Part shown: piece after piece, positions 1 to 64,000 of the stretch
Numbering within the stretch: the first letter of the stretch is position 1
Layout of the letters: each line of letters opens with the position of its first letter
Assembly (NCBI GenBank): GCA_047495785.1
Contig: JBLDXI010000010.1
Location: 1,612,001-1,676,000 of the forward strand
DNA length: 64,000 bases
From: Lepidodermella squamata
Taxonomy: Eukaryota > Animalia > Gastrotricha
Direction of reading: 5' to 3'
The notes under the pieces: generated by a model
The model's input: the letters and a program-made list of their open reading frames with translations, nothing else
What the model was told of the DNA's origin: nothing
The model's database searches: none
Made by a program: the position numbers and the translations under genes

Positions 1-517
1 TAACGAAAGCCTGAGAGAAATTGCCAGCTTTCACGAGTTTCAGGCCGCGATCGAACAGCTTTTTGTCATCGCCCTCCTTGATGTTTTTGCCGTATTTTGC
101 CTGAGCAGCTTCGACATCTTCCGTATCCGGGCTTTGCGGGGAGATTTGAAGTAGAGCGTCAATCTTGTTTTCCCATTTCTTGCGTTGGTCGGCATGTTGC
201 CCGCCTCTAGTGAGAGCAATCCTGCATGCCGCGATAGACTTGCGCCAGTAGTTAAGCTGGAAGGCTGTTTCTTGGTAGCCAAGGATGATGTCGAGTTCTT
301 TCACCGGGCTGAGTTCACCGAGCTCTCGAACCGTGACGTTGTAAGCCTTCCAAGCTTTTACGAACAGGTCGAAGGCAACTGTCATGTTCTGCAGCTCTCG
401 TTGCTGCCGAACAGCCTCATCGTACAGCTCTTTCACAGATTCGCCCTCTGCTTGGATCGATACGAAGTAGAGACATGAAATTCCGAGCAGCAAGAGCAGC
501 CCAGGTTTCGGAGACAT
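1..517 (-). CDS. Secreted helical (TPR-like) protein, 5' part only; runs off the left edge of the window
   Basis: Not in the ORF track. ATG at 517 opens a stop-free frame to base 1: MSPKPGLLLLLGISCLYFVSIQAEGESVKELYDEAVRQQ...KKLFDRGLKLVKAGNFSQAFV. It has a signal peptide and TPR-like amphipathic helices. Confidence 0.6.
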   Translation of the reverse strand, partial: MSPKPGLLLLLGISCLYFVSIQAEGESVKELYDEAVRQQRELQNMTVAFDLFVKAWKAYNVTVRELGELSPVKELDIILGYQETAFQLNYWRKSIAACRIALTRGGQHADQRKKWENKIDALLQISPQSPDTEDVEAAQAKYGKNIKEGDDKKLFDRGLKLVKAGNFSQAFV

Positions 518-1556
518 GTTTGATGATAAGTGAAATGACAAGTGCTATTTGAAAATACCACTTGTTTTGCTGTGTATAAATTCGAAAAACATTTAGCTGA
601 CGTGGCCTCGACGTGGCCGCGGCTTTTTTCTCGATGCTTTCATTCATCCAGACCAAAGGTTACGAGCTACGAGTAAACACGAGTAATAAAATGCGTGGGG
701 TTCATCATTATCTGTATGACAATAGCTTAAAGCATAAAATAGTGGTTATCAACTGCTAGGGCAAGGTGACTACATAAAAACAATAGCCTGGCTTCAACAT
801 TAACCGGTAGAAAGTCAAAACAGCAGCTTTGCGTTTTAAACAAAAACGGGGTTTATCGGAGTTATATATCAAACAGTTCCTAATTTAACTGAATTGATTG
901 TGGTGATCTGTGGAAAGTGGAACTGTCGATTTTTTCTAAGCTCCAATCATAGAGAAAAAAATTACCCTTTTCTCTATGGCTCCAAGCTGTTGAAGAAGAA
1001 TTTAAATCAAGAACTATAAGAATTGAAACTCGAGTAACTCGCGAACCTTTGAACAAGTATGTACTTCTCAAAAAGTGTTTGGCAAACTTAAAGCGTTCAA
1101 GATCAATGGACTTCAGGCAATTTTATGACTAGGCTGATAGCCAGTGCCGTACCAGATAGGGTAATAGCTGATAGTAAAACCAGTCGTGAAATTGAAATGA
1201 AGGTAATAAAAATTAACACTTAACCTAATTACCATTAGTACAATGTGTATGATGCATGATGCATGCGATTTTCGCATAGAAACAACTTATTCGCTATGAA
1301 TGATTCTGTACGAAAAATTTTTATTTGCCAAAGTAACACCTGCAACTGAACGAAGACTGCCAACAGCGTAGTTCAGGCTTCAGGCATTCAATTTACGGCG
1401 TGATCTGAGCACATTTTGCCCAATGAAAAACATTTTTGTTTAATTCGCCTGTTTCCTATTCAAAAGAGGAAGCATTTTATTTGAAAATTTGTAACCTGGA
1501 TGGAGCTTTTACCATAACTATATCATTGTTAAAATACTCCATTAGCAGCTCGCATA

Positions 1557-2651
1557 ATGCTCGGAAGGGATCTGATGTCTATCTTACTGGTTGTTAGTTC
1601 AGGACCCAGTGTTTCAGCAAGCTATGCATTTTGCCAGAACTTGGCCTCGAACTGTGAATACTTGACGTCCAAATTTGCAAAACCAAGCCCTGATCCAGTG
1701 AACTTAACACTATCTCTTCAGCCATACGCCTTCCTGGGCATCGACGATATAGCTCAGACATTCTCTCTTCAAGCAACGATGGTATTCGAATGGCCGCTAC
1801 CAGACTGCGCAAAGTGGCAAGCAAACAAAAGTGAGAATCTGCCATCAGAATGTTGGTACTCAAAAGACTCGATATGGAAGCCAACTATCAATATCTGGAA
1901 TCAAGTTGGCAGTTCCTCGCAATTTTTCTCTGACTCGGGCAGTGAGGTTGTAGTTACTAGCGATGGACAAGCTCATTGGTCTGCGAAAGGCGCCATTGAA
2001 ACTTCTTGCACCTTGGATCACGCCAAATTCCCATTCGACACTCAATCATGCAACATACAAATATCTGGTTATCAAGGTTTCAATGTAGAAAAACCGTTCA
2101 TTTTCACTGATGGGACAAAGATTCCATTCATTGTCGGCTTCGCGAATGATGCAGACATTTGGGAGCTGAAAAGCTATGAAACTGCGGTCAATAACGGAAT
2201 GAACAGCGCTCTTTTCTCGTTCACGGTCAAGCGCAAGTCCAACTATTACTTCGGCCTGTTTTTCGTTCCAACTTACCTTTTGGCCGTTATGATGTTAGGG
2301 ACGCTAGCTTTACCAGCGGAAATGGCGGATCGCTCGTCTTTTTCCGTCACTGTTTTTCTAGGTTTCATCTTTTTCCAGGGTGTTTTCTACTCGTCGATAC
2401 CGAAAACTTCGACGAGGCTTTACATGGAGGTCTATCTCAGCTGCTATTATGGAGCGTCAGTTATCATAGCGCTCTGGTGCTTAATCTCTTGCCGTCTGGT
2501 AACAGAGACCGCTTACTTTGCTAGGAAAGTCAAACTATGCAGGATGTCTGCCGTCAAAGTTATCGATATCGTGGATTTTGCGATATTTGTGCTCGTCTTG
2601 TTGTTCATCGCCGGGGTCAATGTTGTTTACTTCGCATCTATTGTGACTTAA
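1557..2651 (+). CDS. Divergent Cys-loop ligand-gated ion channel subunit, intronless (outlier 1)
   Basis: Signal peptide, IWKP motif, Cys-loop CTLDHAKFPFDTQSC, pre-M1 KRK, four TM helices, M2-M3 PKTS, short M3-M4 loop. Confidence 0.93.
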   Translation: MLGRDLMSILLVVSSGPSVSASYAFCQNLASNCEYLTSKFAKPSPDPVNLTLSLQPYAFLGIDDIAQTFSLQATMVFEWPLPDCAKWQANKSENLPSECWYSKDSIWKPTINIWNQVGSSSQFFSDSGSEVVVTSDGQAHWSAKGAIETSCTLDHAKFPFDTQSCNIQISGYQGFNVEKPFIFTDGTKIPFIVGFANDADIWELKSYETAVNNGMNSALFSFTVKRKSNYYFGLFFVPTYLLAVMMLGTLALPAEMADRSSFSVTVFLGFIFFQGVFYSSIPKTSTRLYMEVYLSCYYGASVIIALWCLISCRLVTETAYFARKVKLCRMSAVKVIDIVDFAIFVLVLLFIAGVNVVYFASIVT

Positions 2652-3295
2652 GTGCACAGTAAGTGTTCAGAGTGCTCCCCAATTTTCTTAATGTGCTTAC
2701 GGGCAAAAACATATGAATACGCCTGTTGGGGACGTCACAATCTTCACTTTTCCGTCCGATTTCGTAGTTCAAGCAGCCTGATTTCATTATAATAATTTCA
2801 GAAAATAAAATACGGCAATATTAGCAGTCAAAATAAAAGTTCAATTATTTTACAGCCCATAAAGAAGTAGAATAGAAAAAGTTGACTTTCTATCGAAGAG
2901 ACTTTTATTATCATGACTTGGTAAGCAAAACTACCGATAGGACTTTTTGACGACACTTCGGATACTTCCCGTCTATACGAAAAATTAGGTATTAGGGAAT
3001 TGGGCCATTAATTAGGAATTAAGAAGCATGATTATATAGATTTCACAACAAAAACTGATTCGAGGCATAGAGCATAGAGAAGTCCAAGAACCTTTACTTT
3101 GCAAGCTCCACAAATCTGTGCGATGGGCTGGGAAGTTCTAAGTTTCAGTTTAGAATACCCATTCCACTCTATTCTCTACGATTTTAGAGGACACAAGCGT
3201 TGATGTGCTGCAAAGAAACATTTTATTTTCACTTTCGTAGTTTAGAAAGAAGAATCTAAATAAGATTTGGTCACAAAAATCGTCGTTTCCATAAA

Positions 3296-4141
3296 TTACG
3301 CTGCGCAGAATTCCATCCCTGGCGTGTTGAAGCTGGAAGTTGTTACAGTTTGCGTTGATGAAACTTGCAACTGTTTTCCGGCAATCCCAATGCAGCAGGC
3401 TGTGTAGGACGAATACTGTGCGAACTCAAAGCTAAGCATTTTCGTGTAATTTTTCTATGCGGAAGGTAACTTACGCTATTTGGGGAAGCGGATATGGATG
3501 CAGCGTTGTTGAAACAGGTTTCTGGGAAACGAGGGCAGTACTTTTGAGTAGCAGTGGAACCACTGTAACCATCGTTATTTGCAGCGACCAGACACGACCG
3601 AAATAGAGTTCCACTTGGGAAACAAACTGCAGCTGGTCGACCACCAGAAAGGATGGTATCATAAACGGGTGTTCCCGTGAAAGACGCACAGCAAGTCGAG
3701 AAATCAATGTACGTAGCAATAGCCTATTTTATAATATCTTGAAAGAAGAACTAGTTGGATTATTGCAATATTGACGTACAGAAGACCCAAATGGGCAGTT
3801 GGTAGACCCTGTGAAGCCTGGTACGATGCAGAACTTGAGGTTTGTCGTGGCCGGAGACAAATTTGTCGAGGAAATCTGGCACTGTGTCACTTGAGTCTGA
3901 AAAAATCAGGAAATGTATGAATTATCGCAAGATAGACTTTTCTCACCGCACAACCAGATCCTGTCGGGCAAGGATTAGCTGTATTCTGGCAACTATTGCC
4001 TGTAGTACAAGCTGGAGAGCTAGACAAGCAGCTTTGCCCCGAAGGGCAGGAGACAGTTGGAGTTGTAGTTGATACCGTGCATGCTGCCCCGAAATCGAAA
4101 TGGGAAAAAGCAGCGAGCAACAAGGCAATGTAAGACTTCAT
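3296..4141 (-). CDS. Secreted Cys/Ser/Thr-rich protein of unknown family, 4 exons
   Basis: Signal peptide MKSYIALLLAAF. Three ~50 bp GT-AG introns join into one frame ending ...PGMEFCAA* at 3296. Contains two CC-bearing internal units. Confidence 0.7.
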
Positions 4142-5175
4142 TTTAATTTCAGTGGAATTAGCAGCGGAGGCGTTAAAAGGCTTGAAATTGAAATGATTTA
4201 CCCCTTGTTATCTCATGTTCAGTGGCCATGCGTGATGTGAGTAATTAAAAACCTCATTCTTTGCTTCAACCCACGTTTTTCTCGATGTTTTTACTCTTTA
4301 CATATTTCGGCACGATAGTTGATAGCTATATTTGCTTCTTTCAACGGCGTTTGACGTAGAAACGTGATTGACCTTTGTGACGTTCAAACAAATTTAATAG
4401 GAGATTTCAGGCTCAGGAATTTACACAGGAATTTACGGGATGGGTGATTGATATTAAGCGTTAAATGACCTTCAGCCTTAAAACTGGGAGATATTATTAT
4501 TTTGGATTCCTGAGACATTTCTTTCTCATTATTTTATTCACTGCCATAGAAATTGTGCTTGTCAATCAAATCTCTAATGTCTAATGGATATGCTCATTCG
4601 AAAATTATCTACCTAACAAATAACAAATCCTGTGTTTAATACACGACAGCAACTTCATGAGAAGTTAACTTGGCGCCGTTCTTATGATTCATCGATAAGC
4701 CTTTAACAGCCTTTCCAACCCTGGATAAGTGCAGCGGCGTGCGGATGCCGAAAGCTTGGAAATATCAAGTGGTCGCTGTGGCCGTAAGCTCGGATCTAAT
4801 CTTGGGCTTCACCTTGGGCTTTACACGTTCCCGTCTTACTGTTCTTTTTCTTGTTTGCGGTTCCTGGGAAACCCTTAACCTTAATATCACGAAAGATCCA
4901 ATTAAACAATGTCTCGTGAATTATTTTCACAACAGCGTAAAGCAAGACATGATATTATGACAAAATCAATGTAAAAGACATTTGATACTTTATTAACTGA
5001 AAAAAATCAATTTCTTTTTAGCTCAGCCATACCAGTAACTTCGAAATATAAAATTTTCCGTATGAGCATTGCCTTTTGCACTTTAAATTGACAAGTTTCA
5101 GCAGCGTATCTTAATTTGAAAGGTTTCAGAAGATTATTGTCAAGTTTCTTTCCTTTACTGCAAGGTCGTCTTATT

Positions 5176-5721
5176 TCAGCTTTTCAATTCGGCATTGAAA
5201 GCAATCACGACGGATAAGGCAGCAAAAATGCCGATCATTGTTAAGCTAGGCGACTTGAAACTTGCCGAGGCTTTCGCACAGCAACTGTTCGACGCGCAGT
5301 ACTCGCCTGTTGAACACGAATCCGAAAGTATGCACCTCCTAGTGCACGGCGCTTGGGTTGTCGTAGTAGCTGGTGGATTCACGCGAACTGTATAGCACCT
5401 TCCAGCCCCGCCGTATACTTCTGTCGAAGCGCAGTCGCATTGGTAGTTGCGGCACAGCAAATCGCCTCGGCAGTTGAGTGAAGACGCGCAAATCGCCCCC
5501 CGCTGGGCGCACAATAAACAGTTTGAAAGGCTATAAGTCGCGTAGCATGTGGCGTCTGCTGCTATGTAATATGGGTATGTGTTCGGACAAGCGCAATATC
5601 CATCCAAACATTCGAGGACCCCGTCGCAGCTGAGACTCGACACGCAGGTCTGGCCATACTGCAGGAGAAGGGCGGAAATTGAAGTTAGAAAGCTTGCAAA
5701 GAAAAGGGAGCGAAAAATCAT
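5176..5721 (-). CDS. Cys-rich EB-module-like surface protein with C-terminal hydrophobic (GPI/TM) tail
   Basis: Signal peptide, two C-x5-C-x5-C-x4-CxC units, Thr-rich linker, small CC domain, hydrophobic C-terminus. Confidence 0.8.
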   Translation of the reverse strand: MIFRSLFFASFLTSISALLLQYGQTCVSSLSCDGVLECLDGYCACPNTYPYYIAADATCYATYSLSNCLLCAQRGAICASSLNCRGDLLCRNYQCDCASTEVYGGAGRCYTVRVNPPATTTTQAPCTRRCILSDSCSTGEYCASNSCCAKASASFKSPSLTMIGIFAALSVVIAFNAELKS

Positions 5722-6744
5722 TTTCCTTCAACAATAAAAAAACTTGAAATGACATTTGTAACGCAGATGGAACCAATTTATAGGCGACTTCCTATTTTTT
5801 GCCTGAAATGAGCAATAAATGACAGTTAACGTTCAAACCGATGAGCCATTCTAATCCTAAGCATACCATCATTTAGACACCTTCAGGGGATCAAAGAGTT
5901 TGCCATTGTTACATTGTAACCATTTAATAGCGCGAAATTGCTCTAGCATACGTATGATCGCTGTTTTTATTTTTCGGCTAGGCTGCTTATGAGTCCTTGT
6001 CGAAAATGCTCGTCGACAACTCAAACTTCGGTCGCCAGGATTCCGACATTTTGCTCTTAAATTAGCAACAGCATCAAGAAGTTGTTTAGTTGGTTTCAAT
6101 CGCTGGATTTCTTGCCAAAACCATTAAGATTATGGCGGCGCTTTAAGAGGATTTTCTAAATACGATTCCCTTATTACTCATGGATGACTGAGAGAAATTA
6201 AAGAAGTTAAGGGAAAATATCGTCACGATTTTAGTGTTTGATTTAATGCTCACCGCTGAAAACATCCGCTATTTCCGAGCCAAACATACAGGCATTCTTT
6301 TGTAATTGTGTTTCTCAACTGAAATAGAAAAGAAGTACTGAATACAACGGTTACAAATGTCGAAAAACGATCGCTAGTGGGCCTTCCTTGAGATTTAACG
6401 CTGTATTCTTTATTTTGAGAGACATTTCACTCAATCTTTGCGAATTGCGAATTAAAACATGTTAGTGAATTAGATCTTAGCGGTCAATCTCTTCAAGTGC
6501 ACCAGCGGAATCATTTGGATTTGCACTATTTTAGGGTGGGTAAAGCATTCTGCCTATATGACTACTATGAGCTGAGTTACCATTTAGCCCTATAGGTTCG
6601 TCAATCCACAAAATAATTAATACACTTTTATTGGAAATTCAGTTAGGATACTTGTTCGCGACTGCATTTTCTCCATATAATGGATGCACTATTGTTATCG
6701 GCTGCAGAGCAAAAGTCAGCTTTCTGGACAGGCGACGTTCAGCT

Positions 6745-7254
6745 TTACAGTTTATCCGAGGCGAGAATGAGAGCAGTTGCAGCGGCAAGAAATAGGTGAT
6801 GAAGCTTTGCGAAGATTGAAACTGCACCGCTCACGCAGCACTGTCCAGGAGCGCAGTACTGTCCAGCAGAAGGGCATTGTGCCGAAGAAGTACACGGATT
6901 TTCGCATCGCAGGCTGTACGGATCGTTGGAGAAGCACCGGCCTTTTCCGCCGTAGCTGTAATTCACAGCGCAACCGCAGCGCGAGGCATAGCATGAGAGT
7001 TCGCCGCGACATTGATAACTGGCTCGGCATGTTGCACCGTATTCAGCACAGCCGTTACAGCTTTCTTCTAACATTTCAATGCAGTAAATACCCGATCTGT
7101 ATGGCGCTCCTTCTGAGCAGCCGCAGTAGCCATATGAGCAGACCAAGTTGCCACTGCAGTCTGCCTTTTCCTTACACTTAGCATCAATGTTGCCATCCCC
7201 AGCCTGTACAGCTGCCGCAAAACAAGCAAGAAAAATCGAAATTTTAACAAACAT
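6745..7254 (-). CDS. Paralogous EB-module-like surface protein with C-terminal hydrophobic (GPI/TM) tail
   Basis: Same Cys skeleton as 5176-5721 (CRGELSC vs CRGDLLC, YGGKGRC vs YGGAGRC), signal peptide, hydrophobic tail. Confidence 0.8.
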   Translation of the reverse strand: MFVKISIFLACFAAAVQAGDGNIDAKCKEKADCSGNLVCSYGYCGCSEGAPYRSGIYCIEMLEESCNGCAEYGATCRASYQCRGELSCYASRCGCAVNYSYGGKGRCFSNDPYSLRCENPCTSSAQCPSAGQYCAPGQCCVSGAVSIFAKLHHLFLAAATALILASDKL

Positions 7255-7599
7255 GCTGTTGAAAAATGTCCAACTGGGGAGAAATCCTTCGACTTAAATA
7301 TCCGATTTTTGCATGATTAGATTTCAAAACCTAATCCGCTTGAAAATTCGTCAAACAGCGTTGTTCAGGCATTTTCAATCATCGACATATACAGCTTACT
7401 GACTCAAATTCACTCTCGTTGACAAAAACCCAAGTTTCAAATAATGTTTTATTCCTTTGTAAGGGATTAATCCTGTAATCCGATTATACGCAGCTAAGAT
7501 TCATATGACTCAAATTCAAGTTGTAACTTGCAGGGTGCTTGAGTTGCCGCATATAATGGCGCGCTTTTTGCAGAATTTGAATATTTTTCCGTATCTGAA

Positions 7600-7938
7600 A
7601 TGTATTTTATCCTTATTGCTATCTTCATTTTTGGAGCCGCTGAGTGCTGCCAACCAGCGAATTCTCGCGATTACTACCAGTCATGCAGCTCCACAAGCGC
7701 ATGTGTCGGTGTCCTGGAGTGCAAAAATGGCTATTGCGAGTGTGCCGATGATTATCCGTACTTTGACTATGCGTTACGGCAGTGTAACTCTTCAAGCACC
7801 TATTGCAAGGGATGTGCACAGGTCAAGGCGTACTGCACAGCATCGGGCCAATGCGGGGGCAGCTTGTCGTGCCTCAACAAAACATGCTCGTGTTCGAAGA
7901 CGAAGCCAAATTATGCTGGAAAGGGCCAGTGCATGTAA
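7600..7938 (+). CDS. Short secreted EB-module-like paralog without membrane anchor
   Basis: Signal peptide, CVGVLECKNGYCEC...YPY, ends YAGKGQCM*. Divergently oriented to 6745-7254. Confidence 0.78.
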   Translation: MYFILIAIFIFGAAECCQPANSRDYYQSCSSTSACVGVLECKNGYCECADDYPYFDYALRQCNSSSTYCKGCAQVKAYCTASGQCGGSLSCLNKTCSCSKTKPNYAGKGQCM

Positions 7939-8381
7939 AAAACAACTGGGAATCTCGAACGATATCAGCATTATATTTCAGAACTGTCGCAATGATAATA
8001 TGAAATGCCTTAACTTTCAAAATTTCGAGCAACCGTTTAAACATTAAGCTTTGAAATTATGCATAAACGTCAAATGAAAGAGCAGATTCTTGTTTTTATT
8101 TAGCGTGGTGAATGCTATTGGCTATAGCCTGAGAAACTGAAAAATCACCTACAAATTACAACTTTGCTCATTATTATCCTCCCTATTTTTAGCTTTCCAA
8201 TGAATTTGAAATCATCAAATCCTTCTCATTGTTGTAGCGAAATTTTAGCGAATTTTCCCCATTCGTCTATTCGTCATAGGTCCCATTGTTTTAGGACTCA
8301 GTAGCCAATTTATACACCGGTTTGCAACTAGACTTACGGCATCTAGAAAATAAGAAACTTCGTTATCAGTAAGTGCACTTT

Positions 8382-9736
8382 TTATTCTTGAAAATCCATA
8401 ACACGAGAAAGAATGTTTTCGATGTTACCGCTGGTAACAATGATAGCCATTATGTAAGCGTCGAGACCACTGAGTAACGAGACGACAGTGCAAACGACGA
8501 AGCAATCGAGAATACGCACGTTTGTCATGGTGATGCTACAGACCAAATTCCATTTTCTACCGCCCCATTTTGATAACGCCAACAAGCTGGCAATGAAGCA
8601 ATAAACTGTCAGAAAAACACAAGCGGCGAGTTGAATTTGAATCAGGGCTAACATGTAGACGACTTGGTTTGTTCTCGGCAACTCTGGTAGGATTAGATTA
8701 AATTCAAAAGTGAACGTAAGGACTAAAATAAGGCTGAGGATTATCCTTTCCTTATTTTTCGGGCTGATCAGGAAAACTGAAACGTGCAAAATCAACAGAA
8801 CATAAATTGGAGACATCGAATAGGCGAGAAAGTAAAAAGGATTCCTCTTAAACGCCATGTTAAGTTGAATGCGGTCGTAGTTGTTGATTTTGCTGCGGTT
8901 GTAAGTGAATTCGTCCTTAAGGCATTCCCAATCATCTCCATCAGAGATGATCGACTCGAATTTAACATTAAACTTGACATTACTGATAATTGCGTAAATG
9001 TCCCAATCTTTTGTTGATAGCTGAATGCTGCAGTTGAGACGATCGAAAGGAAAGTGGGCGAGATTGAATCCATTTTCGCATTTCGTATCGATCACCCTTG
9101 ATCCTCGAATGTAGCCATAAACTGGCTCAGCATCTGCTCGGAAAGTCACATCGGTTGAATCTCGTTTGATTGGCAATAAGTTCATTTCATTGACTGAATT
9201 GAGGTGTTCAATAATTGGAATCCACGTCTTCTGCGAGTCTCGAGTTACCCATATTGCATAGCCTTTCCCACCTGCAGGGCCTAAGAACTCATCCCGATCC
9301 ATTGGCTTACATTTCGAGGCAGGTAATCGCCAGTAGACGAAAATCACAGCTAGTACTGAGACACTTCAAATAGAGAAATTTAAAGAAAAATCTTTAACGT
9401 TTCAGTTGCGAACCTTCTTTCGTCGTCGTTAATTCTGACTATGCGCTGTAGGTTGACTGTAATATCAATAATGATTGGCAGGTCATCGTGGCTTCGCTGA
9501 TTGATCAAATAATTGTCGATATTTCGCTCCTTAGCGATGGGGCAAGCAACATTGAAAAAGTACGCCGTAAAATCGATGATAGTTGCGTTGTTGAATACTT
9601 TTTTAAGCGGAGTTGTAACGGTGGGAGGTGGGGCAGGCTCAGTCAGAGGAAAATCAACTTCGAAGTCTTCCGCACTCACACGCAGCAAGGTGAAAAGCAG
9701 TAAAGAGAATATAGAAGAGAACATGTCTGAGGACAT
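8382..9736 (-). CDS. Divergent Cys-loop channel subunit, 2 exons (outlier related to subfamily B)
   Basis: Intron 9413-9364 (GT..AG) joins DDER-S-VSVLAVIFVYW. Cys-loop CENGFNLAHFPFDRLNC, four TMs, PRTN. Start could be 9736 or 9724. Confidence 0.88.
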
Positions 9737-10241
9737 TGATTTTTTCAATTCAAAGATAGCATAATATCATCGATGTATCATAGAATAAATAATTATGATG
9801 ATTGATATGCTTGGCTGGTAGAGCCGAGGCGGCAGTGCAGAAACAATTGCCATCTCGCTCCCATGAGTGGGATCGGAAAATGATTGCACGCAAGGCAAAG
9901 ATAACATGCCCTTAATTTTTTATGATTTTTTATTATTTCTGAGATTAAAAAAGGAACCAAAATACAGATTGCACAATTGTTTTATATTTTTTGTCTACAT
10001 CAGGAGCAAAAACATGTATCGTGTTCATCTGCAGAAGGGCAATGAGTAATTTGCGCTCAGATGAGGACATTTGATAAGAGGAAGTTTGTAGACAGGCGAG
10101 CATTTGAAGTATTCACCGATTTTGTTGGAATCATCCTTGCAAATCAATTCGAAAGTAGTCTTGCCTTTAACCAAGCCAGCTAAATCATCCATCTTAGCTA
10201 TGAAAACATCCGGTACTAGAAGAGAACAGAAATTTATCTTA

Positions 10242-12279
10242 TTAATCGATTTGAAAATGATTACCTTCATTCTTTGAGCATCCGTTAAACATGAAGCGTT
10301 TCTTATCAAAGTTAATCGCTGTTTTTATACCCTCAGGAGTGAGTAAGAGTTGCGTCTTCGGCGGTTCTTGAATGCTGAGGAAAAACAGCGTATCAGCGTG
10401 TAAATTCAAGTCAAATACAGATTTCAAACAATCCATCCTCGAGGTAGATTCGATAACTGTCAAGCGTTTGACACCAATCACAGATTCGAAATTAGAAGGA
10501 GCCGCACAGTAAATTCTTCGGGCAAAGTACGGTCGATACAGTTTATCCAGCTTCAACAAAGTCTCCGGACCGTTATTCCCGAGCCAAACGATGAAAACTG
10601 CTTTGGAACCACTGTATAGGTGCTGAATGACTGAATTTTCGATCTCAGAGCAATTTTCGTCCTTTTTCGGCACGACCAAATGGGAATTCGATACCGCCTT
10701 GTTGAGCTCAGCTCTAGCAGGTAGAGGAATATATTGTTCGATCGGGTAGAACTGAAGTTTCTTCATCTCGTTATTCGAACAGTCCTCTACTTTGATGTTA
10801 GTCAACGTCGAGAATTTATAGCCGATTCTTTGCAAATCGGATATCCAGGCTTTTGCAGACAAAACGTCAAAATCTGTCATGATCAGTTTCTTCTTCGATA
10901 AATCTTCGTAAAGTTTGATAAAACATTGACCGATATCGCTCTTGTCGCATTTCCATTTCGAAAGAAACTCAATGAGATGACCGGACTGTTGATAGAGATT
11001 CAACTCATCGACAAAGTCTTTCAGATAATCGTGGGGATTCCTTGCTTGAAAAGCATTAGGTGCAACGTAGCCTTTCCGCATTCCAGCTAGCCAGACGAGG
11101 GCTTGCCCCAAATAAGCCCGCCAGATATCCGTTTCCCTCATGGCCTATTGTTAAATTGATAGAACAGAGCCTTTAAAGCTAAATTCACTTACTATTTCGC
11201 TCGAGAATGGAAACATCAGGACAGGAAATGTCTCGTAATGGAATAGAGTATTTTGAGAGTTGCTTTGAACGTAAAATCTCTCCGGAATCACGATTGGAGG
11301 GGCATTGTCGAAAGTCAGATTGATGAGCGAGGAGAAGTGTTTCCGAGTCAGCCGAAATATTGCGTCCATGTCAGGATCGCCATTCACAACTCCTTGGACC
11401 CATTTTGGAGCAGTTGTATTGCACAATTTGTATCGCCGAGGTGGCAAGCGGGCAATCTCAGTCAATGGGTAGCCCCTAGGCCACAGAGTTGAGTGGCCGA
11501 AATGAGGCAGAGTATTGATCACTGGCAGAGAGTAGTTGTAGTGATCGATATCCGGCACAAGTGCTCGGATGCGAGAGTTGGCTCCACTTAGAGATAGATC
11601 GAGCATTGATTTTAAGTCATCAGTAGGATGGTTGTCGTCATCTAGAGCAAGAAAAATCGATAATTCGGGATTCGTGGTTAAAAACTTTCTCACCAGTGTC
11701 GTAAATAATTTTGGCACCATGTTGTATCGCGAATAGGTATCCGATGTTTTTGATGGAATAAGTTTTCCATCGTTGATAATCTAGCAGATTATACCCTAGT
11801 GTTTTTGCCTCATCGTAGCTCAGGAAGCGAACCCCTTCTGGGGCTGGCCAATTCTTCGGGGTTTTCATATCGCCAACAACTAACAGACGCCAACCTTGTT
11901 TGGACAACTGACCCAGTAACTTCACGTCATCCGTTGGAAGCTAGGAAAAGGAGCAATTTCAGATTCTTTTGGCTGTAGCTCGATGGAAGAAACTTACGCT
12001 GATTGACGTCACAATAATCCATTTTTCCGATAATTTTTCATTCGGTAGCGGTTTCAGAGGGGTAGTTCGCAAGACCATTGGCATAGCTTTTTCCTTATTC
12101 AAGGTTTCACTAGCTTGCTGAAGCTTGTTGTAGCACAGCATTGTTGAATCCCAGCAAACATTCAGCAATACCAGGCCGAGGCCTAGTATGATGGCAGCCG
12201 CTATCACAGATCTGCTTTTCGTGCACACATTGCCCATAGATAATCCGTTCCCTTCCACAATCTCATATGGAGGCGCCAT
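10242..12279 (-). CDS. STELLO-like (DUF288, GT75-related) Golgi glycosyltransferase, 4 exons
   Basis: Type II TM anchor. Motifs KWIIVTSI, VVGDMKTP, KNIGYLFAIQHGA..YDTDDDN, WPRGYPL, DPDMDAIFRLT, NSQNTLF, DIWRAY, RNPHDYLKDF. Confidence 0.88.
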
Positions 12280-12700
12280 CTCAGCAAGTTGGAGATTTCA
12301 ACCTAGCAGTAGCTTATAAAAAAACAAACGCACAGGTGCAAAACAAAAATCGAAAAATGAAAGCCCAGCCATTAGCAAATGGGTACATTAAGGTGCGCAA
12401 TGGATCAATGAAGTCAAAATAAACATAATTCATAACGCAAGGTATTCAGTAGTAAATTATCAAAGAATTTATTGGGCATATCATAAATAGGATCAGTTCT
12501 TTGAATATTTGCAGCAAAATCTGACCGGTGCTTATCCTGCGAAAGTTATAGCATGCTTGCAATAGATCGATATATTAGCATTATGAAGCTATCGGAATAC
12601 ATGACCGACGGGTCACTTGTGAAATTTGCGCAACACATAAATCGAATGAAGAAAAGCAAAATACTGTTTTTTGATATTTATCGTGCAGTCTAACAACAAA

Positions 12701-14042
12701 ATGCATAAACGTGACGTCACAATAGACATTTCGCTTGAAAAATCTTCGTTTTACGCCGGCGAAAAGATCAAAGGATCTGTTTATTTGAACAGCGAACGGC
12801 CGGTTAATGTCAACTATATCGTTGTATCCCTGACCGGGATTATCGGCATCGGCGAGATGAAGAAGAACAAGCTGGAGGCTAAGAAAAGTGTCCAGCTCGA
12901 AGTACCGAAAGCTCCGTCAAAAAAGCCAGATGAGGATGGGCAAGAGAACAAACGCCAGACAGAGATTGTTCTCCATTCAATGGGAACTCTGCCCATACCG
13001 AACAAGTTTCTTCAACCTGGCGTCACTGTATCTCTCCCGTTCAGTTTCGAGCTTTCAGGCGCGTAAGTTGATAGAAAGATCAGCATTTGTATGATTTCAG
13101 CATTCATCTGATATCAGGGGTCAAGTTGTTTCGACATGCGAACTGAATCATGGCTATGTTCGTTACTGGATCGAAGCCTTTTTCCCAGAACTTGATCTAT
13201 GGAACAACCCACCAATTGGTTATCAACCTGTGACAATTTACGACATAGTCGACACTAATACAGCGGAAAGTGTTGCGAAAGCTCCTCAGGGTACTATCAG
13301 GGTCAAAATAGTTGGGGAAGGAGGTTGCTGTGGCTCTACGGCTGGCGGCGAGGCTCATTTCACGGCTAAGTTGGACAGAGGGGTCTACTTGCCGGATGAA
13401 GTGGTGACAGTTCAATGCCAGGGTCGAAATAATACTGGTAGAATCCTGAAACCATTCATCGAGTTCACTCAGAAACAGAAATTCGACAAAATTACACGTG
13501 AGATTACGCTAATGCCTTGAAGCTTAATTTTGAAGTTCTTCATTCAGTTGGAGATTACTTCTTGAAAACACATCGATTGAATCAGCCGAGTGGCATGCCT
13601 CCAGCTCCTATAACTAATGGGTTTAACGGAAAGTTTGTACTTTACGGTGTGATTCCTTCTGGCCTAGCGCCAAACTTGAAACAGCGCCTAATAGAGGTCG
13701 ATTACGTTGTTACGGTAAATGATCGCAAAGCTTTTCACAACGCTCACAGTTTCTCTATTTCAGGTTGGATTTCAAAGTGGAGACGACGATCCTTTCCTCG
13801 AGGATTTTCCTATTACACTTGGTACGGTTCCGTTCAAGCAGCAAATGTCAGGGGCGGCAATAATCACTCAGGAGCCCCAGCCGAAATGGCTTCACGTTAT
13901 GGACCGAGAGAAGGCGAATTTACTCGCTTCGGTTTATAACAAAACACCACGGCTGCCTAAATTGGCTCATTTGACGCCGGAATTCGCTGAACGATTCGGC
14001 CATTACATTATTAGCCACTGCGGGCTTGGGGACGAGAAGTGA
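12701..14042 (+). CDS. Arrestin-domain (alpha-arrestin/ARRDC-like) protein, 4 exons
   Basis: FYAGEKIKGSV, LPFSFEL, HGYVRYWIEA, YLPDEVV, IEVDYVVTV, FPITLGT. Introns ~50 bp, e.g. 13063-13117. Confidence 0.85.
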
Positions 14043-14606
14043 GCAAGTCGAGGATAAAGCAAGTCAAACTTGCCCATGGGAAAAACTGAAGTCCTGGTGA
14101 ATGAACCTGTGGCACCTTTACCTAATTTAATTTCTTCTGAAAGCATTCTATTTTTGGTTTGATATCTTGAAAAAAGCTTCTTTAAATAAAGTGCCTTCGC
14201 GATAACTAGAAATGTCTGCGTTAATCTGGGTCGTGAACGGAACAGGACCTTCTTGTAGTCACCTTGATTACCTATATTTCTCAATCTTGTTAAAAGCTTG
14301 AATTAAAGGAGTTGTTTGCAACCTCAGGACATTGATTGGATTGTTAAGGAAGCATTGTTTCTTGACGGAAAGCAGCAGCGTAAGCAATCAGCGGCATATT
14401 TGAGCATTAACTGATGCGGTACGCCATCAGGTGCCTCAACGGAAATAACGGAATGAAGGTTTACCTATCCTAAATTGCGAGCTTCCAGCCCCGAATGCTG
14501 GAGAAGCACTGTCCAGCATGGCATTTGTGATACTGCATTACTATGCTGCCAAGCCCTCATCTCCGAATTTTCCCTAAAAACTAATTTGAGCCTGTGGTTT
14601 CCTGTA

Positions 14607-16350
14607 CAGTGCTCCCTCGATAAAAGCACTGGGTCGGGAGCCAGACCCGGTCTTTAAACAAGGGAAAGCTATAACGAGGGCTGTAGTTGAATGCAGAAGC
14701 TAAAAATAGACCGTTTCTACGGCTTAAGACAGTTGCCATGCCAACGCGCAGAAAGAGACGGACACGGATTACGTGAAACAATAACACTATGAATGATGAG
14801 TTCGTCGCAAAGTATTTATTCTTATTTGCCAGGGCGGCTTTGATTTGACTGGTTGGCCTTGTTTTTTTTTTACCCTGATTTCATGTCCTGCCTGAGGTTA
14901 ACGAACTCAGAATGAAAAAACCTGGAATCTCATTATTTCAATTTACTTCAAAAATTCCCAGCTCATCCGATTTTGCAAATTTTATTTGAAATCACAGCTT
15001 AAAAAATCAATCACTTTGGTCAAGATTGATCAGAATACTTTGAATAAATCACAAGCAAATTCAGCCAAACATTCTCAAGATAATGCAGTGTTCAATTCGG
15101 AACTCATGCTTCGCCTAAAATTTGTAGAATTATTGTAGAATTATTAATAATATGAAATTTAAAACAATTAGGATGAAAATAAAGTCGACTTTATAATAGA
15201 GGGAGCTTCGAAAATAACCCTCATTGAGATGTCATTGAGCAATCACGGACCGATTTCAAGGCATAAGACGTGTGGTTCCGTCAAGAGGGAATGGGGAACA
15301 AGAGGGTGTTTAGATTCAATGGGATAAATTTGTATCTTCCCAGGCGTGATCTCGTTTCATTCGACTGGCCTATTAAGATCAGAGCAAGGTAAAAAATCGG
15401 ACAGAAGCTCCCGCCGCCCCTCCTCGGGATATGGCGATTTTCAAAGTCAAAATCGAATGATTAAAAGTTGTGAAAAAACCCGTAAAATTACCAAGGCGTT
15501 GAGCAATGAAATCGTAGAGTAGTGGCAGCCAGTTTCAAGGTAGATCAGGCCTATCGACAATCGAAAATCGGCTAATAATTTTGATAAATCAGGGGAACTG
15601 GAACGAATGAAATCTGTCTAATTTTATGAAAATAAATCCATGTATCGAAAGTAAAATAAATCTTGAAACAAGGACATGATTCTTCATGATTACGCAACAC
15701 AGCTGGGAACAAAATTAGGAATAACTGAAGTTTCAGTTTTCCTTGAAAAACACGATTTATATCCTATTTGATCGTGCTGGTAAATTTCAAGAGATTTTCC
15801 GACCGGGAAAAAGCTAAAAAAAATCGGGGCAATTAAGATGAGTCTTTCATAGTTGATCAGCAATTGATCAGACCTGAGGAAAAATCTGCAAATCAAGCAG
15901 ATAGAAGATTGGCGGGCATTTTTATAGCTATTGAAATGAATTGCTGATTTTGTCTGATAAACTGGCAACTGGCGTAATTTCTGATGGAAAAGTTTAACGA
16001 AAAAGCAAGACGACTCGCAGCGCGACTTGAGTGGCAGCTAATCCACACACTCTGTTGCATAATCACAGCCATTTTAAAGCCACAAGATCAGCTTAATGCA
16101 ATGATGATCTTTCAACTCGTTTGAACTAAACATGAAATAACTGGATCTCTCAAAACCACGACAACGCGCCGCTAGGTTTCTAGGAACGCTTTATTTTTTT
16201 AATTTTTCACGCTTAATTTTTTTATTCTGTCAAATAATTATTTTTTGTTTAATTAATAATTTTCAACTCATTTATTTAGCAGGGTCCAAAATTACGGTCT
16301 ACAAACGAGGGAGTTCTTTTAAGGAGGGTGCCACTAACGAGGGAGCACTG
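14607..16350. mobile_element. Non-autonomous Tc1/mariner-type DNA transposon (~1.74 kb)
   Basis: Terminal inverted repeat CAGTGCTCCCTCG at both ends, each flanked by TA. No transposase ORF. Confidence 0.65.
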
Positions 16351-16741
16351 TATTCCTTTAGGTGCCCTTGCTATCTTCGCCCTTCTAAGCCCCTCTCGAG
16401 TCAGCCGAAATAATATGTAAACTTACTGTTTAATGAATTGAACTCTGCCTTGCCTTACAAATCCTAGGCCTGAGCCTTGAGCCTTTCTGAACCTGAGCCT
16501 TCTCTGAAGGAGCTGGAATAGCCCTGCCCTGCCTGTAAGACCTTCAATATTGCCGTTAACAACCTTCGATTGTATTCAGCCCTAATCAGTTGGCGCAACG
16601 AGCGTGGGTATTTCTGTTAACTTCTGAGTTGGCGCTGCCTTGTAACGACTCATTTTGAGTAAGTGAAGAAAGTGTTAGTAAGGCCTGTTATTTTACTTAA
16701 ATCACTGCTATCAATGAATTCCCTTTTTGACCTACGAAACA

Positions 16742-18052
16742 TCATGACGTCAATATTGAAAATGTTGCGCTATATGTGGCTAAACTAGCCGTTAAAAATA
16801 TGCTAAATACGCCAAAGTCAAGTAAATCGACGCGATTGAAATAGCTGTTAACCGATGCTAACCAATAAGTCGAATGGCTAATACAGAGACGAGAAACGAA
16901 TAGGGCGTATAATGCTATCGAGACTCCAATAATTGTTTGAGCTGCGACGCATTTCATCAAATACAGTGATTCAGCGGTTCTTGGAATCGCCTGAGCAAGC
17001 AAGGTAAACACAACTGACGTAGCTAGAAATAGAGTAATAGATAAGTTAGCTCTTTGCGCATATTTGCCTGGCATAATCAATGTTCCTAGCTGAAGAATGG
17101 TCAAAGCAGCTAGAGGTAGGAAAATAGTTGAAAAATAGGCTTGAGGTTTGCGTTTGAATTCGAAGATGAATTCAATGTTATCAGCCAAGCCAGTGCCATT
17201 ATTTTTTGCGCCGTGTGAATCGTGATTTTCTAATATCCAAATGCTCGATTCGTCCATGATGTTTTCGACGTTGAATGCATTTATGCTGAATTCAGCAAAA
17301 CCTACTAGGATTTTATCTATATCCCTACTTATTGCGATCGACAGTTTGCATCTTTGTCTATCGAACGGAAACCTGTGAAAAAAATTGCATGTTTTCGGAG
17401 TGATGCCGCTTAGCTGCCTCTCTGACCTTTTGAATGAAAAAGAGCAAATAGAATTGAACCTGCCTTGGATCGACCATGACATTGTTCCATCACCCAACAA
17501 GTACATCTCACCGGTTCTGGGCAATTATATAGTTGAAGGACGATTCACAATAAAGTCTTACCTTTCAAAGGGATTCAAGATATTCCCAGCTGAATTTGCA
17601 TGCTTCAAAGGAGGTAGCCATATTTCATCGTTCTTCAACATGCACATCGGCCATGCAAACTCGTCAGACTGGTTCCATTGCGCACATGGCGGCATACTCC
17701 AACCTATCAAGACCTCCGCCTCAATCGAGAACCTGTATTGAGATGTTAGAAGCCATAAAAATAGGTATCGTATCACGTATCACGTTTGGTAGTAATCGTC
17801 CAATTTGACATCTCCAATAGGTTCCAACTCGAGGGTAAGACCGATAGGCTTATTGCCCACGTTCGGTCGTGTTGTTTTACTCCTGAGATACGGGCATCTT
17901 GCGACCAAGTAGGAACAAAATGAAAACCACCCAAAATTATCATAGGGATCAATATCGGCCGCATCCATAAGGCTATCGTCACATTTTACATTCCACAGTG
18001 ATCGACAGAAAAGCACAGCAGAAAAGAAGCAAATAAATCTGCCATATTGCAT
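16742..18052 (-). CDS. Cys-loop channel subunit A1, 4 exons
   Basis: Exons 18052-17784, 17732-17562, 17516-17427, 17372-16742. Cys-loop CSFSFKRFPFDRQRC, four TMs. Confidence 0.92.
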
Positions 18053-18814
18053 TTTGCTTTCGGGAAACTGAAAAACCAGTTTGATAACATTCTTGCTTCA
18101 TGCTCGACAAGTTTGAATGTGTTGTATAAGCGCAAATATAATCCACAGTAAATATTTGCTCAATAACTGGCACTGCGGGCAAAGCGAATGGGCAATTCAA
18201 ATCTTCAGCTGTTTCGTGATGAATTTTACATTATAATTTGTTTCACAACATGGTTAGACAGTAGACAGAAGACCATGGCCCTAAGTTCGAAGTGCCAATG
18301 CAAAAAACCTTGAAATTGTTATAGTTTCAATAATTCCCCTGAAGCCTAGCCATTCATCCAATTTGTTTTCGTGACTTGAAAGTGTCTGCCACTGGAAAGA
18401 CGTACGCTAATTTGCAATTTCTTTTTCAATTTCTCAATTTTTTAGATTTTTTCGCTAAGATGCTTCTCATTGATTCGAAGTTCGCAAAAACTTGTTAATG
18501 CGCGATTAAAAAATCACATATGTTATTTCCTAAAGCTTGAAACCTGAAGTCTTCGATGCTGATTTAGCACGAAAAAGCACGAAAATTGCGAATTTTTAAC
18601 TCAAAGAATCCCTGAACCTAGCTGGGTTCATAAGATCTGAAAGCGTACGCCCTTATATCAACGGTTTCAATAAGGAATATTTTTTGTGTCTGCCACTGAG
18701 CGTGGTCCAGTGGGCAAAAATCGGAACACTGGGCCTTGTTACAGCTCGAGACACTAACAAACTTCATATCTTGAGTACAAATCTGCTGTTTTATTCGACT
18801 TCAATCAAGAAAAA

Positions 18815-20143
18815 TCAAGAGGTTAACACTGAGAGTGTTGAGCTGTATGTTACTAAGCTTGCAGTCAGTAAAATTGAGAACAAACCAAAGTCGAGTAAAT
18901 CTATCCGATTGAAGAAGCCATTTACCTGGGCTAGCCAATAATGAGGGTAGCCTATGGCGAGGCGGCAGACTACGAGAATGTAAATTGTCAAGATTACTCC
19001 TATAATCGTCTGAGCAGCAACGCACTTCATCAAATGTAACGAGTCAGCGGTTTTCGGGATTTCCTGAGCAAGCAAGGTCAACACGACTGATGAGGCGAGA
19101 AACAGCGTGGTAGATAAGTTAGCTCTTTGCGCGTATTTGCCTGGCATTATCAAAGTTCCGAGTTGCAGAATGGTCAATGTAACAAGAGGTAGGAAAATTG
19201 TCGTGTAATACGCCTGAGGCTTGCGTTTGAATTCAAAGATGAAATCAACCGTGTCATAAAGGCCAGTGTGATTGTTTATTGAGCCGGATGAATCGTAGCT
19301 TTCTAATACCCAGACATCCGATTCGTCCATGAGGCCTTCGATGGCGAAGTGAAAGTCCACACCAGCGAATCCAACCATCACTTTGTCAATCTCTCGGCTT
19401 ATCGCGATCGAGATTTTGCATCGCTGTTTGTCAAAAGGAAACCTATGTAAAAGTTTCTTTTCAGCTCATCTACCATTAATATATAAATCAAAATAACAGT
19501 ACCTCTTGAAAGATAAATTGCAGATTGAATTGAACTTTCCGCCAGTGGACCATATTAGCTTTCCATCATCAGTAAGGAATAAATCATCTTTCCTGAAAGA
19601 AATTCGGTAATCTTCATCAGGTTGGCAAGAGATTCTGCGACTTCTCACCCTTCGACAGGATTATTGATGTTACCAGCCGAGTTGGCATGTTTCAATGCCG
19701 GTAACCATACTTGTTCGTTTTTCAACACGCAGATGGAATATTTTGACTCAACAGATGTGATCCAATTAGCGCAAGGCGGCATTTCCCAAATAACAATAAC
19801 CTCAGCCTCGATAGAAAATCTGTGGAAATCATGAAGGGGGCAGCGTTCGAAATAAAAAGTGATTAAAACATTACGTTTGGTAGTAATCATCGAGTCTGAC
19901 GTCTCCGATAGGATTAAAACTAATCAAGAGATTGGTAAATGCTTCGCCATCAATTGCTGGTCGTGTAGTTTTACTCCTGAGATACGGACACTTCGCGACT
20001 AAATCGGAACAAAATGAGTACCATCCATATTCATCGTAAGGGTCTAGTTCGAATGAATCGGCCGGCGAGTTGGCCGAAATTGTGGGTCGACACTGGAATA
20101 AAAGAATGGCATAAATGAAGTGGCTAGAAAGGCCGAGACTCAT
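18815..20143 (-). CDS. Cys-loop channel subunit A2, 4 exons
   Basis: Same intron positions as A1. CNLSFKRFPFDKQRC, M2 AQRANLSTTLFL. Confidence 0.92.
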
Positions 20144-20624
20144 TTCGTCTGTAAGAAAATGACATATGAAGTGACAGCAACGAATTTGATTCCACTCTGC
20201 ATGCGTTTTGCTTAGTCGTGTTAGTGCAATAATTCAGTGTCAATATTTACAGACAACTCGCGCGGTGCGAGTTGCGAGATTCCTTCTCATTAAATGTCTT
20301 CATATATGCTTAAATTCGCTATGAATTCTCCTCTTAGAACAGTCAGTTCACTTAACATAAAAGCCAAAGTATGCAATCGGACTTTTACATCTGACTGCCA
20401 AAAGCCAAAAGCCAAAAGAGCGAATTTGCCTGTGACCATCCTCGATCCTCGAGGTGTTTAAAACGCAAATTCACAAAGACATTCTTTTTCGAACACAGCA
20501 TGGCCCATCAACGAAAAATTGAGGACGTGACCAATCACGTTGAGCTTTTGAAGAGCCTGCGTCATGATTTTTTGAGCTGACTCAAATTTGAACGTAGTTT
20601 ATTGCGGAAAAGTACTGCAATACA

Positions 20625-22046
20625 TCAGATAGTTAATAGTGCCAAAATCGTTGCGCTATAAGCAACTAAACTTGCTGTAATGAAAATTACAAGCAAACCA
20701 AAATCAAGTGCATCCACTCGATTGAAATAACTGTTAATGGGTGTTAGCCAATACTCACTTTGATTATCAGATAGACGGTTCACTACTAGCGTATAAAGAG
20801 TTATAACGACCCCAATTATTGCCTGTACGGCGATGCATTTCATCAAATGCAGAGATTCAGCAGTTTTTGGGATTTCTTGAGCCAGAAGAGTCAGCAGCAC
20901 TGAAGAGGCAAGGAACAAAGTTGTAGATAAGTTGGCTCTTTCAACGAATTGGCCCGGCATTATCAGAGCCCCCAACTGTAGAATGGTCAGAGTAACCATC
21001 GGTAAGAAAATTGTGGCAGAATAGGCGTGAGGTTTGCGTTTAAAATCGAAGACGAAATGAACGGTATCAGCTAAGCCTGTATCATTGTTGATATTTTTGT
21101 AAAATTGCAGATTTTCCAGCTTCCACACGTCCGATTCGTCCATGATTTCATCGTTACGATATTTCGCAAGCTTAGCTCTCTCGAATCCGACAAACCATCT
21201 GTCAAATTGTCGACCTATTTCTAGCGAAAGTTTGCATTGTTGTTGATCGAAGGGAAACCTGTTATTTCTTAGCTTCAGTTATTTCTTAAAACGCGGCCTC
21301 GCTAAAACTAACCTGATCAGCGACAGAGAGCAGATTGAATTGAACCGTCCGCTGGTTACCCATGTAAATTTAGTTCCGTTTACAAAAGGCATCAGGAACA
21401 ACTGCCCCTTCCTGATCGATGATAACATGAAATACGGATCGTCACATCGAAAATCTCACCTTTCAAACGGATCGACAATGTTTCCGGCTGTGTTTCCATG
21501 TTTCAATGGTGGCAGCCACGTATCTTCGGTTTTTACAATGCAAAATGGCCAGGCAGACTCCTCACTCGCGTTCCATTGAGCACAAGCAGGCGCGTCCCAG
21601 AAAAAAGTGAATTCAGCTTCAATGGAGAATCTGTATTGAGAAATGTAATGACAATTTTTAGTCATGTTCGAGAATTTCACTTCTTTTTTTGCTTTAACAA
21701 TTAAGAAAACCCTGATCAGTGGTTTCTATGCATGAATCACCATTAGATAAAATGACCCTAATCAAAATTACGTTTGATACAAATCGTCCAGTTTGACGTC
21801 TCCAAGCGGTTGGAAAACAGCGATAATACCGACTGCTCTGCCGTTTACGCTCGGTCTAGAAGTTTTACTCGTCAGATACGGGCATTTTGCGACCAGTTCA
21901 GAGCAAAATGAGAACCAGCCAAAAGTGTCATACGGATCTGGTCTGAATGCATTAGTAGAGGAGTTGTCGACAGGAGTAGAGGAGCTTTTAGCCCAGTTAA
22001 ATGAACAAAACATCGAAATACAGACAATACAGCTGCTCAAATGCAT
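20625..22046 (-). CDS. Cys-loop channel subunit A3, 4 exons
   Basis: Same structure as A1. CSLSLIRFPFDQQQC, M2 VERANLSTTLFL. Confidence 0.92.
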
Positions 22047-22361
22047 GTGGCTTCCATCAAAATCGAATGTATTATATGAAGTGGCAAATGATAATTGCGT
22101 TTGAGCTATTTTGTTGGCTGGGTGAGTTTAACGTTGAGGGAAATAATGTTAAGCAAATATTTGAGATAGCTCAGATTTCCAAAGTGTTGCTGGTGCGTTA
22201 TTTAAAAATGCGGAATCGGTAGTTATTCGACTGTAAAGAAATTATGAATCATCAAAATGAGAGACTTGTTATTTGGTACTCAAAAACAAATTTATTGCAA
22301 CAGAATAAGTTGTCAGTATGTTCAAAAGAGCTTAATCACTCATTCATGCACAGGAATCGCC

Positions 22362-23706
22362 TCAGCTTGTAAGGGAGATGAGAGTTTTAGAGAACAAAAC
22401 AATGCTAGCAATTAGAAATACTGCAAATGCAACTAAATCGAGGCAGTCAACCCTCAGCAGATATCTCGTTACAGGCATTCGCCAGTATTTTCGATACATT
22501 GTAGCAAGACGACATGTAATCAGAGCGTACAGAGTTAACGCTACACCCATAGCAGACTGAACAGTTATACAATCGATGAGATGTAGAGATTCCGAAGTTT
22601 TCGGAATTTCATCAGCTAGCAGTGTTAATAAGACAGAAGACGCCAAAAATAGCGTAGCTGACATCTCAGAACGATCGGGGCACTTTGCCGGCATAGCAAA
22701 AACACCCAGTTGAAGGACGGTCAGTGTTCCGAGGGGTAGGAAAATTGTGACGATATATGCTTCATGCTTCCGCTCGAAGTTGAATATGAACTCGACTGTG
22801 TTGTTCCTCTTAGTTTCGTTGTTCAGAATAATGCTATATTGGTAGCCTTTCAGGGACCAGATCTCGGATCGATCGAGTAGATTCACCATGTTAGTATCGA
22901 CAAATTCTATCTCGTGGAAGGTGAGGAATTGCGCGTTGATAAAGTATTTTATAGCTATCACGACTTTGCAGCTTTGTTTGTCAAAAGGGAACCTACACCG
23001 CATGTGTATTTATATTTGTCATATTTATTTAAAAATTTGAAACTTACTTGACAAAGCTCAGGGAACATGTTGACGTAAATTTGCCACTTGTCTCAGAAAC
23101 GGCCATGCCATCGTCAATAAGAACGATGGTGTCGAATTTCTCCAGAGGATTATGCAAAGTTTCGACCCGATTTGCGTGTTTTATCGGTGGCATCCAGATT
23201 GTTCCAAATGGGATGATGCAAATTCCCAAGAACTGCAAATCGAATGGTAGGTCATCGCGATATACTTTCCACTGAGCGCAAGGTGGTAGCTGCCAACCCA
23301 TTGCGAAATTAGCCTCTACTGAAAATCTAATACAAGAAGAAAATTTCAGCACCTCGTAGCATTCAAATACTTACGTCTGTTCGTAATCGTCAACTTTCAT
23401 AGCTCCAATAGGGTTGAAATCCAAATGCACGTCCAGCGCTTCTCCTGATTCAGGCATCGGAATTGTAGTTGAACTCCTGAGGTAAGGGCATTTCGATATT
23501 AACTCGCCACACAGATAATCTTGCTTAGTTTTCTCGCCTGGGGCGAACGTTTTTCCTGGATCTGTGGTGGGCGAATCTTGATCGGATAGCGGATCTTCAG
23601 TCGTTGATACATCTAAACTTTCCTGCGTTGTGATCTCTGTAGTCAAATTTTGAGCTAGACAGCTGAATGGGCAGCGGATTAGCAAAAGCAGCAAAAGGCG
23701 TGTCAT
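22362..23706 (-). CDS. Cys-loop channel subunit A'1, 3 exons
   Basis: Acidic/Thr-rich N-terminal extension, LCGELISKCPYL, CSLSFVKFPFDKQSC, M2 PDRSEMSATLFL. Confidence 0.92.
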
Positions 23707-24182
23707 AGTTCTATCCTACGTCCTACATCATAAGCATGCGAGGATGAGTTGGTAAGCGTAAAACTCGCGGATGATTACCAGATTATTTACTCACTGTTAG
23801 AGTGTGAAAAATGACTACTCTTTCGAGTATGAGATGCATATGTTTGCCAATTTTGATGGCGACTGAATCAACACGCATCGAGCTCGGATATCGATGATGC
23901 TGATGCTAGCCTTTGTAATTACTCGCAGACACGTGTAAATCTCGAATATTTATCAACGAATAATGAAACCTGGTATGAGAGATAACATAGTAATTTTACC
24001 CGTCAGTCCACAGCCAAATAATGCCGAATTATGATTTTATTTCCCCCTTTCTTCTTCGTTCCAGAAGATAATAGTGCGCCTGGGCCTTGAGCCAAGGCCT
24101 TTTATTAGACTATGCATTGACCTCTAACCTCTCAGCTAGGCCTCTAAACGAGGTGTATTTAAAATTAGTATTTCGATATTTA

Positions 24183-24675
24183 CCGTAATGCCCGAAATGT
24201 TAGTCCTGTCCTTTTTTCAAAACAAGTCGAAACCCCGCCTTATAATTGGGACCGCCCTTCATTTGAGGCTTGACCTTTATTATTTCGAACCCTTCTCAAC
24301 TCACCATCACATATCGCTATACAACGCTTGCAGTCCCTACGAATTGGCCTCTAAAAAGATCGGCATATATGCTCGGTTTTTTAAGACGAGGAGAAAACTA
24401 TTTGGAAATTTTTTGGAAATTTACCAAAATATATCATAAAATGGGGTGTGACTTTTTTCATCCGACCAATGTCTTATTTCATCCGACAACCAGAAATATG
24501 ACTAAAATCATCCGACATGAAAATATCGACTTTCTCGATATCAAAATGATGATACCCGCGTCGGCGAACTGACCTTTATTTGAGACCTTTATTATTTCGA
24601 ATGACCCTTCGACCCCGTTTTATATTCGAAGCCGACTTTTATATGAGGCTGACTAACCTTTCGGGCAGTATACGG
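24183..24675. mobile_element. Tc1/mariner-type MITE with CCGTA termini
   Basis: TA|CCGTAATGCCCGAAATGTTAGTC ... GACTAACCTTTCGGGCAGTATACGG|TA, imperfect TIRs with TA flanks. Confidence 0.7.
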
Positions 24676-24882
24676 TATGAGTATTTTCTTTTTCGATTTT
24701 GAATGTCTTTTTCTGTTCTATTCGCAAATCCTCATCGTATGGAGTGAAATGGGATTACCTTATGTTAGCATAACAAGGTTTGGCGGAAAATCGAAAATTC
24801 CTCTTCTTATTCTTATTCCTACGAGCAACACCACAGATTCTAGACGCCAATCCCAGAATTGCACAGAGGTTCTAGCTACGGG

Positions 24883-25101
24883 CAGGGTGCGAAGTACAGG
24901 GGTGCTGGGGGTGTCGCGACACCCCAGCTCCGGGATTCCAACCATAGGAAAGCTGAAAAACCAGCTTGTTTTCTAGATTGTTGCTTGTTTTCTAGGACCC
25001 AGCCGAAGATTGTTTTCTAGGACCCAGCCTTTGGTTCTTCGGCTGGGTTCTAGAAAACAAGCAGAAAACAGCTCAACACCCGGATCCTACTTCGCACACT
25101 G
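24883..25101. mobile_element. hAT-superfamily MITE (219 bp)
   Basis: TIRs CAGGGTGCGAAGTA / TACTTCGCACACTG, exact 8-bp TSD GCTACGGG. A related copy lies at 51443. Confidence 0.85.
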
Positions 25102-25112
25102 GCTACGGGTTC

Positions 25113-25330
25113 TAGCCAATAATCACTTTGATTAGCAGATAGACGGCATACTACTAGCATATAAAGAGTTATAGTGACACCAACTATTGCTTGTGCAGCG
25201 ATGCATATCATCAAATGCAGCGATTCTGCAGTTTTCGGGATTTCCAGAGCCAGAAGAGTCAGTAGCACGGAAGAGGCAAGGAACAGAGTTGTAGATAAGT
25301 TGGCTCTTTCAACAAATTGCCCGGCATTAT
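25113..25330 (-). pseudogene. M2-M3 fragment of an A3/A4-type Cys-loop gene
   Basis: GQFVERANLSTTLFLASS...NQSDYWL is near-identical to A3/A4. Its 5' side is fused directly to sequence homologous to the 30577 intergenic region, and M4 is absent. Confidence 0.88.
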
Positions 25331-25671
25331 AAATTGCCACGGCACATCTGGCAACATGATGAGGATTCTTTCGAGGATTGAAAGCTGTCAAATGACTGCC
25401 AGCCATTACGAATTACGGCTGAAAGAATCCAAGGCGTTCAGTGATCAGTGGAGCCAATTTATATAGGTGAGTTACCGTAATCCAGAACTGAAACTTGCAG
25501 AGTCTGTGTATTTCAATTTTAAAACAATGATAGCCAAAAGTAAGGCATTACACTAGAATCGTCATTTACTGCAACAACATGAGTGGTTAATACTATAACG
25601 ATGTAACACTTTTAATTAGACAATACATTTACTACCTGAAGACCTTTCCATCATCCGCAACGGGATTCGCT

Positions 25672-27011
25672 TCAGCTTGTAAGGGAGATGAGCGTTTTAG
25701 AGAACAAAATAATGCTAGCAATTAGGAATACTGCAAATGCAACTAAATCGAGGCAGTCAACCCTCAGCAGATATCTTGTTACAGCTACTCGCCAATATTT
25801 TCGATACATAGTAGAAAGACGGCATGTAATCAATGCATGAAGAGTTAAGGCTACTCCCATCGAAGATTGAACTGTAATACAATCAATGAGATGAAGAGAT
25901 TCCGATGTTTTCGGTATTTCCCCAGCTAGAAGTGTCAGCAAGACTGAAGAAGCCAAAAATAACGTAGCTGACATTTCAGAGCGATCGGGGCACTTCGCTG
26001 GCATGGCAAACACGCCCAATTGGAGGACGGTCAGTGTTCCGAGTGGTAGGAAGATGGTGACAAGGTATGCTTTATGTTTTCGCTCGAAGTTGAATATGAA
26101 CTCGACAGTGTTATTCAGCTTTGTATCGTTGCTTAAAATGGTATTATGGCTGTAGCCTCTCAGGGACCAGATCTCCGAGCGATCGAGTAGGTCCAACATA
26201 TTAGTATCGACAAAATCTATCTCGTGGAAGGTGAGGAATTGCGCGTTGATAATATACTTAATAGCTATTACTACTTTGCAGCTTTGTTTATCGAAAGGAA
26301 ACCTATATTGATTATCAAGATTTGTATAGAAAATTAAAATCTGAAATTATGAAAAATTACTTAACAAAGCTCAGGGAACATGTCGATGTAAACTTGCCGC
26401 TTGTTTCAGAAGCCGCCAGGCCATAACTCACGAGAATTATGGTGTCAAATTTTTCCAGAGGATTATGCAAGGTTTCGACCCGATTTGCGTGTTTTATCGG
26501 TGGCATCCAGATTGTTCCAAATGGAATGATGCACATGTTCAAGAGAAACAAATCAAACGGTAGGTCGTCCCGGTATTTTTCCCATCGAGCGCAAGGCGGC
26601 AGCTGCCAACCCATAACGAAATTAGCTTCTAGAGAAAATCTATACCGACGGAAATGTTTAAACTACGTCATAATTGAATAATTACGTCTGCTCGTAATCG
26701 TCAACTTTCATCGCTCCAATAGGGTTGAAACGTAAATGCACGTCAAGTGCTCCTCCTGATTCAGGCAGCGGAATTGTAGTTGAGCTCCTGAGGTAAGGGC
26801 ATTTCGATATCAACTCCCCACACAGGTAATCTTCACTGGTTTTTTCGCCCGCGGCGAATTCATTTCCTGTATCTGCCCTGGTTAACTCGATTAGGGGCTC
26901 CTGAGTCGTTGGCAAGTCTGAGCTTTCCTGCGTTGTGATCTCTGTAGTCTCGTTTTGAGCCAGACAGCTGAATGGGCAGCAGATTAGCAAATGCAGCAGA
27001 AAGCGTGTCAT
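25672..27011 (-). CDS. Cys-loop channel subunit A'2, 3 exons
   Basis: Close paralog of 22362-23706, including upstream sequence. Confidence 0.92.
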
Positions 27012-27896
27012 ACTTCTCTCCTACGTCCTACATCAGAACATACGATGAGTTGGTAAGCATAAAACTTGCTGATGGTTACCAGATTATTTACTCACTGTTA
27101 GAGTGTGAAAAACTGACTACTCTTTCGTGTATGAGATGCTTATGTATGCCAATTTTGATGGCGACTGAATCAACACGCATCGAACTCAAATATCGATGAT
27201 GCTAGTCTTGTTAATTACGCTCAGACACTTTTTCAATCTCAACATCCTCAACCCTCAACACATGATAAATCCGAGTATGAATAATAACAACGGTGGCGGT
27301 AAAACGCAACTTTACCACGCCATTCCACAGTCTAATAAAACAGCCTTTTCCCGCATGCAGGTTGAAGGTATGGCTCCATACTCCTTTTCTCTATAATTTT
27401 GTTGCGGGTTGCCGCGGCCCTCCAAACCAGTGCGCGAAGTAGGATCCTCAAACTATTTTATTGCTGGCCCAAATTTTGGCAGTAAAACTCAGTCTCGTCG
27501 CATGGCTCAGAGTAAGCTCACGTGGTTTTTCAAGCCGACATCAGATTTTCCATTGGGCAAGCAAGTCAATTGCCCTAGGGGCAGACACGCTACTATCGGG
27601 CCCTCAGAGAAAAATCCGAAGATGGATCCTTATATGCCCCACATTTTCTGACTCACGCTCGGAAATTCCACAGTTTTGTGCCGTTTTGTGCCATTTTGTG
27701 CCTGAAATAATCAGTTTCTAAAGAAAAAGCCCGATGGAGCATTTCCACAAGGATGATGCCATTGAAAAGTGCGATTTTTCGAAAAATGGGGAGTTTTTGC
27801 ATTTTCACGACCATTTTTTCCGCTGGAACCCGATAACAAGAATTACAGGAATGTTGACCTCACACTAGATCTATCGAATGGCACTTCGAAAACTTC

Positions 27897-28031
27897 ATCA
27901 CTAGAAAAAAATCCGGTTTATTAGCTCAAAAATGCAAAATGCTCTTGCTAATAAACCCTTTGGTGACGGGTTTATTAGCAAGAGCATTTTGAGGGCTTTT
28001 GAGCTAATAAACCGGATTTTTTTCTAGTGAT
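27897..28031. repeat. Foldback inverted repeat (~135 bp hairpin), probable MITE
   Basis: ATCACTAGAAAAAAATCCGGTTTATTAGCTCAAAA...GCTAATAAACCC, 9-nt loop, then the reverse complement with one internal mismatch block. Confidence 0.75.
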
Positions 28032-28661
28032 CATGGTCACGGTGTTATGAAAATAATGCGAGGCAAAACAAATATTAATTTAATTAGGGTTAATTTATGT
28101 TAACTCAACAGCGTTTCTTTGTGCCTTTCGACTTTGGCGGAAAATCGAAATTCCTACTTCGAGACGAGCGAGCCGTGTCGCAAGACCCCTGAGGGGCAAG
28201 GGCACTGGCACTGGCAAACGTCTAAGCTCCACAATCCTCCCAAGCATTCAATTTTCAAGCGTTTGGTAGTGTTTCAGACTGAGTTTGAATGAACCAAAAC
28301 TTTTTGGTCGTGTTTCGTGTTCCGACATGAAACCCGAGTACATTTTCAAGTGATTTGTAGTGCCCAGCACAGAGTTGGTTTGATGGACGGGTTTTCAGAG
28401 TTCAAAGCTTAACGCCGTCGTGAAATTGAACGTTAAAACTACATGCGGGGGACAATGCGTATTCGGAACAAACGGTACAAAATTTCTTTTATTGTCCTCC
28501 GCCTTCGATTAATACAATCAAATTACAACATAAAACCAACAAATTCAACGAAATAACAAGGCACGTATTCAAATAAAGGAGTATGGCGAAGAAGAATACT
28601 GAGGGACCTTATTTAAAGTCAGAATCAGTAATTTGAATTATAATTATAATTCAGTAAAGCT

Positions 28662-29978
28662 TTATATGGTTAATAGGGGCAAAGTATATGCAACTAAACT
28701 TGCAGTAAGGAAAATGACAAGCGAACCAAAATCTAGTGCATCCACCCGATTGAAGTAACTGTTAACGGGCGCCAGCCAAAAATCATGGTAATTAACAGAT
28801 AGCCGGCTTACTACTAGCATATAAAGAGTTATAACGACTCCAATTATTGCCTGTGCAGCGATGCATATCATCAAATGCAGCGATTCGGCAGTTTTCGGGA
28901 TTTCCTGAGCCAGAAGAGTCAGCAGCACTGAAGAGGAAAGGAACAGAGTTGTAGATAGGTTAGCTCTTTCAACGAATTGGCCTGGCATTATCAAGGCTCC
29001 CAACTGTAGAATGCTCAAAGTAACCATAGGTAAGAAAATTGTCGCAGAATAGGCGTGGGGTTTGCGTTTAAAATCGAAGAAGAAGTTAATGGTATCAGCT
29101 AAGCCTGTTTCATTGTTAACATTAGCGAGAGTTCCAAGCTTTTCTAGCAACCAAATGTCCGATTCGTCCATGATCCCCTCGGTCCGATTCTCTAACAGAT
29201 TAGCTCTTTCGAATCCCATCAGAAATCTGTCCATTTCTCGGCTTATTGCGATCGAGAGTTTGCATTGTTGTTTATCGAAAGGAAACCTGTTTTCAACATG
29301 AACTCGGCTTTAAATTGTGTATTACCCCAAGACTCACATTTTTAGATTTAGCGAGCAGATAGAATTGAACTTTCCACCAGTTACCCATGCAAATTGCGTC
29401 CCGTTTATCGAAGGTATAAGGAACAGCTGCCCCTTCCTGAGCAATGATAACTTGCAATGCGATTCACCAGATCAAAATCTCACCTTTCAAACGGATTGAC
29501 AATGTTCCCAGCTGAGTTAGCATGTTTCAATGACGGTAGCCAGACATCCTCGGTTTTTACCTCACAAAACGGACAAGGTATCTCATTCTTGTTCCACTGA
29601 GCGCAAGCGGGCGCGTTCCAGTAGATGCTGAATTCGGCTTCAATTGAGAATCTGTATTGAGGTAAAGCAAAATTAGCCACTTGGGTTAATCCTGCTGGAC
29701 AGATTGTTAATGGAAAATTACGTTTGGTAGTAATCGTCCAGCACGACGTCTCCAAGCGGCTGGAAAACAACTGTAAAACCCAGATACCCCTGGCCTGTGA
29801 ACTTGAATGGTATAGTCGTTCTACTGCTAAGATACGGGCACTTTGCGACCAATTCAGAGCAAAATGAGAACAGGCCGGCATTGTCTGACGGCTTTTGCAC
29901 GAATTCATCAGCAGCGGAACTGTCGCATTTTTTCCAGTGAAATAAGCAAAACCAATAGAAAAGCCTGCTCAAGTTCAT
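28662..29978 (-). CDS. Cys-loop channel subunit A4, 4 exons
   Basis: Start MNLSRLFY at 29978. CSLNLKMFPFDKQQC. Closest to A3. Confidence 0.92.
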
Positions 29979-30934
29979 GTCGCTTCCACAATAATTGAAC
30001 AGGTAGTAGAGAATATGCAAGCTACTCCAATGGCAGGCTGCTTTAATTGTGAGTGCAATAATTTCAAGTCAATATTTACGATTACAATACGAATATTTTT
30101 TCGGATATCTCACCTGAGCATGATTGTCACAAGGAGAAATGTAAAATATTCCGAGCTCATTCTTGTTAAACCTTTGTTTGATAAAGATCTTATAATTCTA
30201 AGGATGGAAAACTGATTCATCATTAAATCAGGTACACAAAATAACAAGTGGGTCAACATAAACTTGTCAAATTGCTTCAGGGATTTATGCGCTTATTTAT
30301 TTTGAAGTACAAACGTTCAGGGTAGGTGAAGAGAAGTCAGAAATACATTTCCATCCCTGGCGGCTCCAGTTTTTACAATCGCACACTCATAATAGAGAAA
30401 ATCAGAGTAAAATCTTCCACTTATCGATGGATGCCAATAATCGAGGCTGGAATTCCATTTCTAACTTCAGTGAATTAGAAACTGACGTTACTGATAACTT
30501 ATTGCGTTATGTGGGATTTAATGGATTTAATGTGGATTCAAAAGGTCTTGCAATATTTTTGCGAATTTGTTTTGTGAATTGCCACTGCACATCTGCCAAC
30601 ATGATGAAGTTTCTTTCGAGCATTGAAAGCAGTCGAAAAATGACTGCCAGCCATTGCGAATTACAACTGAAATAATCCAAGGCTACAGTTTTTTTTAGAG
30701 GATTATTGGAATTGAATATTGGAGCTAATCGATATAGGTGAGTTAACTTAATTCGGAACTGAAATATGCAGAAACTGTGGATTTCAATTTGAAAGAATGA
30801 TAGCTCCAGCTAAAAATAAGGCATTACACTAAAATCGTCATTTAATGCAACAACATGAGTGGTTAATAATATAGCGAAGTGAATATTTCGATAAGGCAAT
30901 ACATTTTTTTCCATCATCCGCAACGGGATTCGCT

Positions 30935-32261
30935 TCAGCTTGTAAGGGAGATGAGCGTTTTAGAGAACAAAATAATGCTGGCAATTAGGAATACTGAAAA
31001 TGCTCCTAAATCGAGGCAATCAATCCTTAGCAGATATCTCGTTACAGCTACTCCCCAGTATTTTCGATACATCGCCGCAAGTCGGCATGTAATCAGAGCA
31101 TACAGAGTTAAGGCTACACCCATAGAAGATTGAACAGTAATACAATCAATGAGATGAAGAGATTCCGATGTTTTCGGTATTTCCCCAGCTAGAAGTGTCA
31201 GCAAGACTGAAGAAGCCAAAAATAACGTAGCCGACATTTCAGAGCGATCGGGGCACTTTGCTGGCATAGCAAACACACCCAGTTGAAGGACGGTCAGTGT
31301 TCCGAGGGGTATGAAAATAGTGACGAGGTAGGCTTCGTGTTTTCGCTCAAAGTTGAATGTGAACTCCATTGTGTTATTCATCTTAGTTTCGTTGTTTGGA
31401 ATGATATTCAGTTCGTGGCCAATCAGGGACCAGATCTCGGATCGATCGAGTAGATACACCATGTTATCATCCACGAAGTCGACATCATTGAAGGTGAGGA
31501 ACTGAGCGTTGATAAAGTACTTTATAGAAATTACGACTTTGCAACTTTGTTTATCGAAAGGAAACCTGTATTGAATATTGAGAAATTTAGAGTAAATTAT
31601 AGTCTGAACCGATAACATTTACTGAACAAAGGTCAAGGAACATGTTGACGTAAATTTGCCGCTTGTTTCAGAAACGGCCAAGCCTGATTCCAAGAGAATG
31701 ATGGTGTCAAATTTTTCCAAAGGATTATGCAATGTTTCGACCCGATTGGCGTGTTTGATCGGTGGCATCCAAATCGTTCCAAATTTGATGATGCACATTT
31801 GCACGGCTCGCATGCCAGATGGCAGATCGTCACGATTTTCCTTCCACTGAGCGCAAGGTGGAAGCTGCCAACCTATTATGAAATTAGCTTCAAGAGAAAA
31901 TCTGGTACAAAAGCAAAATTTTAGGACTTTGTAACACTTAAAACTTGCAGATTTACGTTTGCTCGTAATCGTCCACTTTCAACGCTCCTATAGGAGAGAA
32001 AGCTAGATTCACCTCAATGGCTCCTCCTGATTCAGGTCTCGGAATTGTAGTTGGACTCCTGAGATATGGGCATTTCGATATTAACTTCCCACAGAGGTAA
32101 TCTTCCATAGTTGTATCGTTAGGGGCGAATGCTTCGACTGGATCTGAGGTCGGTGACTGGAATATCGGATCATGAGTCGTTGGCACGTCTAAACTTTCCT
32201 GTGTCTCCGTTTGAGCTTGAGAGCTGAAAGGGCAGATTAACATAAGCAGAAAATGTATCAT
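30935..32261 (-). CDS. Cys-loop channel subunit A'3, 3 exons
   Basis: CSLTFVQFPFDKQSC. TM region nearly identical to A'1 and A'2. Confidence 0.92.
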
Positions 32262-32632
32262 AATTCGTTTTCTCTATGATATAATACCAGGCTACAGTGA
32301 GGGCTGCTATCGTGGTTATTTACTAATCGTTAGACTGTGAAAACACATTATAAATTTTTCGAATCTTTTGTTTGCCTTTGGATGCCTTTGCTTTGGTGGC
32401 ACCTGAATCTGCAAGTATAGGTGATGAATGTCGGTGATGAATCGATTACGCAGAGAGACGCGATAAGCCCAAGAAAAATCTAAAAGTTCAGAAAAAATGC
32501 TTTTTTCTGTTTTTCGTCGATAAGATTTATGGCTTTTTGGTTCCACGTCATTTAGTCTCTTTATCGAATGCTTTATAAAGGCTTTGTTCAACAGTCATGT
32601 TTATTAACTAATTTTGCATCGAATACCAAGGT

Positions 32633-33091
32633 TTACGCTGCGAGAGATCGCCTTGCAATTATCAAATAGCGAAATTTAGTATAGTCAAAAGTGTCACTGA
32701 ACGACAGTTCGCAATTGACGAAAATGCCCTCGTTCCTAAAAAGTTCGACCAGCTCATGGCGGTGGTCGGCGTATTTCGTCTTCGCCTCGTCCTCAGCCGC
32801 TATCGGGGTCCACGCCATCAGTACGTGTTTCGGCCGAATCTTCGTAGTTACCGGATCGCGAATGCGCCAGTTGTAGAGAACGTATAAGCATTCGTCCTGT
32901 GGTAGCAGCTCCGCGAAGTCATTGAACTCATCCGCCATTGTTTCGCCTGATCCATCATCGAATGTATCGACTGCAATTAACAACTCGAAGTTGTCTGCAT
33001 TTTTGTCGATTTTGAGCATCAAATACTCGTAATCTGAGTTTTTGAAGCCTGGTATCACTTCCCGGATACTTTCTGATAGCTCGAAAGGCAT
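32633..33091 (-). CDS. ADF/cofilin-family protein (divergent)
   Basis: YLMLKID, LPQDECLYVLYNW, KHVLMAWTP..A....KTKYA match the ADF-H pattern. 152 aa. Confidence 0.8.
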   Translation of the reverse strand: MPFELSESIREVIPGFKNSDYEYLMLKIDKNADNFELLIAVDTFDDGSGETMADEFNDFAELLPQDECLYVLYNWRIRDPVTTKIRPKHVLMAWTPIAAEDEAKTKYADHRHELVELFRNEGIFVNCELSFSDTFDYTKFRYLIIARRSLAA

Positions 33092-34203
33092 GTTTAAATA
33101 ATCAAATTTGCAGGGTTAAAAATAATGAGCAAGGAGTGAATAGGGATAAGCGGCAAAGTCACCCCATTAAAGTCGTGCGACATGCGCACTCTTTGAAAAT
33201 TGAGAATGTCAACAACCATTTATCGCTCTCGCCGTAAATGAACTCAATAGGAAACAAAGTATGTAGCGCGCTCTTTTCAGCTCGGCAGCAGAAATTGATG
33301 GCTCTAATTTATAGCGATATTGTGCCAATGGCCGAGCCAATATCTTCTTAACTCTTTAGCTACCATCACGTGTGGTGTTAACACGTATGTATAAACACGT
33401 ATGACTAGAAATTGCTGTAGGCCCCATAGCAATAGTTTTTCGAATATGGCTTTGATCTAAAAACGTGCTCAGTCGTTATCAGCGATGAAGTAAATCGCTT
33501 TCCAAACAATTGCATGTACAACACTCTCTAGGTAGCTGAAAAATGTCAAAAGTATGACATTTTTGACGAGGTTCTACAAAATTTGATGTTCCCGCCATAC
33601 TGCGTGCATATAATTCCAATAAATACTGTTTTTTCAACTGATCACATCTTAATAGGACCCGAGTGAAACAACATTTCTAATCGAAGGACTTGGATCGGAT
33701 GCGAAATAATGTCACAGCAAACCCCGTGGTTAGTCATTCCGTGTTAAGACGAGGTCGTCCTGTAGCTAAAGGGTATTATGGCATGATAGTTATGAATTGC
33801 CGCAAATTCAGGGAAAATTGAAATAATTCAGTTGAAATAATTGTATTTAATATGTATTATATTATGTTTAATATAATATAATATAAACAATAATTAACAT
33901 TTGCAAAGTATGCTCTCTGTCTAAAAGTGCCCAAATGCGAAAGATAAATGAGAAAGAAAGCCACGAGGACTATGTATGATTCACTCCACATGAATTTGGT
34001 TTTGTTCTATTGTCAACACGCACCACCAGTTGTAGCTTTTTCCTAATAAAACAAAAAATCAATATGGCGCCTGCGTAAAGAGAACGAGATTCACTTGACT
34101 GATCGTGGTTTTTTCATTCCATCACTTTTATGAATGAATTTAATTAATTTGCCAAGAATTTTGCTCGATTTATTTGTTTCTATTTTCCAAAAGAAGGCGT
34201 TAT

Positions 34204-35634
34204 ATGGCTAGAGCTTTGAAAAAGTTGTGCTGTTATGAAGACAGCTCAATCTGTCTTTTCAATCAGGAAACCAATTTACTCGGAAATCAGCATCAAATCC
34301 TTCAAGATTTCCTGCCACTGGCCCGCAGCAGCTTGCGAGTTCATGGTATAACCTTGAGCCAATCAAAAGAGCTGAGCAAGCCTGCTGAACCCTGGCATAC
34401 TATTGAATTGTGCCGTTACGACAACGACTATCACAAAGCCTCGAATCGGTATTACGTCAATTTCCAGCTAATCAATCGTCGCGATTCTCATCGTATAGAG
34501 AACCAATTCTACTGCCAACTTGTCGAATTTTTGCATGAAAAATTGCTGGAAACTGGCGGGATCGAGTTGGACGCTGCGACGCATATGCTAATTTGGGGTT
34601 GTGTCGAATCGAATTCCTTTCAAATTCTCAAGGACTTTCTCGACCAACATCCTCGCCTAGCTTTGGATTTGAAAATATGTCACTGCTCTTCCGCGACAAT
34701 GCTGATCCGTTCGGTTGACAAATGCAATTCAGAAATGGTTCAGTTACTTCTGAAACACGGCGTCAGGGCAAGATACGATGAGGCTGAAATTAGGAATGAA
34801 TCATGCCCACTGACGAAATGCCTCCACCGGTTCTACGATTTCACCGGGTTTCGCAGTGAAGTACTCGACCTAGATCCAGATGGCCATTGGCGCGAAAAGG
34901 GGCGGAGCTTAGCAGAAATCTTGATTGCGCTCATTGCTCATCGTGATTACGACCTGTTCAAGGCTGAGAAGATCAAAAGCAGCCAGAGTGAAAGTATCAC
35001 TATATCGGGTGCGTTATCTCTGATTTCTCTAGTCGCACTTTTCGGCGGAGAGTTGGCTCTGAAGTTAATCGATGCGCCAGCAACGAGAAAATTCCTCTCT
35101 GAGAATGAATTCGCGTTCTCGCCTCTGAAATTCGCATTCGTCCACTGCATCCTAGCGTATGAACATGCTGATGAGATTGGGAATGAAGTTCGATTCTTGC
35201 CAGTTGAAGATATAGCCAGAATATTCCGTTTTTCGATTGTACCCCTCCTAAGAGCTGGAAGCCGATGTCATAATCTGTACAAGTTTCGCAAATTGCCGTA
35301 TCTACTGCGGCATTCTGATCGAGGTCGTGAATATGCCGAAAAACTATGGCCAGTCTACGATCGAATCGTCGATTTGGTTGTAGAATCCAGCCCTAACTGC
35401 GCTCTCGTTCGGCCGAGAGAAATGCAAGGCATGGCTGTATTGTCTAACGACGAGATGTACTACTTTGACGCAATTCGAGAACGATATCCAAGGTCCCTGC
35501 AGCACCAATGCCGGCATGTCATCACCAGAAACTTGCCTTACGGACTTGAATCTAGGAATAACGCAATCCATTCACTGAAATTACCTGCAACTCTGGAACA
35601 TTATCTTACGTTCCCAGAATTTGAAGTGAAATGA
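34204..35634 (+). CDS. SOCS-box protein with degenerate ankyrin-like helices, intronless
   Basis: C-terminal PRSLQHQCRHVI...IHSLKLPATLEHYL SOCS box, ankyrin-like EMVQLLLKHG. Confidence 0.8.
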   Translation: MARALKKLCCYEDSSICLFNQETNLLGNQHQILQDFLPLARSSLRVHGITLSQSKELSKPAEPWHTIELCRYDNDYHKASNRYYVNFQLINRRDSHRIENQFYCQLVEFLHEKLLETGGIELDAATHMLIWGCVESNSFQILKDFLDQHPRLALDLKICHCSSATMLIRSVDKCNSEMVQLLLKHGVRARYDEAEIRNESCPLTKCLHRFYDFTGFRSEVLDLDPDGHWREKGRSLAEILIALIAHRDYDLFKAEKIKSSQSESITISGALSLISLVALFGGELALKLIDAPATRKFLSENEFAFSPLKFAFVHCILAYEHADEIGNEVRFLPVEDIARIFRFSIVPLLRAGSRCHNLYKFRKLPYLLRHSDRGREYAEKLWPVYDRIVDLVVESSPNCALVRPREMQGMAVLSNDEMYYFDAIRERYPRSLQHQCRHVITRNLPYGLESRNNAIHSLKLPATLEHYLTFPEFEVK

Positions 35635-35916
35635 TTTGTTGAAATAAAATGTGATTTTTTCCTGAGTTTGTCTTATTTTGGCAGGTAGCCATCCTTTTCC
35701 ATGGTCATGTTAACCAAAAAAAGACATGACCTCGAGGTCGAAGCTTATTGATGTTTTTGCGGCTCAGAGCGCGCTGTTTTTGCTGCTTAAGGTTCACGCA
35801 ATAACGCAGAAAAAAGACGCATTAATTCCCTTCTCGTTGAGTTCCCTGCTCACATTTCACACACAATACATCTGGTTGTAAGTTTCTAGGCCTTTTTCTA
35901 CCCGGGTATAGCGAGT

Positions 35917-36576
35917 ATGTCACTTGCTCACGCTTGTTTCCTCATTTTAAGCGCTTTGGCCGCGTATACAATTGCTCAATTTGGACAATGTGCCGGGCCT
36001 TACGGGCAATGTGGCGGCGAGGGTTATTTCGGCCCGCGATGCTGCCCAGATAACTTCGTCTGCACGAAATACAGCGAATACAATTTCCGCTGCGTTCCAG
36101 CTCCACTAGCGAATGGCACCTGGCCTAAATGCCCGTTGAAGTACATCTGCTGCCAGAATTTCCCGCCAGTCTACAACGGGAATAACAACCTACGTTGCTG
36201 CCAGGATTATGGACCTTACGACCCCAGTATTACAAACTGCACTTCCCAAACTGATCAAGTTGTTAAGAGGCCAAGCGCTGAGAGAATCATCGCAAACTGC
36301 CCTCCATTTTACCTCTGCTGCCCTGGCTTGAATCCGGTGCCAAATTTGAGGGGTAACTTGTACTGCTGCCCTGGTATAGGCTACTACGACCCAACCTATC
36401 AAATCTGCCCGCCCGAGACAAATCTGAGGCCGTTGGTTTTCGGAAACTGCCCGATTGGATGGATTTGCTGCGAGGATAACGAACCGGTCCGCAACCACAA
36501 CTCAACCCTCCAGTGCTGCCCGGGCGTTGGCGCCTACAACCCTATTACTACAAGCTGTTCGAGCCTCATCAACTGA
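35917..36576 (+). CDS. Secreted CBM1 (fungal-type cellulose-binding) domain + 3 six-Cys repeats
   Basis: Signal peptide, CAGPYGQCGGEGYFGPRCCPDNFVCTKYSEYNFRC, then three C-x5-CC-x14-CC-x12-C modules. Confidence 0.85.
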   Translation: MSLAHACFLILSALAAYTIAQFGQCAGPYGQCGGEGYFGPRCCPDNFVCTKYSEYNFRCVPAPLANGTWPKCPLKYICCQNFPPVYNGNNNLRCCQDYGPYDPSITNCTSQTDQVVKRPSAERIIANCPPFYLCCPGLNPVPNLRGNLYCCPGIGYYDPTYQICPPETNLRPLVFGNCPIGWICCEDNEPVRNHNSTLQCCPGVGAYNPITTSCSSLIN

Positions 36577-36699
36577 AAAAGACGAAATCCGATATTTAAT
36601 TGACTTCTTCCAAAGTATCTAGGATTAAAATTTCATTTAATAAAACTGAAGTGAGCCATTTTACTGTTTGTTCCAAATGCAAAAATATGAGGTCTTAGA

Positions 36700-37685
36700 T
36701 CACTCGAGGTTATAACTTATAATGGGAAAGTTCAACACATCAGCCATTGAAGGTCTGGTATTAGGATTGCGATCTAGCAGTCGTTGTTCAATGAGACTCC
36801 GATACTCTTGCCCGATCATCCTACCTATTGGCTCAATAGGCTCCCTGAAATCAGCAAAATAGGTGTGATTCTTTGTAAGATCTTTTTACAACTTACACGC
36901 ATATTGCTTTATACATAACGCCGATGTTTGATGCATAAGTAAACTGAGCGAAAAATACTGATATATCAAACATTTCTTGACTTGAAGTAGCTTACTGGAA
37001 GTCGTAGATTTGCTATTTCATATAAGACAATGCCGAATGCCCAAACGTCTGTCTTGTTGTTGTAGTGGCTATCACCACTCACTTCTTTCCAGAGCTCCGG
37101 CGCCATATGAGTCGGAGTGCCTATAAGACCATCATGCTCTAAGTCTCGATCACAACTCTCGCTGGATTTCTTGGCAAAACCGAACCCACCAAGCTTCAAT
37201 CGTCCAGATTCGTCGAGGAATAGGTGTTCGGATTTAATGTCGCGATGAACAAATCCTTGCATGTGGATATGGTTCAGGGCTAACGCGAACTGGCAAGCCC
37301 ATCGAATTTGATCCTGCTCGGGGAAGGCATTGCCGTGGCGAGATTTGATGAGTTTTTTCATTGAGCCGTTGAATAGATCCATTATTATATGATTTACAGA
37401 GCCAATCGCGAAATAACCATGCATCCCAACTATGTATTTGTGCTGGACTTGAGACATTAGATAGCTCTGTGATGGAAACATGTTTAGTAATCATGTGGCT
37501 TTAGAGCAAAATACCTCTTGCTTTGCCAGCCGTTGCATGTCCTCGTCGATTTCCTCGAAATCAACCCTTTTCATGGCGTATAACTGGCCGTCAGCATTTC
37601 CGCGAATTTTGAAAACATTGCCGAAAGCTCCTCGGCCAATGCGCTGCTCGACTGTGAACTGATCTGGCGAAGTAAATTTTGCCAT
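36700..37685 (-). CDS. NEK-like Ser/Thr kinase domain protein, probable pseudokinase, 4 exons
   Basis: Exons 37685-37515, 37466-36996, 36943-36897, 36844-36700. GRGAFG, YAMK, HRDIKSEH, GFG in place of DFG, GTPTHMAPE, DVWAFG, RP. Confidence 0.88.
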
Positions 37686-38178
37686 TCTTGGGTAAACCAC
37701 TCGTAGTAACTGAGCGGCGGTAATTGTTGTTTTAAGATGTCGCCATTTGCGATCGATGCACAGTCTAGATGTGGCACAATCAAAACAATGGCTGGGCACA
37801 CATCAGTCCAAACGTTGCTCATGAATTATGCAAAAAATTCTTGCGCTGTTGGGCTGCTGGCATGAATCGATAATTATCGGGATTTTGCGGCAACCGCGAG
37901 GGCAAATTTTTGCGCTCAAACTTGAATTCATAATTCTACCAGTTGACGTCAAACCGAGGTGAATCCCACCCCAGTATTACCTAAATCGCACTTTCCCGTT
38001 TTCAGGGTTCGCAACCTAAATTTCACTTTTTTCTGATTTAATGACAATGACAGATGTCAAGAGGCTTTTGCGCCATATATGCCAGCAATTTATAAATTAA
38101 ATCGGATTATCAAACAAATCTCTCACTCGTTTTTTCATTCGTGGCAAATTTGAATTTTCTGCATCTAATCTGTCTAAA

Positions 38179-39078
38179 ATGCAAGCCTTTTTAGCTCTAA
38201 GTCTTATTTTTGCCTGTTTCTTACATAGTTCCTTGGCTCAATGTGCTTCCTTTTACAGCCAATGTGGTGGAATCGGTTACACAGGCTATCAGTGCTGCCC
38301 AGAGGGCTATACCTGTATGAAAAACGATGATTACTACTCGGCTTGTCGACCGACTGGAAGCTCAGCCAATTGCACACTCGGCTATATCTGTTGCCCCGGC
38401 TTCGCGCCGAAATACAACGCGAATTTCAACCTACAGTGCTGCCCAGGCTACGGACCCTACGACACATCGACGCAGAATTGCCAGGGTATTACCGACGTGA
38501 TCAACCCGCAAATTTGCCCTGCTGGTTTCTTGTGCTGCGAGAATTACATCCCTATCGGGAATCCGAAGAAGGAGTTACGGTGTTGCAAAGGCTATGGTCC
38601 CTTCAACCCGAATATTGTGAGCTGCGATGAACTTCTGGATAGCTTGGCTAGGAGGTCCAGGAATGGATCTGGAGCCTACAGTTGCCCTTGGTACTACCTT
38701 TGCTGCCCGGGTTTCACTCCAGTTGAAAACTATCGAAGCGTCCATGCCTGCTGCCCAGGGCAAGGACCATACGACACATCGACTATGAACTGCTTATTCG
38801 ACGCGAAGAACAACACTTACGTTCTGAGGTAAGTAAAACAGCTACCTGGAACTTTCTAATTCTAAAATGTCCTTATTTAATCCAGCTATGTTTCGAATAC
38901 GATAGCGAACGTGCTGGGTAAGAATTCGAGCTGGACTTTCTCATGCCCTGATGGCAAACTATGCTGCGACAATTTCCCGCCGATTTCGAACCCGAACAGC
39001 ACTTTGAAGTGTTGCCCGGGCGCTGGTCCTTACAATCCAGGCTGGCAGCAATGTCCTCCCTCTGTTGGAAGACGATGA
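38179..39078 (+). CDS. Secreted CBM1 + 4 six-Cys repeats, 2 exons, C-terminal GRR
   Basis: CASFYSQCGGIGYTGYQCCPEGYTCMKNDDYYSAC. Intron 38829-38885 adds a 4th repeat (CPDGKLCC...CCPGAGPYNPGWQQCPPSVGRR*) that the ORF track misses. Confidence 0.85.
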
Positions 39079-39144
39079 GCAGTAGCATCCAGGAGACACT
39101 TGAAACTGAATGATATTAGGGTTAATAAATCAGAGCAAATTTAT

Positions 39145-40579
39145 TCATCTCCTATTTTGCATAACATCCATGTAATAAGCATCGATAATGACGATGATAA
39201 TGAAGAAGACCGAAAAAGCGCATACATCAACGAGTCTAACATTTGAAATTTCTAATGACTTGTAAATCTGACGCGTTTTTTCTCCCCATTTCGTTCCAGC
39301 AATCACAGTTGCAATCAGCACGTAAATTGTTATGCCAACACAAATCGCAAGTTGCGCCTCGATCAGCACTATCAAATAGATCCGCTTCGAAGTTCGCGGG
39401 ATTAAGCTGAATACGAGGCTGAGTAATACAGAGAACGCCAGATCGACAGTTACGCAGTAAGTTGGCCGATCTGGATGTTCTGGGTTCATGATGAAAGCGC
39501 AAAGTTGAAGGGCTATCATGATATACATGGGTAGAAACACGTTTCCGATGAAGTAGAAATGCTTCCGATCAAAGGCCATCTTAAGACTTATCCTATGGTA
39601 GACTTCCTGATCTTCCCTCTTCTGCGTCTTCTCGGAGTAGTAGAAAGCTTCAGGCACCGGGCTCCAAATATCAGCGTCATCGAGTAGCAGGGACATATTG
39701 TCGACCTCGTATTTAACTTTAGAAGAGAATCTAACCGCCCAAGTTGGCCAGCTGGGCTCGATATCAATACTGCACTCCATCCTATCGTAAGGGAAATGCT
39801 CAACGGCGAAACCATCGCAGTTAGTATCGATCAGGCGCGTTTCGTAACAGCTGCCATAGACGGGTTTCTCAGAGGCTCCTAGATAGACGATCGTTTCCTG
39901 GAAGAGGTTGATTTTGGAGGCTGCGTTAACATGGCGAATAACAGGTCGCCATGAGGTCGATGTATTGCTGACAAGCACTACCGCAAGAGGAGCCTCGTCT
40001 TCACCGTAGTACTCTCTGAAGTTCATAGTTTGGCATCCAGGCCCCGAGTAATCGTCTTCAAATTTAGGAAAAGGCCATGTAACTTCGATCTGAGCGAAAA
40101 CCGACAGGCTACAGTATTCACAAACAGGTGAGCAAAAATTGTTTTCAAATGTAAATATACCTTTGCCCTTTATCGTTAATCTCAGCGACTCGATACATGA
40201 TAAGAGTGAATTCGAGATCGATAGGAAAAGGATATGGATAAGGTGCTGGTCGAAGACTCATGAGCTCAATAATCAAATCTGTACTTCTAGCCAATGAGCA
40301 GAAATCGTAAAGGAAGTCTCGATTGACCATCTCAGCAAAGTCGGTAACATCTAACCAGCTTGATTTCGTTTGATTAGAGGAGAGCTCAGTTGGATTTTCC
40401 TCCGTCGAACTGAGAGTTTCATTTGAGGCCGGTTCGAGCTGAGTGGAATTGTCATCCAACGAGTTGTCAGTAATTTCAGTTTCATTGGAAGGAAATTCAG
40501 GCAGGGTAGAATTATCATCCAGCGAACTGGCTATACCGAGTACGGAGGCGATTAAAATAAAGCTATGCAAAGTATTCAT
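39145..40579 (-). CDS. Cys-loop channel subunit B1, 2 exons
   Basis: Intron 40160-40109. CDGFAVEHFPYDRMEC, M2 PDRPTYCVTVDL. Confidence 0.92.
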
Positions 40580-40756
40580 ATTCGTCCTGGAAAAAGCTAT
40601 TACATTCTTGAGAAACTAGCAGCCACTTGTGTATATACACATGTGTGTTTGGCCTTTTACGATTCTTTGTATTACGAGCATGAGTGTAATGTGTCAGTAC
40701 TGGAGATGAGAATGTGCCGGTGCTAGGTCGTAAGGCTTTTCAGCATCCAACATGTT

Positions 40757-42097
40757 TTATTCATAATATTCAGTCATTTTGACCATGTAATAAGCATCAA
40801 CTACAACGATAACAGTCACAAAAATAGCTGTTGCTATAAAGTCGACAATTCGAACGTTTTGAACCTTCACCAATCCGAAAAGCCGGCGCTTTGTCTGGCC
40901 CCATTCTGTTTCCCAGATAACCCCAGCCACCAGCGCGTAAATTGTGATGAGGACGCAAATTATCACCTGAGCTTCAACCAACACAACGATGTAAATAGTT
41001 TTTGACGTTCGCGGGATCAGTCCGAAGACTAAGCTTAACAAAACAGCGAATGATAGATCGACAGTGATGCAGTACAAAGGCCGGTCAGCGTATTCAGGGC
41101 TCATGATCAAAGCAGATAGTTGCAAGATGATCATTATAATCATCGGGACGAAGATGTTTCCGATAAAGTAGAAATAACGGCGTTTGAACTGCATTTTACA
41201 GCTGAATCGCGTGAATTTTTCCTTATTTTTGGTTATGAAATTAATTTCGCCATAAAATGACTCGTTAACCGCTTCCCAGACGTCTGAATCTCCCAAAAGT
41301 TGGCTGAAATCTTCAACTTCGCAGATTGAAGTGTTCGTTAACGATACCATGTTGCCTTGGTATGACGGCTCAATGTCTATGGAACAAGACATGGTGTCAA
41401 ACGGGAAGAAGGTTACATCAAATCCGTCGCAGTTCGTCTCGATAAGCCGGGCTTGTTCGACCAACCCTGTGACTGGTGTGATATGAGCTCCGATAGTAAT
41501 TTCATCAGCTTTGATAAGGTCGAATTCCCGAACAGCATTCACGTGGTACATCCTAGGCTGCCATGATACAGTGCCGTTTGCAACCAGGAAAACCTGTTGG
41601 TTTTCATCGTCGAAAAATTCAGTGCTATTCAGACTGCCGCATCCATGTATCGGATAACTCCAGTAGACCACAATATTTGTGTAAACAGAAAGACTCTGCG
41701 AAATGTCGTTGATTTCTGTGATACTGTTTAGCTTCAAATCGATTGTTGCATTGATGGGGAAATCGATGATTCGCCTTTTGAGTATCAGCTCGAGTACAAG
41801 CTCTCGCGAAGCAACAAGAGGGCACCTGTCCTCAGAATACCACTTGTAAAGCCTTTCCGAATACGTCAAGTGAGTATCGCTTTCTCCGGAAAAAGCTTGA
41901 TCATAATCTGATTGGTCGGTCCCAAGTTCCGTCAAGGTTAAATTTACATCGGCTTCAGTCCAGCTTGCCCTCGTATCAGCTTTTGTCCCGGTAGCATTTG
42001 CATCAGATTCCGTCGAGATTGCATTCGTTCCAGCATCACCTGTAGCATTGGCTGAGATTAAAAAAGGTATGAAAAGTAGTAAAACTGTGCTATTCAT
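40757..42097 (-). CDS. Cys-loop channel subunit B2, intronless
   Basis: 446-aa ORF with signal peptide, CDGFDVTFFPFDTMSC and four TMs. Confidence 0.94.
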   Translation of the reverse strand: MNSTVLLLFIPFLISANATGDAGTNAISTESDANATGTKADTRASWTEADVNLTLTELGTDQSDYDQAFSGESDTHLTYSERLYKWYSEDRCPLVASRELVLELILKRRIIDFPINATIDLKLNSITEINDISQSLSVYTNIVVYWSYPIHGCGSLNSTEFFDDENQQVFLVANGTVSWQPRMYHVNAVREFDLIKADEITIGAHITPVTGLVEQARLIETNCDGFDVTFFPFDTMSCSIDIEPSYQGNMVSLTNTSICEVEDFSQLLGDSDVWEAVNESFYGEINFITKNKEKFTRFSCKMQFKRRYFYFIGNIFVPMIIMIILQLSALIMSPEYADRPLYCITVDLSFAVLLSLVFGLIPRTSKTIYIVVLVEAQVIICVLITIYALVAGVIWETEWGQTKRRLFGLVKVQNVRIVDFIATAIFVTVIVVVDAYYMVKMTEYYE

Positions 42098-42859
42098 GCT
42101 TTAAGTGTGTATGCACGCTATATTACTACACAAGAGAAAAGCGGCAAAGTGCTGACACTCGTTCTCGTAATGTACACTGTACACCGGCAAACTATTATTA
42201 GGCAAACTGTCCTATTTCGACAATTCGGCAAACTGCAAAATTTACGAAAAGTCGGCAGGAGACTACTAAAAAAATTGATTATTAATAAATTCATTAAAAA
42301 TACAATATTAGAAATCACTAGTATATGAAAACGACAGCGGCAAAGAAATTAACTGCAAAATTACAGCAGATTTGATGCTGGGTGGTTCTATTTTCTTTCT
42401 CTATAAACACAGTCCTTCTGATCTACTTATTCTGCGATTTGAATACAAGTGGTTTTACCAAAATCCTCTTAGGCCAGATTTGCAGGGCCAAAGTCCAACC
42501 TTTTGTTGCTTGGATTTTGGATATAATAGCATCAATGAGAAGCCACTCTTGGCAGCACGCGATTCTTTTAATTGATAAGTATGGTGTAAAGAAAATCACA
42601 CCCACCAACCCGACCAGTCCCACTACCGCGACCGAGCAAGCCTCTATAGATCATCAGTTGCCTTGGTTCGATCGTTTCTAGAAACGAACAAATTGCTGTC
42701 TGAATGAAGCCACTCAAATAGGTCGATCAAAACGATTAGAGATTAGAGAGCTGTGCGATTTATGGCATTTAAAAGCATTCATACGTTTAAACTTGTTGTT
42801 CAAACATTGCTTGGACCAACGTGGCATTTGCCAGTTGCAACTTCGTTGGCGGTAAAATA

Positions 42860-45458
42860 CAGGGTGTTTCATAAAAAACCGAACTCCTATAAAAATGTAC
42901 TTCTGCTGCGCGTTATCGATTTTTTTCGCGAGCGCATTTTTTTCTCCAAAAATGCACCAAAACCGCACGGTCACCGCAAATTTTACGCATTTCTCCGAGA
43001 GAAAGCCATGCGGTAGCAGCAACAGAAATAGCGGTGTTTCAGGCACATTTTCAGTTACAGTATGAGTTTTACACGGTGAAAACAAAATTCCTCCGGTGAA
43101 TTCGCATATTTTATTACGATCTACATTTTCACCTAAAGTTTATACGAAAATTCGTTAGTGACAAGTTGTTTGCGGCTTCTCTATTACCAAAAATTCTATT
43201 TTTGCATCAAAATCAGCAAATAAACCTCCATTTTTATTGAACGGAGTGAACAATAGGGAGGTAAAAGTGTATTTATGTGCACTTCTAGCTCCGCCGAGCT
43301 CGGGCATCGGCATGAGACTCGAGCGAAAAGAGCGATGATCAGTTCCACACTATGGCCAGATTCGGGGGTTCCACACTAGAACAGCCCAACCAAAATTAGT
43401 TTCGTGCGGCCCCCAACATTAATTGCGCAACCAGAGGGTAAACATGGACTTGTGCGCGAGCGCTAAGTCCACATTTTTAAAAATTTCAGGGCCGCGCGCG
43501 CTAATGTCAAAGGGCTAGTTTTTATAAAGTTGGCGGTTTTTATACCAAAATATAGCTCAGACAATACTCTATCGATTGAATATGGTGTTATATGGAGCTA
43601 TATTTTGGTATAAAAACCGCCAACTTTATAAAAACTAGCCCTTTGACATTAGCGCGCGCGGCCCTGAAATTTTTAAAAATGTGGACTTAGCGCTCGCGCA
43701 CAAGTCCATGTTTACCCTCTGGTTGCGCAATTAATGTTGGGGGCCGCACGAAACTAAAAGGGCCCGGAATTGAGCAATCTAAGATATTATATTTCGAAAC
43801 TAGGGATTATCAGAAGTATTAACCACCAATGTAGTGCTAAAACATGCCAACCAAAGACCAAACAAGATGAGGCATAAGGCACTTGGTTATAGAACATTGG
43901 TCAGAATTTTTGTCGGAACGGTTCGGTCAGAACGCGCACGAGTCTACTGTGAGAATTGCGGACGCGCACTTCTTATGCATGATAGGCAATGGGCGAATGC
44001 ACCAAAGCAATTGATTTCGTTGAGAAAAAGACGAAAGAGCATTTTCTTTACTAAGCACAATAGCAGCACATCGCGTTGTTGTCGGTCAGTAGTAACAAAT
44101 TTTCGGCCGATCATTCGTGTCTCAGCGGCGAATTATTACGCCGCATATGCCCAGTGCACGCGAATCCGCATGGAGATACATTGCTCTCTTTGTGGTATAC
44201 GATATAGTTTTGGCAGATGTCCGTACTCACGATGTAAAATGAAATTATCCGCAGAGTTTTGTCAAGTTTTTGCTGACAGTTTTTTGTTTGAGCGGAGGGT
44301 TTACTATTAGTAGAGCCTTCCCCAGTAGGTCATACGTTGATTATATATTTACCACAGGTAACTAAAGTAGAACTCATTGACCGCTAATAACACGGCGTCC
44401 ATGTGTGACATCCTTCACTCTGATCGAATACTTGACACTGAGTCATGGAAGAATGCCAGTCGAGCCATACTGATTTCTGTCAAATCTACCATAGCCTTTA
44501 CCAAGCACTGCAGCGTATCGGCAGCGGCGGCATTGTGTTCTTCTCCCTTTCCGGTTTCTCGATAGAGTGTGTGCCGGCCATGATGCCTCAAAGGTTGTAG
44601 CCGAGCCTTTTCAGAGAGATATCCTGGGTTCGATCCCACGATTTTTGATCAGCCCGACTGGGTAAGGCACTTTAAACACGAGATATGGATGCATAGCCGC
44701 ACGTTCAATTTAGCGATAGTGCGCGTTCAAGTTCCTCGGGACTTTTGCACGGCGCATGCGCATAGCGAGATAAGTAAGATCTCATTTGACAATAATTCAA
44801 GAGCTCTAAGCAGGTTTGGACGGAGTTTACAAGTTATTTCAAAAGAGAGAATCAGAGACAATCAATATTCGGCCTTTACACTTCCCTAGTCGAATATTTC
44901 ACTGTCGTTTTGCCGTTGATCCACTTTCAGTTTGCCTGAAAAGTCCTGAAAACCTAAGAAACCACACACTCCGAGGTTAAACGCCACGAGGGAAATGCAG
45001 GTAACGTTACTTTTCAATGGTGAGACTTATTCAATTTCCTATTGGAACATTTGCTCGAATTTTCAAAACTTTTCACCGTCGTTTCACCGTTGATCTACTC
45101 GCAGTTTACCTTAAAACTGATAAAAATATAGGCAATCGCACACTTAAACCCACTCCAAAGCTAAATGAAAGAATGCACGGCAATAGTTTTGACGGCAATG
45201 TTAGTCTTTATCATCGAGGATAAATTAGGTTAAATATCAGAGAAATTGACCGCAGGTTAACCGTGAATTCACCGTGAACACACCGTAAAATGGCAGGTTT
45301 CACCGTAGAAATGCCGCATTCCTGCCGCTTTTTTCTCACCGCGACACTGCAAAAAATAACATGGCGCATGGAAAATCGATAACGGCAGTACTTTTCCTAT
45401 ATTATCTATGCATGCTAATATAAGGCTCATCTCGTACGGTTTTTTATGAAACACCCTG
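42860..45458. mobile_element. Non-autonomous Tc1/mariner-type transposon (~2.6 kb)
   Basis: Perfect 22-bp TIR CAGGGTGTTTCATAAAAAACCG with TA on both sides. No transposase ORF. Confidence 0.85.
43396..43757. repeat. Perfect long inverted repeat (163-bp arms, 36-bp spacer) inside the transposon
   Basis: 43396-43558 is the reverse complement of 43595-43757. Confidence 0.92.
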
Positions 45459-47035
45459 TAAGTGAACAAATTAAACAAGCTTAAAGGTTCCTCTGTCGCG
45501 CAATATGCTGTATATTTGCCACCATTATTTTCAGCCCCGGTTCCGAGCAAGCTTGGTTGAAATAATTAGGCGAAATGAGCACTGTTAAAACAAAAACCTG
45601 TGATTACGGAAAATAGCAGCGTCAACATTTATTTAAGCAGCAAGGCGGTTGTAATAGCTTGAAGAAGCGATTAATTACATAAATCCATCAATTTGAATAA
45701 TAGTTTTTCCAGCGATACTCGACATTGCAAAATGGGAGGATTGATACTCTTCTGAGAAATCACCTACTGAAAATTTGTTTTTATAAAACTGGATATTGCT
45801 TGACTAGCTAATGATACGACGGAATCACTAAAGCCCGCTTCACCGCGCTCGGCTTCCTGGTAGTTGTCCCCGCCACGTTGAGCTTCGTGGTAGTTGGCTG
45901 CCTGATATTGGCTATCACGCCTCATGCTCTCCATGAGCGGATACGTAATGACAGCTGTTACCTATTTCAAAAGCGTATTTATCATTGCTGTTCATCAATT
46001 TCACAAAACTCACCAAGCAGGCTGCAATCATTAGCTTGTAGATCATCTCCCGGCTCTAAATAACAGGGTGATAAAATATTAGACAGAAAAATTCCTTCAA
46101 TTAAATTAAGATGTGATGAATGAAGAATGAAGATATGCAGCCACTGTTTTGTGGGCTAGCGATGGCGTTCATTTGCGTAGTTGCGCTATATGAATTTGCC
46201 TTGCTGGCGATCTAGGGTGGCGTTAGCGAAGCCAGCGCTCTAAGTTCAGCTGTCGTTTCTTATCACGTGTTCACAATTCAACACAGCCGCCATCTCCCTC
46301 CTTTACGCAAAAGGTTTTGTTTCGCTGTCATTTGTGGTCAAATTGTTTAGTAAAATGAATTTTGGACTAATTGGCATAAAGCTTAAAAGTGATGTGAATA
46401 CTATTGATGGCAGTGTCGAAGATTTCGCTGAGAGTGGGATAGTGATTTTAGCGCTCGCTTGATTATATATTCTTAATTTCGGTCGATTTTTCGGTTGTCA
46501 GACCACATTTCATTGAACATAACCAATACAGCGAGCTAAGCTGGCGGTATTTTTACGATACCTGGACTGAAAATGGTCCAGGCGTTATTCCTGCATCATC
46601 CTGCCTGGGATAGCGTCGGTCCCTAGTAGGGATGATCCCTGGTATCCCTCCGGCATCTTCTACGGCATCTCGTGGCATGCATCTCCGGCATCTTATGGCT
46701 CAATTCTCACATGTCAAACGCAGGATAGGTAGAGATTAGATAGAGAAATTAAATTTCCCAATGACAAAATTTTACCATGCGCATTTAGGAGTGGTACTTG
46801 GTACTTATTCTGTGCTAACCACCATCTGATATCATCTGATGATAAATGTTCTGCAGCTCTGTCTTTGTATTTCGGTAGGAAGAATGTATCCGACATGGAG
46901 AAAAATCTTCAGTTTCGTAATAACGATTGTAAAAAGTCCCTGTGGAGGAACCAGAAAAACAATTCGAAGATGTGGAGCGTTTTCAATCTTCAAAATCCAT
47001 GCCAATTTCATTGCATCCTTATCCATTATTTTATT

Positions 47036-48304
47036 TCATAGCTCACTCCTTTCGGTCATTTTAACCATATAAATTGTGTCAACAATAATGACAACTATAA
47101 CAAAAATGGTTCCCGCGATCCAGTCGATAATTCTAACATTGGATACCTTCAAGCACTTGTAAATCCGATGCTTCGCCTGGCCCCACTCCGTATCCCAGAT
47201 GACTCCGCTGATGAGCACATAGATCGTGATGATGACGCAAATTATCACTTGAGCTTCGACCAACACGACAATGTAAACTATTTTCGAAGTTCGAGGAATT
47301 AGTCCGAAAACCATGGATAACAGAACAGCAAATGCTAAATCAACTGTGATGCAGTACAAAGGCCGATCAGGGTGTTCAGGGGTCATTATCAAGGCGGCTA
47401 GTTGTAGGACGATCATCAAAATCATTGGGACGAAGATGTTCCCGATAAAGTAGAAATAACGTCGTTTGAACCCCATTTTACAGCTGAATCGGTTGTAATT
47501 TTCCATATCTCTGGTAACATTTGTCACTTCGCCAATAAAAGAGCCATTAATAGCTTCCCAAACATCAGAATCTCCAAGAAGCTGATCGAAGTCATTCGGA
47601 TCGCAAGAAATGTCCTGAATCTTGATTAATTGACTAGGGTACGAAGGCTCGACATCTATCGAACAATCCATGACGTCGAATGGGAAGAACTGAACATTGA
47701 AACCGTCGCAGTTTGTTTCTATAACTCGCGTCTCGGTTGAGTAGGCAAACACTGGGTCTGAATAAGCTGCAATGGAGATCTCAGTGTCAGTAACAAGGTC
47801 AACATCACTGACGGCATTGACATGGAATAGACGAGGTTGCCAAGATCGGGTGGCATTGCCTTTTAGCCAGATCGAAGCATCTGAATCGTTGTACAATTTT
47901 GTTACATTAACGAAAGAACATCCATTCGCCGGGAAAGTCCACGCAGTCTTGATTGTGGAAAATACGGACAAAGTCTGTTGTAGATCACTGATTTCAAGTA
48001 TGTTGAACAGAGTGAGGTACAAGTCGACTGCGATGGGCAGATCGGTGTTTTGCCGCCGTTTGAGAATCATCTCTAGGACAAGTTCTCTCGAAGCAGCAAG
48101 TGGGCATTTCTTATCGACAAACCAGTCCCGCAATAGCTCGGCATTTGTCTTCCGATCTGGGTTAGTCCCATTGAAGATTTCGTTGTATTCCGAGTTATCT
48201 TCCACCTCAATCTCAGACGACAGCGTTGAAGTAGTGATATTTGAAGCTGAACAGCATCCACTCGCTACAACAAGCAATAGAAGCAACGTAGAAATAAGAG
48301 CCAT
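47036..48304 (-). CDS. Cys-loop channel subunit B3, intronless
   Basis: Signal peptide MALISTLLLLLVV at 48304. CDGFNVQFFPFDVMDC. Closest to B2. Confidence 0.93.
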   Translation of the reverse strand: MALISTLLLLLVVASGCCSASNITTSTLSSEIEVEDNSEYNEIFNGTNPDRKTNAELLRDWFVDKKCPLAASRELVLEMILKRRQNTDLPIAVDLYLTLFNILEISDLQQTLSVFSTIKTAWTFPANGCSFVNVTKLYNDSDASIWLKGNATRSWQPRLFHVNAVSDVDLVTDTEISIAAYSDPVFAYSTETRVIETNCDGFNVQFFPFDVMDCSIDVEPSYPSQLIKIQDISCDPNDFDQLLGDSDVWEAINGSFIGEVTNVTRDMENYNRFSCKMGFKRRYFYFIGNIFVPMILMIVLQLAALIMTPEHPDRPLYCITVDLAFAVLLSMVFGLIPRTSKIVYIVVLVEAQVIICVIITIYVLISGVIWDTEWGQAKHRIYKCLKVSNVRIIDWIAGTIFVIVVIIVDTIYMVKMTERSEL

Positions 48305-48426
48305 TATAATATAAGAAAATCTACGCAGTTCTAACAAGAGAAAAAGCACTAAACCTAGTTGGTAATAGTGCAAACATGTTAACTCATTCAACAGCCTTTT
48401 ACGCTCCGAAATTCCACATTTATTCA

Positions 48427-49748
48427 TCACTTTCCATACATTTTAGCTGAAAAGTACACATCTACAATTATAACAATGATGAAAAAGATGGCAAATGCTA
48501 TAATGTCTAGTATCCTCACATACCGCAACTCGAGTGATTTGTAGACCTGATGCGTTTTTTGAGACCACTTGGATTCTGTCAGAGTCCCAGCAAACAATGT
48601 ATACAAAGTTATAGCGACGCAAATGATGAGTTGAGCTTCAATCAGCGAAACTACATAGACTTGTTTAGAACTTCTTGGCAGATAGGTGAAAACTAAGATC
48701 AAGTTTACAGAGAAAGCCAGGTCGAGAATAACGCAGAAGGTGGGGCGGTGGGGATGCTCTGGGTTCATAATCAAAGAACTGAGCTGTAGGACTATCATTA
48801 AATAGGTTGGTAGAAAAATGTTGCCGATGTAATAGAAATATCGTCGTTGGAATCCCATTTTGAACGTCAAATGGCTATTTGTCATTCTATAAGCCGCTGT
48901 CACTCGAACTACAGTACTGACATTTGCCGTGAACTGGTCTGGCACCGGCTCCCAGACATCTGAATCGCCGAGAAGATTTGCGAAATCCGCAACTCCATAT
49001 TTGATTTCATCGGAAAATATGACAGATCCCTCGCCCCAACTGCCCTCCTCAAGTTCGATTGTGCATTCCATTGCATCGAACGGGAAGTACTCGATGTGAA
49101 AACCATCGCAATTTGTTTTGATCAGCCGTGTTTCTTCAATTTGGCCGCGGATATGCGTCGGATCATCAATGTGATAGGTGAGTTTCTTTGTTGGGATGAA
49201 TTCTAATTTATCAACAGCGTTTCGATGGTCGATTTTCGGTTTCCAGCTCATCGATGTATTCCCATTAAGAGCGAGTGAAGCATTCGGTGAATCTCGAAAA
49301 AGAACCAATTTGAATGCGCTGCCACAGTCGAAATTAGGATAAGTCCAAGTTGCGGAGGCTTTGGCGAAAACTGTTAATCTAATGTATTTCATGTTTACTA
49401 TGGATTTGAGGTAATTCAGGGCACAAACGTTTGTCCGATGTCGTCGATTTCAGCCACACTGAGAAGCATCAGCTGAACAGAAACTTCAATCGGCAAGACG
49501 TCACTTCGGTTTCGCAGCTGTAGCTCTAGAATGAGTTCGTCACTAGACGCTAGTGGGCAGTCAGTATTGAAGAAAAAGTCGTCGAAGAGTGGCATGAATT
49601 TCGGGGATGCCATTAAGGCTTTGATATACTCCGGCGGAAGAATGAAGCGAGAAGGAAGATCATCGGCTTGTTCTTCAGGAGAAACAGTCGAATTTATTGC
49701 GCTGATACTGATTAGAACAACCGAGAAGAAAACTAACAGAACATTCAT
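48427..49748 (-). CDS. Cys-loop channel subunit B4, 2 exons
   Basis: Intron 49428-49379. CDGFHIEYFPFDAMEC, M2 PHRPTFCVILDL. Confidence 0.92.
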
Positions 49749-50310
49749 TGTTGAATAAGCAAAAAACGCGTTCTTTTATTATTGAATTACACCGGCTCAC
49801 GGTTGATCATCTTCATAATATAAATGCTGTCAACTATTACTATTACAATGCTGAACACGAGAGCAGCAAAAAAGTCTACAATCCTTATGTGAGAAAGGTG
49901 AAAGTCGCCACATATTCTCTGTTCTTTTTTGCCCCATTTGGTAACAGCTAGTACACCTGCGATCAAAGTATAGACTGTTATAGCAGCACATATTGCAAGT
50001 TGAGCCTCGATAATAATGATGATGTAAACAACTCGAGATGTCCTCGGAATAAGGCTGAAAACTAGCGCCAGCAGGACGGAAAATGACAAGACAACCGTAA
50101 TGCAATATGAAGGTCTATCGGGCAAGGCAGGATCCATCGAAATCGCGCAAACCTGAGTGATGATCATCATAATCATTGGAATATAGATGTTTCCGATGAA
50201 GTAGTAAAATTTGCGTTGGAAAGCCATTTTATATGAAATTCGGCTATAGTTGCTCTCGCTCTTTGTCACGTTCTGTAGCACGTAGTCAAATTTCGGCAAC
50301 GGTTCCCAAA

Positions 50311-50792
50311 CATACGGGCGCCGTCGTTCACAATTTCAAAAAACTGAGACATTTTCAACACAATGATTGCCCCCTTGAAAATTGCGATTTTGCAATAAAT
50401 AACACAACCCAGTAGGTAATCGATGACGCTCTGCACACTGGTTACCGTTTTATCTCTCAATTAGCTAACCGTAACTGGCAATTAGCAAAAAATAAAATTT
50501 TTTGAATCGAAGTGTTTTTCAACTCATTTCTAGGGTTAAAAAAATCGCCGATTCCGAAAATCACATTTTCAACTAAAAATTCGGCAATTTGAATTTTTTA
50601 TGTCATTTAGGCCCAGTTTTCGACCAGTTAGACTTGAAATAAAAATCTGGAAAATTCACCAAAATGTGCGGCTCAAAAAGTTACTAATTAGACCTGTTTT
50701 CAGCGTTCTAGAATGATTTGTAAGGGTGGTGACCATTGTCTCAAATGACAAAAATGTTGTAAAAATAATTTGTGAACGACGGCGCCCGTATG
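50311..50792. mobile_element. Non-autonomous TIR element (482 bp) with 2-bp TSD, possibly CMC/CACTA-like
   Basis: Perfect 23-bp TIR CATACGGGCGCCGTCGTTCACAA. Comparison with the B6 empty site (CCCAAATGTC) shows AA duplicated. Confidence 0.9.
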
Positions 50793-51442
50793 AATGTCTG
50801 ATTCGTCAAGCAGATCAGCGTAATTTTCGACCAAGTAGATCGCACCTTCGAATTGTAGCGTGAAGGTCGGCTCGCTAGGTTCGATATCAATCGAACAATG
50901 CATTCGATCAAACGGGAAATGCTCGACGTTGAAGCCTTCGCAACGCGTTGTTATTAGTCGAGTTTCGTATAAGGATCCAGCCACTGGATTAGTCGAAGCC
51001 TCAAACCACAGTTCAGTCTCTCGAATGAAATTATTGTCTTCTGCAGCATTTATATGGAGAAGTTTCGGCTTCCACGATCGAGTGGTGTTGCCTCGAAGGT
51101 ACACGAGCTCGTCGCTGAGGCTTAAATTAACGTTTAACTGATCGGTCAGGATTGGGGTGCAATCGTAAGGTGGAATCTCCCATTTGGTTGATGCGTAGGC
51201 AAAGACAGTGATTCTGCAAGACAACATGTTTCTATAAAAAACTATAGAGACACTGCACAGTTTTCGCCTATTTAAGAAAGCTGAAATGTATTCCGTGCTG
51301 ACTGGAAGCTAGAGTCGCAATGCCTAAAGCTCGCCCTAACCCTAACACTTACTCTAACTACCGACCTACTCCTTAATAACCTTAACCCAAACTATCACTC
51401 TAATCACAACAGAGGTGCTGGGTGTCGCGACCTCCAAGATAC

Positions 51443-51589
51443 CAGTGTGCGAAGTAGGATCCGGGAGCTGAGGGGTTGTCTACTTATTTTCTAGGAAACC
51501 AAAGGATGTGGTTTTTTCAGTATTCCTCTGGTTGGAGTCCTAGAGCTGGAGTGTCGCGACACCCCAGCACCCCTGTACCCAGCACCATG
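51443..51589. mobile_element. hAT MITE, same family as 24883-25101, in intron 1 of B5
   Basis: Starts CAGTGTGCGAAGTAGGATCC, 8-bp TSD CAAGATAC, shared core GTGTCGCGACACCCCAGC. Confidence 0.82.
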
Positions 51590-52984
51590 CAAGATACCAA
51601 CCCCAACCCTAGAAAACGAACCCCAAAAGGATGAAAAAACCACACAGAGATCCTTAGAATTCACTAGAAAACACCTCAGATTCGGAATTCTACAACGCCG
51701 TAGCCCCAGCCCTTACCTTAAACACTACCACTCTCAAAGGAAACATTATTCTCTAAGAACATCCAGAAGCCAAAAGCATGCTGCGTTTATCTATTATTAT
51801 AAGTCATAATATTGTATGGCTCTTATTTGCTTACTTACGTCTCATCCAAGTCGCTGATTTCCACAACGCGATACAAAGTTAGCCCGACGTAAATTTTGAT
51901 GGGTAAAGTTGCCGCTGGATCTCTTGACAGGAGAATTTCTGTCGGCAATTGGCGCGACCGGGCCAATGGGCATGCCTTGTAGTAGAAATAATCGTAAATT
52001 TTACGATTGTAACTGGTTCCAATGCTGTCTTTATCGCCGAAAATATCATTAGATATGGAATTATCGGAAATCGAATGTGTAGAGTAGTTAATATTCTTTG
52101 TGCTGTGTGATACTTCGTCAGAACTCTGCGCTAAAGATCGACCTACGATGTGAAATATTGCGAGGCTCAGTGGCAACTGCCACATTTTATTATCAAATGT
52201 ATCAACTCTACAACTGTGGCGTACCTTTTCGTGGCGAATTGAAGTGTTGCAAGTTGTTAAGTACATATCACGAAGTTCATTCATACAAACGTATCACGTA
52301 TAGTAAATATTTCTCTCACATGCGAAATGCGAAAGCCGTTTGCAAACACTTAACACTTTACAAATTATCCTGATAAGAGGGCCTTTTAAAGGGAAATTTG
52401 CGAGAAATCAGCACGTTAGGCCAATGGGCAATGGCGAATATAGTGACTCAAGTCGAGTAAAGTCGCGGCGAAGACGCTGGATGCGATGAATCGATCCCTT
52501 CTGTTTCCTACTGCCAGCAGCTTCTCAATCTCCTGTTTTATAGCCTTAAGTAAGCCGGTGGTTGGTTTTATCACATAAGTCGAAGTTAGATATTAATCAC
52601 GATGCCCTCGCTCTTTGAAAAGCTTCTTGGAGTAGTCTGTAGGCTTGCTACTCGTTGAGAACATCGAACTGGGACGCCTCAACTTTTGGCTTGCCCCGAC
52701 TTCCTGCCGAGATAAGACGAATTATTGCCCGAAAATGACCGGAAATTAAAGCTGGATAACGTGGTCTTTGGTTTTTAGGCTTCGCCCTTGGGGTTCTCCG
52801 TACTTCTTGGGCCAACAGAAGACTGTTAGATCTGGAACTTAGACTGTGTTAGATCTTAGATCAGCGTTGGCTAAGTAGCAGGATTTTCCGACCCCATCAA
52901 CGCTAAGTAAATGGCTCAATAATTGCCATTGCTATAATCGGACTCGAGTGGGTTGGAATTCCAAAAATGTTGACCCCAAGTTAG

Positions 52985-53177
52985 ATATCGTTAGCGACGG
53001 TGAATAACTCGGATTTAGGCTTGTTTATATCCGGTTGAAGGGCCCGGGTGACAAGTAAAAAGCGGCTTTTCAACATGAATGAAGAGGCAAAATCAAAGAC
53101 TTTTTACTTGTCACCTATCACCTTGAAATGGAAGTAAACAAGCCTAAATCCGAGTTATTCAACGTCGCGAACGATAT
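52985..53177. repeat. MITE-like foldback with ~43-bp imperfect TIRs
   Basis: ATATCGTTAGCGACGGTGAATAACTCGGATTTAGGCTTGTTTA is mirrored at the right end, plus an inner inverted pair GGTGACAAGTAAAAAG. Confidence 0.75.
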
Positions 53178-53352
53178 GGTCCCGTCCATTCAGCCGCTAC
53201 TGGGCTGTCTTCCAACATCAGCAGTATGAAAATGGAAAACAATCGAAAATCTACAAAGTAGATCATTACTGGATTATTGGGAATAAGGAAGAATAAAAAA
53301 GGAACATAACTAGTAATACATATCATTGATAAATAGGTTCTTTATTATTGAA

Positions 53353-54900
53353 TCACACCGACTCACGGTTGATCATCTTCATAATATAAATGCTGTCAAC
53401 TATTATTATTACAATGCTGAACACGAGAGCAGCAAAAAAGTCTACAATCCTTATGTGAGAAAGGTGAAAGTTGCCACATATTCTCTGTTCTTTTTTGCCC
53501 CATTTGGTAACAGCGAGAACACCTGCGATCAAAGTATAGACTGTAATAGCAGCACAAATTGCAAGTTGAGCTTCAATGAGAATGATGATGTAGACAACTC
53601 GAGATGTCCTCGGAATAAGGCTGAAAACTAGCGCCAGCAGGACGGAAAATGACAAGACAACCGTAATGCAATATGAAGGTCTATCGGGCAAGGCAGGATC
53701 CATCGAAATCGCGCAAACCTGAGTGATAATCATCATAATCATTGGGATGTACAGGTTTCCGATGAAGTAATAAAATTTGCGTTGGAAAGCCATTTTATAT
53801 GAAATTCGGCTCAAGCTGGGTTGTATTTCTGTATTGTTGTGTATCACGTAATCGAAAGTCGGCACCGGTTCCCAAATGTCAGATTCGTCGAGCAGGTCAG
53901 CGTAATTGTCGACCAAATACGTCGCTCCAACGAAATTCATGATCGCGCTCTGTTCGCTTAGCTCGATATCAATTGAACAGTTCATTCGATCAAACGGGAA
54001 ATGCTCAACGTTGAAGCCTTCGCAGCGCGTGGTTATTAGCCGAGTTTCGTAGCAAGTAGCTGTGACTGGTTCATCTGAAGCCTGGAACCACAATTCTGTC
54101 TCTCGGATCAAAATATTGTCTTTAGCGGCATTGGCGTGTAGAACTTTCGGCTTCCACGACCGAGTTGTGTTGCCTCGAAAGAACAGTGTATCGCTACTAC
54201 CGCCTAAATCGATACCTAGCTGATCGGGCATGATTGGCGTGCAGCTGTAAGAGGGAATTTCCCAATTGATTGATGCAGTGGCGAAGACAGTAAGCCTGCA
54301 AACAAAGGTTTCCGATAGAATCTTGATCTTGTGAGTTTTAATGTGAGTTTTAATGAAATTAACATCAACCCCATCGCTAAATCAAGATTTAATACCCATC
54401 CCTACCTAATCCCTACTCTAAAAACGCACCCCCTAAAGTAATCCGCATCTTTTAATAATATAGCATCTATAGGGGAAGAGTGGCACATAAAATGTGTAGA
54501 ATTAATTTGTATGTATCCGCCATTCTTTTACTTACGTCTCATCCAAGTCGCTGATTTCAACAACGCGATATAGCGTGAGCCCCGCAGTAATCCTGATGGG
54601 CAAAGTTGCACCTGGGTCCCTCGAAAGATAGATTTCCGTCGGCAACTGACGTGACCGGGCCAACGGGCATGATGTGTAGTAGAAATAATCGTAAATTTTA
54701 CGATTGTAGCTTGCGCCTATGCTGTCTTTATCGCCGAAAAAATCATCAGGTGTGAGATTGTCAGGAATTGTATCCGAAGTGTATTCGGTACTGTTGGAAG
54801 AATTGGATATTTCATCAGAACCAAGCGCTAAAGAATTCCGAAACGTAATGCTTAATATTGCGATACTGAGTAACAGCTTACACATCTTTTTTGCTAGCAT
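53353..54900 (-). CDS. Cys-loop channel subunit B6, 2 exons
   Basis: Intron 54535-54296. CEGFNVEHFPFDRMNC. Start at 54900 or 54885. Confidence 0.92.
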
Positions 54901-55062
54901 TACTGAAACTAGTGGAGTATTTTTTCATGCCGAGGTGAAGCGTTTTAATATATTAAGTACATGCCACGATGTTGAAGCTAACAGTACTCATACTGTATTA
55001 TATCAAGTTTTTTGGCGCATGCGTAAAAATTAAGAGATTATTCAACTGCATGAATGAAAGTA

Positions 55063-55499
55063 CCGTAGTTACCGAAATATAAGCCCCCACTCGTTTAGAA
55101 GCCTGTCTCGATTAGAAGCCTAGGTAAATTGAAGTTCGACGATGCATAGTCCTATCTCGAATAGTAGCCTAGGCTACTACGGCGCGTGTGCTCTGCTGCG
55201 CTCAACGGTATTTAAAAACGAAAAATTCGTGAAGATGTGTAATAATCTGCGATTTACGATGATTTTAGTTAAAGCGCATTCCTTATTAGTCTTGATTTCC
55301 AGCTATTAGACGACCTAGCTAATAACTAATAATGAATACTTTTATGAGTTTTGAGATTGAAAGACGGAAAGTAACGTCAGGTCTCCGTTTCATAAGCCTA
55401 TTTCAAATAGAAGCCTAGTCTTGAATAGAAGCCTACTTTTCCCCATTTTTCGAGGTATCATTTTTGTATAAGCCCGGGTTAGTATTTCGGTAACTACGG
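55063..55499. mobile_element. Tc1/mariner-type MITE with CCGTA termini
   Basis: TA|CCGTAGTTACCGAAATA ... TATTTCGGTAACTACGG|TA, subterminal TAGAAGCCT repeats. Confidence 0.8.
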
Positions 55500-55989
55500 T
55501 ATATGCTATATGCAAATGAGTTATGAAGAGGTATCCCTTACCCCTTAATTTCTAATCGTCATGGAAACATTCAGTTTCATAGACGAATATGCAGTCATTA
55601 AACAGAAAATTGGGAAAAGTAATAGCGTGGAACTTTAAAAATAGAGTTCTCTTCACTAGGAATGCAGACCTTTGATACCTACTCACCATCCTCCAATCAT
55701 TTTAACCTCTATTTTTTGAGGATTGTCTACTGGCTGAGAGGTCAGATTGATGACAAAAGGAAGACGAACACTGATTGGATGGTTAATTATTGACGATATA
55801 TATCCAATTATATCACCGTCACCTCGTTTTGTTTTTCCAGCGGAACTATGACAGTATCGATATTGAACGGACGATATCACAGCAATAGAATAGGCGTTAA
55901 TATTGATGACTTCAAAGTGATATAAGAACCTGGCGAAGCATAGCAACGGCCGACATATCCGAAAATTCGCTCTCATTAAACCCATAACA

Positions 55990-57330
55990 ATGGTTTCATC
56001 CTACTTTATAGCGTTTGCGATCTTCTTCTCCTTGACTGCCGCAGATTATGCGGTTGATGATGACGTCCGACAAATCGTTTTCCAAGAATGCAACCTTCTA
56101 CCCCCGGTAACATGTCCTAATGACGAAGGCTAGTGGGAAACTTGAAGCTCAGGAAATGAATTTTGCTAATCCAACTCAATTCCAGATCTTCAAAGGAACG
56201 ACCCAACCCCGGTCACAGCATCATTCGTCTTTGATCGACTCGTAGAGTTCAACGATTTAGGTGGCTTCCTCACAATAACAGGCGGTTTCTACCTAACTTT
56301 CTACGTCGATTGCGTCGCCCAAGCTGCTTACAAGTACAACGCTACAAGGAAAGTTCCGCGCTACTGGGCTATCACGAATCCTAACGACTACTGGAAACCT
56401 CCAATCGCTCATCTGAACAGTCGGTTCGATTACGGCTTGACGCAGAATGTCGCCCAGACCATCCTAGTTTATCCTTTCTTGGGCCAAGTGGTCTACGTTA
56501 CCAGGGGATCCTTTACTCCCTACTGCAGCTTTAACTTCAACAGGTAGTTTCTGAGGTTAAAAAGTAACTTTTTTCATGATTAGTTTGAAAGGTTCCCTTT
56601 TGATGAGCAATACTGTGACATGAACATGGGCCTTTGGCTTCCGAGAGATTTTGTCAGTGTGAAATCAGCCAGCCATAGTTTCGACAACGGGGAGGACGAT
56701 TTCTTGCCAGATAACGTCGGTTGGCTTCTGAAAGACATGGAAACCCAAGTTGCGATTAAGAATTTCTCCCCTGAGAATTATTTCGTCATCGCGGCGAATC
56801 TCCACCTGCAACGGAGGCCTCAATTCTTCATCACCAGCATCATCCTACCCTGCGTGATCTTGTCCATTGCACAATTGTCGACTTTTCTCATCCCGACGGA
56901 GGCTCATGAAAGAGCTGAGTAAGATTTGAAGTTTCTTTGGATCATTTTGATTCATCTTTCTTAACAGGTTCGCCATAACTCTTTTGCTATCACTTCAAGT
57001 TATGCAGAGCAACGTCGAAAGTAACATGTGAGTTGGCTAAATTTAAAACCTGTCCTCATTTTTCCAACTCCTTTCAGGCCTAAAACTCCGGTGAATGTCT
57101 ATCTCGAGAACATCGTCCTAGTTGAGTCATTCTCAGCTCTCTTCGTGGTCTGCTACGCCTGCATCATGTGCGCGTGGTGCGATTCATGGAAAGAATCTGC
57201 CGAGAAATTGCATGAAATCAAAGGATACAAAATGCGCCGATGCCGTTTCATCGATCTAGCTGTTGGTCTTGGCTTGCTTTTCTATTCAGTCGTATCGTAT
57301 GCAGCTCTGTTTATCCTCATGCTGCATTAA
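55990..57330 (+). CDS. Divergent Cys-loop channel subunit, 5 exons (outlier C)
   Basis: Exons 55990-56128, 56186-56543, 56592-56918, 56968-57027, 57078-57330. YWKPPIAHLN, CSFNFNRFPFDEQYC, M2 HERAEFAITLLL, MPKTP. Confidence 0.85.
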
Positions 57331-57768
57331 TTTATGACTGTCTATTCTCATTCTATCATTTTCTACGTTATCTATTCTTAGAATGTATCTATTTTCTTAA
57401 TTGAGCGCTGAATTTCCTAGTAGATCTAGACTTATTTTTGAACTGGGGAAATTGTTCATATTGAATGCTGTACGACAGTTTCGAGCCTCAACATCTGATT
57501 TCAATCGAAAATAGGAGTAACCAAAACTGAAATGAAGAAGTAAAAGTCAGCGCTAATAATAAAATCCAGTAAAATCCAAAACTTTTGAACCAGTTTTCTC
57601 TCCATCTTCAATCTCAGACAAATGCCTGCTATTGAATAAGAAATAAAATGATCGATAAGAAAAAAGCTGTGAGATGCTGCTAATTGCTAATCGATAGCTA
57701 ACCACTTTATTATGCTAAAATCTAATAAGACAAATCTGTTCGTCATCAATTTGATTTATTCCGTTGTC

Positions 57769-59220
57769 ATGGAGCAAAACAGAAGGCTTATCTGCGATGA
57801 TGTCAATTGTCCTATGAGATCCACCGAATTCAGGTACAGCCAGTTGGGTCTTGCTAAGCATGCCATATCAGAGATTAACGACCAACTCCGACTGCCTCCT
57901 GGAACGATTCAAGTCTACTCAAACCAAGCATCAATGCCGTCCTCTCGGCTATCATTTTGCATGAGACTATGCGGGCCAGATTATCGATATCATCACATCG
58001 AATCATCTGATAACGATAAACTATCAGCCTCAGCCATTGTTATTGTTTCTTCGATACCTATTCAGTTTGTTTCATCCAATGCGAACCCGACTTCGTTCTT
58101 TTACGACACAGTGACCACTCTTTTCGGTAACTGGTCCAGGGGTGCTAGCTCTGAATTCACCCCTAAAACTCATCTGTTGCTATGGTGCGCCTTGGAGAGT
58201 AAAAACATATCGAAACTAAGAGGTTACCTAGCATCAAATCGGGGTGTGATTCCTAGTTGTACGTTGAGTCTCATGTTGACTTCAGCTGTTTTGTCCCTCT
58301 ACGAAGAAGGGGTAGCTGTTCTGCTGGAACATAGAGCCAGAGCTCGGTGGCAAGGATCTGATGATGACTTTGAAGCTTACCCTCTTTTCAATTGCCTCAA
58401 CTTGTTCCATCGATACTTCGGGTTTGATAATGAGGCTTTAGTTCTTGAAGATCATTTGCAACTCAGAACTCTAGCTAACATCCTCTACCTTCTTTTGTCT
58501 CATTTGCCAAGAGCTTTTGAACCAGAAGAAGTTACAGAGCTAGAAAGATACACCATTATAGGGTGCGTTAATCAGCTGGCTCTGGTAGCTACTTGTCTAG
58601 GAGAGCAAACATCAGATTTGCTGGATATTCCTTTGATTTGTTATGTATGCAGAAACTCTCCTTCACCACTTCTCTTCGCGTTATCGTATTGCATACGCTT
58701 GAAACGGGGATCAATACTACGGCCTGATTTGTACCATCGTCAAATCGCGCATATCAAATCAGTGTTGACTCACGCAGTTGCACCCCTCATTAAATCCGGC
58801 CTCCGGACAAACGCATCGATTTTCAATCTCGACTGTCTTAGATTCTTGTGTGAGAGCCCGTTCTCACCTATTATCAATCTACTCCTACTGGCTCAAAAGG
58901 ACTCTTCAGTATTGAGTGTTTCATCCATCTCGCAATCTGAACAGCAGCCAAATATTGACCAATTAATAATGCCTTTCCCGAGATTGGCCTTCTACAGCCA
59001 AAATCATGGCAATAACTTTGACCCAATTATTGATCAAATTATCGCAAGATGCGGTAGAATCCGAAAACTGCAAGCATCTTGTCGGAATGTAATCCTCGAC
59101 TGCCTTGAGTTAGGAATCAAGAACAGGTCTGAGTCGATAATGAAGCTCGATCTACCTTTGCCTTTACTCAACTATCTGAACGCACCAGAGGTTGATTTAT
59201 TGTGTAAAATATGCAAATAA
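57769..59220 (+). CDS. SOCS-box protein, paralog of 34204-35634, intronless
   Basis: IRKLQASCRNVI...LDLPLPLLNYL SOCS box, shared blocks THxLxW..ES, LLxHxxRAR, SPLxFA...CI. Start at 57712 or 57769. Confidence 0.78.
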   Translation: MEQNRRLICDDVNCPMRSTEFRYSQLGLAKHAISEINDQLRLPPGTIQVYSNQASMPSSRLSFCMRLCGPDYRYHHIESSDNDKLSASAIVIVSSIPIQFVSSNANPTSFFYDTVTTLFGNWSRGASSEFTPKTHLLLWCALESKNISKLRGYLASNRGVIPSCTLSLMLTSAVLSLYEEGVAVLLEHRARARWQGSDDDFEAYPLFNCLNLFHRYFGFDNEALVLEDHLQLRTLANILYLLLSHLPRAFEPEEVTELERYTIIGCVNQLALVATCLGEQTSDLLDIPLICYVCRNSPSPLLFALSYCIRLKRGSILRPDLYHRQIAHIKSVLTHAVAPLIKSGLRTNASIFNLDCLRFLCESPFSPIINLLLLAQKDSSVLSVSSISQSEQQPNIDQLIMPFPRLAFYSQNHGNNFDPIIDQIIARCGRIRKLQASCRNVILDCLELGIKNRSESIMKLDLPLPLLNYLNAPEVDLLCKICK

Positions 59221-59254
59221 AACAGAATTGGTCGACATCAATGCACCGTTTTGT

Positions 59255-59688
59255 CTAAAATAAAAAGTTGTTTTTAGCTCGCAGTTGGCGACTGCGTAAC
59301 GCCTTTGCTTTAGCGAGGGCTATGCGGTCCAAGGCTGGCAACAAGCATGTCTCCTCACATTTTTCGAAGCTTGGAAATGCATAAGGCTTCACGACAGCCG
59401 AAGAGCCACATCCGTAGTTTTGAAGGGCGCATTTTCTGGTTTTTGAATCGTATACCACGAACTTCCCAATATAGTTGCGACAGGTGGATTGCGGGAGGCG
59501 ATACGTGCATTTCAAATGGCGGAGAATGTCTGCGATATACACAGGTTCAACCGATTGGGAGCGCTCATCATTGACCAGCTCTTCTCCTGCAAGTCACAAA
59601 GCATTACAAAATAAGTTGAAAAATTCCAAATGTTACCTGAGGATGAGCTGAGGAAAAAGAACAGAGGAATCAAGACTTCAGACCTCAT
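59255..59688 (-). CDS. Secreted single atypical Kunitz-type domain protein, 2 exons
   Basis: Signal exon MRSEVLIPLFFFLSSSS. Six Cys spaced 8/16/6/16/3 with YD...C and F.S...C...C. Confidence 0.72.
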
Positions 59689-60149
59689 ATTTGTTTCGGC
59701 TGATTTTATGAATGGAATATTTATTTACTCGTATGGCGAAATTTTTGGCTTCTGCGCAGTTGAAAAATATGCTGTTTTCTAGACAATTCCTAAGTGGGAA
59801 GAGGTGGAATATTACGTGAAGTGATCGGCAAATATTTACCAACGGCACGGAAAAAAATATCGAATTAAAACCTAGTGGCGCAGTTCCGCGGACATTTCAG
59901 TTGACCTACTATCGATTTGCTGAAAAATTTACGCTTGTGATTGAATCAAATCGAGTATTATTTGATTAGGTTCGATTAGTAAAATTGAATTGCAAGAAGA
60001 TCAAAATATCGCAAAGGGGCATAGGTAGAATTTACTAGAAAACTCCACCCTAACAAAATATGTCCGAAATTCCCGAAGCTGCAAATCTGTAGACATGAGC
60101 TCTCCAACTGCTCTTCTGCTCTTTATTCTAGATTTTGACACTACGGGAG

Positions 60150-63100
60150 ATGTTTCCAATGATTGTTTTGATGCTTCTGGTAAGTTACCCATGGGAAATA
60201 TCGGCTCTTACCAGAAATGATTTCGTCGGTTTGTGGTTGCTTGATCGAAACTACTACGGACTGGATGAGATGCTTCACCACAGGCCCGTGATTTCATTCT
60301 ATAATTCCGGAAAACCGATGCCGTCGAGTGAGCCAACACCTTACTCAAACGCAAGCTACATCGGAAATTCTGCAACCGATTCGTCGTTCATTTCCTACAA
60401 TATAACACCAGCTTTTGACTTCTTGAAAACTGGCATGACAGTGATGTTTATGTTCAAGAAGAATTCGCCTAGTTTTCGTAAGATTCCGCTTAAGGATGTT
60501 GTTCTATTCAAAACAAATGAAGGTCGTCATTGGAGTGTTGCTATAGATGAGTACAACAATACTTGGGGCATAATTGAAAATCAGACAAAGCCATTCGCTT
60601 ACTTTGGCACGTTAGCGAGAGGAGAATGGAGCCTCGTAACTATGACTTTAGATCCTAATAAAGGAAATCTCTCCTACTTCAAATTGCTTGGAACTTTCGA
60701 CGAACCTGAATTTGAGCATGTAAAGTCGAAAAATCTTTCGATGAGTATGTTTGACGCTTTTTCAAGTGGAATTTCAAAAATATGGCTATCATCTATGCTA
60801 TTGCAAGGCGATCAACTTTACTGCCTCAGCATTCTTAATCGAGTTCTGAGTATGGAAGAGTTTAAAATAGTACTCTGTATTTGTAAATACAAGTACGAAT
60901 GTCAAAGCTTTTCCTTCAATTCGAAGGTCTCGAAACTGGAATTTGATTCAAAGCTCAAAGCTATTTGGCCTCTGAATGATCTGCATCCTTTCACGGGATT
61001 CGATAGGACTGGGAATTTGAGTTTGGTGAAACATTATTTAAATCAAGTGAAGACATTGAAAACAGTTTCAAATGGACCATTCTCTAGACAGGCTTATCTT
61101 TTTTCGCAATACTCAGCGGTTCTACCTTTCACAGAGAGCACTGAGCGAGTTGTCACTATAGCCTTTTTCCTGTATTTTCCTATCTACATGAAAGATATTC
61201 TTGGACCTGTAACTTTAATCGACTACGGCAGCAGTAAGGTCGAAATCCTGCCAGGTCTTCTCTTGAGAACTAAATCCAACCAAAAACCAGTGAAACTCCA
61301 TGCCTGGAATTCTGATGGCAATTGGTTTGCCATCAAAGTTGAGATTACCAACGCGAAATCGAATCTCACTATAGATCTGATGAATGCCTCTGATATGGCA
61401 GTAGCTTGTTTAGGAATTTACGATGGTAAGATAGACCATGATCCATTCCCTAGTCTTCGCTGCAGTTGTAACTTTGAAAAGCCGAACTGTTCCTCTATCG
61501 AGGAATCAAAAGACCTTGTCGGTGTTTGGCCGATGAACTCTGAACATCTGGTTTATGAGACAAATAGAGGACTGAATCCAACCAGTGATATATTTTTGGA
61601 TGAGTCATTCTCGCGGAAGGCTTCCGTTTCCGATAATTCGTTAGAGTTGAGCGGAGAATTTTTGAGCGAAGATATTCTAGCCAGTTACCTGCTGCCGAAG
61701 TCGAATTTCGAGGCCGATTTCACAATTATCTTAACGCTGATTCCTCATTGGCAGTACGCCAGAAGTCGGTCGTTTGTCAACATCGATGATGGTTTCATTT
61801 CCATTCAACACAAGGACAATTTTGATCTCATTGTTGATTTCAGACCTTTCGAGTCAACGCTTTACGTCAATGATGTTGCCGACTTCTACAGGGTTTACGA
61901 GCTTCAGTTGTCCCTAACAATCGCATTTGTGTACAGTGCTGATGCTTCAACTTTATCGGTTTTGAGACGGACCGGAGATGTAAAGTCAACTTATGAGGGA
62001 ATTAAGAGCCGCAGTCCAGAATATCGAAAGTTCACATCCGTAAGATTGTTCATTAGTAAGCTGATTTAATGTTAACCTTTCTAGGATTTGCGTTTCGTTA
62101 AGCTCTCATTTGGTCCATTTCTGACTGAGGACAAACTTTCCTGTGTAGCTGCGTTCAAAAGGGCCCTTTCTCCCTCTGAAGTTGCAAATTTCATATCGGA
62201 AAGCAAACACTGTACGATGGAGCCTAAGGTCATTCAAAGACGTTATAAAGGACCTGAACCGGAACATCTTGTAGGATTCTGGCCTCTCGATGGGAACAGT
62301 GGCTTATTCGAGGCAACAAGACCTGGGCGATTCAAGATCGCTGAAATCTTCGAATCAGCTCACTTTGATCCGAAAAGTGAAGGACCATTCGGAAAATATG
62401 GTTCATCATTCAGCTCTACAAACGAGTCGTATTATCTCGTCGATTTGAAGATATCAAATGAATCATTCGATGTGAATCTTAAATCAAACTTCACAATCAC
62501 TTGTTTCCTTTTTCTGTCTGAAAACTCAACTTCGAGGGATATAGTTAACTTCAATAGTGGTGGGCTGATTGTTAAGATGGAAGAGGAAAAGCTTGAAGCA
62601 TCTTGGGTATTCCTTGCTAATGTGATCGATGGCTCGAACTCAACGTGGTATAAAGCGATTCCTGGAAAATATACTGATTTAATCGAGGTATCAAATGATT
62701 CTCTGGATAGAAATCGAGATGAAGCTTTGACCAATATCAAGTTAGCAAGGCTTGAAAAAGGAGATTCGATTTCTTGCCTCTTAATATGGGATACAGCACT
62801 AGATACCCTTCAATTGTCTCAGATTCCGAAGATATGCAAGAAGACCCGGAAAGAGTGGTGGCCGGAGAAAGAATTCGGCTCTGAAGAGGATGATGACGAA
62901 GAAGAGAAAACTACGACGTCCACAACAACAACGGAAACTACAACAAAGTTCATTCAAGTTTACACTAGGGACAATATTGTGACCAAAGTGACTCGGCCAA
63001 CTACGAGGAAGACTACAACAACTGATCGTTTTACAACTATGCGATTCACGTGGAATCAAGAGACAGTGAGAGCCTCTTTCAAAACCAAATCCGTCACGAC

Positions 63101-63182
63101 CACGCGATGGATAATTCCGAATTTAGCAAGCAAAACTTCAATGCAATTGATTATTAGCCTTATTTCTATAATATCTTTGTGA
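60150..63182 (+). CDS. Large surface glycoprotein: repeated LamG/concanavalin-like domains, acidic + Thr-rich stalk, hydrophobic tail; 2 exons
   Basis: Repeats open with FVGLWLL, LKAIWPL, LVGVWPM, LVGFWPL and end in C....r.Ls..e. Intron 62040-62084. EEDDDEEEKTTTSTTTT stalk. Confidence 0.7.
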
Positions 63183-63254
63183 TCAGTAAATATAGGAATT
63201 TATTATCCGTATTTTCGTATTTTCGTCAATTCAACAACGTGGCAATGATTGTTT

Positions 63255-63752
63255 TTACATGCCCATGCATTGCTTTTGGCATTCATCCATCGACTCGAAT
63301 TTGTACTCGTCATACTGATCCCGGCTGCATCCAGAGTGTTCGACGTAGCAACCCCCGCCCACACTGTTGTAGAGCACAACGCCTGGGATCAGCATTTTGC
63401 ATGTGGCCCCACGAGCGAATGAGCACTTGTCAACGGGTTTCTTGAACGGAGCGCAGGACTGTTCGCATTCATCGAGGCTGGCGAAACTGTGCTCGGCGAC
63501 TTCATCGGGGTTGCAGCCGCTTGACTTGATGACGCAGCGGCGGGTGATTGAGTCGTAGATTGGGTGGTCGCCTAGGTAGATTTCGCACATGTCCTCGGGC
63601 GAATCAGCATAGCTGCACTTCTCCTCCACAGTCAAAGCAAGACCTTTTAGTGAATAGAATTACAAATTTCGCAGCTCTCATGTTGAAAAAGCTCACAGAC
63701 CATTTCCGACCAAACTAACCGCAGCAATTAAGACAAGAGTAATGACGCTCAT
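63255..63752 (-). CDS. Secreted two-domain atypical Kunitz-type protein, 2 exons
   Basis: Signal MSVITLVLIAAVSLVG. Two six-Cys domains ending FASLDECEQSC and FESMDECQKQC. Confidence 0.75.
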
Positions 63753-64000
63753 TTTGATTTCAAGTTTCGAAATAGCTAATCAAGCTCTTTATACGCACTT
63801 TTGCTGCTCCAGAAGGAAAGCTATATAGGCCGCAAGCTTTATCTACCCGTGGGAATGAGGATTCTGAATTCACACGCTACAGCCTGGAGAATTATAGAGC
63901 TAATTGGGCGATAAAAAACTAATTCCCTTTAGACTTTGGCCATAAATAGGTCACTCAGATTCCAATTTCTCGGCTACAGCTATACATAAATAAAGAAGAA

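Follow-up and report, generated by a model that had tools for sequence, protein, structure and literature searches.

A tandem array of Cys-loop receptor genes without an intracellular domain

Gene content and growth of the array

The window, which is the whole 64-kb stretch of DNA analyzed here, carries 17 tandem pLGIC loci between positions 1557 and 57330, a range of about 56 kb (Table 1). A tblastn search with three full-length ORFs as queries recovers 15 intact genes, one gene that is split by a MITE, and one fragment that spans only M2 and M3. The first-pass annotation had given the same count (15 intact, one disrupted by a transposable element, and one fragment), and it proves to be exact by both tblastn and a scan with a family HMM. 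A six-frame scan with this HMM finds no family fragments in the full 64 kb beyond the 17 loci. The arrangement is mostly head to tail with 15 of the 17 loci on the minus strand, also as first described. All 15 intact gene models have GT-AG introns, between zero and four per gene, and their products are 364-460 amino acids long. The usual intron size is 45-60 nucleotides, and four introns are longer (70-240 nucleotides). For G17, the first donor (GTCCTA) is weak, which leaves its 5' exon provisional. The host genome of the array is compact and belongs to an invertebrate.

Table 1. Positions and structures of the receptor loci and of the inserted element in the window
Feature	Position	Strand	Description	Basis
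G01 pLGIC	1557..2651	+	single exon, 364 aa, Cys-loop C-x13-C	ORF
G02 pLGIC	8382..9736	-	2 exons, 434 aa, divergent subfamily B member, Cys-loop C-x15-C	
G03 pLGIC	16742..18052	-	4 exons, 386 aa, subfamily A; in-frame intron within Cys-loop	
G04 pLGIC	18815..20143	-	4 exons, 385 aa, subfamily A	
G05 pLGIC	20625..22046	-	4 exons, 392 aa, subfamily A (A' type of two-gene cassette)	
G06 pLGIC	22362..23706	-	3 exons, 413 aa, subfamily A	
G07 fragment, M2-M3 only	about 25053..25412	-	G05/G09 type	
G08 pLGIC	25672..27011	-	3 exons, 411 aa; 85% identity to G06	
G09 pLGIC	28662..29978	-	4 exons, 382 aa; 72% identity to G05	
G10 pLGIC	30935..32261	-	3 exons, 404 aa; about 80% identity to G06 and G08	
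G11 pLGIC	39145..40579	-	2 exons, 460 aa, subfamily B, Cys-loop C-x14-C	
G12 pLGIC	40757..42097	-	single exon, 446 aa, subfamily B	ORF, Pfam
G13 pLGIC	47036..48304	-	single exon, subfamily B; 422 aa from Met before signal peptide	
G14 pLGIC	48427..49748	-	2 exons, 423 aa, subfamily B	
G15 disrupted pLGIC	49787..52284	-	subfamily B; MITE within large exon	
MITE-like insertion in G15	50311..50792	.	482 bp, 26-nt terminal inverted repeats	
G16 pLGIC	53353..54900	-	2 exons, 435 aa, subfamily B	
G17 pLGIC	55990..57330	+	5 exons, 373 aa, own subfamily; M2 on a 60-nt micro-exon	

Subfamilies A and B grew within the array through local tandem duplication, with a two-gene cassette present in three copies (G05-G06, G07-G08, and G09-G10). 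Outside its MITE, the disrupted gene G15 stays collinear with the HMM of the family. A second repeat has lengthened the intron of G15, and a repeat found in this intron also adjoins the G07 fragment. Matching cassette genes are 72-85% identical, the dS of the transmembrane domain is below that of the extracellular domain for both G08/G10 and G05/G09, and the DNA of G15 and G16 is 92% identical in the 3' half but 73-76% identical in the 5' half. Taken together, these values point to the cassette structure and to probable gene conversion in the transmembrane half of the genes. The sequences support a mode of expansion by local tandem and segmental duplication, with one copy killed by a transposable element and another truncated.

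Predicted fold, pore, and ligand site

The array genes were compared with two sets of outside proteins: about 59 representatives of 50%-identity clusters that belong to the same short clade, and 51 long-loop relatives, which are nAChR-like genes of bivalves, annelids, and hemichordates. Superfamily matches are to Pfam Neur_chan_LBD (PF02931; E = 6e-18 for G01) and Neur_chan_memb (PF02932). Matches in the PDB reach E-values of 1e-14 for a single gene (1.2e-14 between G01 and the alpha7 nAChR) and 1e-49 for a profile of the clade, which is far above chance. An AlphaFold (AF2) model of G01 (pLDDT 89.7, pTM 0.83) has only nAChR, 5-HT3, or PBO-5 structures among its top Foldseek matches in PDB and Swiss-Prot, with E-values of 1e-23 to nAChR and 5-HT3. 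Each protein is predicted to combine a signal peptide with a beta-sandwich extracellular domain, which holds the Cys-loop, and helices M1-M4 with a short turn between M3 and M4. Hydropathy profiles have four hydrophobic segments in most members; in a few, M2 and M3 are merged or one segment falls below the threshold.

The large M3-M4 intracellular domain of the nAChR type is absent from all 15 window proteins. The distance from the middle of M3 to a conserved Asp at the start of M4 is 20-23 residues in every one of them, and its median is 23 in the 59 outside members of the short clade and 75 in the 51 long-loop relatives. By hydropathy, 10-18 residues separate M3 from M4, so the loop of about 15-30 residues that had been claimed is indeed short and the earlier estimate was, if anything, generous. 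In the AF2 model of G01, M3 (289-324) is joined to M4 (329-363) by a turn of four residues.

Both Cys-loop cysteines occur in 15/15 window proteins and in 58-59 of the 59 outside short-clade members. The classical spacing, C-x13-C, is seen in G01, subfamily A, and G17; G11-G14 and G16 have C-x14-C, and G02 is a length variant with C-x15-C. The FPFD motif and the pre-M1 Arg are kept in all intact genes. Across the 15 window and 59 outside proteins of the short clade, this Arg, the M1 Pro, the M2 9' Leu and 6' Thr, and the M2-M3 Pro are near-invariant (two window proteins have Ile at 6'). At -1', 12/15 proteins have Asp or Glu, G03 and G04 have Gln, and G14 has His. Because this gating machinery is intact, the window proteins most likely assemble into pentameric ligand-gated channels, and the acidic -1' residue of the 12 suggests that these channels are probably cation selective. 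The departures at -1' in G03, G04, and G14 may mean that selectivity differs among members.

The first-pass annotation described orphan-looking Cys-loop receptors that lack the vicinal CC of loop C, the SWTY of loop B, and the YN of loop A. A motif search of the members agrees, as it finds no loop-C CC, no SW[ST][YF], and no W-x-P-x4-YN in any of them. Acetylcholine-gated nAChR subunits have an aromatic box made up of loop-A Tyr, loop-B Trp, loop-C Tyr, and loop-D Trp, and no intact window gene has the loop-A Tyr or the loop-B Trp. The loop-B Trp column holds S, K, or G in the window genes versus W in 35 of the 51 long-loop relatives, and when G01 is aligned to alpha7 only a loop-C Tyr and a loop-A Trp remain. 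The orphan-looking character holds up: the aromatic box is degenerate, and there is essentially no intracellular domain left. Since the aromatic box for acetylcholine is gone, the ligand is probably not acetylcholine.

A different loop-A motif, W-x-P-x3-H-x-N, is carried by 14/15 window proteins. It recurs in 34/59 of the short-clade members from outside the window, whereas none of the 51 long-loop relatives has it. Protons or metal ions gate several pLGICs, such as ZAC, PBO-5/6, insect pHCl, and GLIC. The array channels could likewise be gated by protons or metal ions instead of an organic ligand, with the loop-A His as part of the sensor. The distribution of this His, the appearance of proton-gated PBO-5 among the top fold matches, and the loss of the organic-cation cage are in keeping with such gating. 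However, a single conserved residue is weak evidence, and the His is missing from G01; we consider this form of gating quite unlikely.

A wider clade of short receptors

In an unrooted tree from a quick search, in which many internal nodes are unresolved, the short clade and the long-loop group are split with 100% SH-aLRT support. At the sequence level, the short clade is marked by the lack of an intracellular domain, an extra Cys pair, in many cases the loop-A His, and R at 0' with D/E at -1', although the clade was defined on the data set that also gave these marks. The extra Cys pair (C33 and C84 in G01) is present in 15/15 window proteins, in 49-54 of the 59 outside short-clade members, and in 0-2 of the 51 long-loop relatives. 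All of the outside members that were traced come from metagenome or read assemblies, and the eight ENA-derived members whose contigs were fetched (8/8) trace to four linked assemblies. Judged from these sequences, a second organism also has a strongly enlarged set of short-clade genes. An origin of the metagenome proteins from the same species as the window is excluded by their 25-38% identity to window proteins. We found no paper in the literature on the short clade, which is an older group of receptors that has apparently gone undescribed.

The window genes fall into three well-supported subclades of this tree, each of which also holds proteins of other organisms. By this grouping, the array mixes at least three old subfamilies: A with G01, B, and G17. 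The presence of 17 loci within 56 kb, mostly on one strand and head to tail, might instead suggest a single lineage-specific radiation from one founder gene in this genome. Such an origin is extremely unlikely. Identity between the window subfamilies is only 18-30%, and every subfamily is closer to proteins of other organisms; G17, for instance, is 38% identical to its nearest relatives P0132 and P0077 versus at most 23% to any window paralog. Constraining the window genes to a single clade costs 284 units of log likelihood and is rejected by the AU test (p-AU = 1e-4). An independent birth-and-death radiation had been proposed for the array. Birth and death is borne out by the local duplicates and the two dead copies, whereas independence fails on the mixed subclades and the AU test. 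The array, with its 15 intact and two dead genes, probably encodes Cys-loop channels without an intracellular domain that are drawn from at least three old subfamilies of a wider clade.

The genes appear to belong to the cationic branch (nAChR/5-HT3/ZAC type), given the PDB profile ranking, the fold matches, and the acidic -1' residue in 12/15; their position among curated reference families was judged by how profile and fold matches rank rather than from a rooted reference tree. The best 60 PDB matches of the short-clade profile are all nAChR, Alpo4, or 5-HT3A (E = 1e-49 to 9e-41) and include no ELIC or GLIC. The nearest named sequences are genes of bivalves, annelids, hemichordates, acoels, and flatworms. 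GLIC and ELIC resemble the window proteins in their M3-M4 link of a few residues, missing intracellular domain, and subunits of about 320-370 amino acids, but unlike the window genes they have no Cys-loop disulfide and no gene structure with signal peptide and introns. ELIC matches subfamily B weakly.

Prokaryotic channels have a short M3-M4 link, so the loop-less form could stem from horizontal transfer of a pLGIC out of a prokaryote or protist instead of from secondary loss of the intracellular domain by an animal receptor. G12 alone does match an ELIC-GLIC chimera (5e-9) about as well as nAChR, and it comes from the very divergent subfamily B. Horizontal acquisition is nevertheless very unlikely: all members have both Cys-loop cysteines, the gene structures include signal peptides and conserved spliceosomal introns, the best 60 profile matches are all animal cationic receptors, and the nearest sequence neighbors are animal nAChR-like genes.

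Loop-less animal pLGICs do exist in databases, since short pLGIC clusters of nematodes (about 389 amino acids) and arthropods (about 368 amino acids) in the ESM Atlas match the window genes in length, Neur_chan_LBD domain, and fold over the whole length (TM 0.76/0.72 over residues 16-361 for the nematode cluster). These clusters were compared by fold, length, and domain, and are a lead only. To our knowledge, none of them has been functionally characterized.

Lophotrochozoans have expanded sets of orphan nAChR-like genes (Jiao et al. 2019, PMC6896357), and Alpo4 of Alvinella pompejana is a solved orphan receptor (PMC10338036; PDB 8BX5) that ranks among the best PDB matches (6e-14 to G01 and 9e-45 to the clade profile). 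The window genes resemble these receptors as orphan-ligand Cys-loop members of the cationic branch in intron-poor tandem arrays, and many of the lophotrochozoan genes likewise lack the loop-C CC and the residues that bind acetylcholine. In contrast, an intracellular domain persists in those relatives, with a median of 75 residues across the 51 long-loop rows and residues 308-412 in Alpo4. The relatives also have a G-E-K/R pore mouth and, in most cases, the loop-B Trp. The window genes lack all three features and carry the extra Cys pair.

Metazoan Pro-loop receptors are defined by missing Cys-loop cysteines, and an extrasynaptic action has been proposed for them (Jaiteh et al. 2016, PMC4795631). 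Like the window genes, they are non-canonical, uncharacterized invertebrate pLGICs with a patchy taxonomic distribution. Membership in the Cys-less Pro-loop or prokaryotic type is rejected for the window proteins by the presence of both cysteines in 15/15.

Selection, possible sensory roles, and transcription

The intact genes are under purifying selection. Values of dN/dS are 0.14-0.32 for the extracellular domain and 0.06-0.17 for the transmembrane domain at dS of 0.3-1.7, and the rate of evolution is thus 2-3 times higher in the extracellular domain than in the pore domain. The highest local values (0.5-0.8) lie around the loop F/loop C region. No segment of coding sequence within the extracellular or transmembrane domains has dN/dS >1; a single value of 1.12 falls in a poorly aligned stretch right after the signal peptide in the G05/G09 comparison.

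The cephalopod chemotactile receptors CRT1 and CRB1 have a demonstrated sensory role. They share with the window genes an nAChR-like character, tandem expansion, and loss of acetylcholine binding, the last of these predicted for the window genes from their motifs. The best 60 PDB matches contain no entry for a chemotactile receptor, whether the query is G01, G12, or the clade profile, and with no sign of special kinship there the comparison should be read as an analogy.

By this analogy, the array could encode environmental chemosensory receptors that act in sensory or epidermal cells and are gated by external chemicals. The loss of the neurotransmitter aromatic box, tandem expansion with birth and death, the strong growth of the clade in another organism (about 59 representatives of outside clusters), the faster extracellular domain, and its dN/dS peak near loops F and C would all fit this role. 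The extracellular domain usually evolves faster than the pore in ordinary neurotransmitter receptors too, however, and no segment of either domain exceeds a dN/dS of 1. Orphan nAChR-like receptors that sense chemicals are indeed known from cephalopods (discussed in PMC10338036), but the expanded orphan nAChR-like genes of bivalves have been tied to expression in stress and immunity rather than to a demonstrated chemosensory role (PMC6896357). With no chemotactile receptor among the best 60 matches in addition, we regard a chemosensory array as possible but unlikely.

A broader proposal, to which we likewise assign only a minor chance, is that the short clade is an unrecognized family of animal receptors, namely cation-type Cys-loop channels that naturally lack the intracellular domain and have an extra N-terminal disulfide and a loop-A His, and that these channels sense external chemicals, protons, or metals ionotropically. 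If this were true, then insect IRs and cephalopod chemotactile receptors would be joined by a third, independent family of ionotropic chemoreceptors, one that has undergone massive expansion in some invertebrates with compact genomes (17 window loci; about 59 outside representatives).

Transcription was assessed from one low-depth cDNA run (X2) whose tissue is unstated. Its contigs that are 99% identical to the window span G04-G06. The joint 19591>19648 in G04 coincides with predicted intron 2, the joint 21255>21310 in G05 coincides with predicted intron 3, and the 3' exon of G06 is also covered. G03 has no cDNA cover in this run, and cover of other genes is at low depth. Together with the two dead loci among 17, this sparse cover might suggest that the array consists of nonfunctional copies, either decaying or untranslated. 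We give that idea almost no credence in view of the 15 complete reading frames with every gating residue, the dN/dS of 0.06-0.32, and the spliced transcripts. A SMART oligo was found as a loose end of the cDNA contigs.

Channel loci and protein architecture

A tblastn search with three full-length open reading frames (ORFs) identifies 17 pentameric ligand-gated ion channel (pLGIC) loci, numbered G01-G17 in window order, and a family HMM run against all six-frame ORFs finds no further pLGIC locus in the whole 64 kb. The window consists of eukaryotic DNA; its G+C content is 39-46% and long ORFs are numerous. Gene models were assembled from ORF pieces spliced together at GT-AG sites so as to keep the frame and maximise similarity to a single-exon paralog. 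They yield 15 complete genes encoding proteins of 364-460 aa; G01, G12 and G13 have a single exon, and the remainder carry one to four introns that are 45-60 nt long except for four of 70-240 nt. The 15 intact, one transposon-disrupted and one fragmentary loci counted in the first-pass annotation are exactly right. The disrupted gene is G15: a 482-bp element, which carries 26-nt terminal inverted repeats, breaks it in two, and the rest of the gene is collinear with the family HMM. The fragment, G07, spans M2-M3 and adjoins a repeat that is also present in an enlarged G15 intron (about 80-150 nt, 85-87% identical), and one element family may be common to the damage at both loci. The 54-nt Cys-loop intron of G03 is in frame and contains no stop, so its retention would add 18 residues to the Cys-loop.

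All 15 predicted proteins have a hydrophobic N-terminus, a W-x-P motif, a Cys-loop with [FY]P[FY]D, a pre-M1 Arg, an M1 Pro and an M2-M3 Pro. The Cys-loop spacing is C-x13-C in G01, subfamily A (G03-G06, G08-G10) and G17, C-x14-C in G11-G14 and G16, and C-x15-C in G02. Within M2, R at 0' and L at 9' are invariant and T at 6' occurs in 13 of 15 proteins. At -1', 12 of the 15 have Asp or Glu, G03 and G04 have Gln, and G14 has His; the anion motif P-A-R is absent among the 15. An acidic -1' position without P-A-R makes cation selectivity the likelier prediction for most members. The M3-M4 gap measures 10-18 residues by hydropathy, and 20-23 residues separate a mid-M3 column from the conserved Asp at the start of M4 in every protein. 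An AlphaFold2 model of G01 built from a 53-sequence alignment has the pLGIC fold (mean pLDDT 89.7, pTM 0.83), and in it a 4-residue turn links M3 (289-324) to M4 (329-363). The short M3-M4 loop first read from the DNA therefore holds, as does the reported loss of nAChR motifs: the vicinal CC of loop C, SW[ST][YF] of loop B and YN of loop A occur in 0 of 15 window proteins. When G01 is aligned to human alpha7 with HMMER, only the loop-C Tyr and the loop-A Trp are retained.

Relatives and placement among known receptors

Word-indexed protein searches are nearly blind to this family. G12 has no match, G01 has one (Lottia), and a 53-sequence profile has four; JGI metagenome contigs scanned with G13 also give no match. 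The sole productive route is an exhaustive HMM search covering 1.84 billion cluster representatives, which returns 12,361 matches with E-values of 1e-3 or less, 99 of them at 1e-30 or less, with a maximum identity of 38% between any outside protein and a window protein. These matches are of two kinds. The first consists of long or fused animal gene models from bivalves (Mactra, Tegillarca, Argopecten, Pinctada), the annelid Owenia, the hemichordate Glandiceps, the acoel Convolutriloba and the flatworm Macrostomum; the intracellular loop has a median of 75 residues in the 51 long-loop units of the tree. The second consists of short-loop proteins of 360-420 aa, and every one of the 20 that were checked is from an ENA or Logan assembly. 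Three outside proteins (P0073, P0094, P0134) have N-terminal extensions with no Pfam domain.

All eight ENA-derived short proteins whose contigs were fetched trace to four assemblies, two of which are named after BioSample SAMN13674978; nearly identical contigs link the other two to them. One additional short protein is from run SRR23086389. The ENA contigs have 36-40% G+C and look like a compact animal genome. Their neighbouring genes (Sushi, astacin, BBS7, SLC4, galaxin repeat, anti-LPS factor, with 7tm_1 and kinase also present) point to an animal source and do not tell its phylum. Contigs L003 and L005, named after SAMN13674978, carry neighbouring pLGIC genes, and L010 carries a gene with an anti-LPS factor/scygonadin domain. 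Many of the outside representatives of the short clade, and possibly most, come from the SAMN13674978 animal and are less than 50% identical to one another; this suggests a very large expansion in that animal. Short pLGIC clusters from nematodes and arthropods in the ESM Atlas show that loop-less animal pLGICs are present in databases, and their link to the short clade is only a candidate one.

A profile of 53 sequences from the short clade, meaning the window genes and their relatives without an M3-M4 loop, matches nAChR alpha6 (1e-49), alpha7 (5e-49), Alpo4 (9e-45) and 5-HT3A (1e-41) in the PDB, and no anionic receptor, ELIC/GLIC or chemotactile receptor is among its best 60 PDB matches. In Foldseek, the top matches of the G01 model in both PDB and Swiss-Prot are only nAChR, 5-HT3 and PBO-5. 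These profile and fold rankings are the basis for a probable placement of the clade in the cationic branch. G12 alone scores about as well against an ELIC-GLIC chimera as against nAChR. The Cys-loop cysteines, signal peptides, shared introns and clade-profile ranking lead us to reject prokaryotic transfer and to read the chimera score as divergence.

The unrooted tree (IQ-TREE, LG+C20 PMSF, SH-aLRT) covers 125 rows, namely the window proteins and their short-loop and long-loop relatives. One side of a split with 100% support has 50 rows, of which 49 are long-loop and one is short; the other side is a 75-row clade. All 15 window proteins lie in this clade, together with 58 metagenome proteins of the short-loop kind and two rows that had been classed as long or truncated. 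Window genes fall into three of its subclades (starred in the tree), each with outside sequences. Subfamily B (G02, G11-G14, G16) groups with P0003 and then P0005, P0007, P0008, P0020 and P0022; subfamily A plus G01 groups with P0019, P0036, P0070, P0079 and P0044; and G17 groups with P0132, P0077, P0024, P0031, P0017 and P0056. Forcing the window genes into a single clade lowers the log-likelihood by 284 units (p-AU 1e-4; 51 rows, LG+G4). Given the mixed subclades and the AU result, the array is not one private radiation, and we reject both descent from one founder and the independent radiation proposed in the first-pass annotation. The array is instead at least three old subfamilies that are co-located, of which A and B later expanded locally. 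The window genes belong to a subgroup with clear limits and a distinctive structure, marked by a missing intracellular domain, an extra Cys pair and a conserved pore.

Signature positions in the short clade and in the long-loop, nAChR-like group
Position	Window	Outside short clade	Long-loop group
Extra Cys pair (G01 C33 and C84)	15/15	49-54/59	0-2/51
Loop-A His	14/15	34/59	0/51
Pore mouth (-2' to 0')	D/E-R 12/15	D/E-R	mostly G-E-K/R
Loop-B Trp	0/15	11/59	35/51

Growth, expression and likely function of the array

Subfamily A contains two alternating gene types. G05 and G09 are 72% identical, G06, G08 and G10 are 79-85% identical, and the types alternate along the DNA with G07 (of the G05/G09 type) in the middle pair. 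This arrangement fits a two-gene cassette that would have been copied three times, one copy being truncated afterwards. The dS values are lower in the transmembrane than in the extracellular half (0.31 vs 0.71 for G08/G10; 0.39 vs 0.67 for G05/G09), and G15 and G16 are 92% identical at the DNA level in their 3' halves vs 73-76% in their 5' halves. Stronger purifying selection by itself does not reduce dS, so it cannot alone explain the lower values, and gene conversion of the pore-encoding half is the simplest reading.

The array genes are expressed, at least G04-G06, and are under constraint. Contigs from the 2015 run X2, which a SMART template-switch oligo at one loose end identifies as a cDNA library, are 99% identical to the window. 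Their coverage extends to G04, G05 and the G06 3' exon, with G03 and most spacers uncovered, and two of their joints (ends CT..AC) coincide with predicted minus-strand introns. Pairwise comparisons give dN/dS of 0.14-0.32 for the extracellular domain and 0.06-0.17 for the transmembrane domain (dS 0.3-1.7). In sliding windows, dN is close to zero across the Cys-loop, M1 and M2, and the highest within-domain dN/dS (0.5-0.8) lies near loops F and C. Values above 1 are confined to a single poorly aligned stretch directly after the signal peptide, and neither analysis detects positive selection. An array of pseudogenes is rejected by the spliced transcripts, low dN/dS and intact gating and pore motifs.

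We infer that the products are pentameric ligand-gated channels, probably cation-selective, and that their ligand is something other than acetylcholine. Environmental chemosensing, as first proposed, is possible but speculative, and so, to the same degree, is proton or metal sensing, an idea that comes from the loop-A His. The original observation of the array is confirmed, and its interpretation is supported in part. Environmental ligands, if true, would make this a new ionotropic chemoreceptor family; otherwise it is one more orphan channel lineage, of moderate interest. The short clade is a test case for how and when animals lost or gained the intracellular domain. This domain is usually engineered away from Cys-loop channels for expression and structure work, and its natural absence makes these minimal channels, several of which are single-exon genes, attractive for such studies. 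Large orphan expansions of invertebrate nAChR-like genes are known and are functionally opaque. The closest literature concerns the lophotrochozoan nAChR expansion (PMC6896357), the orphan Alpo4 (PMC10338036) and a Cys-less metazoan clade (PMC4795631); no paper on a Cys-loop-bearing animal clade without an intracellular domain was found in the literature searched.

Other features of the window

Coordinates of features in the window and on ENA contigs
Feature	Position	Strand	Detail
17 pLGIC loci	1557-57330		
EB-module protein	5176-5721	-	
EB-module protein	6745-7254	-	
STELLO-type glycosyltransferase	10242-11141	-	E 3e-33
Arrestin-like exon	12671-13066	+	
G03 Cys-loop intron	17373-17426		
G03-G04 spacer repeat	18300-18900		
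X2 joint in G04	19591>19648	-	56 nt
X2 joint in G05	21255>21310	-	54 nt
Repeat beside G07	24882-25102		
SOCS-box ORF	34174-35634	+	single exon, 486 aa, E 4e-9
CBM1 ORF	35917-36576	+	219 aa, Pfam E about 1e-8
Protein kinase exon	36966-37481	-	
CBM1 ORF	38179-38832	+	217 aa, Pfam E about 1e-8
Element splitting G15	50311-50792		
Repeat in G15 intron	51443-51590		
SOCS-box ORF	57712-59220	+	single exon, 502 aa, E 4.5e-5
Long ORF	60135-62069	+	644 aa, adjacent to 364-aa ORF
Long ORF	62088-63182	+	364 aa, adjacent to 644-aa ORF
Neighbouring pLGIC genes	L003 7771-11335		
Neighbouring pLGIC genes	L005 4103-11191		
Anti-LPS factor/scygonadin gene	L010 6072-6626		

Between the channel loci lie unrelated genes, of the EB-module, STELLO-like, arrestin-like, SOCS-box, CBM1 and kinase types. 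Both SOCS-box ORFs carry the box at the C-terminal end and flank portions of the channel array, and their N-terminal parts have no Pfam match. The two long ORFs beyond the array, for which Pfam gives nothing over threshold, may belong to a mobile element or represent a gene specific to this lineage. The CBM1 ORFs are paralogs with a fungal-type cellulose-binding module close to the N-terminus, which is unusual for an animal genome. In the G03-G04 spacer, DNA-run contigs reach a depth of 340-740, up from about 55-80, and loose ends and internal joints are numerous; this pattern indicates a high-copy repeat.

Follow-up and report, generated by a model that had tools for sequence, protein, structure and literature searches.

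Predicted secreted proteins joining a fungal-type CBM1 to galaxin-family modules in the gastrotrich Lepidodermella squamata

The carbohydrate-binding module CBM1 is found almost exclusively in fungi and oomycetes, with a few algal representatives (PMC8518581; PMC5962083), and 2523 of the 2702 CBM1 sequences in Pfam are fungal (PMC5962083). Among non-enzymatic CBM1 proteins, CBEL (cellulose-binding elicitor lectin) of Phytophthora parasitica is required if the organism is to adhere to cellulosic substrates, and it is known to act in wall organisation as well (PMC3532174). CBM1s outside the fungi can bind both cellulose and chitin, as shown for the proteins of Emiliania huxleyi (PMC5962083). Galaxins and galaxin-like proteins, which include proteins of the coral skeletal matrix and EsGal1 of the squid, form the second group relevant here. 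We found no report of a CBM1 in any gastrotrich in the searchable literature; papers on a snail and on Nematostella that seem to deal with animal CBM1s actually concern other CBM families.

Here, we describe two genes, P1 and P2, from the gastrotrich Lepidodermella squamata. They lie on contig JBLDXI010000010.1 within the window, a stretch of 64,000 nucleotides to whose positions all coordinates below refer. An earlier, sequence-only reading of this DNA had seen two secreted paralogs, each starting with a six-Cys CBM1, and had called the domain mainly fungal.

Gene structure, expression and genomic neighbourhood

P1 and P2 are tandem paralogs with a kinase gene on the opposite strand between them. 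The following features were assigned:

35917-36576, plus strand: P1 gene, an open reading frame of one exon (219 amino acids) with signal peptide, CBM1 and three modules
35917-35979, plus strand: predicted signal peptide of P1 (residues 1-21), a hydrophobic N-terminus
35989-36093, plus strand: CBM1 of P1 (C25 to C59), six Cys, Pfam CBM_1
36130-36240, 36298-36408 and 36448-36558, plus strand: modules 1-3 of P1, profile matches of 57-69 bits in a search of the own genome
36574-36576, plus strand: stop codon TGA of P1
36639-36644, plus strand: AATAAA downstream of the P1 stop
36641-37685, minus strand: kinase gene between P1 and P2 (Pfam Pkinase, E 6.5e-32), not a member of the P1/P2 family
38179-38828, plus strand: exon 1 of P2 with signal peptide, CBM1 and modules 1-3
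38179-38238, plus strand: predicted signal peptide of P2, a hydrophobic, signal-like N-terminus
38242-38346, plus strand: CBM1 of P2 (C22 to C56), six Cys, Pfam CBM_1
38371-38481, 38515-38625 and 38683-38793, plus strand: modules 1-3 of P2, profile matches
38829-38885, plus strand: intron of P2, 57 bp, GTAAGT...CCAG, phase 2, read from the sequence
38886-39078, plus strand: exon 2 of P2, a linker and module 4 in an open frame ending in VGRR
38944-39054, plus strand: module 4 of P2 with all six Cys, profile match of 66.9 bits
39076-39078, plus strand: stop codon of P2
39124-39129, plus strand: AATAAA downstream of P2

Residues 4-22 of P1, which lie largely within the predicted signal peptide, form a helix in an AF2 model of low confidence. 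The 57-bp intron that had been noted before in one of the copies is the GT..AG intron of P2. Once it is removed, the reading frame is restored and runs through a fourth module, which is intact; in size, the intron is similar to the RNA-confirmed introns of the neighbouring kinase gene (48-52 bp). At 38850, within this intron, a single base pair is deleted in one DNA haplotype. As the junction is absent from the RNA contigs and run X2 (see below) does not extend over exon 2, we infer the splice 38828/38886 from the sequence. The two exons of P2 were searched separately and not as one spliced protein.

Large parts of P1 and P2 are represented in X2, which is probably an RNA run; for P1, this is the region 36142-36597. 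One X2 contig matches 38232-38495 with zero differences and places the CBM1 and module 1 of P2 on one piece. Three X2 variants, at 38766, 38769 and 38778, all fall on third codon positions of P2. The X2 contigs leave the CBM1 region of P1 and exon 2 of P2 uncovered, and likewise the intergenic DNA. For the kinase gene, the same run supports three introns of 52, 52 and 48 bp (joints 36843/36896, 36943/36996 and 37466/37515); a poly(A) end of its mRNA is visible as a poly-T loose end at 36641. Since the minus-strand kinase mRNA thus stops at about 36641, the 3' ends of P1 and the kinase gene converge.

Upstream of P1 lies a SOCS-box gene, and Cys-loop receptor genes follow downstream of P2. Together with the spliced kinase gene, these neighbours bear out the linkage to animal genes that the sequence-only reading had supposed. 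An independent run from 2015, generated in a different study, contains both P1 and P2 with 95-100% identity. The GC content at third codon positions (GC3) of P1 and P2 (0.54-0.59) is somewhat higher than that of the neighbouring genes (0.43-0.53), which may reflect the level at which they are expressed or their content of Cys, Gly and Pro.

The CBM1 domains and the six-cysteine module

Both genes match the Pfam family CBM_1 (PF00734) well above its gathering cut-off of 20.6 bits: P1 with 34.9 bits (E 1.4e-8) and exon 1 of P2 with 35.2 bits (E 1.2e-8). A six-frame search of the own genome with the same profile gave 38.8 and 39.2 bits at the places of P1 and P2. The two domains are thus genuine CBM1s, as proposed earlier. 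They have the Cys pattern C-x6-C-x9-CC-x5-C-x9-C in common (C25, C32, C42, C43, C49 and C59 in P1; C22, C29, C39, C40, C46 and C56 in P2) and are 47% identical to each other. P2 keeps all three aromatic residues of the binding face (Y26, Y52 and Y53). In P1, Y29 and Y55 are kept, while the third position is N56 instead of Tyr, and Arg replaces the conserved Gln preceding the last Cys. The YN for YY exchange described before for this copy is therefore real, as the alignment of the last-Cys stretches illustrates (E-Y-N-F-R-C in P1 versus D-Y-Y-S-A-C in P2). Because P1 lacks this Gln and one Tyr of the face, it may bind weakly or bind another ligand. In the ESM Atlas, the CBM1 of P2 retrieved only CBM1 clusters to which no taxa are attached, with scores below 0.85. 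In agreement with the earlier reading, no catalytic domain was found in P1 or P2 by Pfam search at E values up to 1, and none in the repeat regions at E values up to 10.

P1 and P2 are not the only carriers of CBM1 in this genome: about 11 genes on six contigs encode at least 30 copies of the domain, joined to very different partners. Some of these genes encode GH9 cellulases with two to three N-terminal CBM1s (GH9 domain of L034: E 2e-84). The CBM1s of these cellulases share 47-56% identity with those of P1 and P2, which are thus as similar to the GH9-linked domains as to each other. One CBM1-bearing GH9 has its best relatives on giant-virus-labelled and virus-like contigs.

The part following the CBM1 is ordered as well. 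It consists of a 37-residue module with six Cys (C-x5-CC-x13-CC-x12-C), present in three copies in P1 and four in P2. C3, C9, C10, C25, C26, G30 and C39 are invariant across these seven copies, and the two CC pairs of the module are invariant in all 17 aligned copies. The same module occurs as a single copy at the C-terminal end of the products of at least seven other genes of this genome. The upstream parts of these galaxin-like paralogs match the Pfam family Galaxin_repeat. For instance, the product of L053:7445-8479 reaches 47 bits against PF24748 (cut-off 28 bits) via its upstream repeats. The repeat region of P2 remained under this cut-off (21.1 bits, E 3e-4), and that of P1 gave no match to PF24748 at E values up to 10. 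A direct comparison by hhalign of the module alignment (A3) with the canonical galaxin unit (A4) was not significant (E 0.094, probability 0.6%) and covered only the motif CC-G-x3-Y-x5-C in the second half of the module.

Outside this genome, the module is very rare. An exhaustive search of 1.84 billion protein representatives yielded only three real relatives (P0121, P0122 and P0124). Each has one C-terminal module, two of the three have Pfam-detectable galaxin-type repeats, and a CBM1 is present in none of them. The contigs of P0121 and P0122 carry animal genes; P0124 is alone on a contig of 1.1 kb. A word-index search with P1 found no relative, and the repeat region had no usable match in the ESM Atlas. 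Modelling of the whole P1 by AF2 without an alignment was unusable (pLDDT 44), and a single module modelled with 17 sequences reached a pLDDT of 82. This model had no Foldseek match in the PDB; its best VIA hit, with a Z score of 2.2, was an unrelated zinc domain. The module sequence itself had no PDB match at E values up to 10. Granulin, which was considered for its CPxGxxCC start and CC pairs, gave no Pfam match (E values up to 10), PDB match or fold match. The module thus hardly occurs in public protein space and has no structural relative, so that it may represent a small unexplored fold.

Proposed function and origin

By analogy to oomycete CBEL, we propose that P1 and P2 are secreted, non-catalytic anchors or bridges to cellulose or chitin that were born by fusion within the genome, and we assign this reading a probability of roughly 0.5. 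The N-terminal six-Cys CBM1 would dock on a crystalline beta-1,4 polysaccharide, i.e. cellulose and possibly chitin, and the three to four disulfide-rich modules of the galaxin-like family would form a multivalent arm for protein binding or cross-linking. In this way, P1 and P2 could tether the animal's own secreted material, such as mucus, adhesive or the matrix of egg or cuticle, to cellulosic particles or surfaces. Their genes would have arisen when a resident CBM1 was fused to a multiplied C-terminal module of the galaxin-like family, followed by gene duplication.

P1 and P2 could also be immune or antimicrobial lectins, a possible though not a likely role, with the CBM1 directed against walls of chitin or cellulose, either those of parasitic fungi or oomycetes or those of microbes living on the body surface. 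In that case, the galaxin-type modules would be the effector or be released as small disulfide-rich peptides. Dibasic motifs in single linkers (KR between modules 1 and 2 of P1, RRSR between modules 2 and 3 of P2) and the polybasic C-ends of the paralogs could be convertase sites, but the dibasic sites are unaligned between P1 and P2 and absent from most linkers. Chitin binding is possible for CBM1s (PMC5962083), and the galaxin-like EsGal1 of squid is described as antimicrobial (PMC7853314), but the homology of the module to galaxin repeats is not significant, as the hhalign comparison indicates.

A digestive accessory, secreted into the gut together with the CBM1-GH9 proteins, would coat or loosen algal and detrital cellulose or aggregate food. 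The own-genome cellulases fit such a role, and isolated CBM1s are reported to make cellulases more effective in vitro (PMC9309510). We nevertheless consider this role doubtful, since it leaves the attachment of three to four matrix-type modules unexplained.

We attach little confidence to a more far-reaching scenario. An ancestor of the gastrotrichs might have taken up CBM1, perhaps together with GH9 from a giant-virus or protist pool, and the domain might then have spread onto galaxin-family modules, mucins and subunits of ion channels. In this case, P1 and P2 would be the glue that specifically grips plant and algal cellulose in a bioadhesive or food-capture matrix, and the module would be a new, lineage-confined disulfide-rich fold.

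Judged by their domain matches, P1 and P2 are chimeric, combining a domain of foreign type with a module that belongs to an animal family; this union of CBM1 and galaxin-family module is unreported. As the non-CBM1 part is a module otherwise located at the C-terminus of own galaxin-like proteins, the immediate origin of both genes most simply appears to be domain shuffling within the genome, with no transfer event. The sequence-only reading had suggested a horizontally acquired domain that was reused. A horizontal origin of the CBM1 itself is plausible, but a lone acquisition does not agree with the number of CBM1 genes in this genome. Bootstraps in a CBM1 phylogeny were under 20% (PMC5962083), and a CBM1 of 35 residues is therefore not placeable by phylogeny. 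An ancient presence of CBM1 in animals with purely vertical inheritance, and hence no horizontal step, is improbable, given the almost exclusively fungal and oomycete distribution of the family with few algal members (PMC8518581; PMC5962083) and given that 46 kb of related animal metagenome contigs contain no CBM1 motif.

Direct acquisition of the whole genes from a fungal, protist or viral donor is very improbable, and so is an assembly contamination or amplification chimera: the probable source assembly derives from amplified DNA and was best-hit filtered (PMC11660948) and the GC3 of P1 and P2 is slightly raised, but the two genes enclose a kinase gene whose introns are confirmed by RNA and have SOCS-box and Cys-loop receptor genes on their outer sides, the 2015 run has both genes, the family of the non-CBM1 part sits on contigs with animal genes, the P2 intron is of host size, and neither IMG/VR, searched for P1/P2-like or CBM1-plus-module genes, nor the JGI metagenomes, where 12 loci matched by CBM1 only and in ordinary fungal- or protist-looking genes, contain a similar gene.

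In P1 and P2, an animal genome thus contains an expressed CBM1 that is more than the appendage of a transferred enzyme, since it has been combined with a module from an extracellular protein family of animals. The two genes illustrate cleanly how a domain of foreign type can enter the domain-shuffling repertoire of an animal. If the cellulases and channel subunits that also carry CBM1 are considered as well, recognition of cellulose seems to be broadly important to the life of this animal.

Comparison with described systems

The Cys framework of both CBM1s, with an extra N-terminal Cys and a CC pair, and their QCGG core are those of the Cel6A (CBH II) type. In contrast to fungal Cel6A, P1 and P2 have neither a catalytic domain nor a Ser/Thr linker. 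The CBM1s of the own-genome GH9 proteins and of receptor subunits with a CBM1-mucin-Cys-loop architecture are of the same six-Cys type and 39-56% identical to those of P1 and P2. In the GH9 proteins, the first CBM1 directly follows the signal peptide, as in P1 and P2, whereas a Ser/Thr-rich linker after the CBM1 is present in all other CBM1 proteins of this genome and absent from P1 and P2.

Like galaxins, P1 and P2 are predicted to be secreted and consist of tandem units with CC at fixed positions. They differ in their module, which has two CC pairs and two single Cys within 37 residues, and in their CBM1, since no CBM-bearing galaxin was found in the literature searched. With Emiliania huxleyi, they share a fungal-type CBM1 in a non-fungal lineage and no obvious cellulolytic context, but the host of the former is an alga, a coccolithophore, and its proteins have other architectures.

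A PAN/Apple domain, which characterizes CBEL and other oomycete CBM1 proteins of this type, had no Pfam match in P1 or P2 at E values up to 1. The resemblance to CBEL is an analogy of design only: in both cases, a CBM1 is joined to disulfide-rich, non-catalytic modules in a protein that is, for P1 and P2, predicted to be secreted, but CBEL consists of two CBM1-PAN units and belongs to an oomycete, whereas P1 and P2 have one CBM1 followed by three to four modules and belong to an animal.

Gene structure of P1 and P2

The neighbouring paralogs P1 and P2 had been described, in the sequence-only reading, as secreted proteins that begin with a fungal-type six-cysteine CBM1 and lack a catalytic domain, one of them with a 57-bp intron and the other with an altered binding face. 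This observation was confirmed for every detail that could be checked. In both proteins, a hydrophobic, signal-like N-terminus is directly followed by a CBM_1 domain well above the Pfam cut-off of 20.6 bits for PF00734 (P1: 34.9 bits, E 1.4e-8; P2: 35.2 bits, E 1.2e-8), with the six-Cys spacing C-x6-C-x9-CC-x5-C-x9-C. P2 retains all three binding-face aromatic positions (Y26, Y52, Y53). P1 retains Y29 and Y55, but Asn56 replaces the second Tyr of the pair (YN for YY) and Arg replaces a conserved Gln. With its binding face weakened in this way, P1 may now bind a different ligand or bind less tightly. Pfam searches, for which exons 1 and 2 of P2 were treated as separate sequences, detected no catalytic domain in either protein. 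Both are also devoid of a membrane anchor and contain several N-glycosylation motifs.

Features of P1, P2, and neighbouring genes (window coordinates)
35917-36576, + strand: P1, single exon, 219 aa
36130-36240, 36298-36408, and 36448-36558, + strand: the three 37-residue modules of P1
38179-38828 and 38886-39078, + strand: P2, two exons, about 281 aa
38829-38885, + strand: P2 intron, 57 bp, GTAAGT start, CCAG end, phase 2 (from sequence)
38371-38481, 38515-38625, and 38683-38793, + strand: P2 modules 1-3, exon 1
38944-39054, + strand: P2 module 4, exon 2
1557-2648, 34174-35631, 39145-42097, 47036-48430, and 57712-59217: Cys-loop ligand-binding-domain or SOCS-box genes

A galaxin-linked module in both proteins

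The remainder of both proteins, overlooked in the sequence-only reading, is ordered into repeats of a module of 37 residues (C-x5-CC-x13-CC-x12-C; consensus CPxGYICCxxxxPVxNxxxxLRCCPGxGPYDPxxxxCP). All copies in P1 and P2 are identical in length and share the six Cys and one Gly without exception. The module order aligns between the two proteins, which suggests that the three-module array is older than the gene duplication. Identity between them is 56% for module 1 but only 34% for module 2 and 39% for module 3. An AF2 model of one module, based on 17 sequences, reached a pLDDT of 82, and no PDB relative was found by sequence or by fold.

A profile search of the genome showed that P1 and P2 account for 7 of its 14 strong module copies. 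The module is present once, at the C-end, in at least seven further genes (C38:478-481 kb, C1:3.979-3.984 Mb, and C1:4.226-4.231 Mb), where it is preceded by CC-G-x3-Y-x5-C repeats matching Pfam PF24748 Galaxin_repeat; one of these loci, L053:7445-8479, reaches 47 bits where the cut-off is 28. An exhaustive search of 1.84 billion representative proteins with a profile from 14 module copies gave only four matches, one spurious repeat protein and three genuine ones (P0121, P0122, and P0124), each with one C-terminal module and none with a CBM1. P0121 scores above the Galaxin_repeat cut-off and P0122 slightly under it, and both lie on metagenome contigs with animal genes (Neur_chan_LBD, bicarbonate transporter, CAP, Sushi). 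P0124, the sole gene on a 1.1-kb contig, has CC units that look similar by eye without a Pfam match. The repeat region of P2 itself scores 21 bits with PF24748, under the cut-off of 28, and that of P1 gave no score in the Pfam search; in a profile-profile comparison, only the second half of the module aligned with the canonical galaxin unit, and not significantly.

P1 and P2 each have one linker with a dibasic or furin-like motif (KR in P1, 36241-36297; RRSR in P2, 38626-38682), at non-aligned positions, and galaxin-like family members (paralogs in locus L051; P0121, P0122) have polybasic C-ends. These are possible sites of convertase processing.

Genomic setting and origin of the CBM1

P1 and P2 are linked to animal genes: SOCS-box, kinase, and Cys-loop genes flank or interleave them. 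Upstream of P1 lies a gene for a protein with a SOCS box (Pfam), for which the word-index search gave no detectable relative. Cys-loop ligand-binding domains are encoded by the genes downstream and by several others in the window, which is rich in such genes and in SOCS-box genes, and a kinase gene lies on the − strand between P1 and P2. Its introns (52, 52, and 48 bp) appear as GT..AG joints, with a poly(A) end at 36641, in X2, a 2015 sequencing run from a different study. X2 behaves as RNA, because coverage is absent at intergenic 37738-38079. It covers P1 at 36142-36597 and P2 at about 38150-38823, and one contig without differences (38232-38495) links the P2 CBM1 and module 1 on one piece. 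Among the X2 variants listed inside P2, each of the three sits at a third codon position. X2 did not reach the P1 CBM1 region or exon 2 of P2, nor did it show the P2 splice junction. GC3 of P1 and P2 (0.54-0.59) is slightly over that of their neighbours (0.43-0.53), and window GC is about 42%; the published genome of the gastrotrich Lepidodermella squamata (122 Mb, 157 contigs, 43% GC) comes from amplified DNA sequenced in 2024 (PMC11660948). On this evidence, P1 and P2 are very unlikely to stem from contamination or from a chimera formed in amplification.

P1 (+) and the kinase gene (−) converge at 36574-36702. The kinase poly(A) end near 36641 falls inside the P1 AATAAA (36639-36644), and therefore the 3′ UTRs abut or overlap. 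The 2024 DNA run and the 2015 run both contain two sequence forms, ∼5% apart at 38466-38646 (9/181 bases) and also seen in the kinase (36899-37524); this points to high heterozygosity or to two diverged copies that the assembly merged into one.

A six-frame search of the genome (121.23 Mb in 151 contigs) identified at least 30 CBM1 modules over the cut-off, spread over six contigs; those of the GH9 genes, the C2 cluster, L035, and the short CBM1 proteins are of the six-Cys type.

Other CBM1 genes of the genome
L034:4923-6311 (C19:0.471 Mb) and L033:4583-5989 (C25:1.117 Mb): GH9 cellulases, 2-3 N-terminal CBM1s
C2:624-641 kb (L031:4691-6421, L039:786-2624, L039:5446-7950, L032:3297-5255): four adjacent long open frames
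L035:4129-5340 (C3:1.454 Mb): two CBM1s, Thr-rich linker, C-terminal domain of ∼190 aa
L036:4807-6865 (C25:0.867 Mb): two CBM1s, long Thr/Lys/Ala linker, then Cys-rich open frames
L037 (C19:2.625-2.627 Mb): two short genes, paired CBM1s

Several short CBM1 proteins were also found, and L072:2944-5100 is grouped with the CBM1-GH9 loci. Each gene of the C2 cluster is a single open frame in which 1-8 CBM1s are combined with a Ser/Thr-rich stalk and the ligand-binding domain of a Cys-loop receptor; one of them has eight CBM_1 (E 1.8e-77) and Neur_chan_LBD (E 1.2e-10). The C-terminal domain of L035 has no Pfam match and by eye possibly resembles an expansin or barwin-like domain. The Cys-rich frames of L036 contain C..WG.C...WMQG.C.KTC motifs recalling ShK-type domains, again with no Pfam match, and one L037 module reads DC at the CC pair (one Cys lost) and YN as in P1. 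P1 and P2 belong to a wider radiation of CBM1 in this genome. Their CBM1s share 39-56% identity with the others versus 47% with each other, so that no donor copy can be named.

CBM1 has been called almost exclusively fungal and oomycete, with a few algal cases (PMC8518581; PMC5962083; PMC3532174), and the literature searched holds no record from gastrotrichs. The catalytic domain of one CBM1-GH9 gene has its nearest relatives outside animals, with environmental proteins 58-59% identical and named animal GH9s 46-50%. One such environmental protein lies on a dense contig, virus-like in appearance, on which most genes have no Pfam match, and an IMG/VR contig labelled giant-virus MAG encodes a GH9 with 56% identity, together with a C-terminal six-Cys CBM1 broken by one in-frame TGA. 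Since these relatives leave the direction of transfer undecided and a 35-residue CBM1 is not placeable by phylogeny (PMC5962083), the horizontal acquisition proposed in the sequence-only reading is plausible for the domain, not shown. For the genes themselves another history is simpler. The module occurs outside P1 and P2 only in a few galaxin-like genes here and in two or three related metagenome organisms, and searches of JGI metagenomes, IMG/VR, the word index, and the representative proteins found no other source of a gene with both CBM1 and module. This combination is a new architecture, and its simplest history would be a foreign-type domain joined to a galaxin-family module within this genome, followed by tandem duplication.

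Possible function

P1 and P2 could be immune lectins, given that an antimicrobial galaxin-like protein is known from squid (PMC7853314), or digestive accessories acting with the CBM1-GH9 enzymes, as isolated CBM1s are described as enhancing saccharification (PMC9309510). We favour a secreted anchor or bridge, because the predicted design (signal peptide, a single polysaccharide-docking module, and several small disulfide-rich modules of an extracellular family) is that of a tether, and because there is a precedent. As such, P1 and P2 would attach cellulose (or chitin) to matrix secreted by the animal itself. Among studied proteins, the nearest is CBEL, likewise a non-enzymatic CBM1 protein, which oomycetes require for adhesion to cellulosic substrates (PMC3532174).
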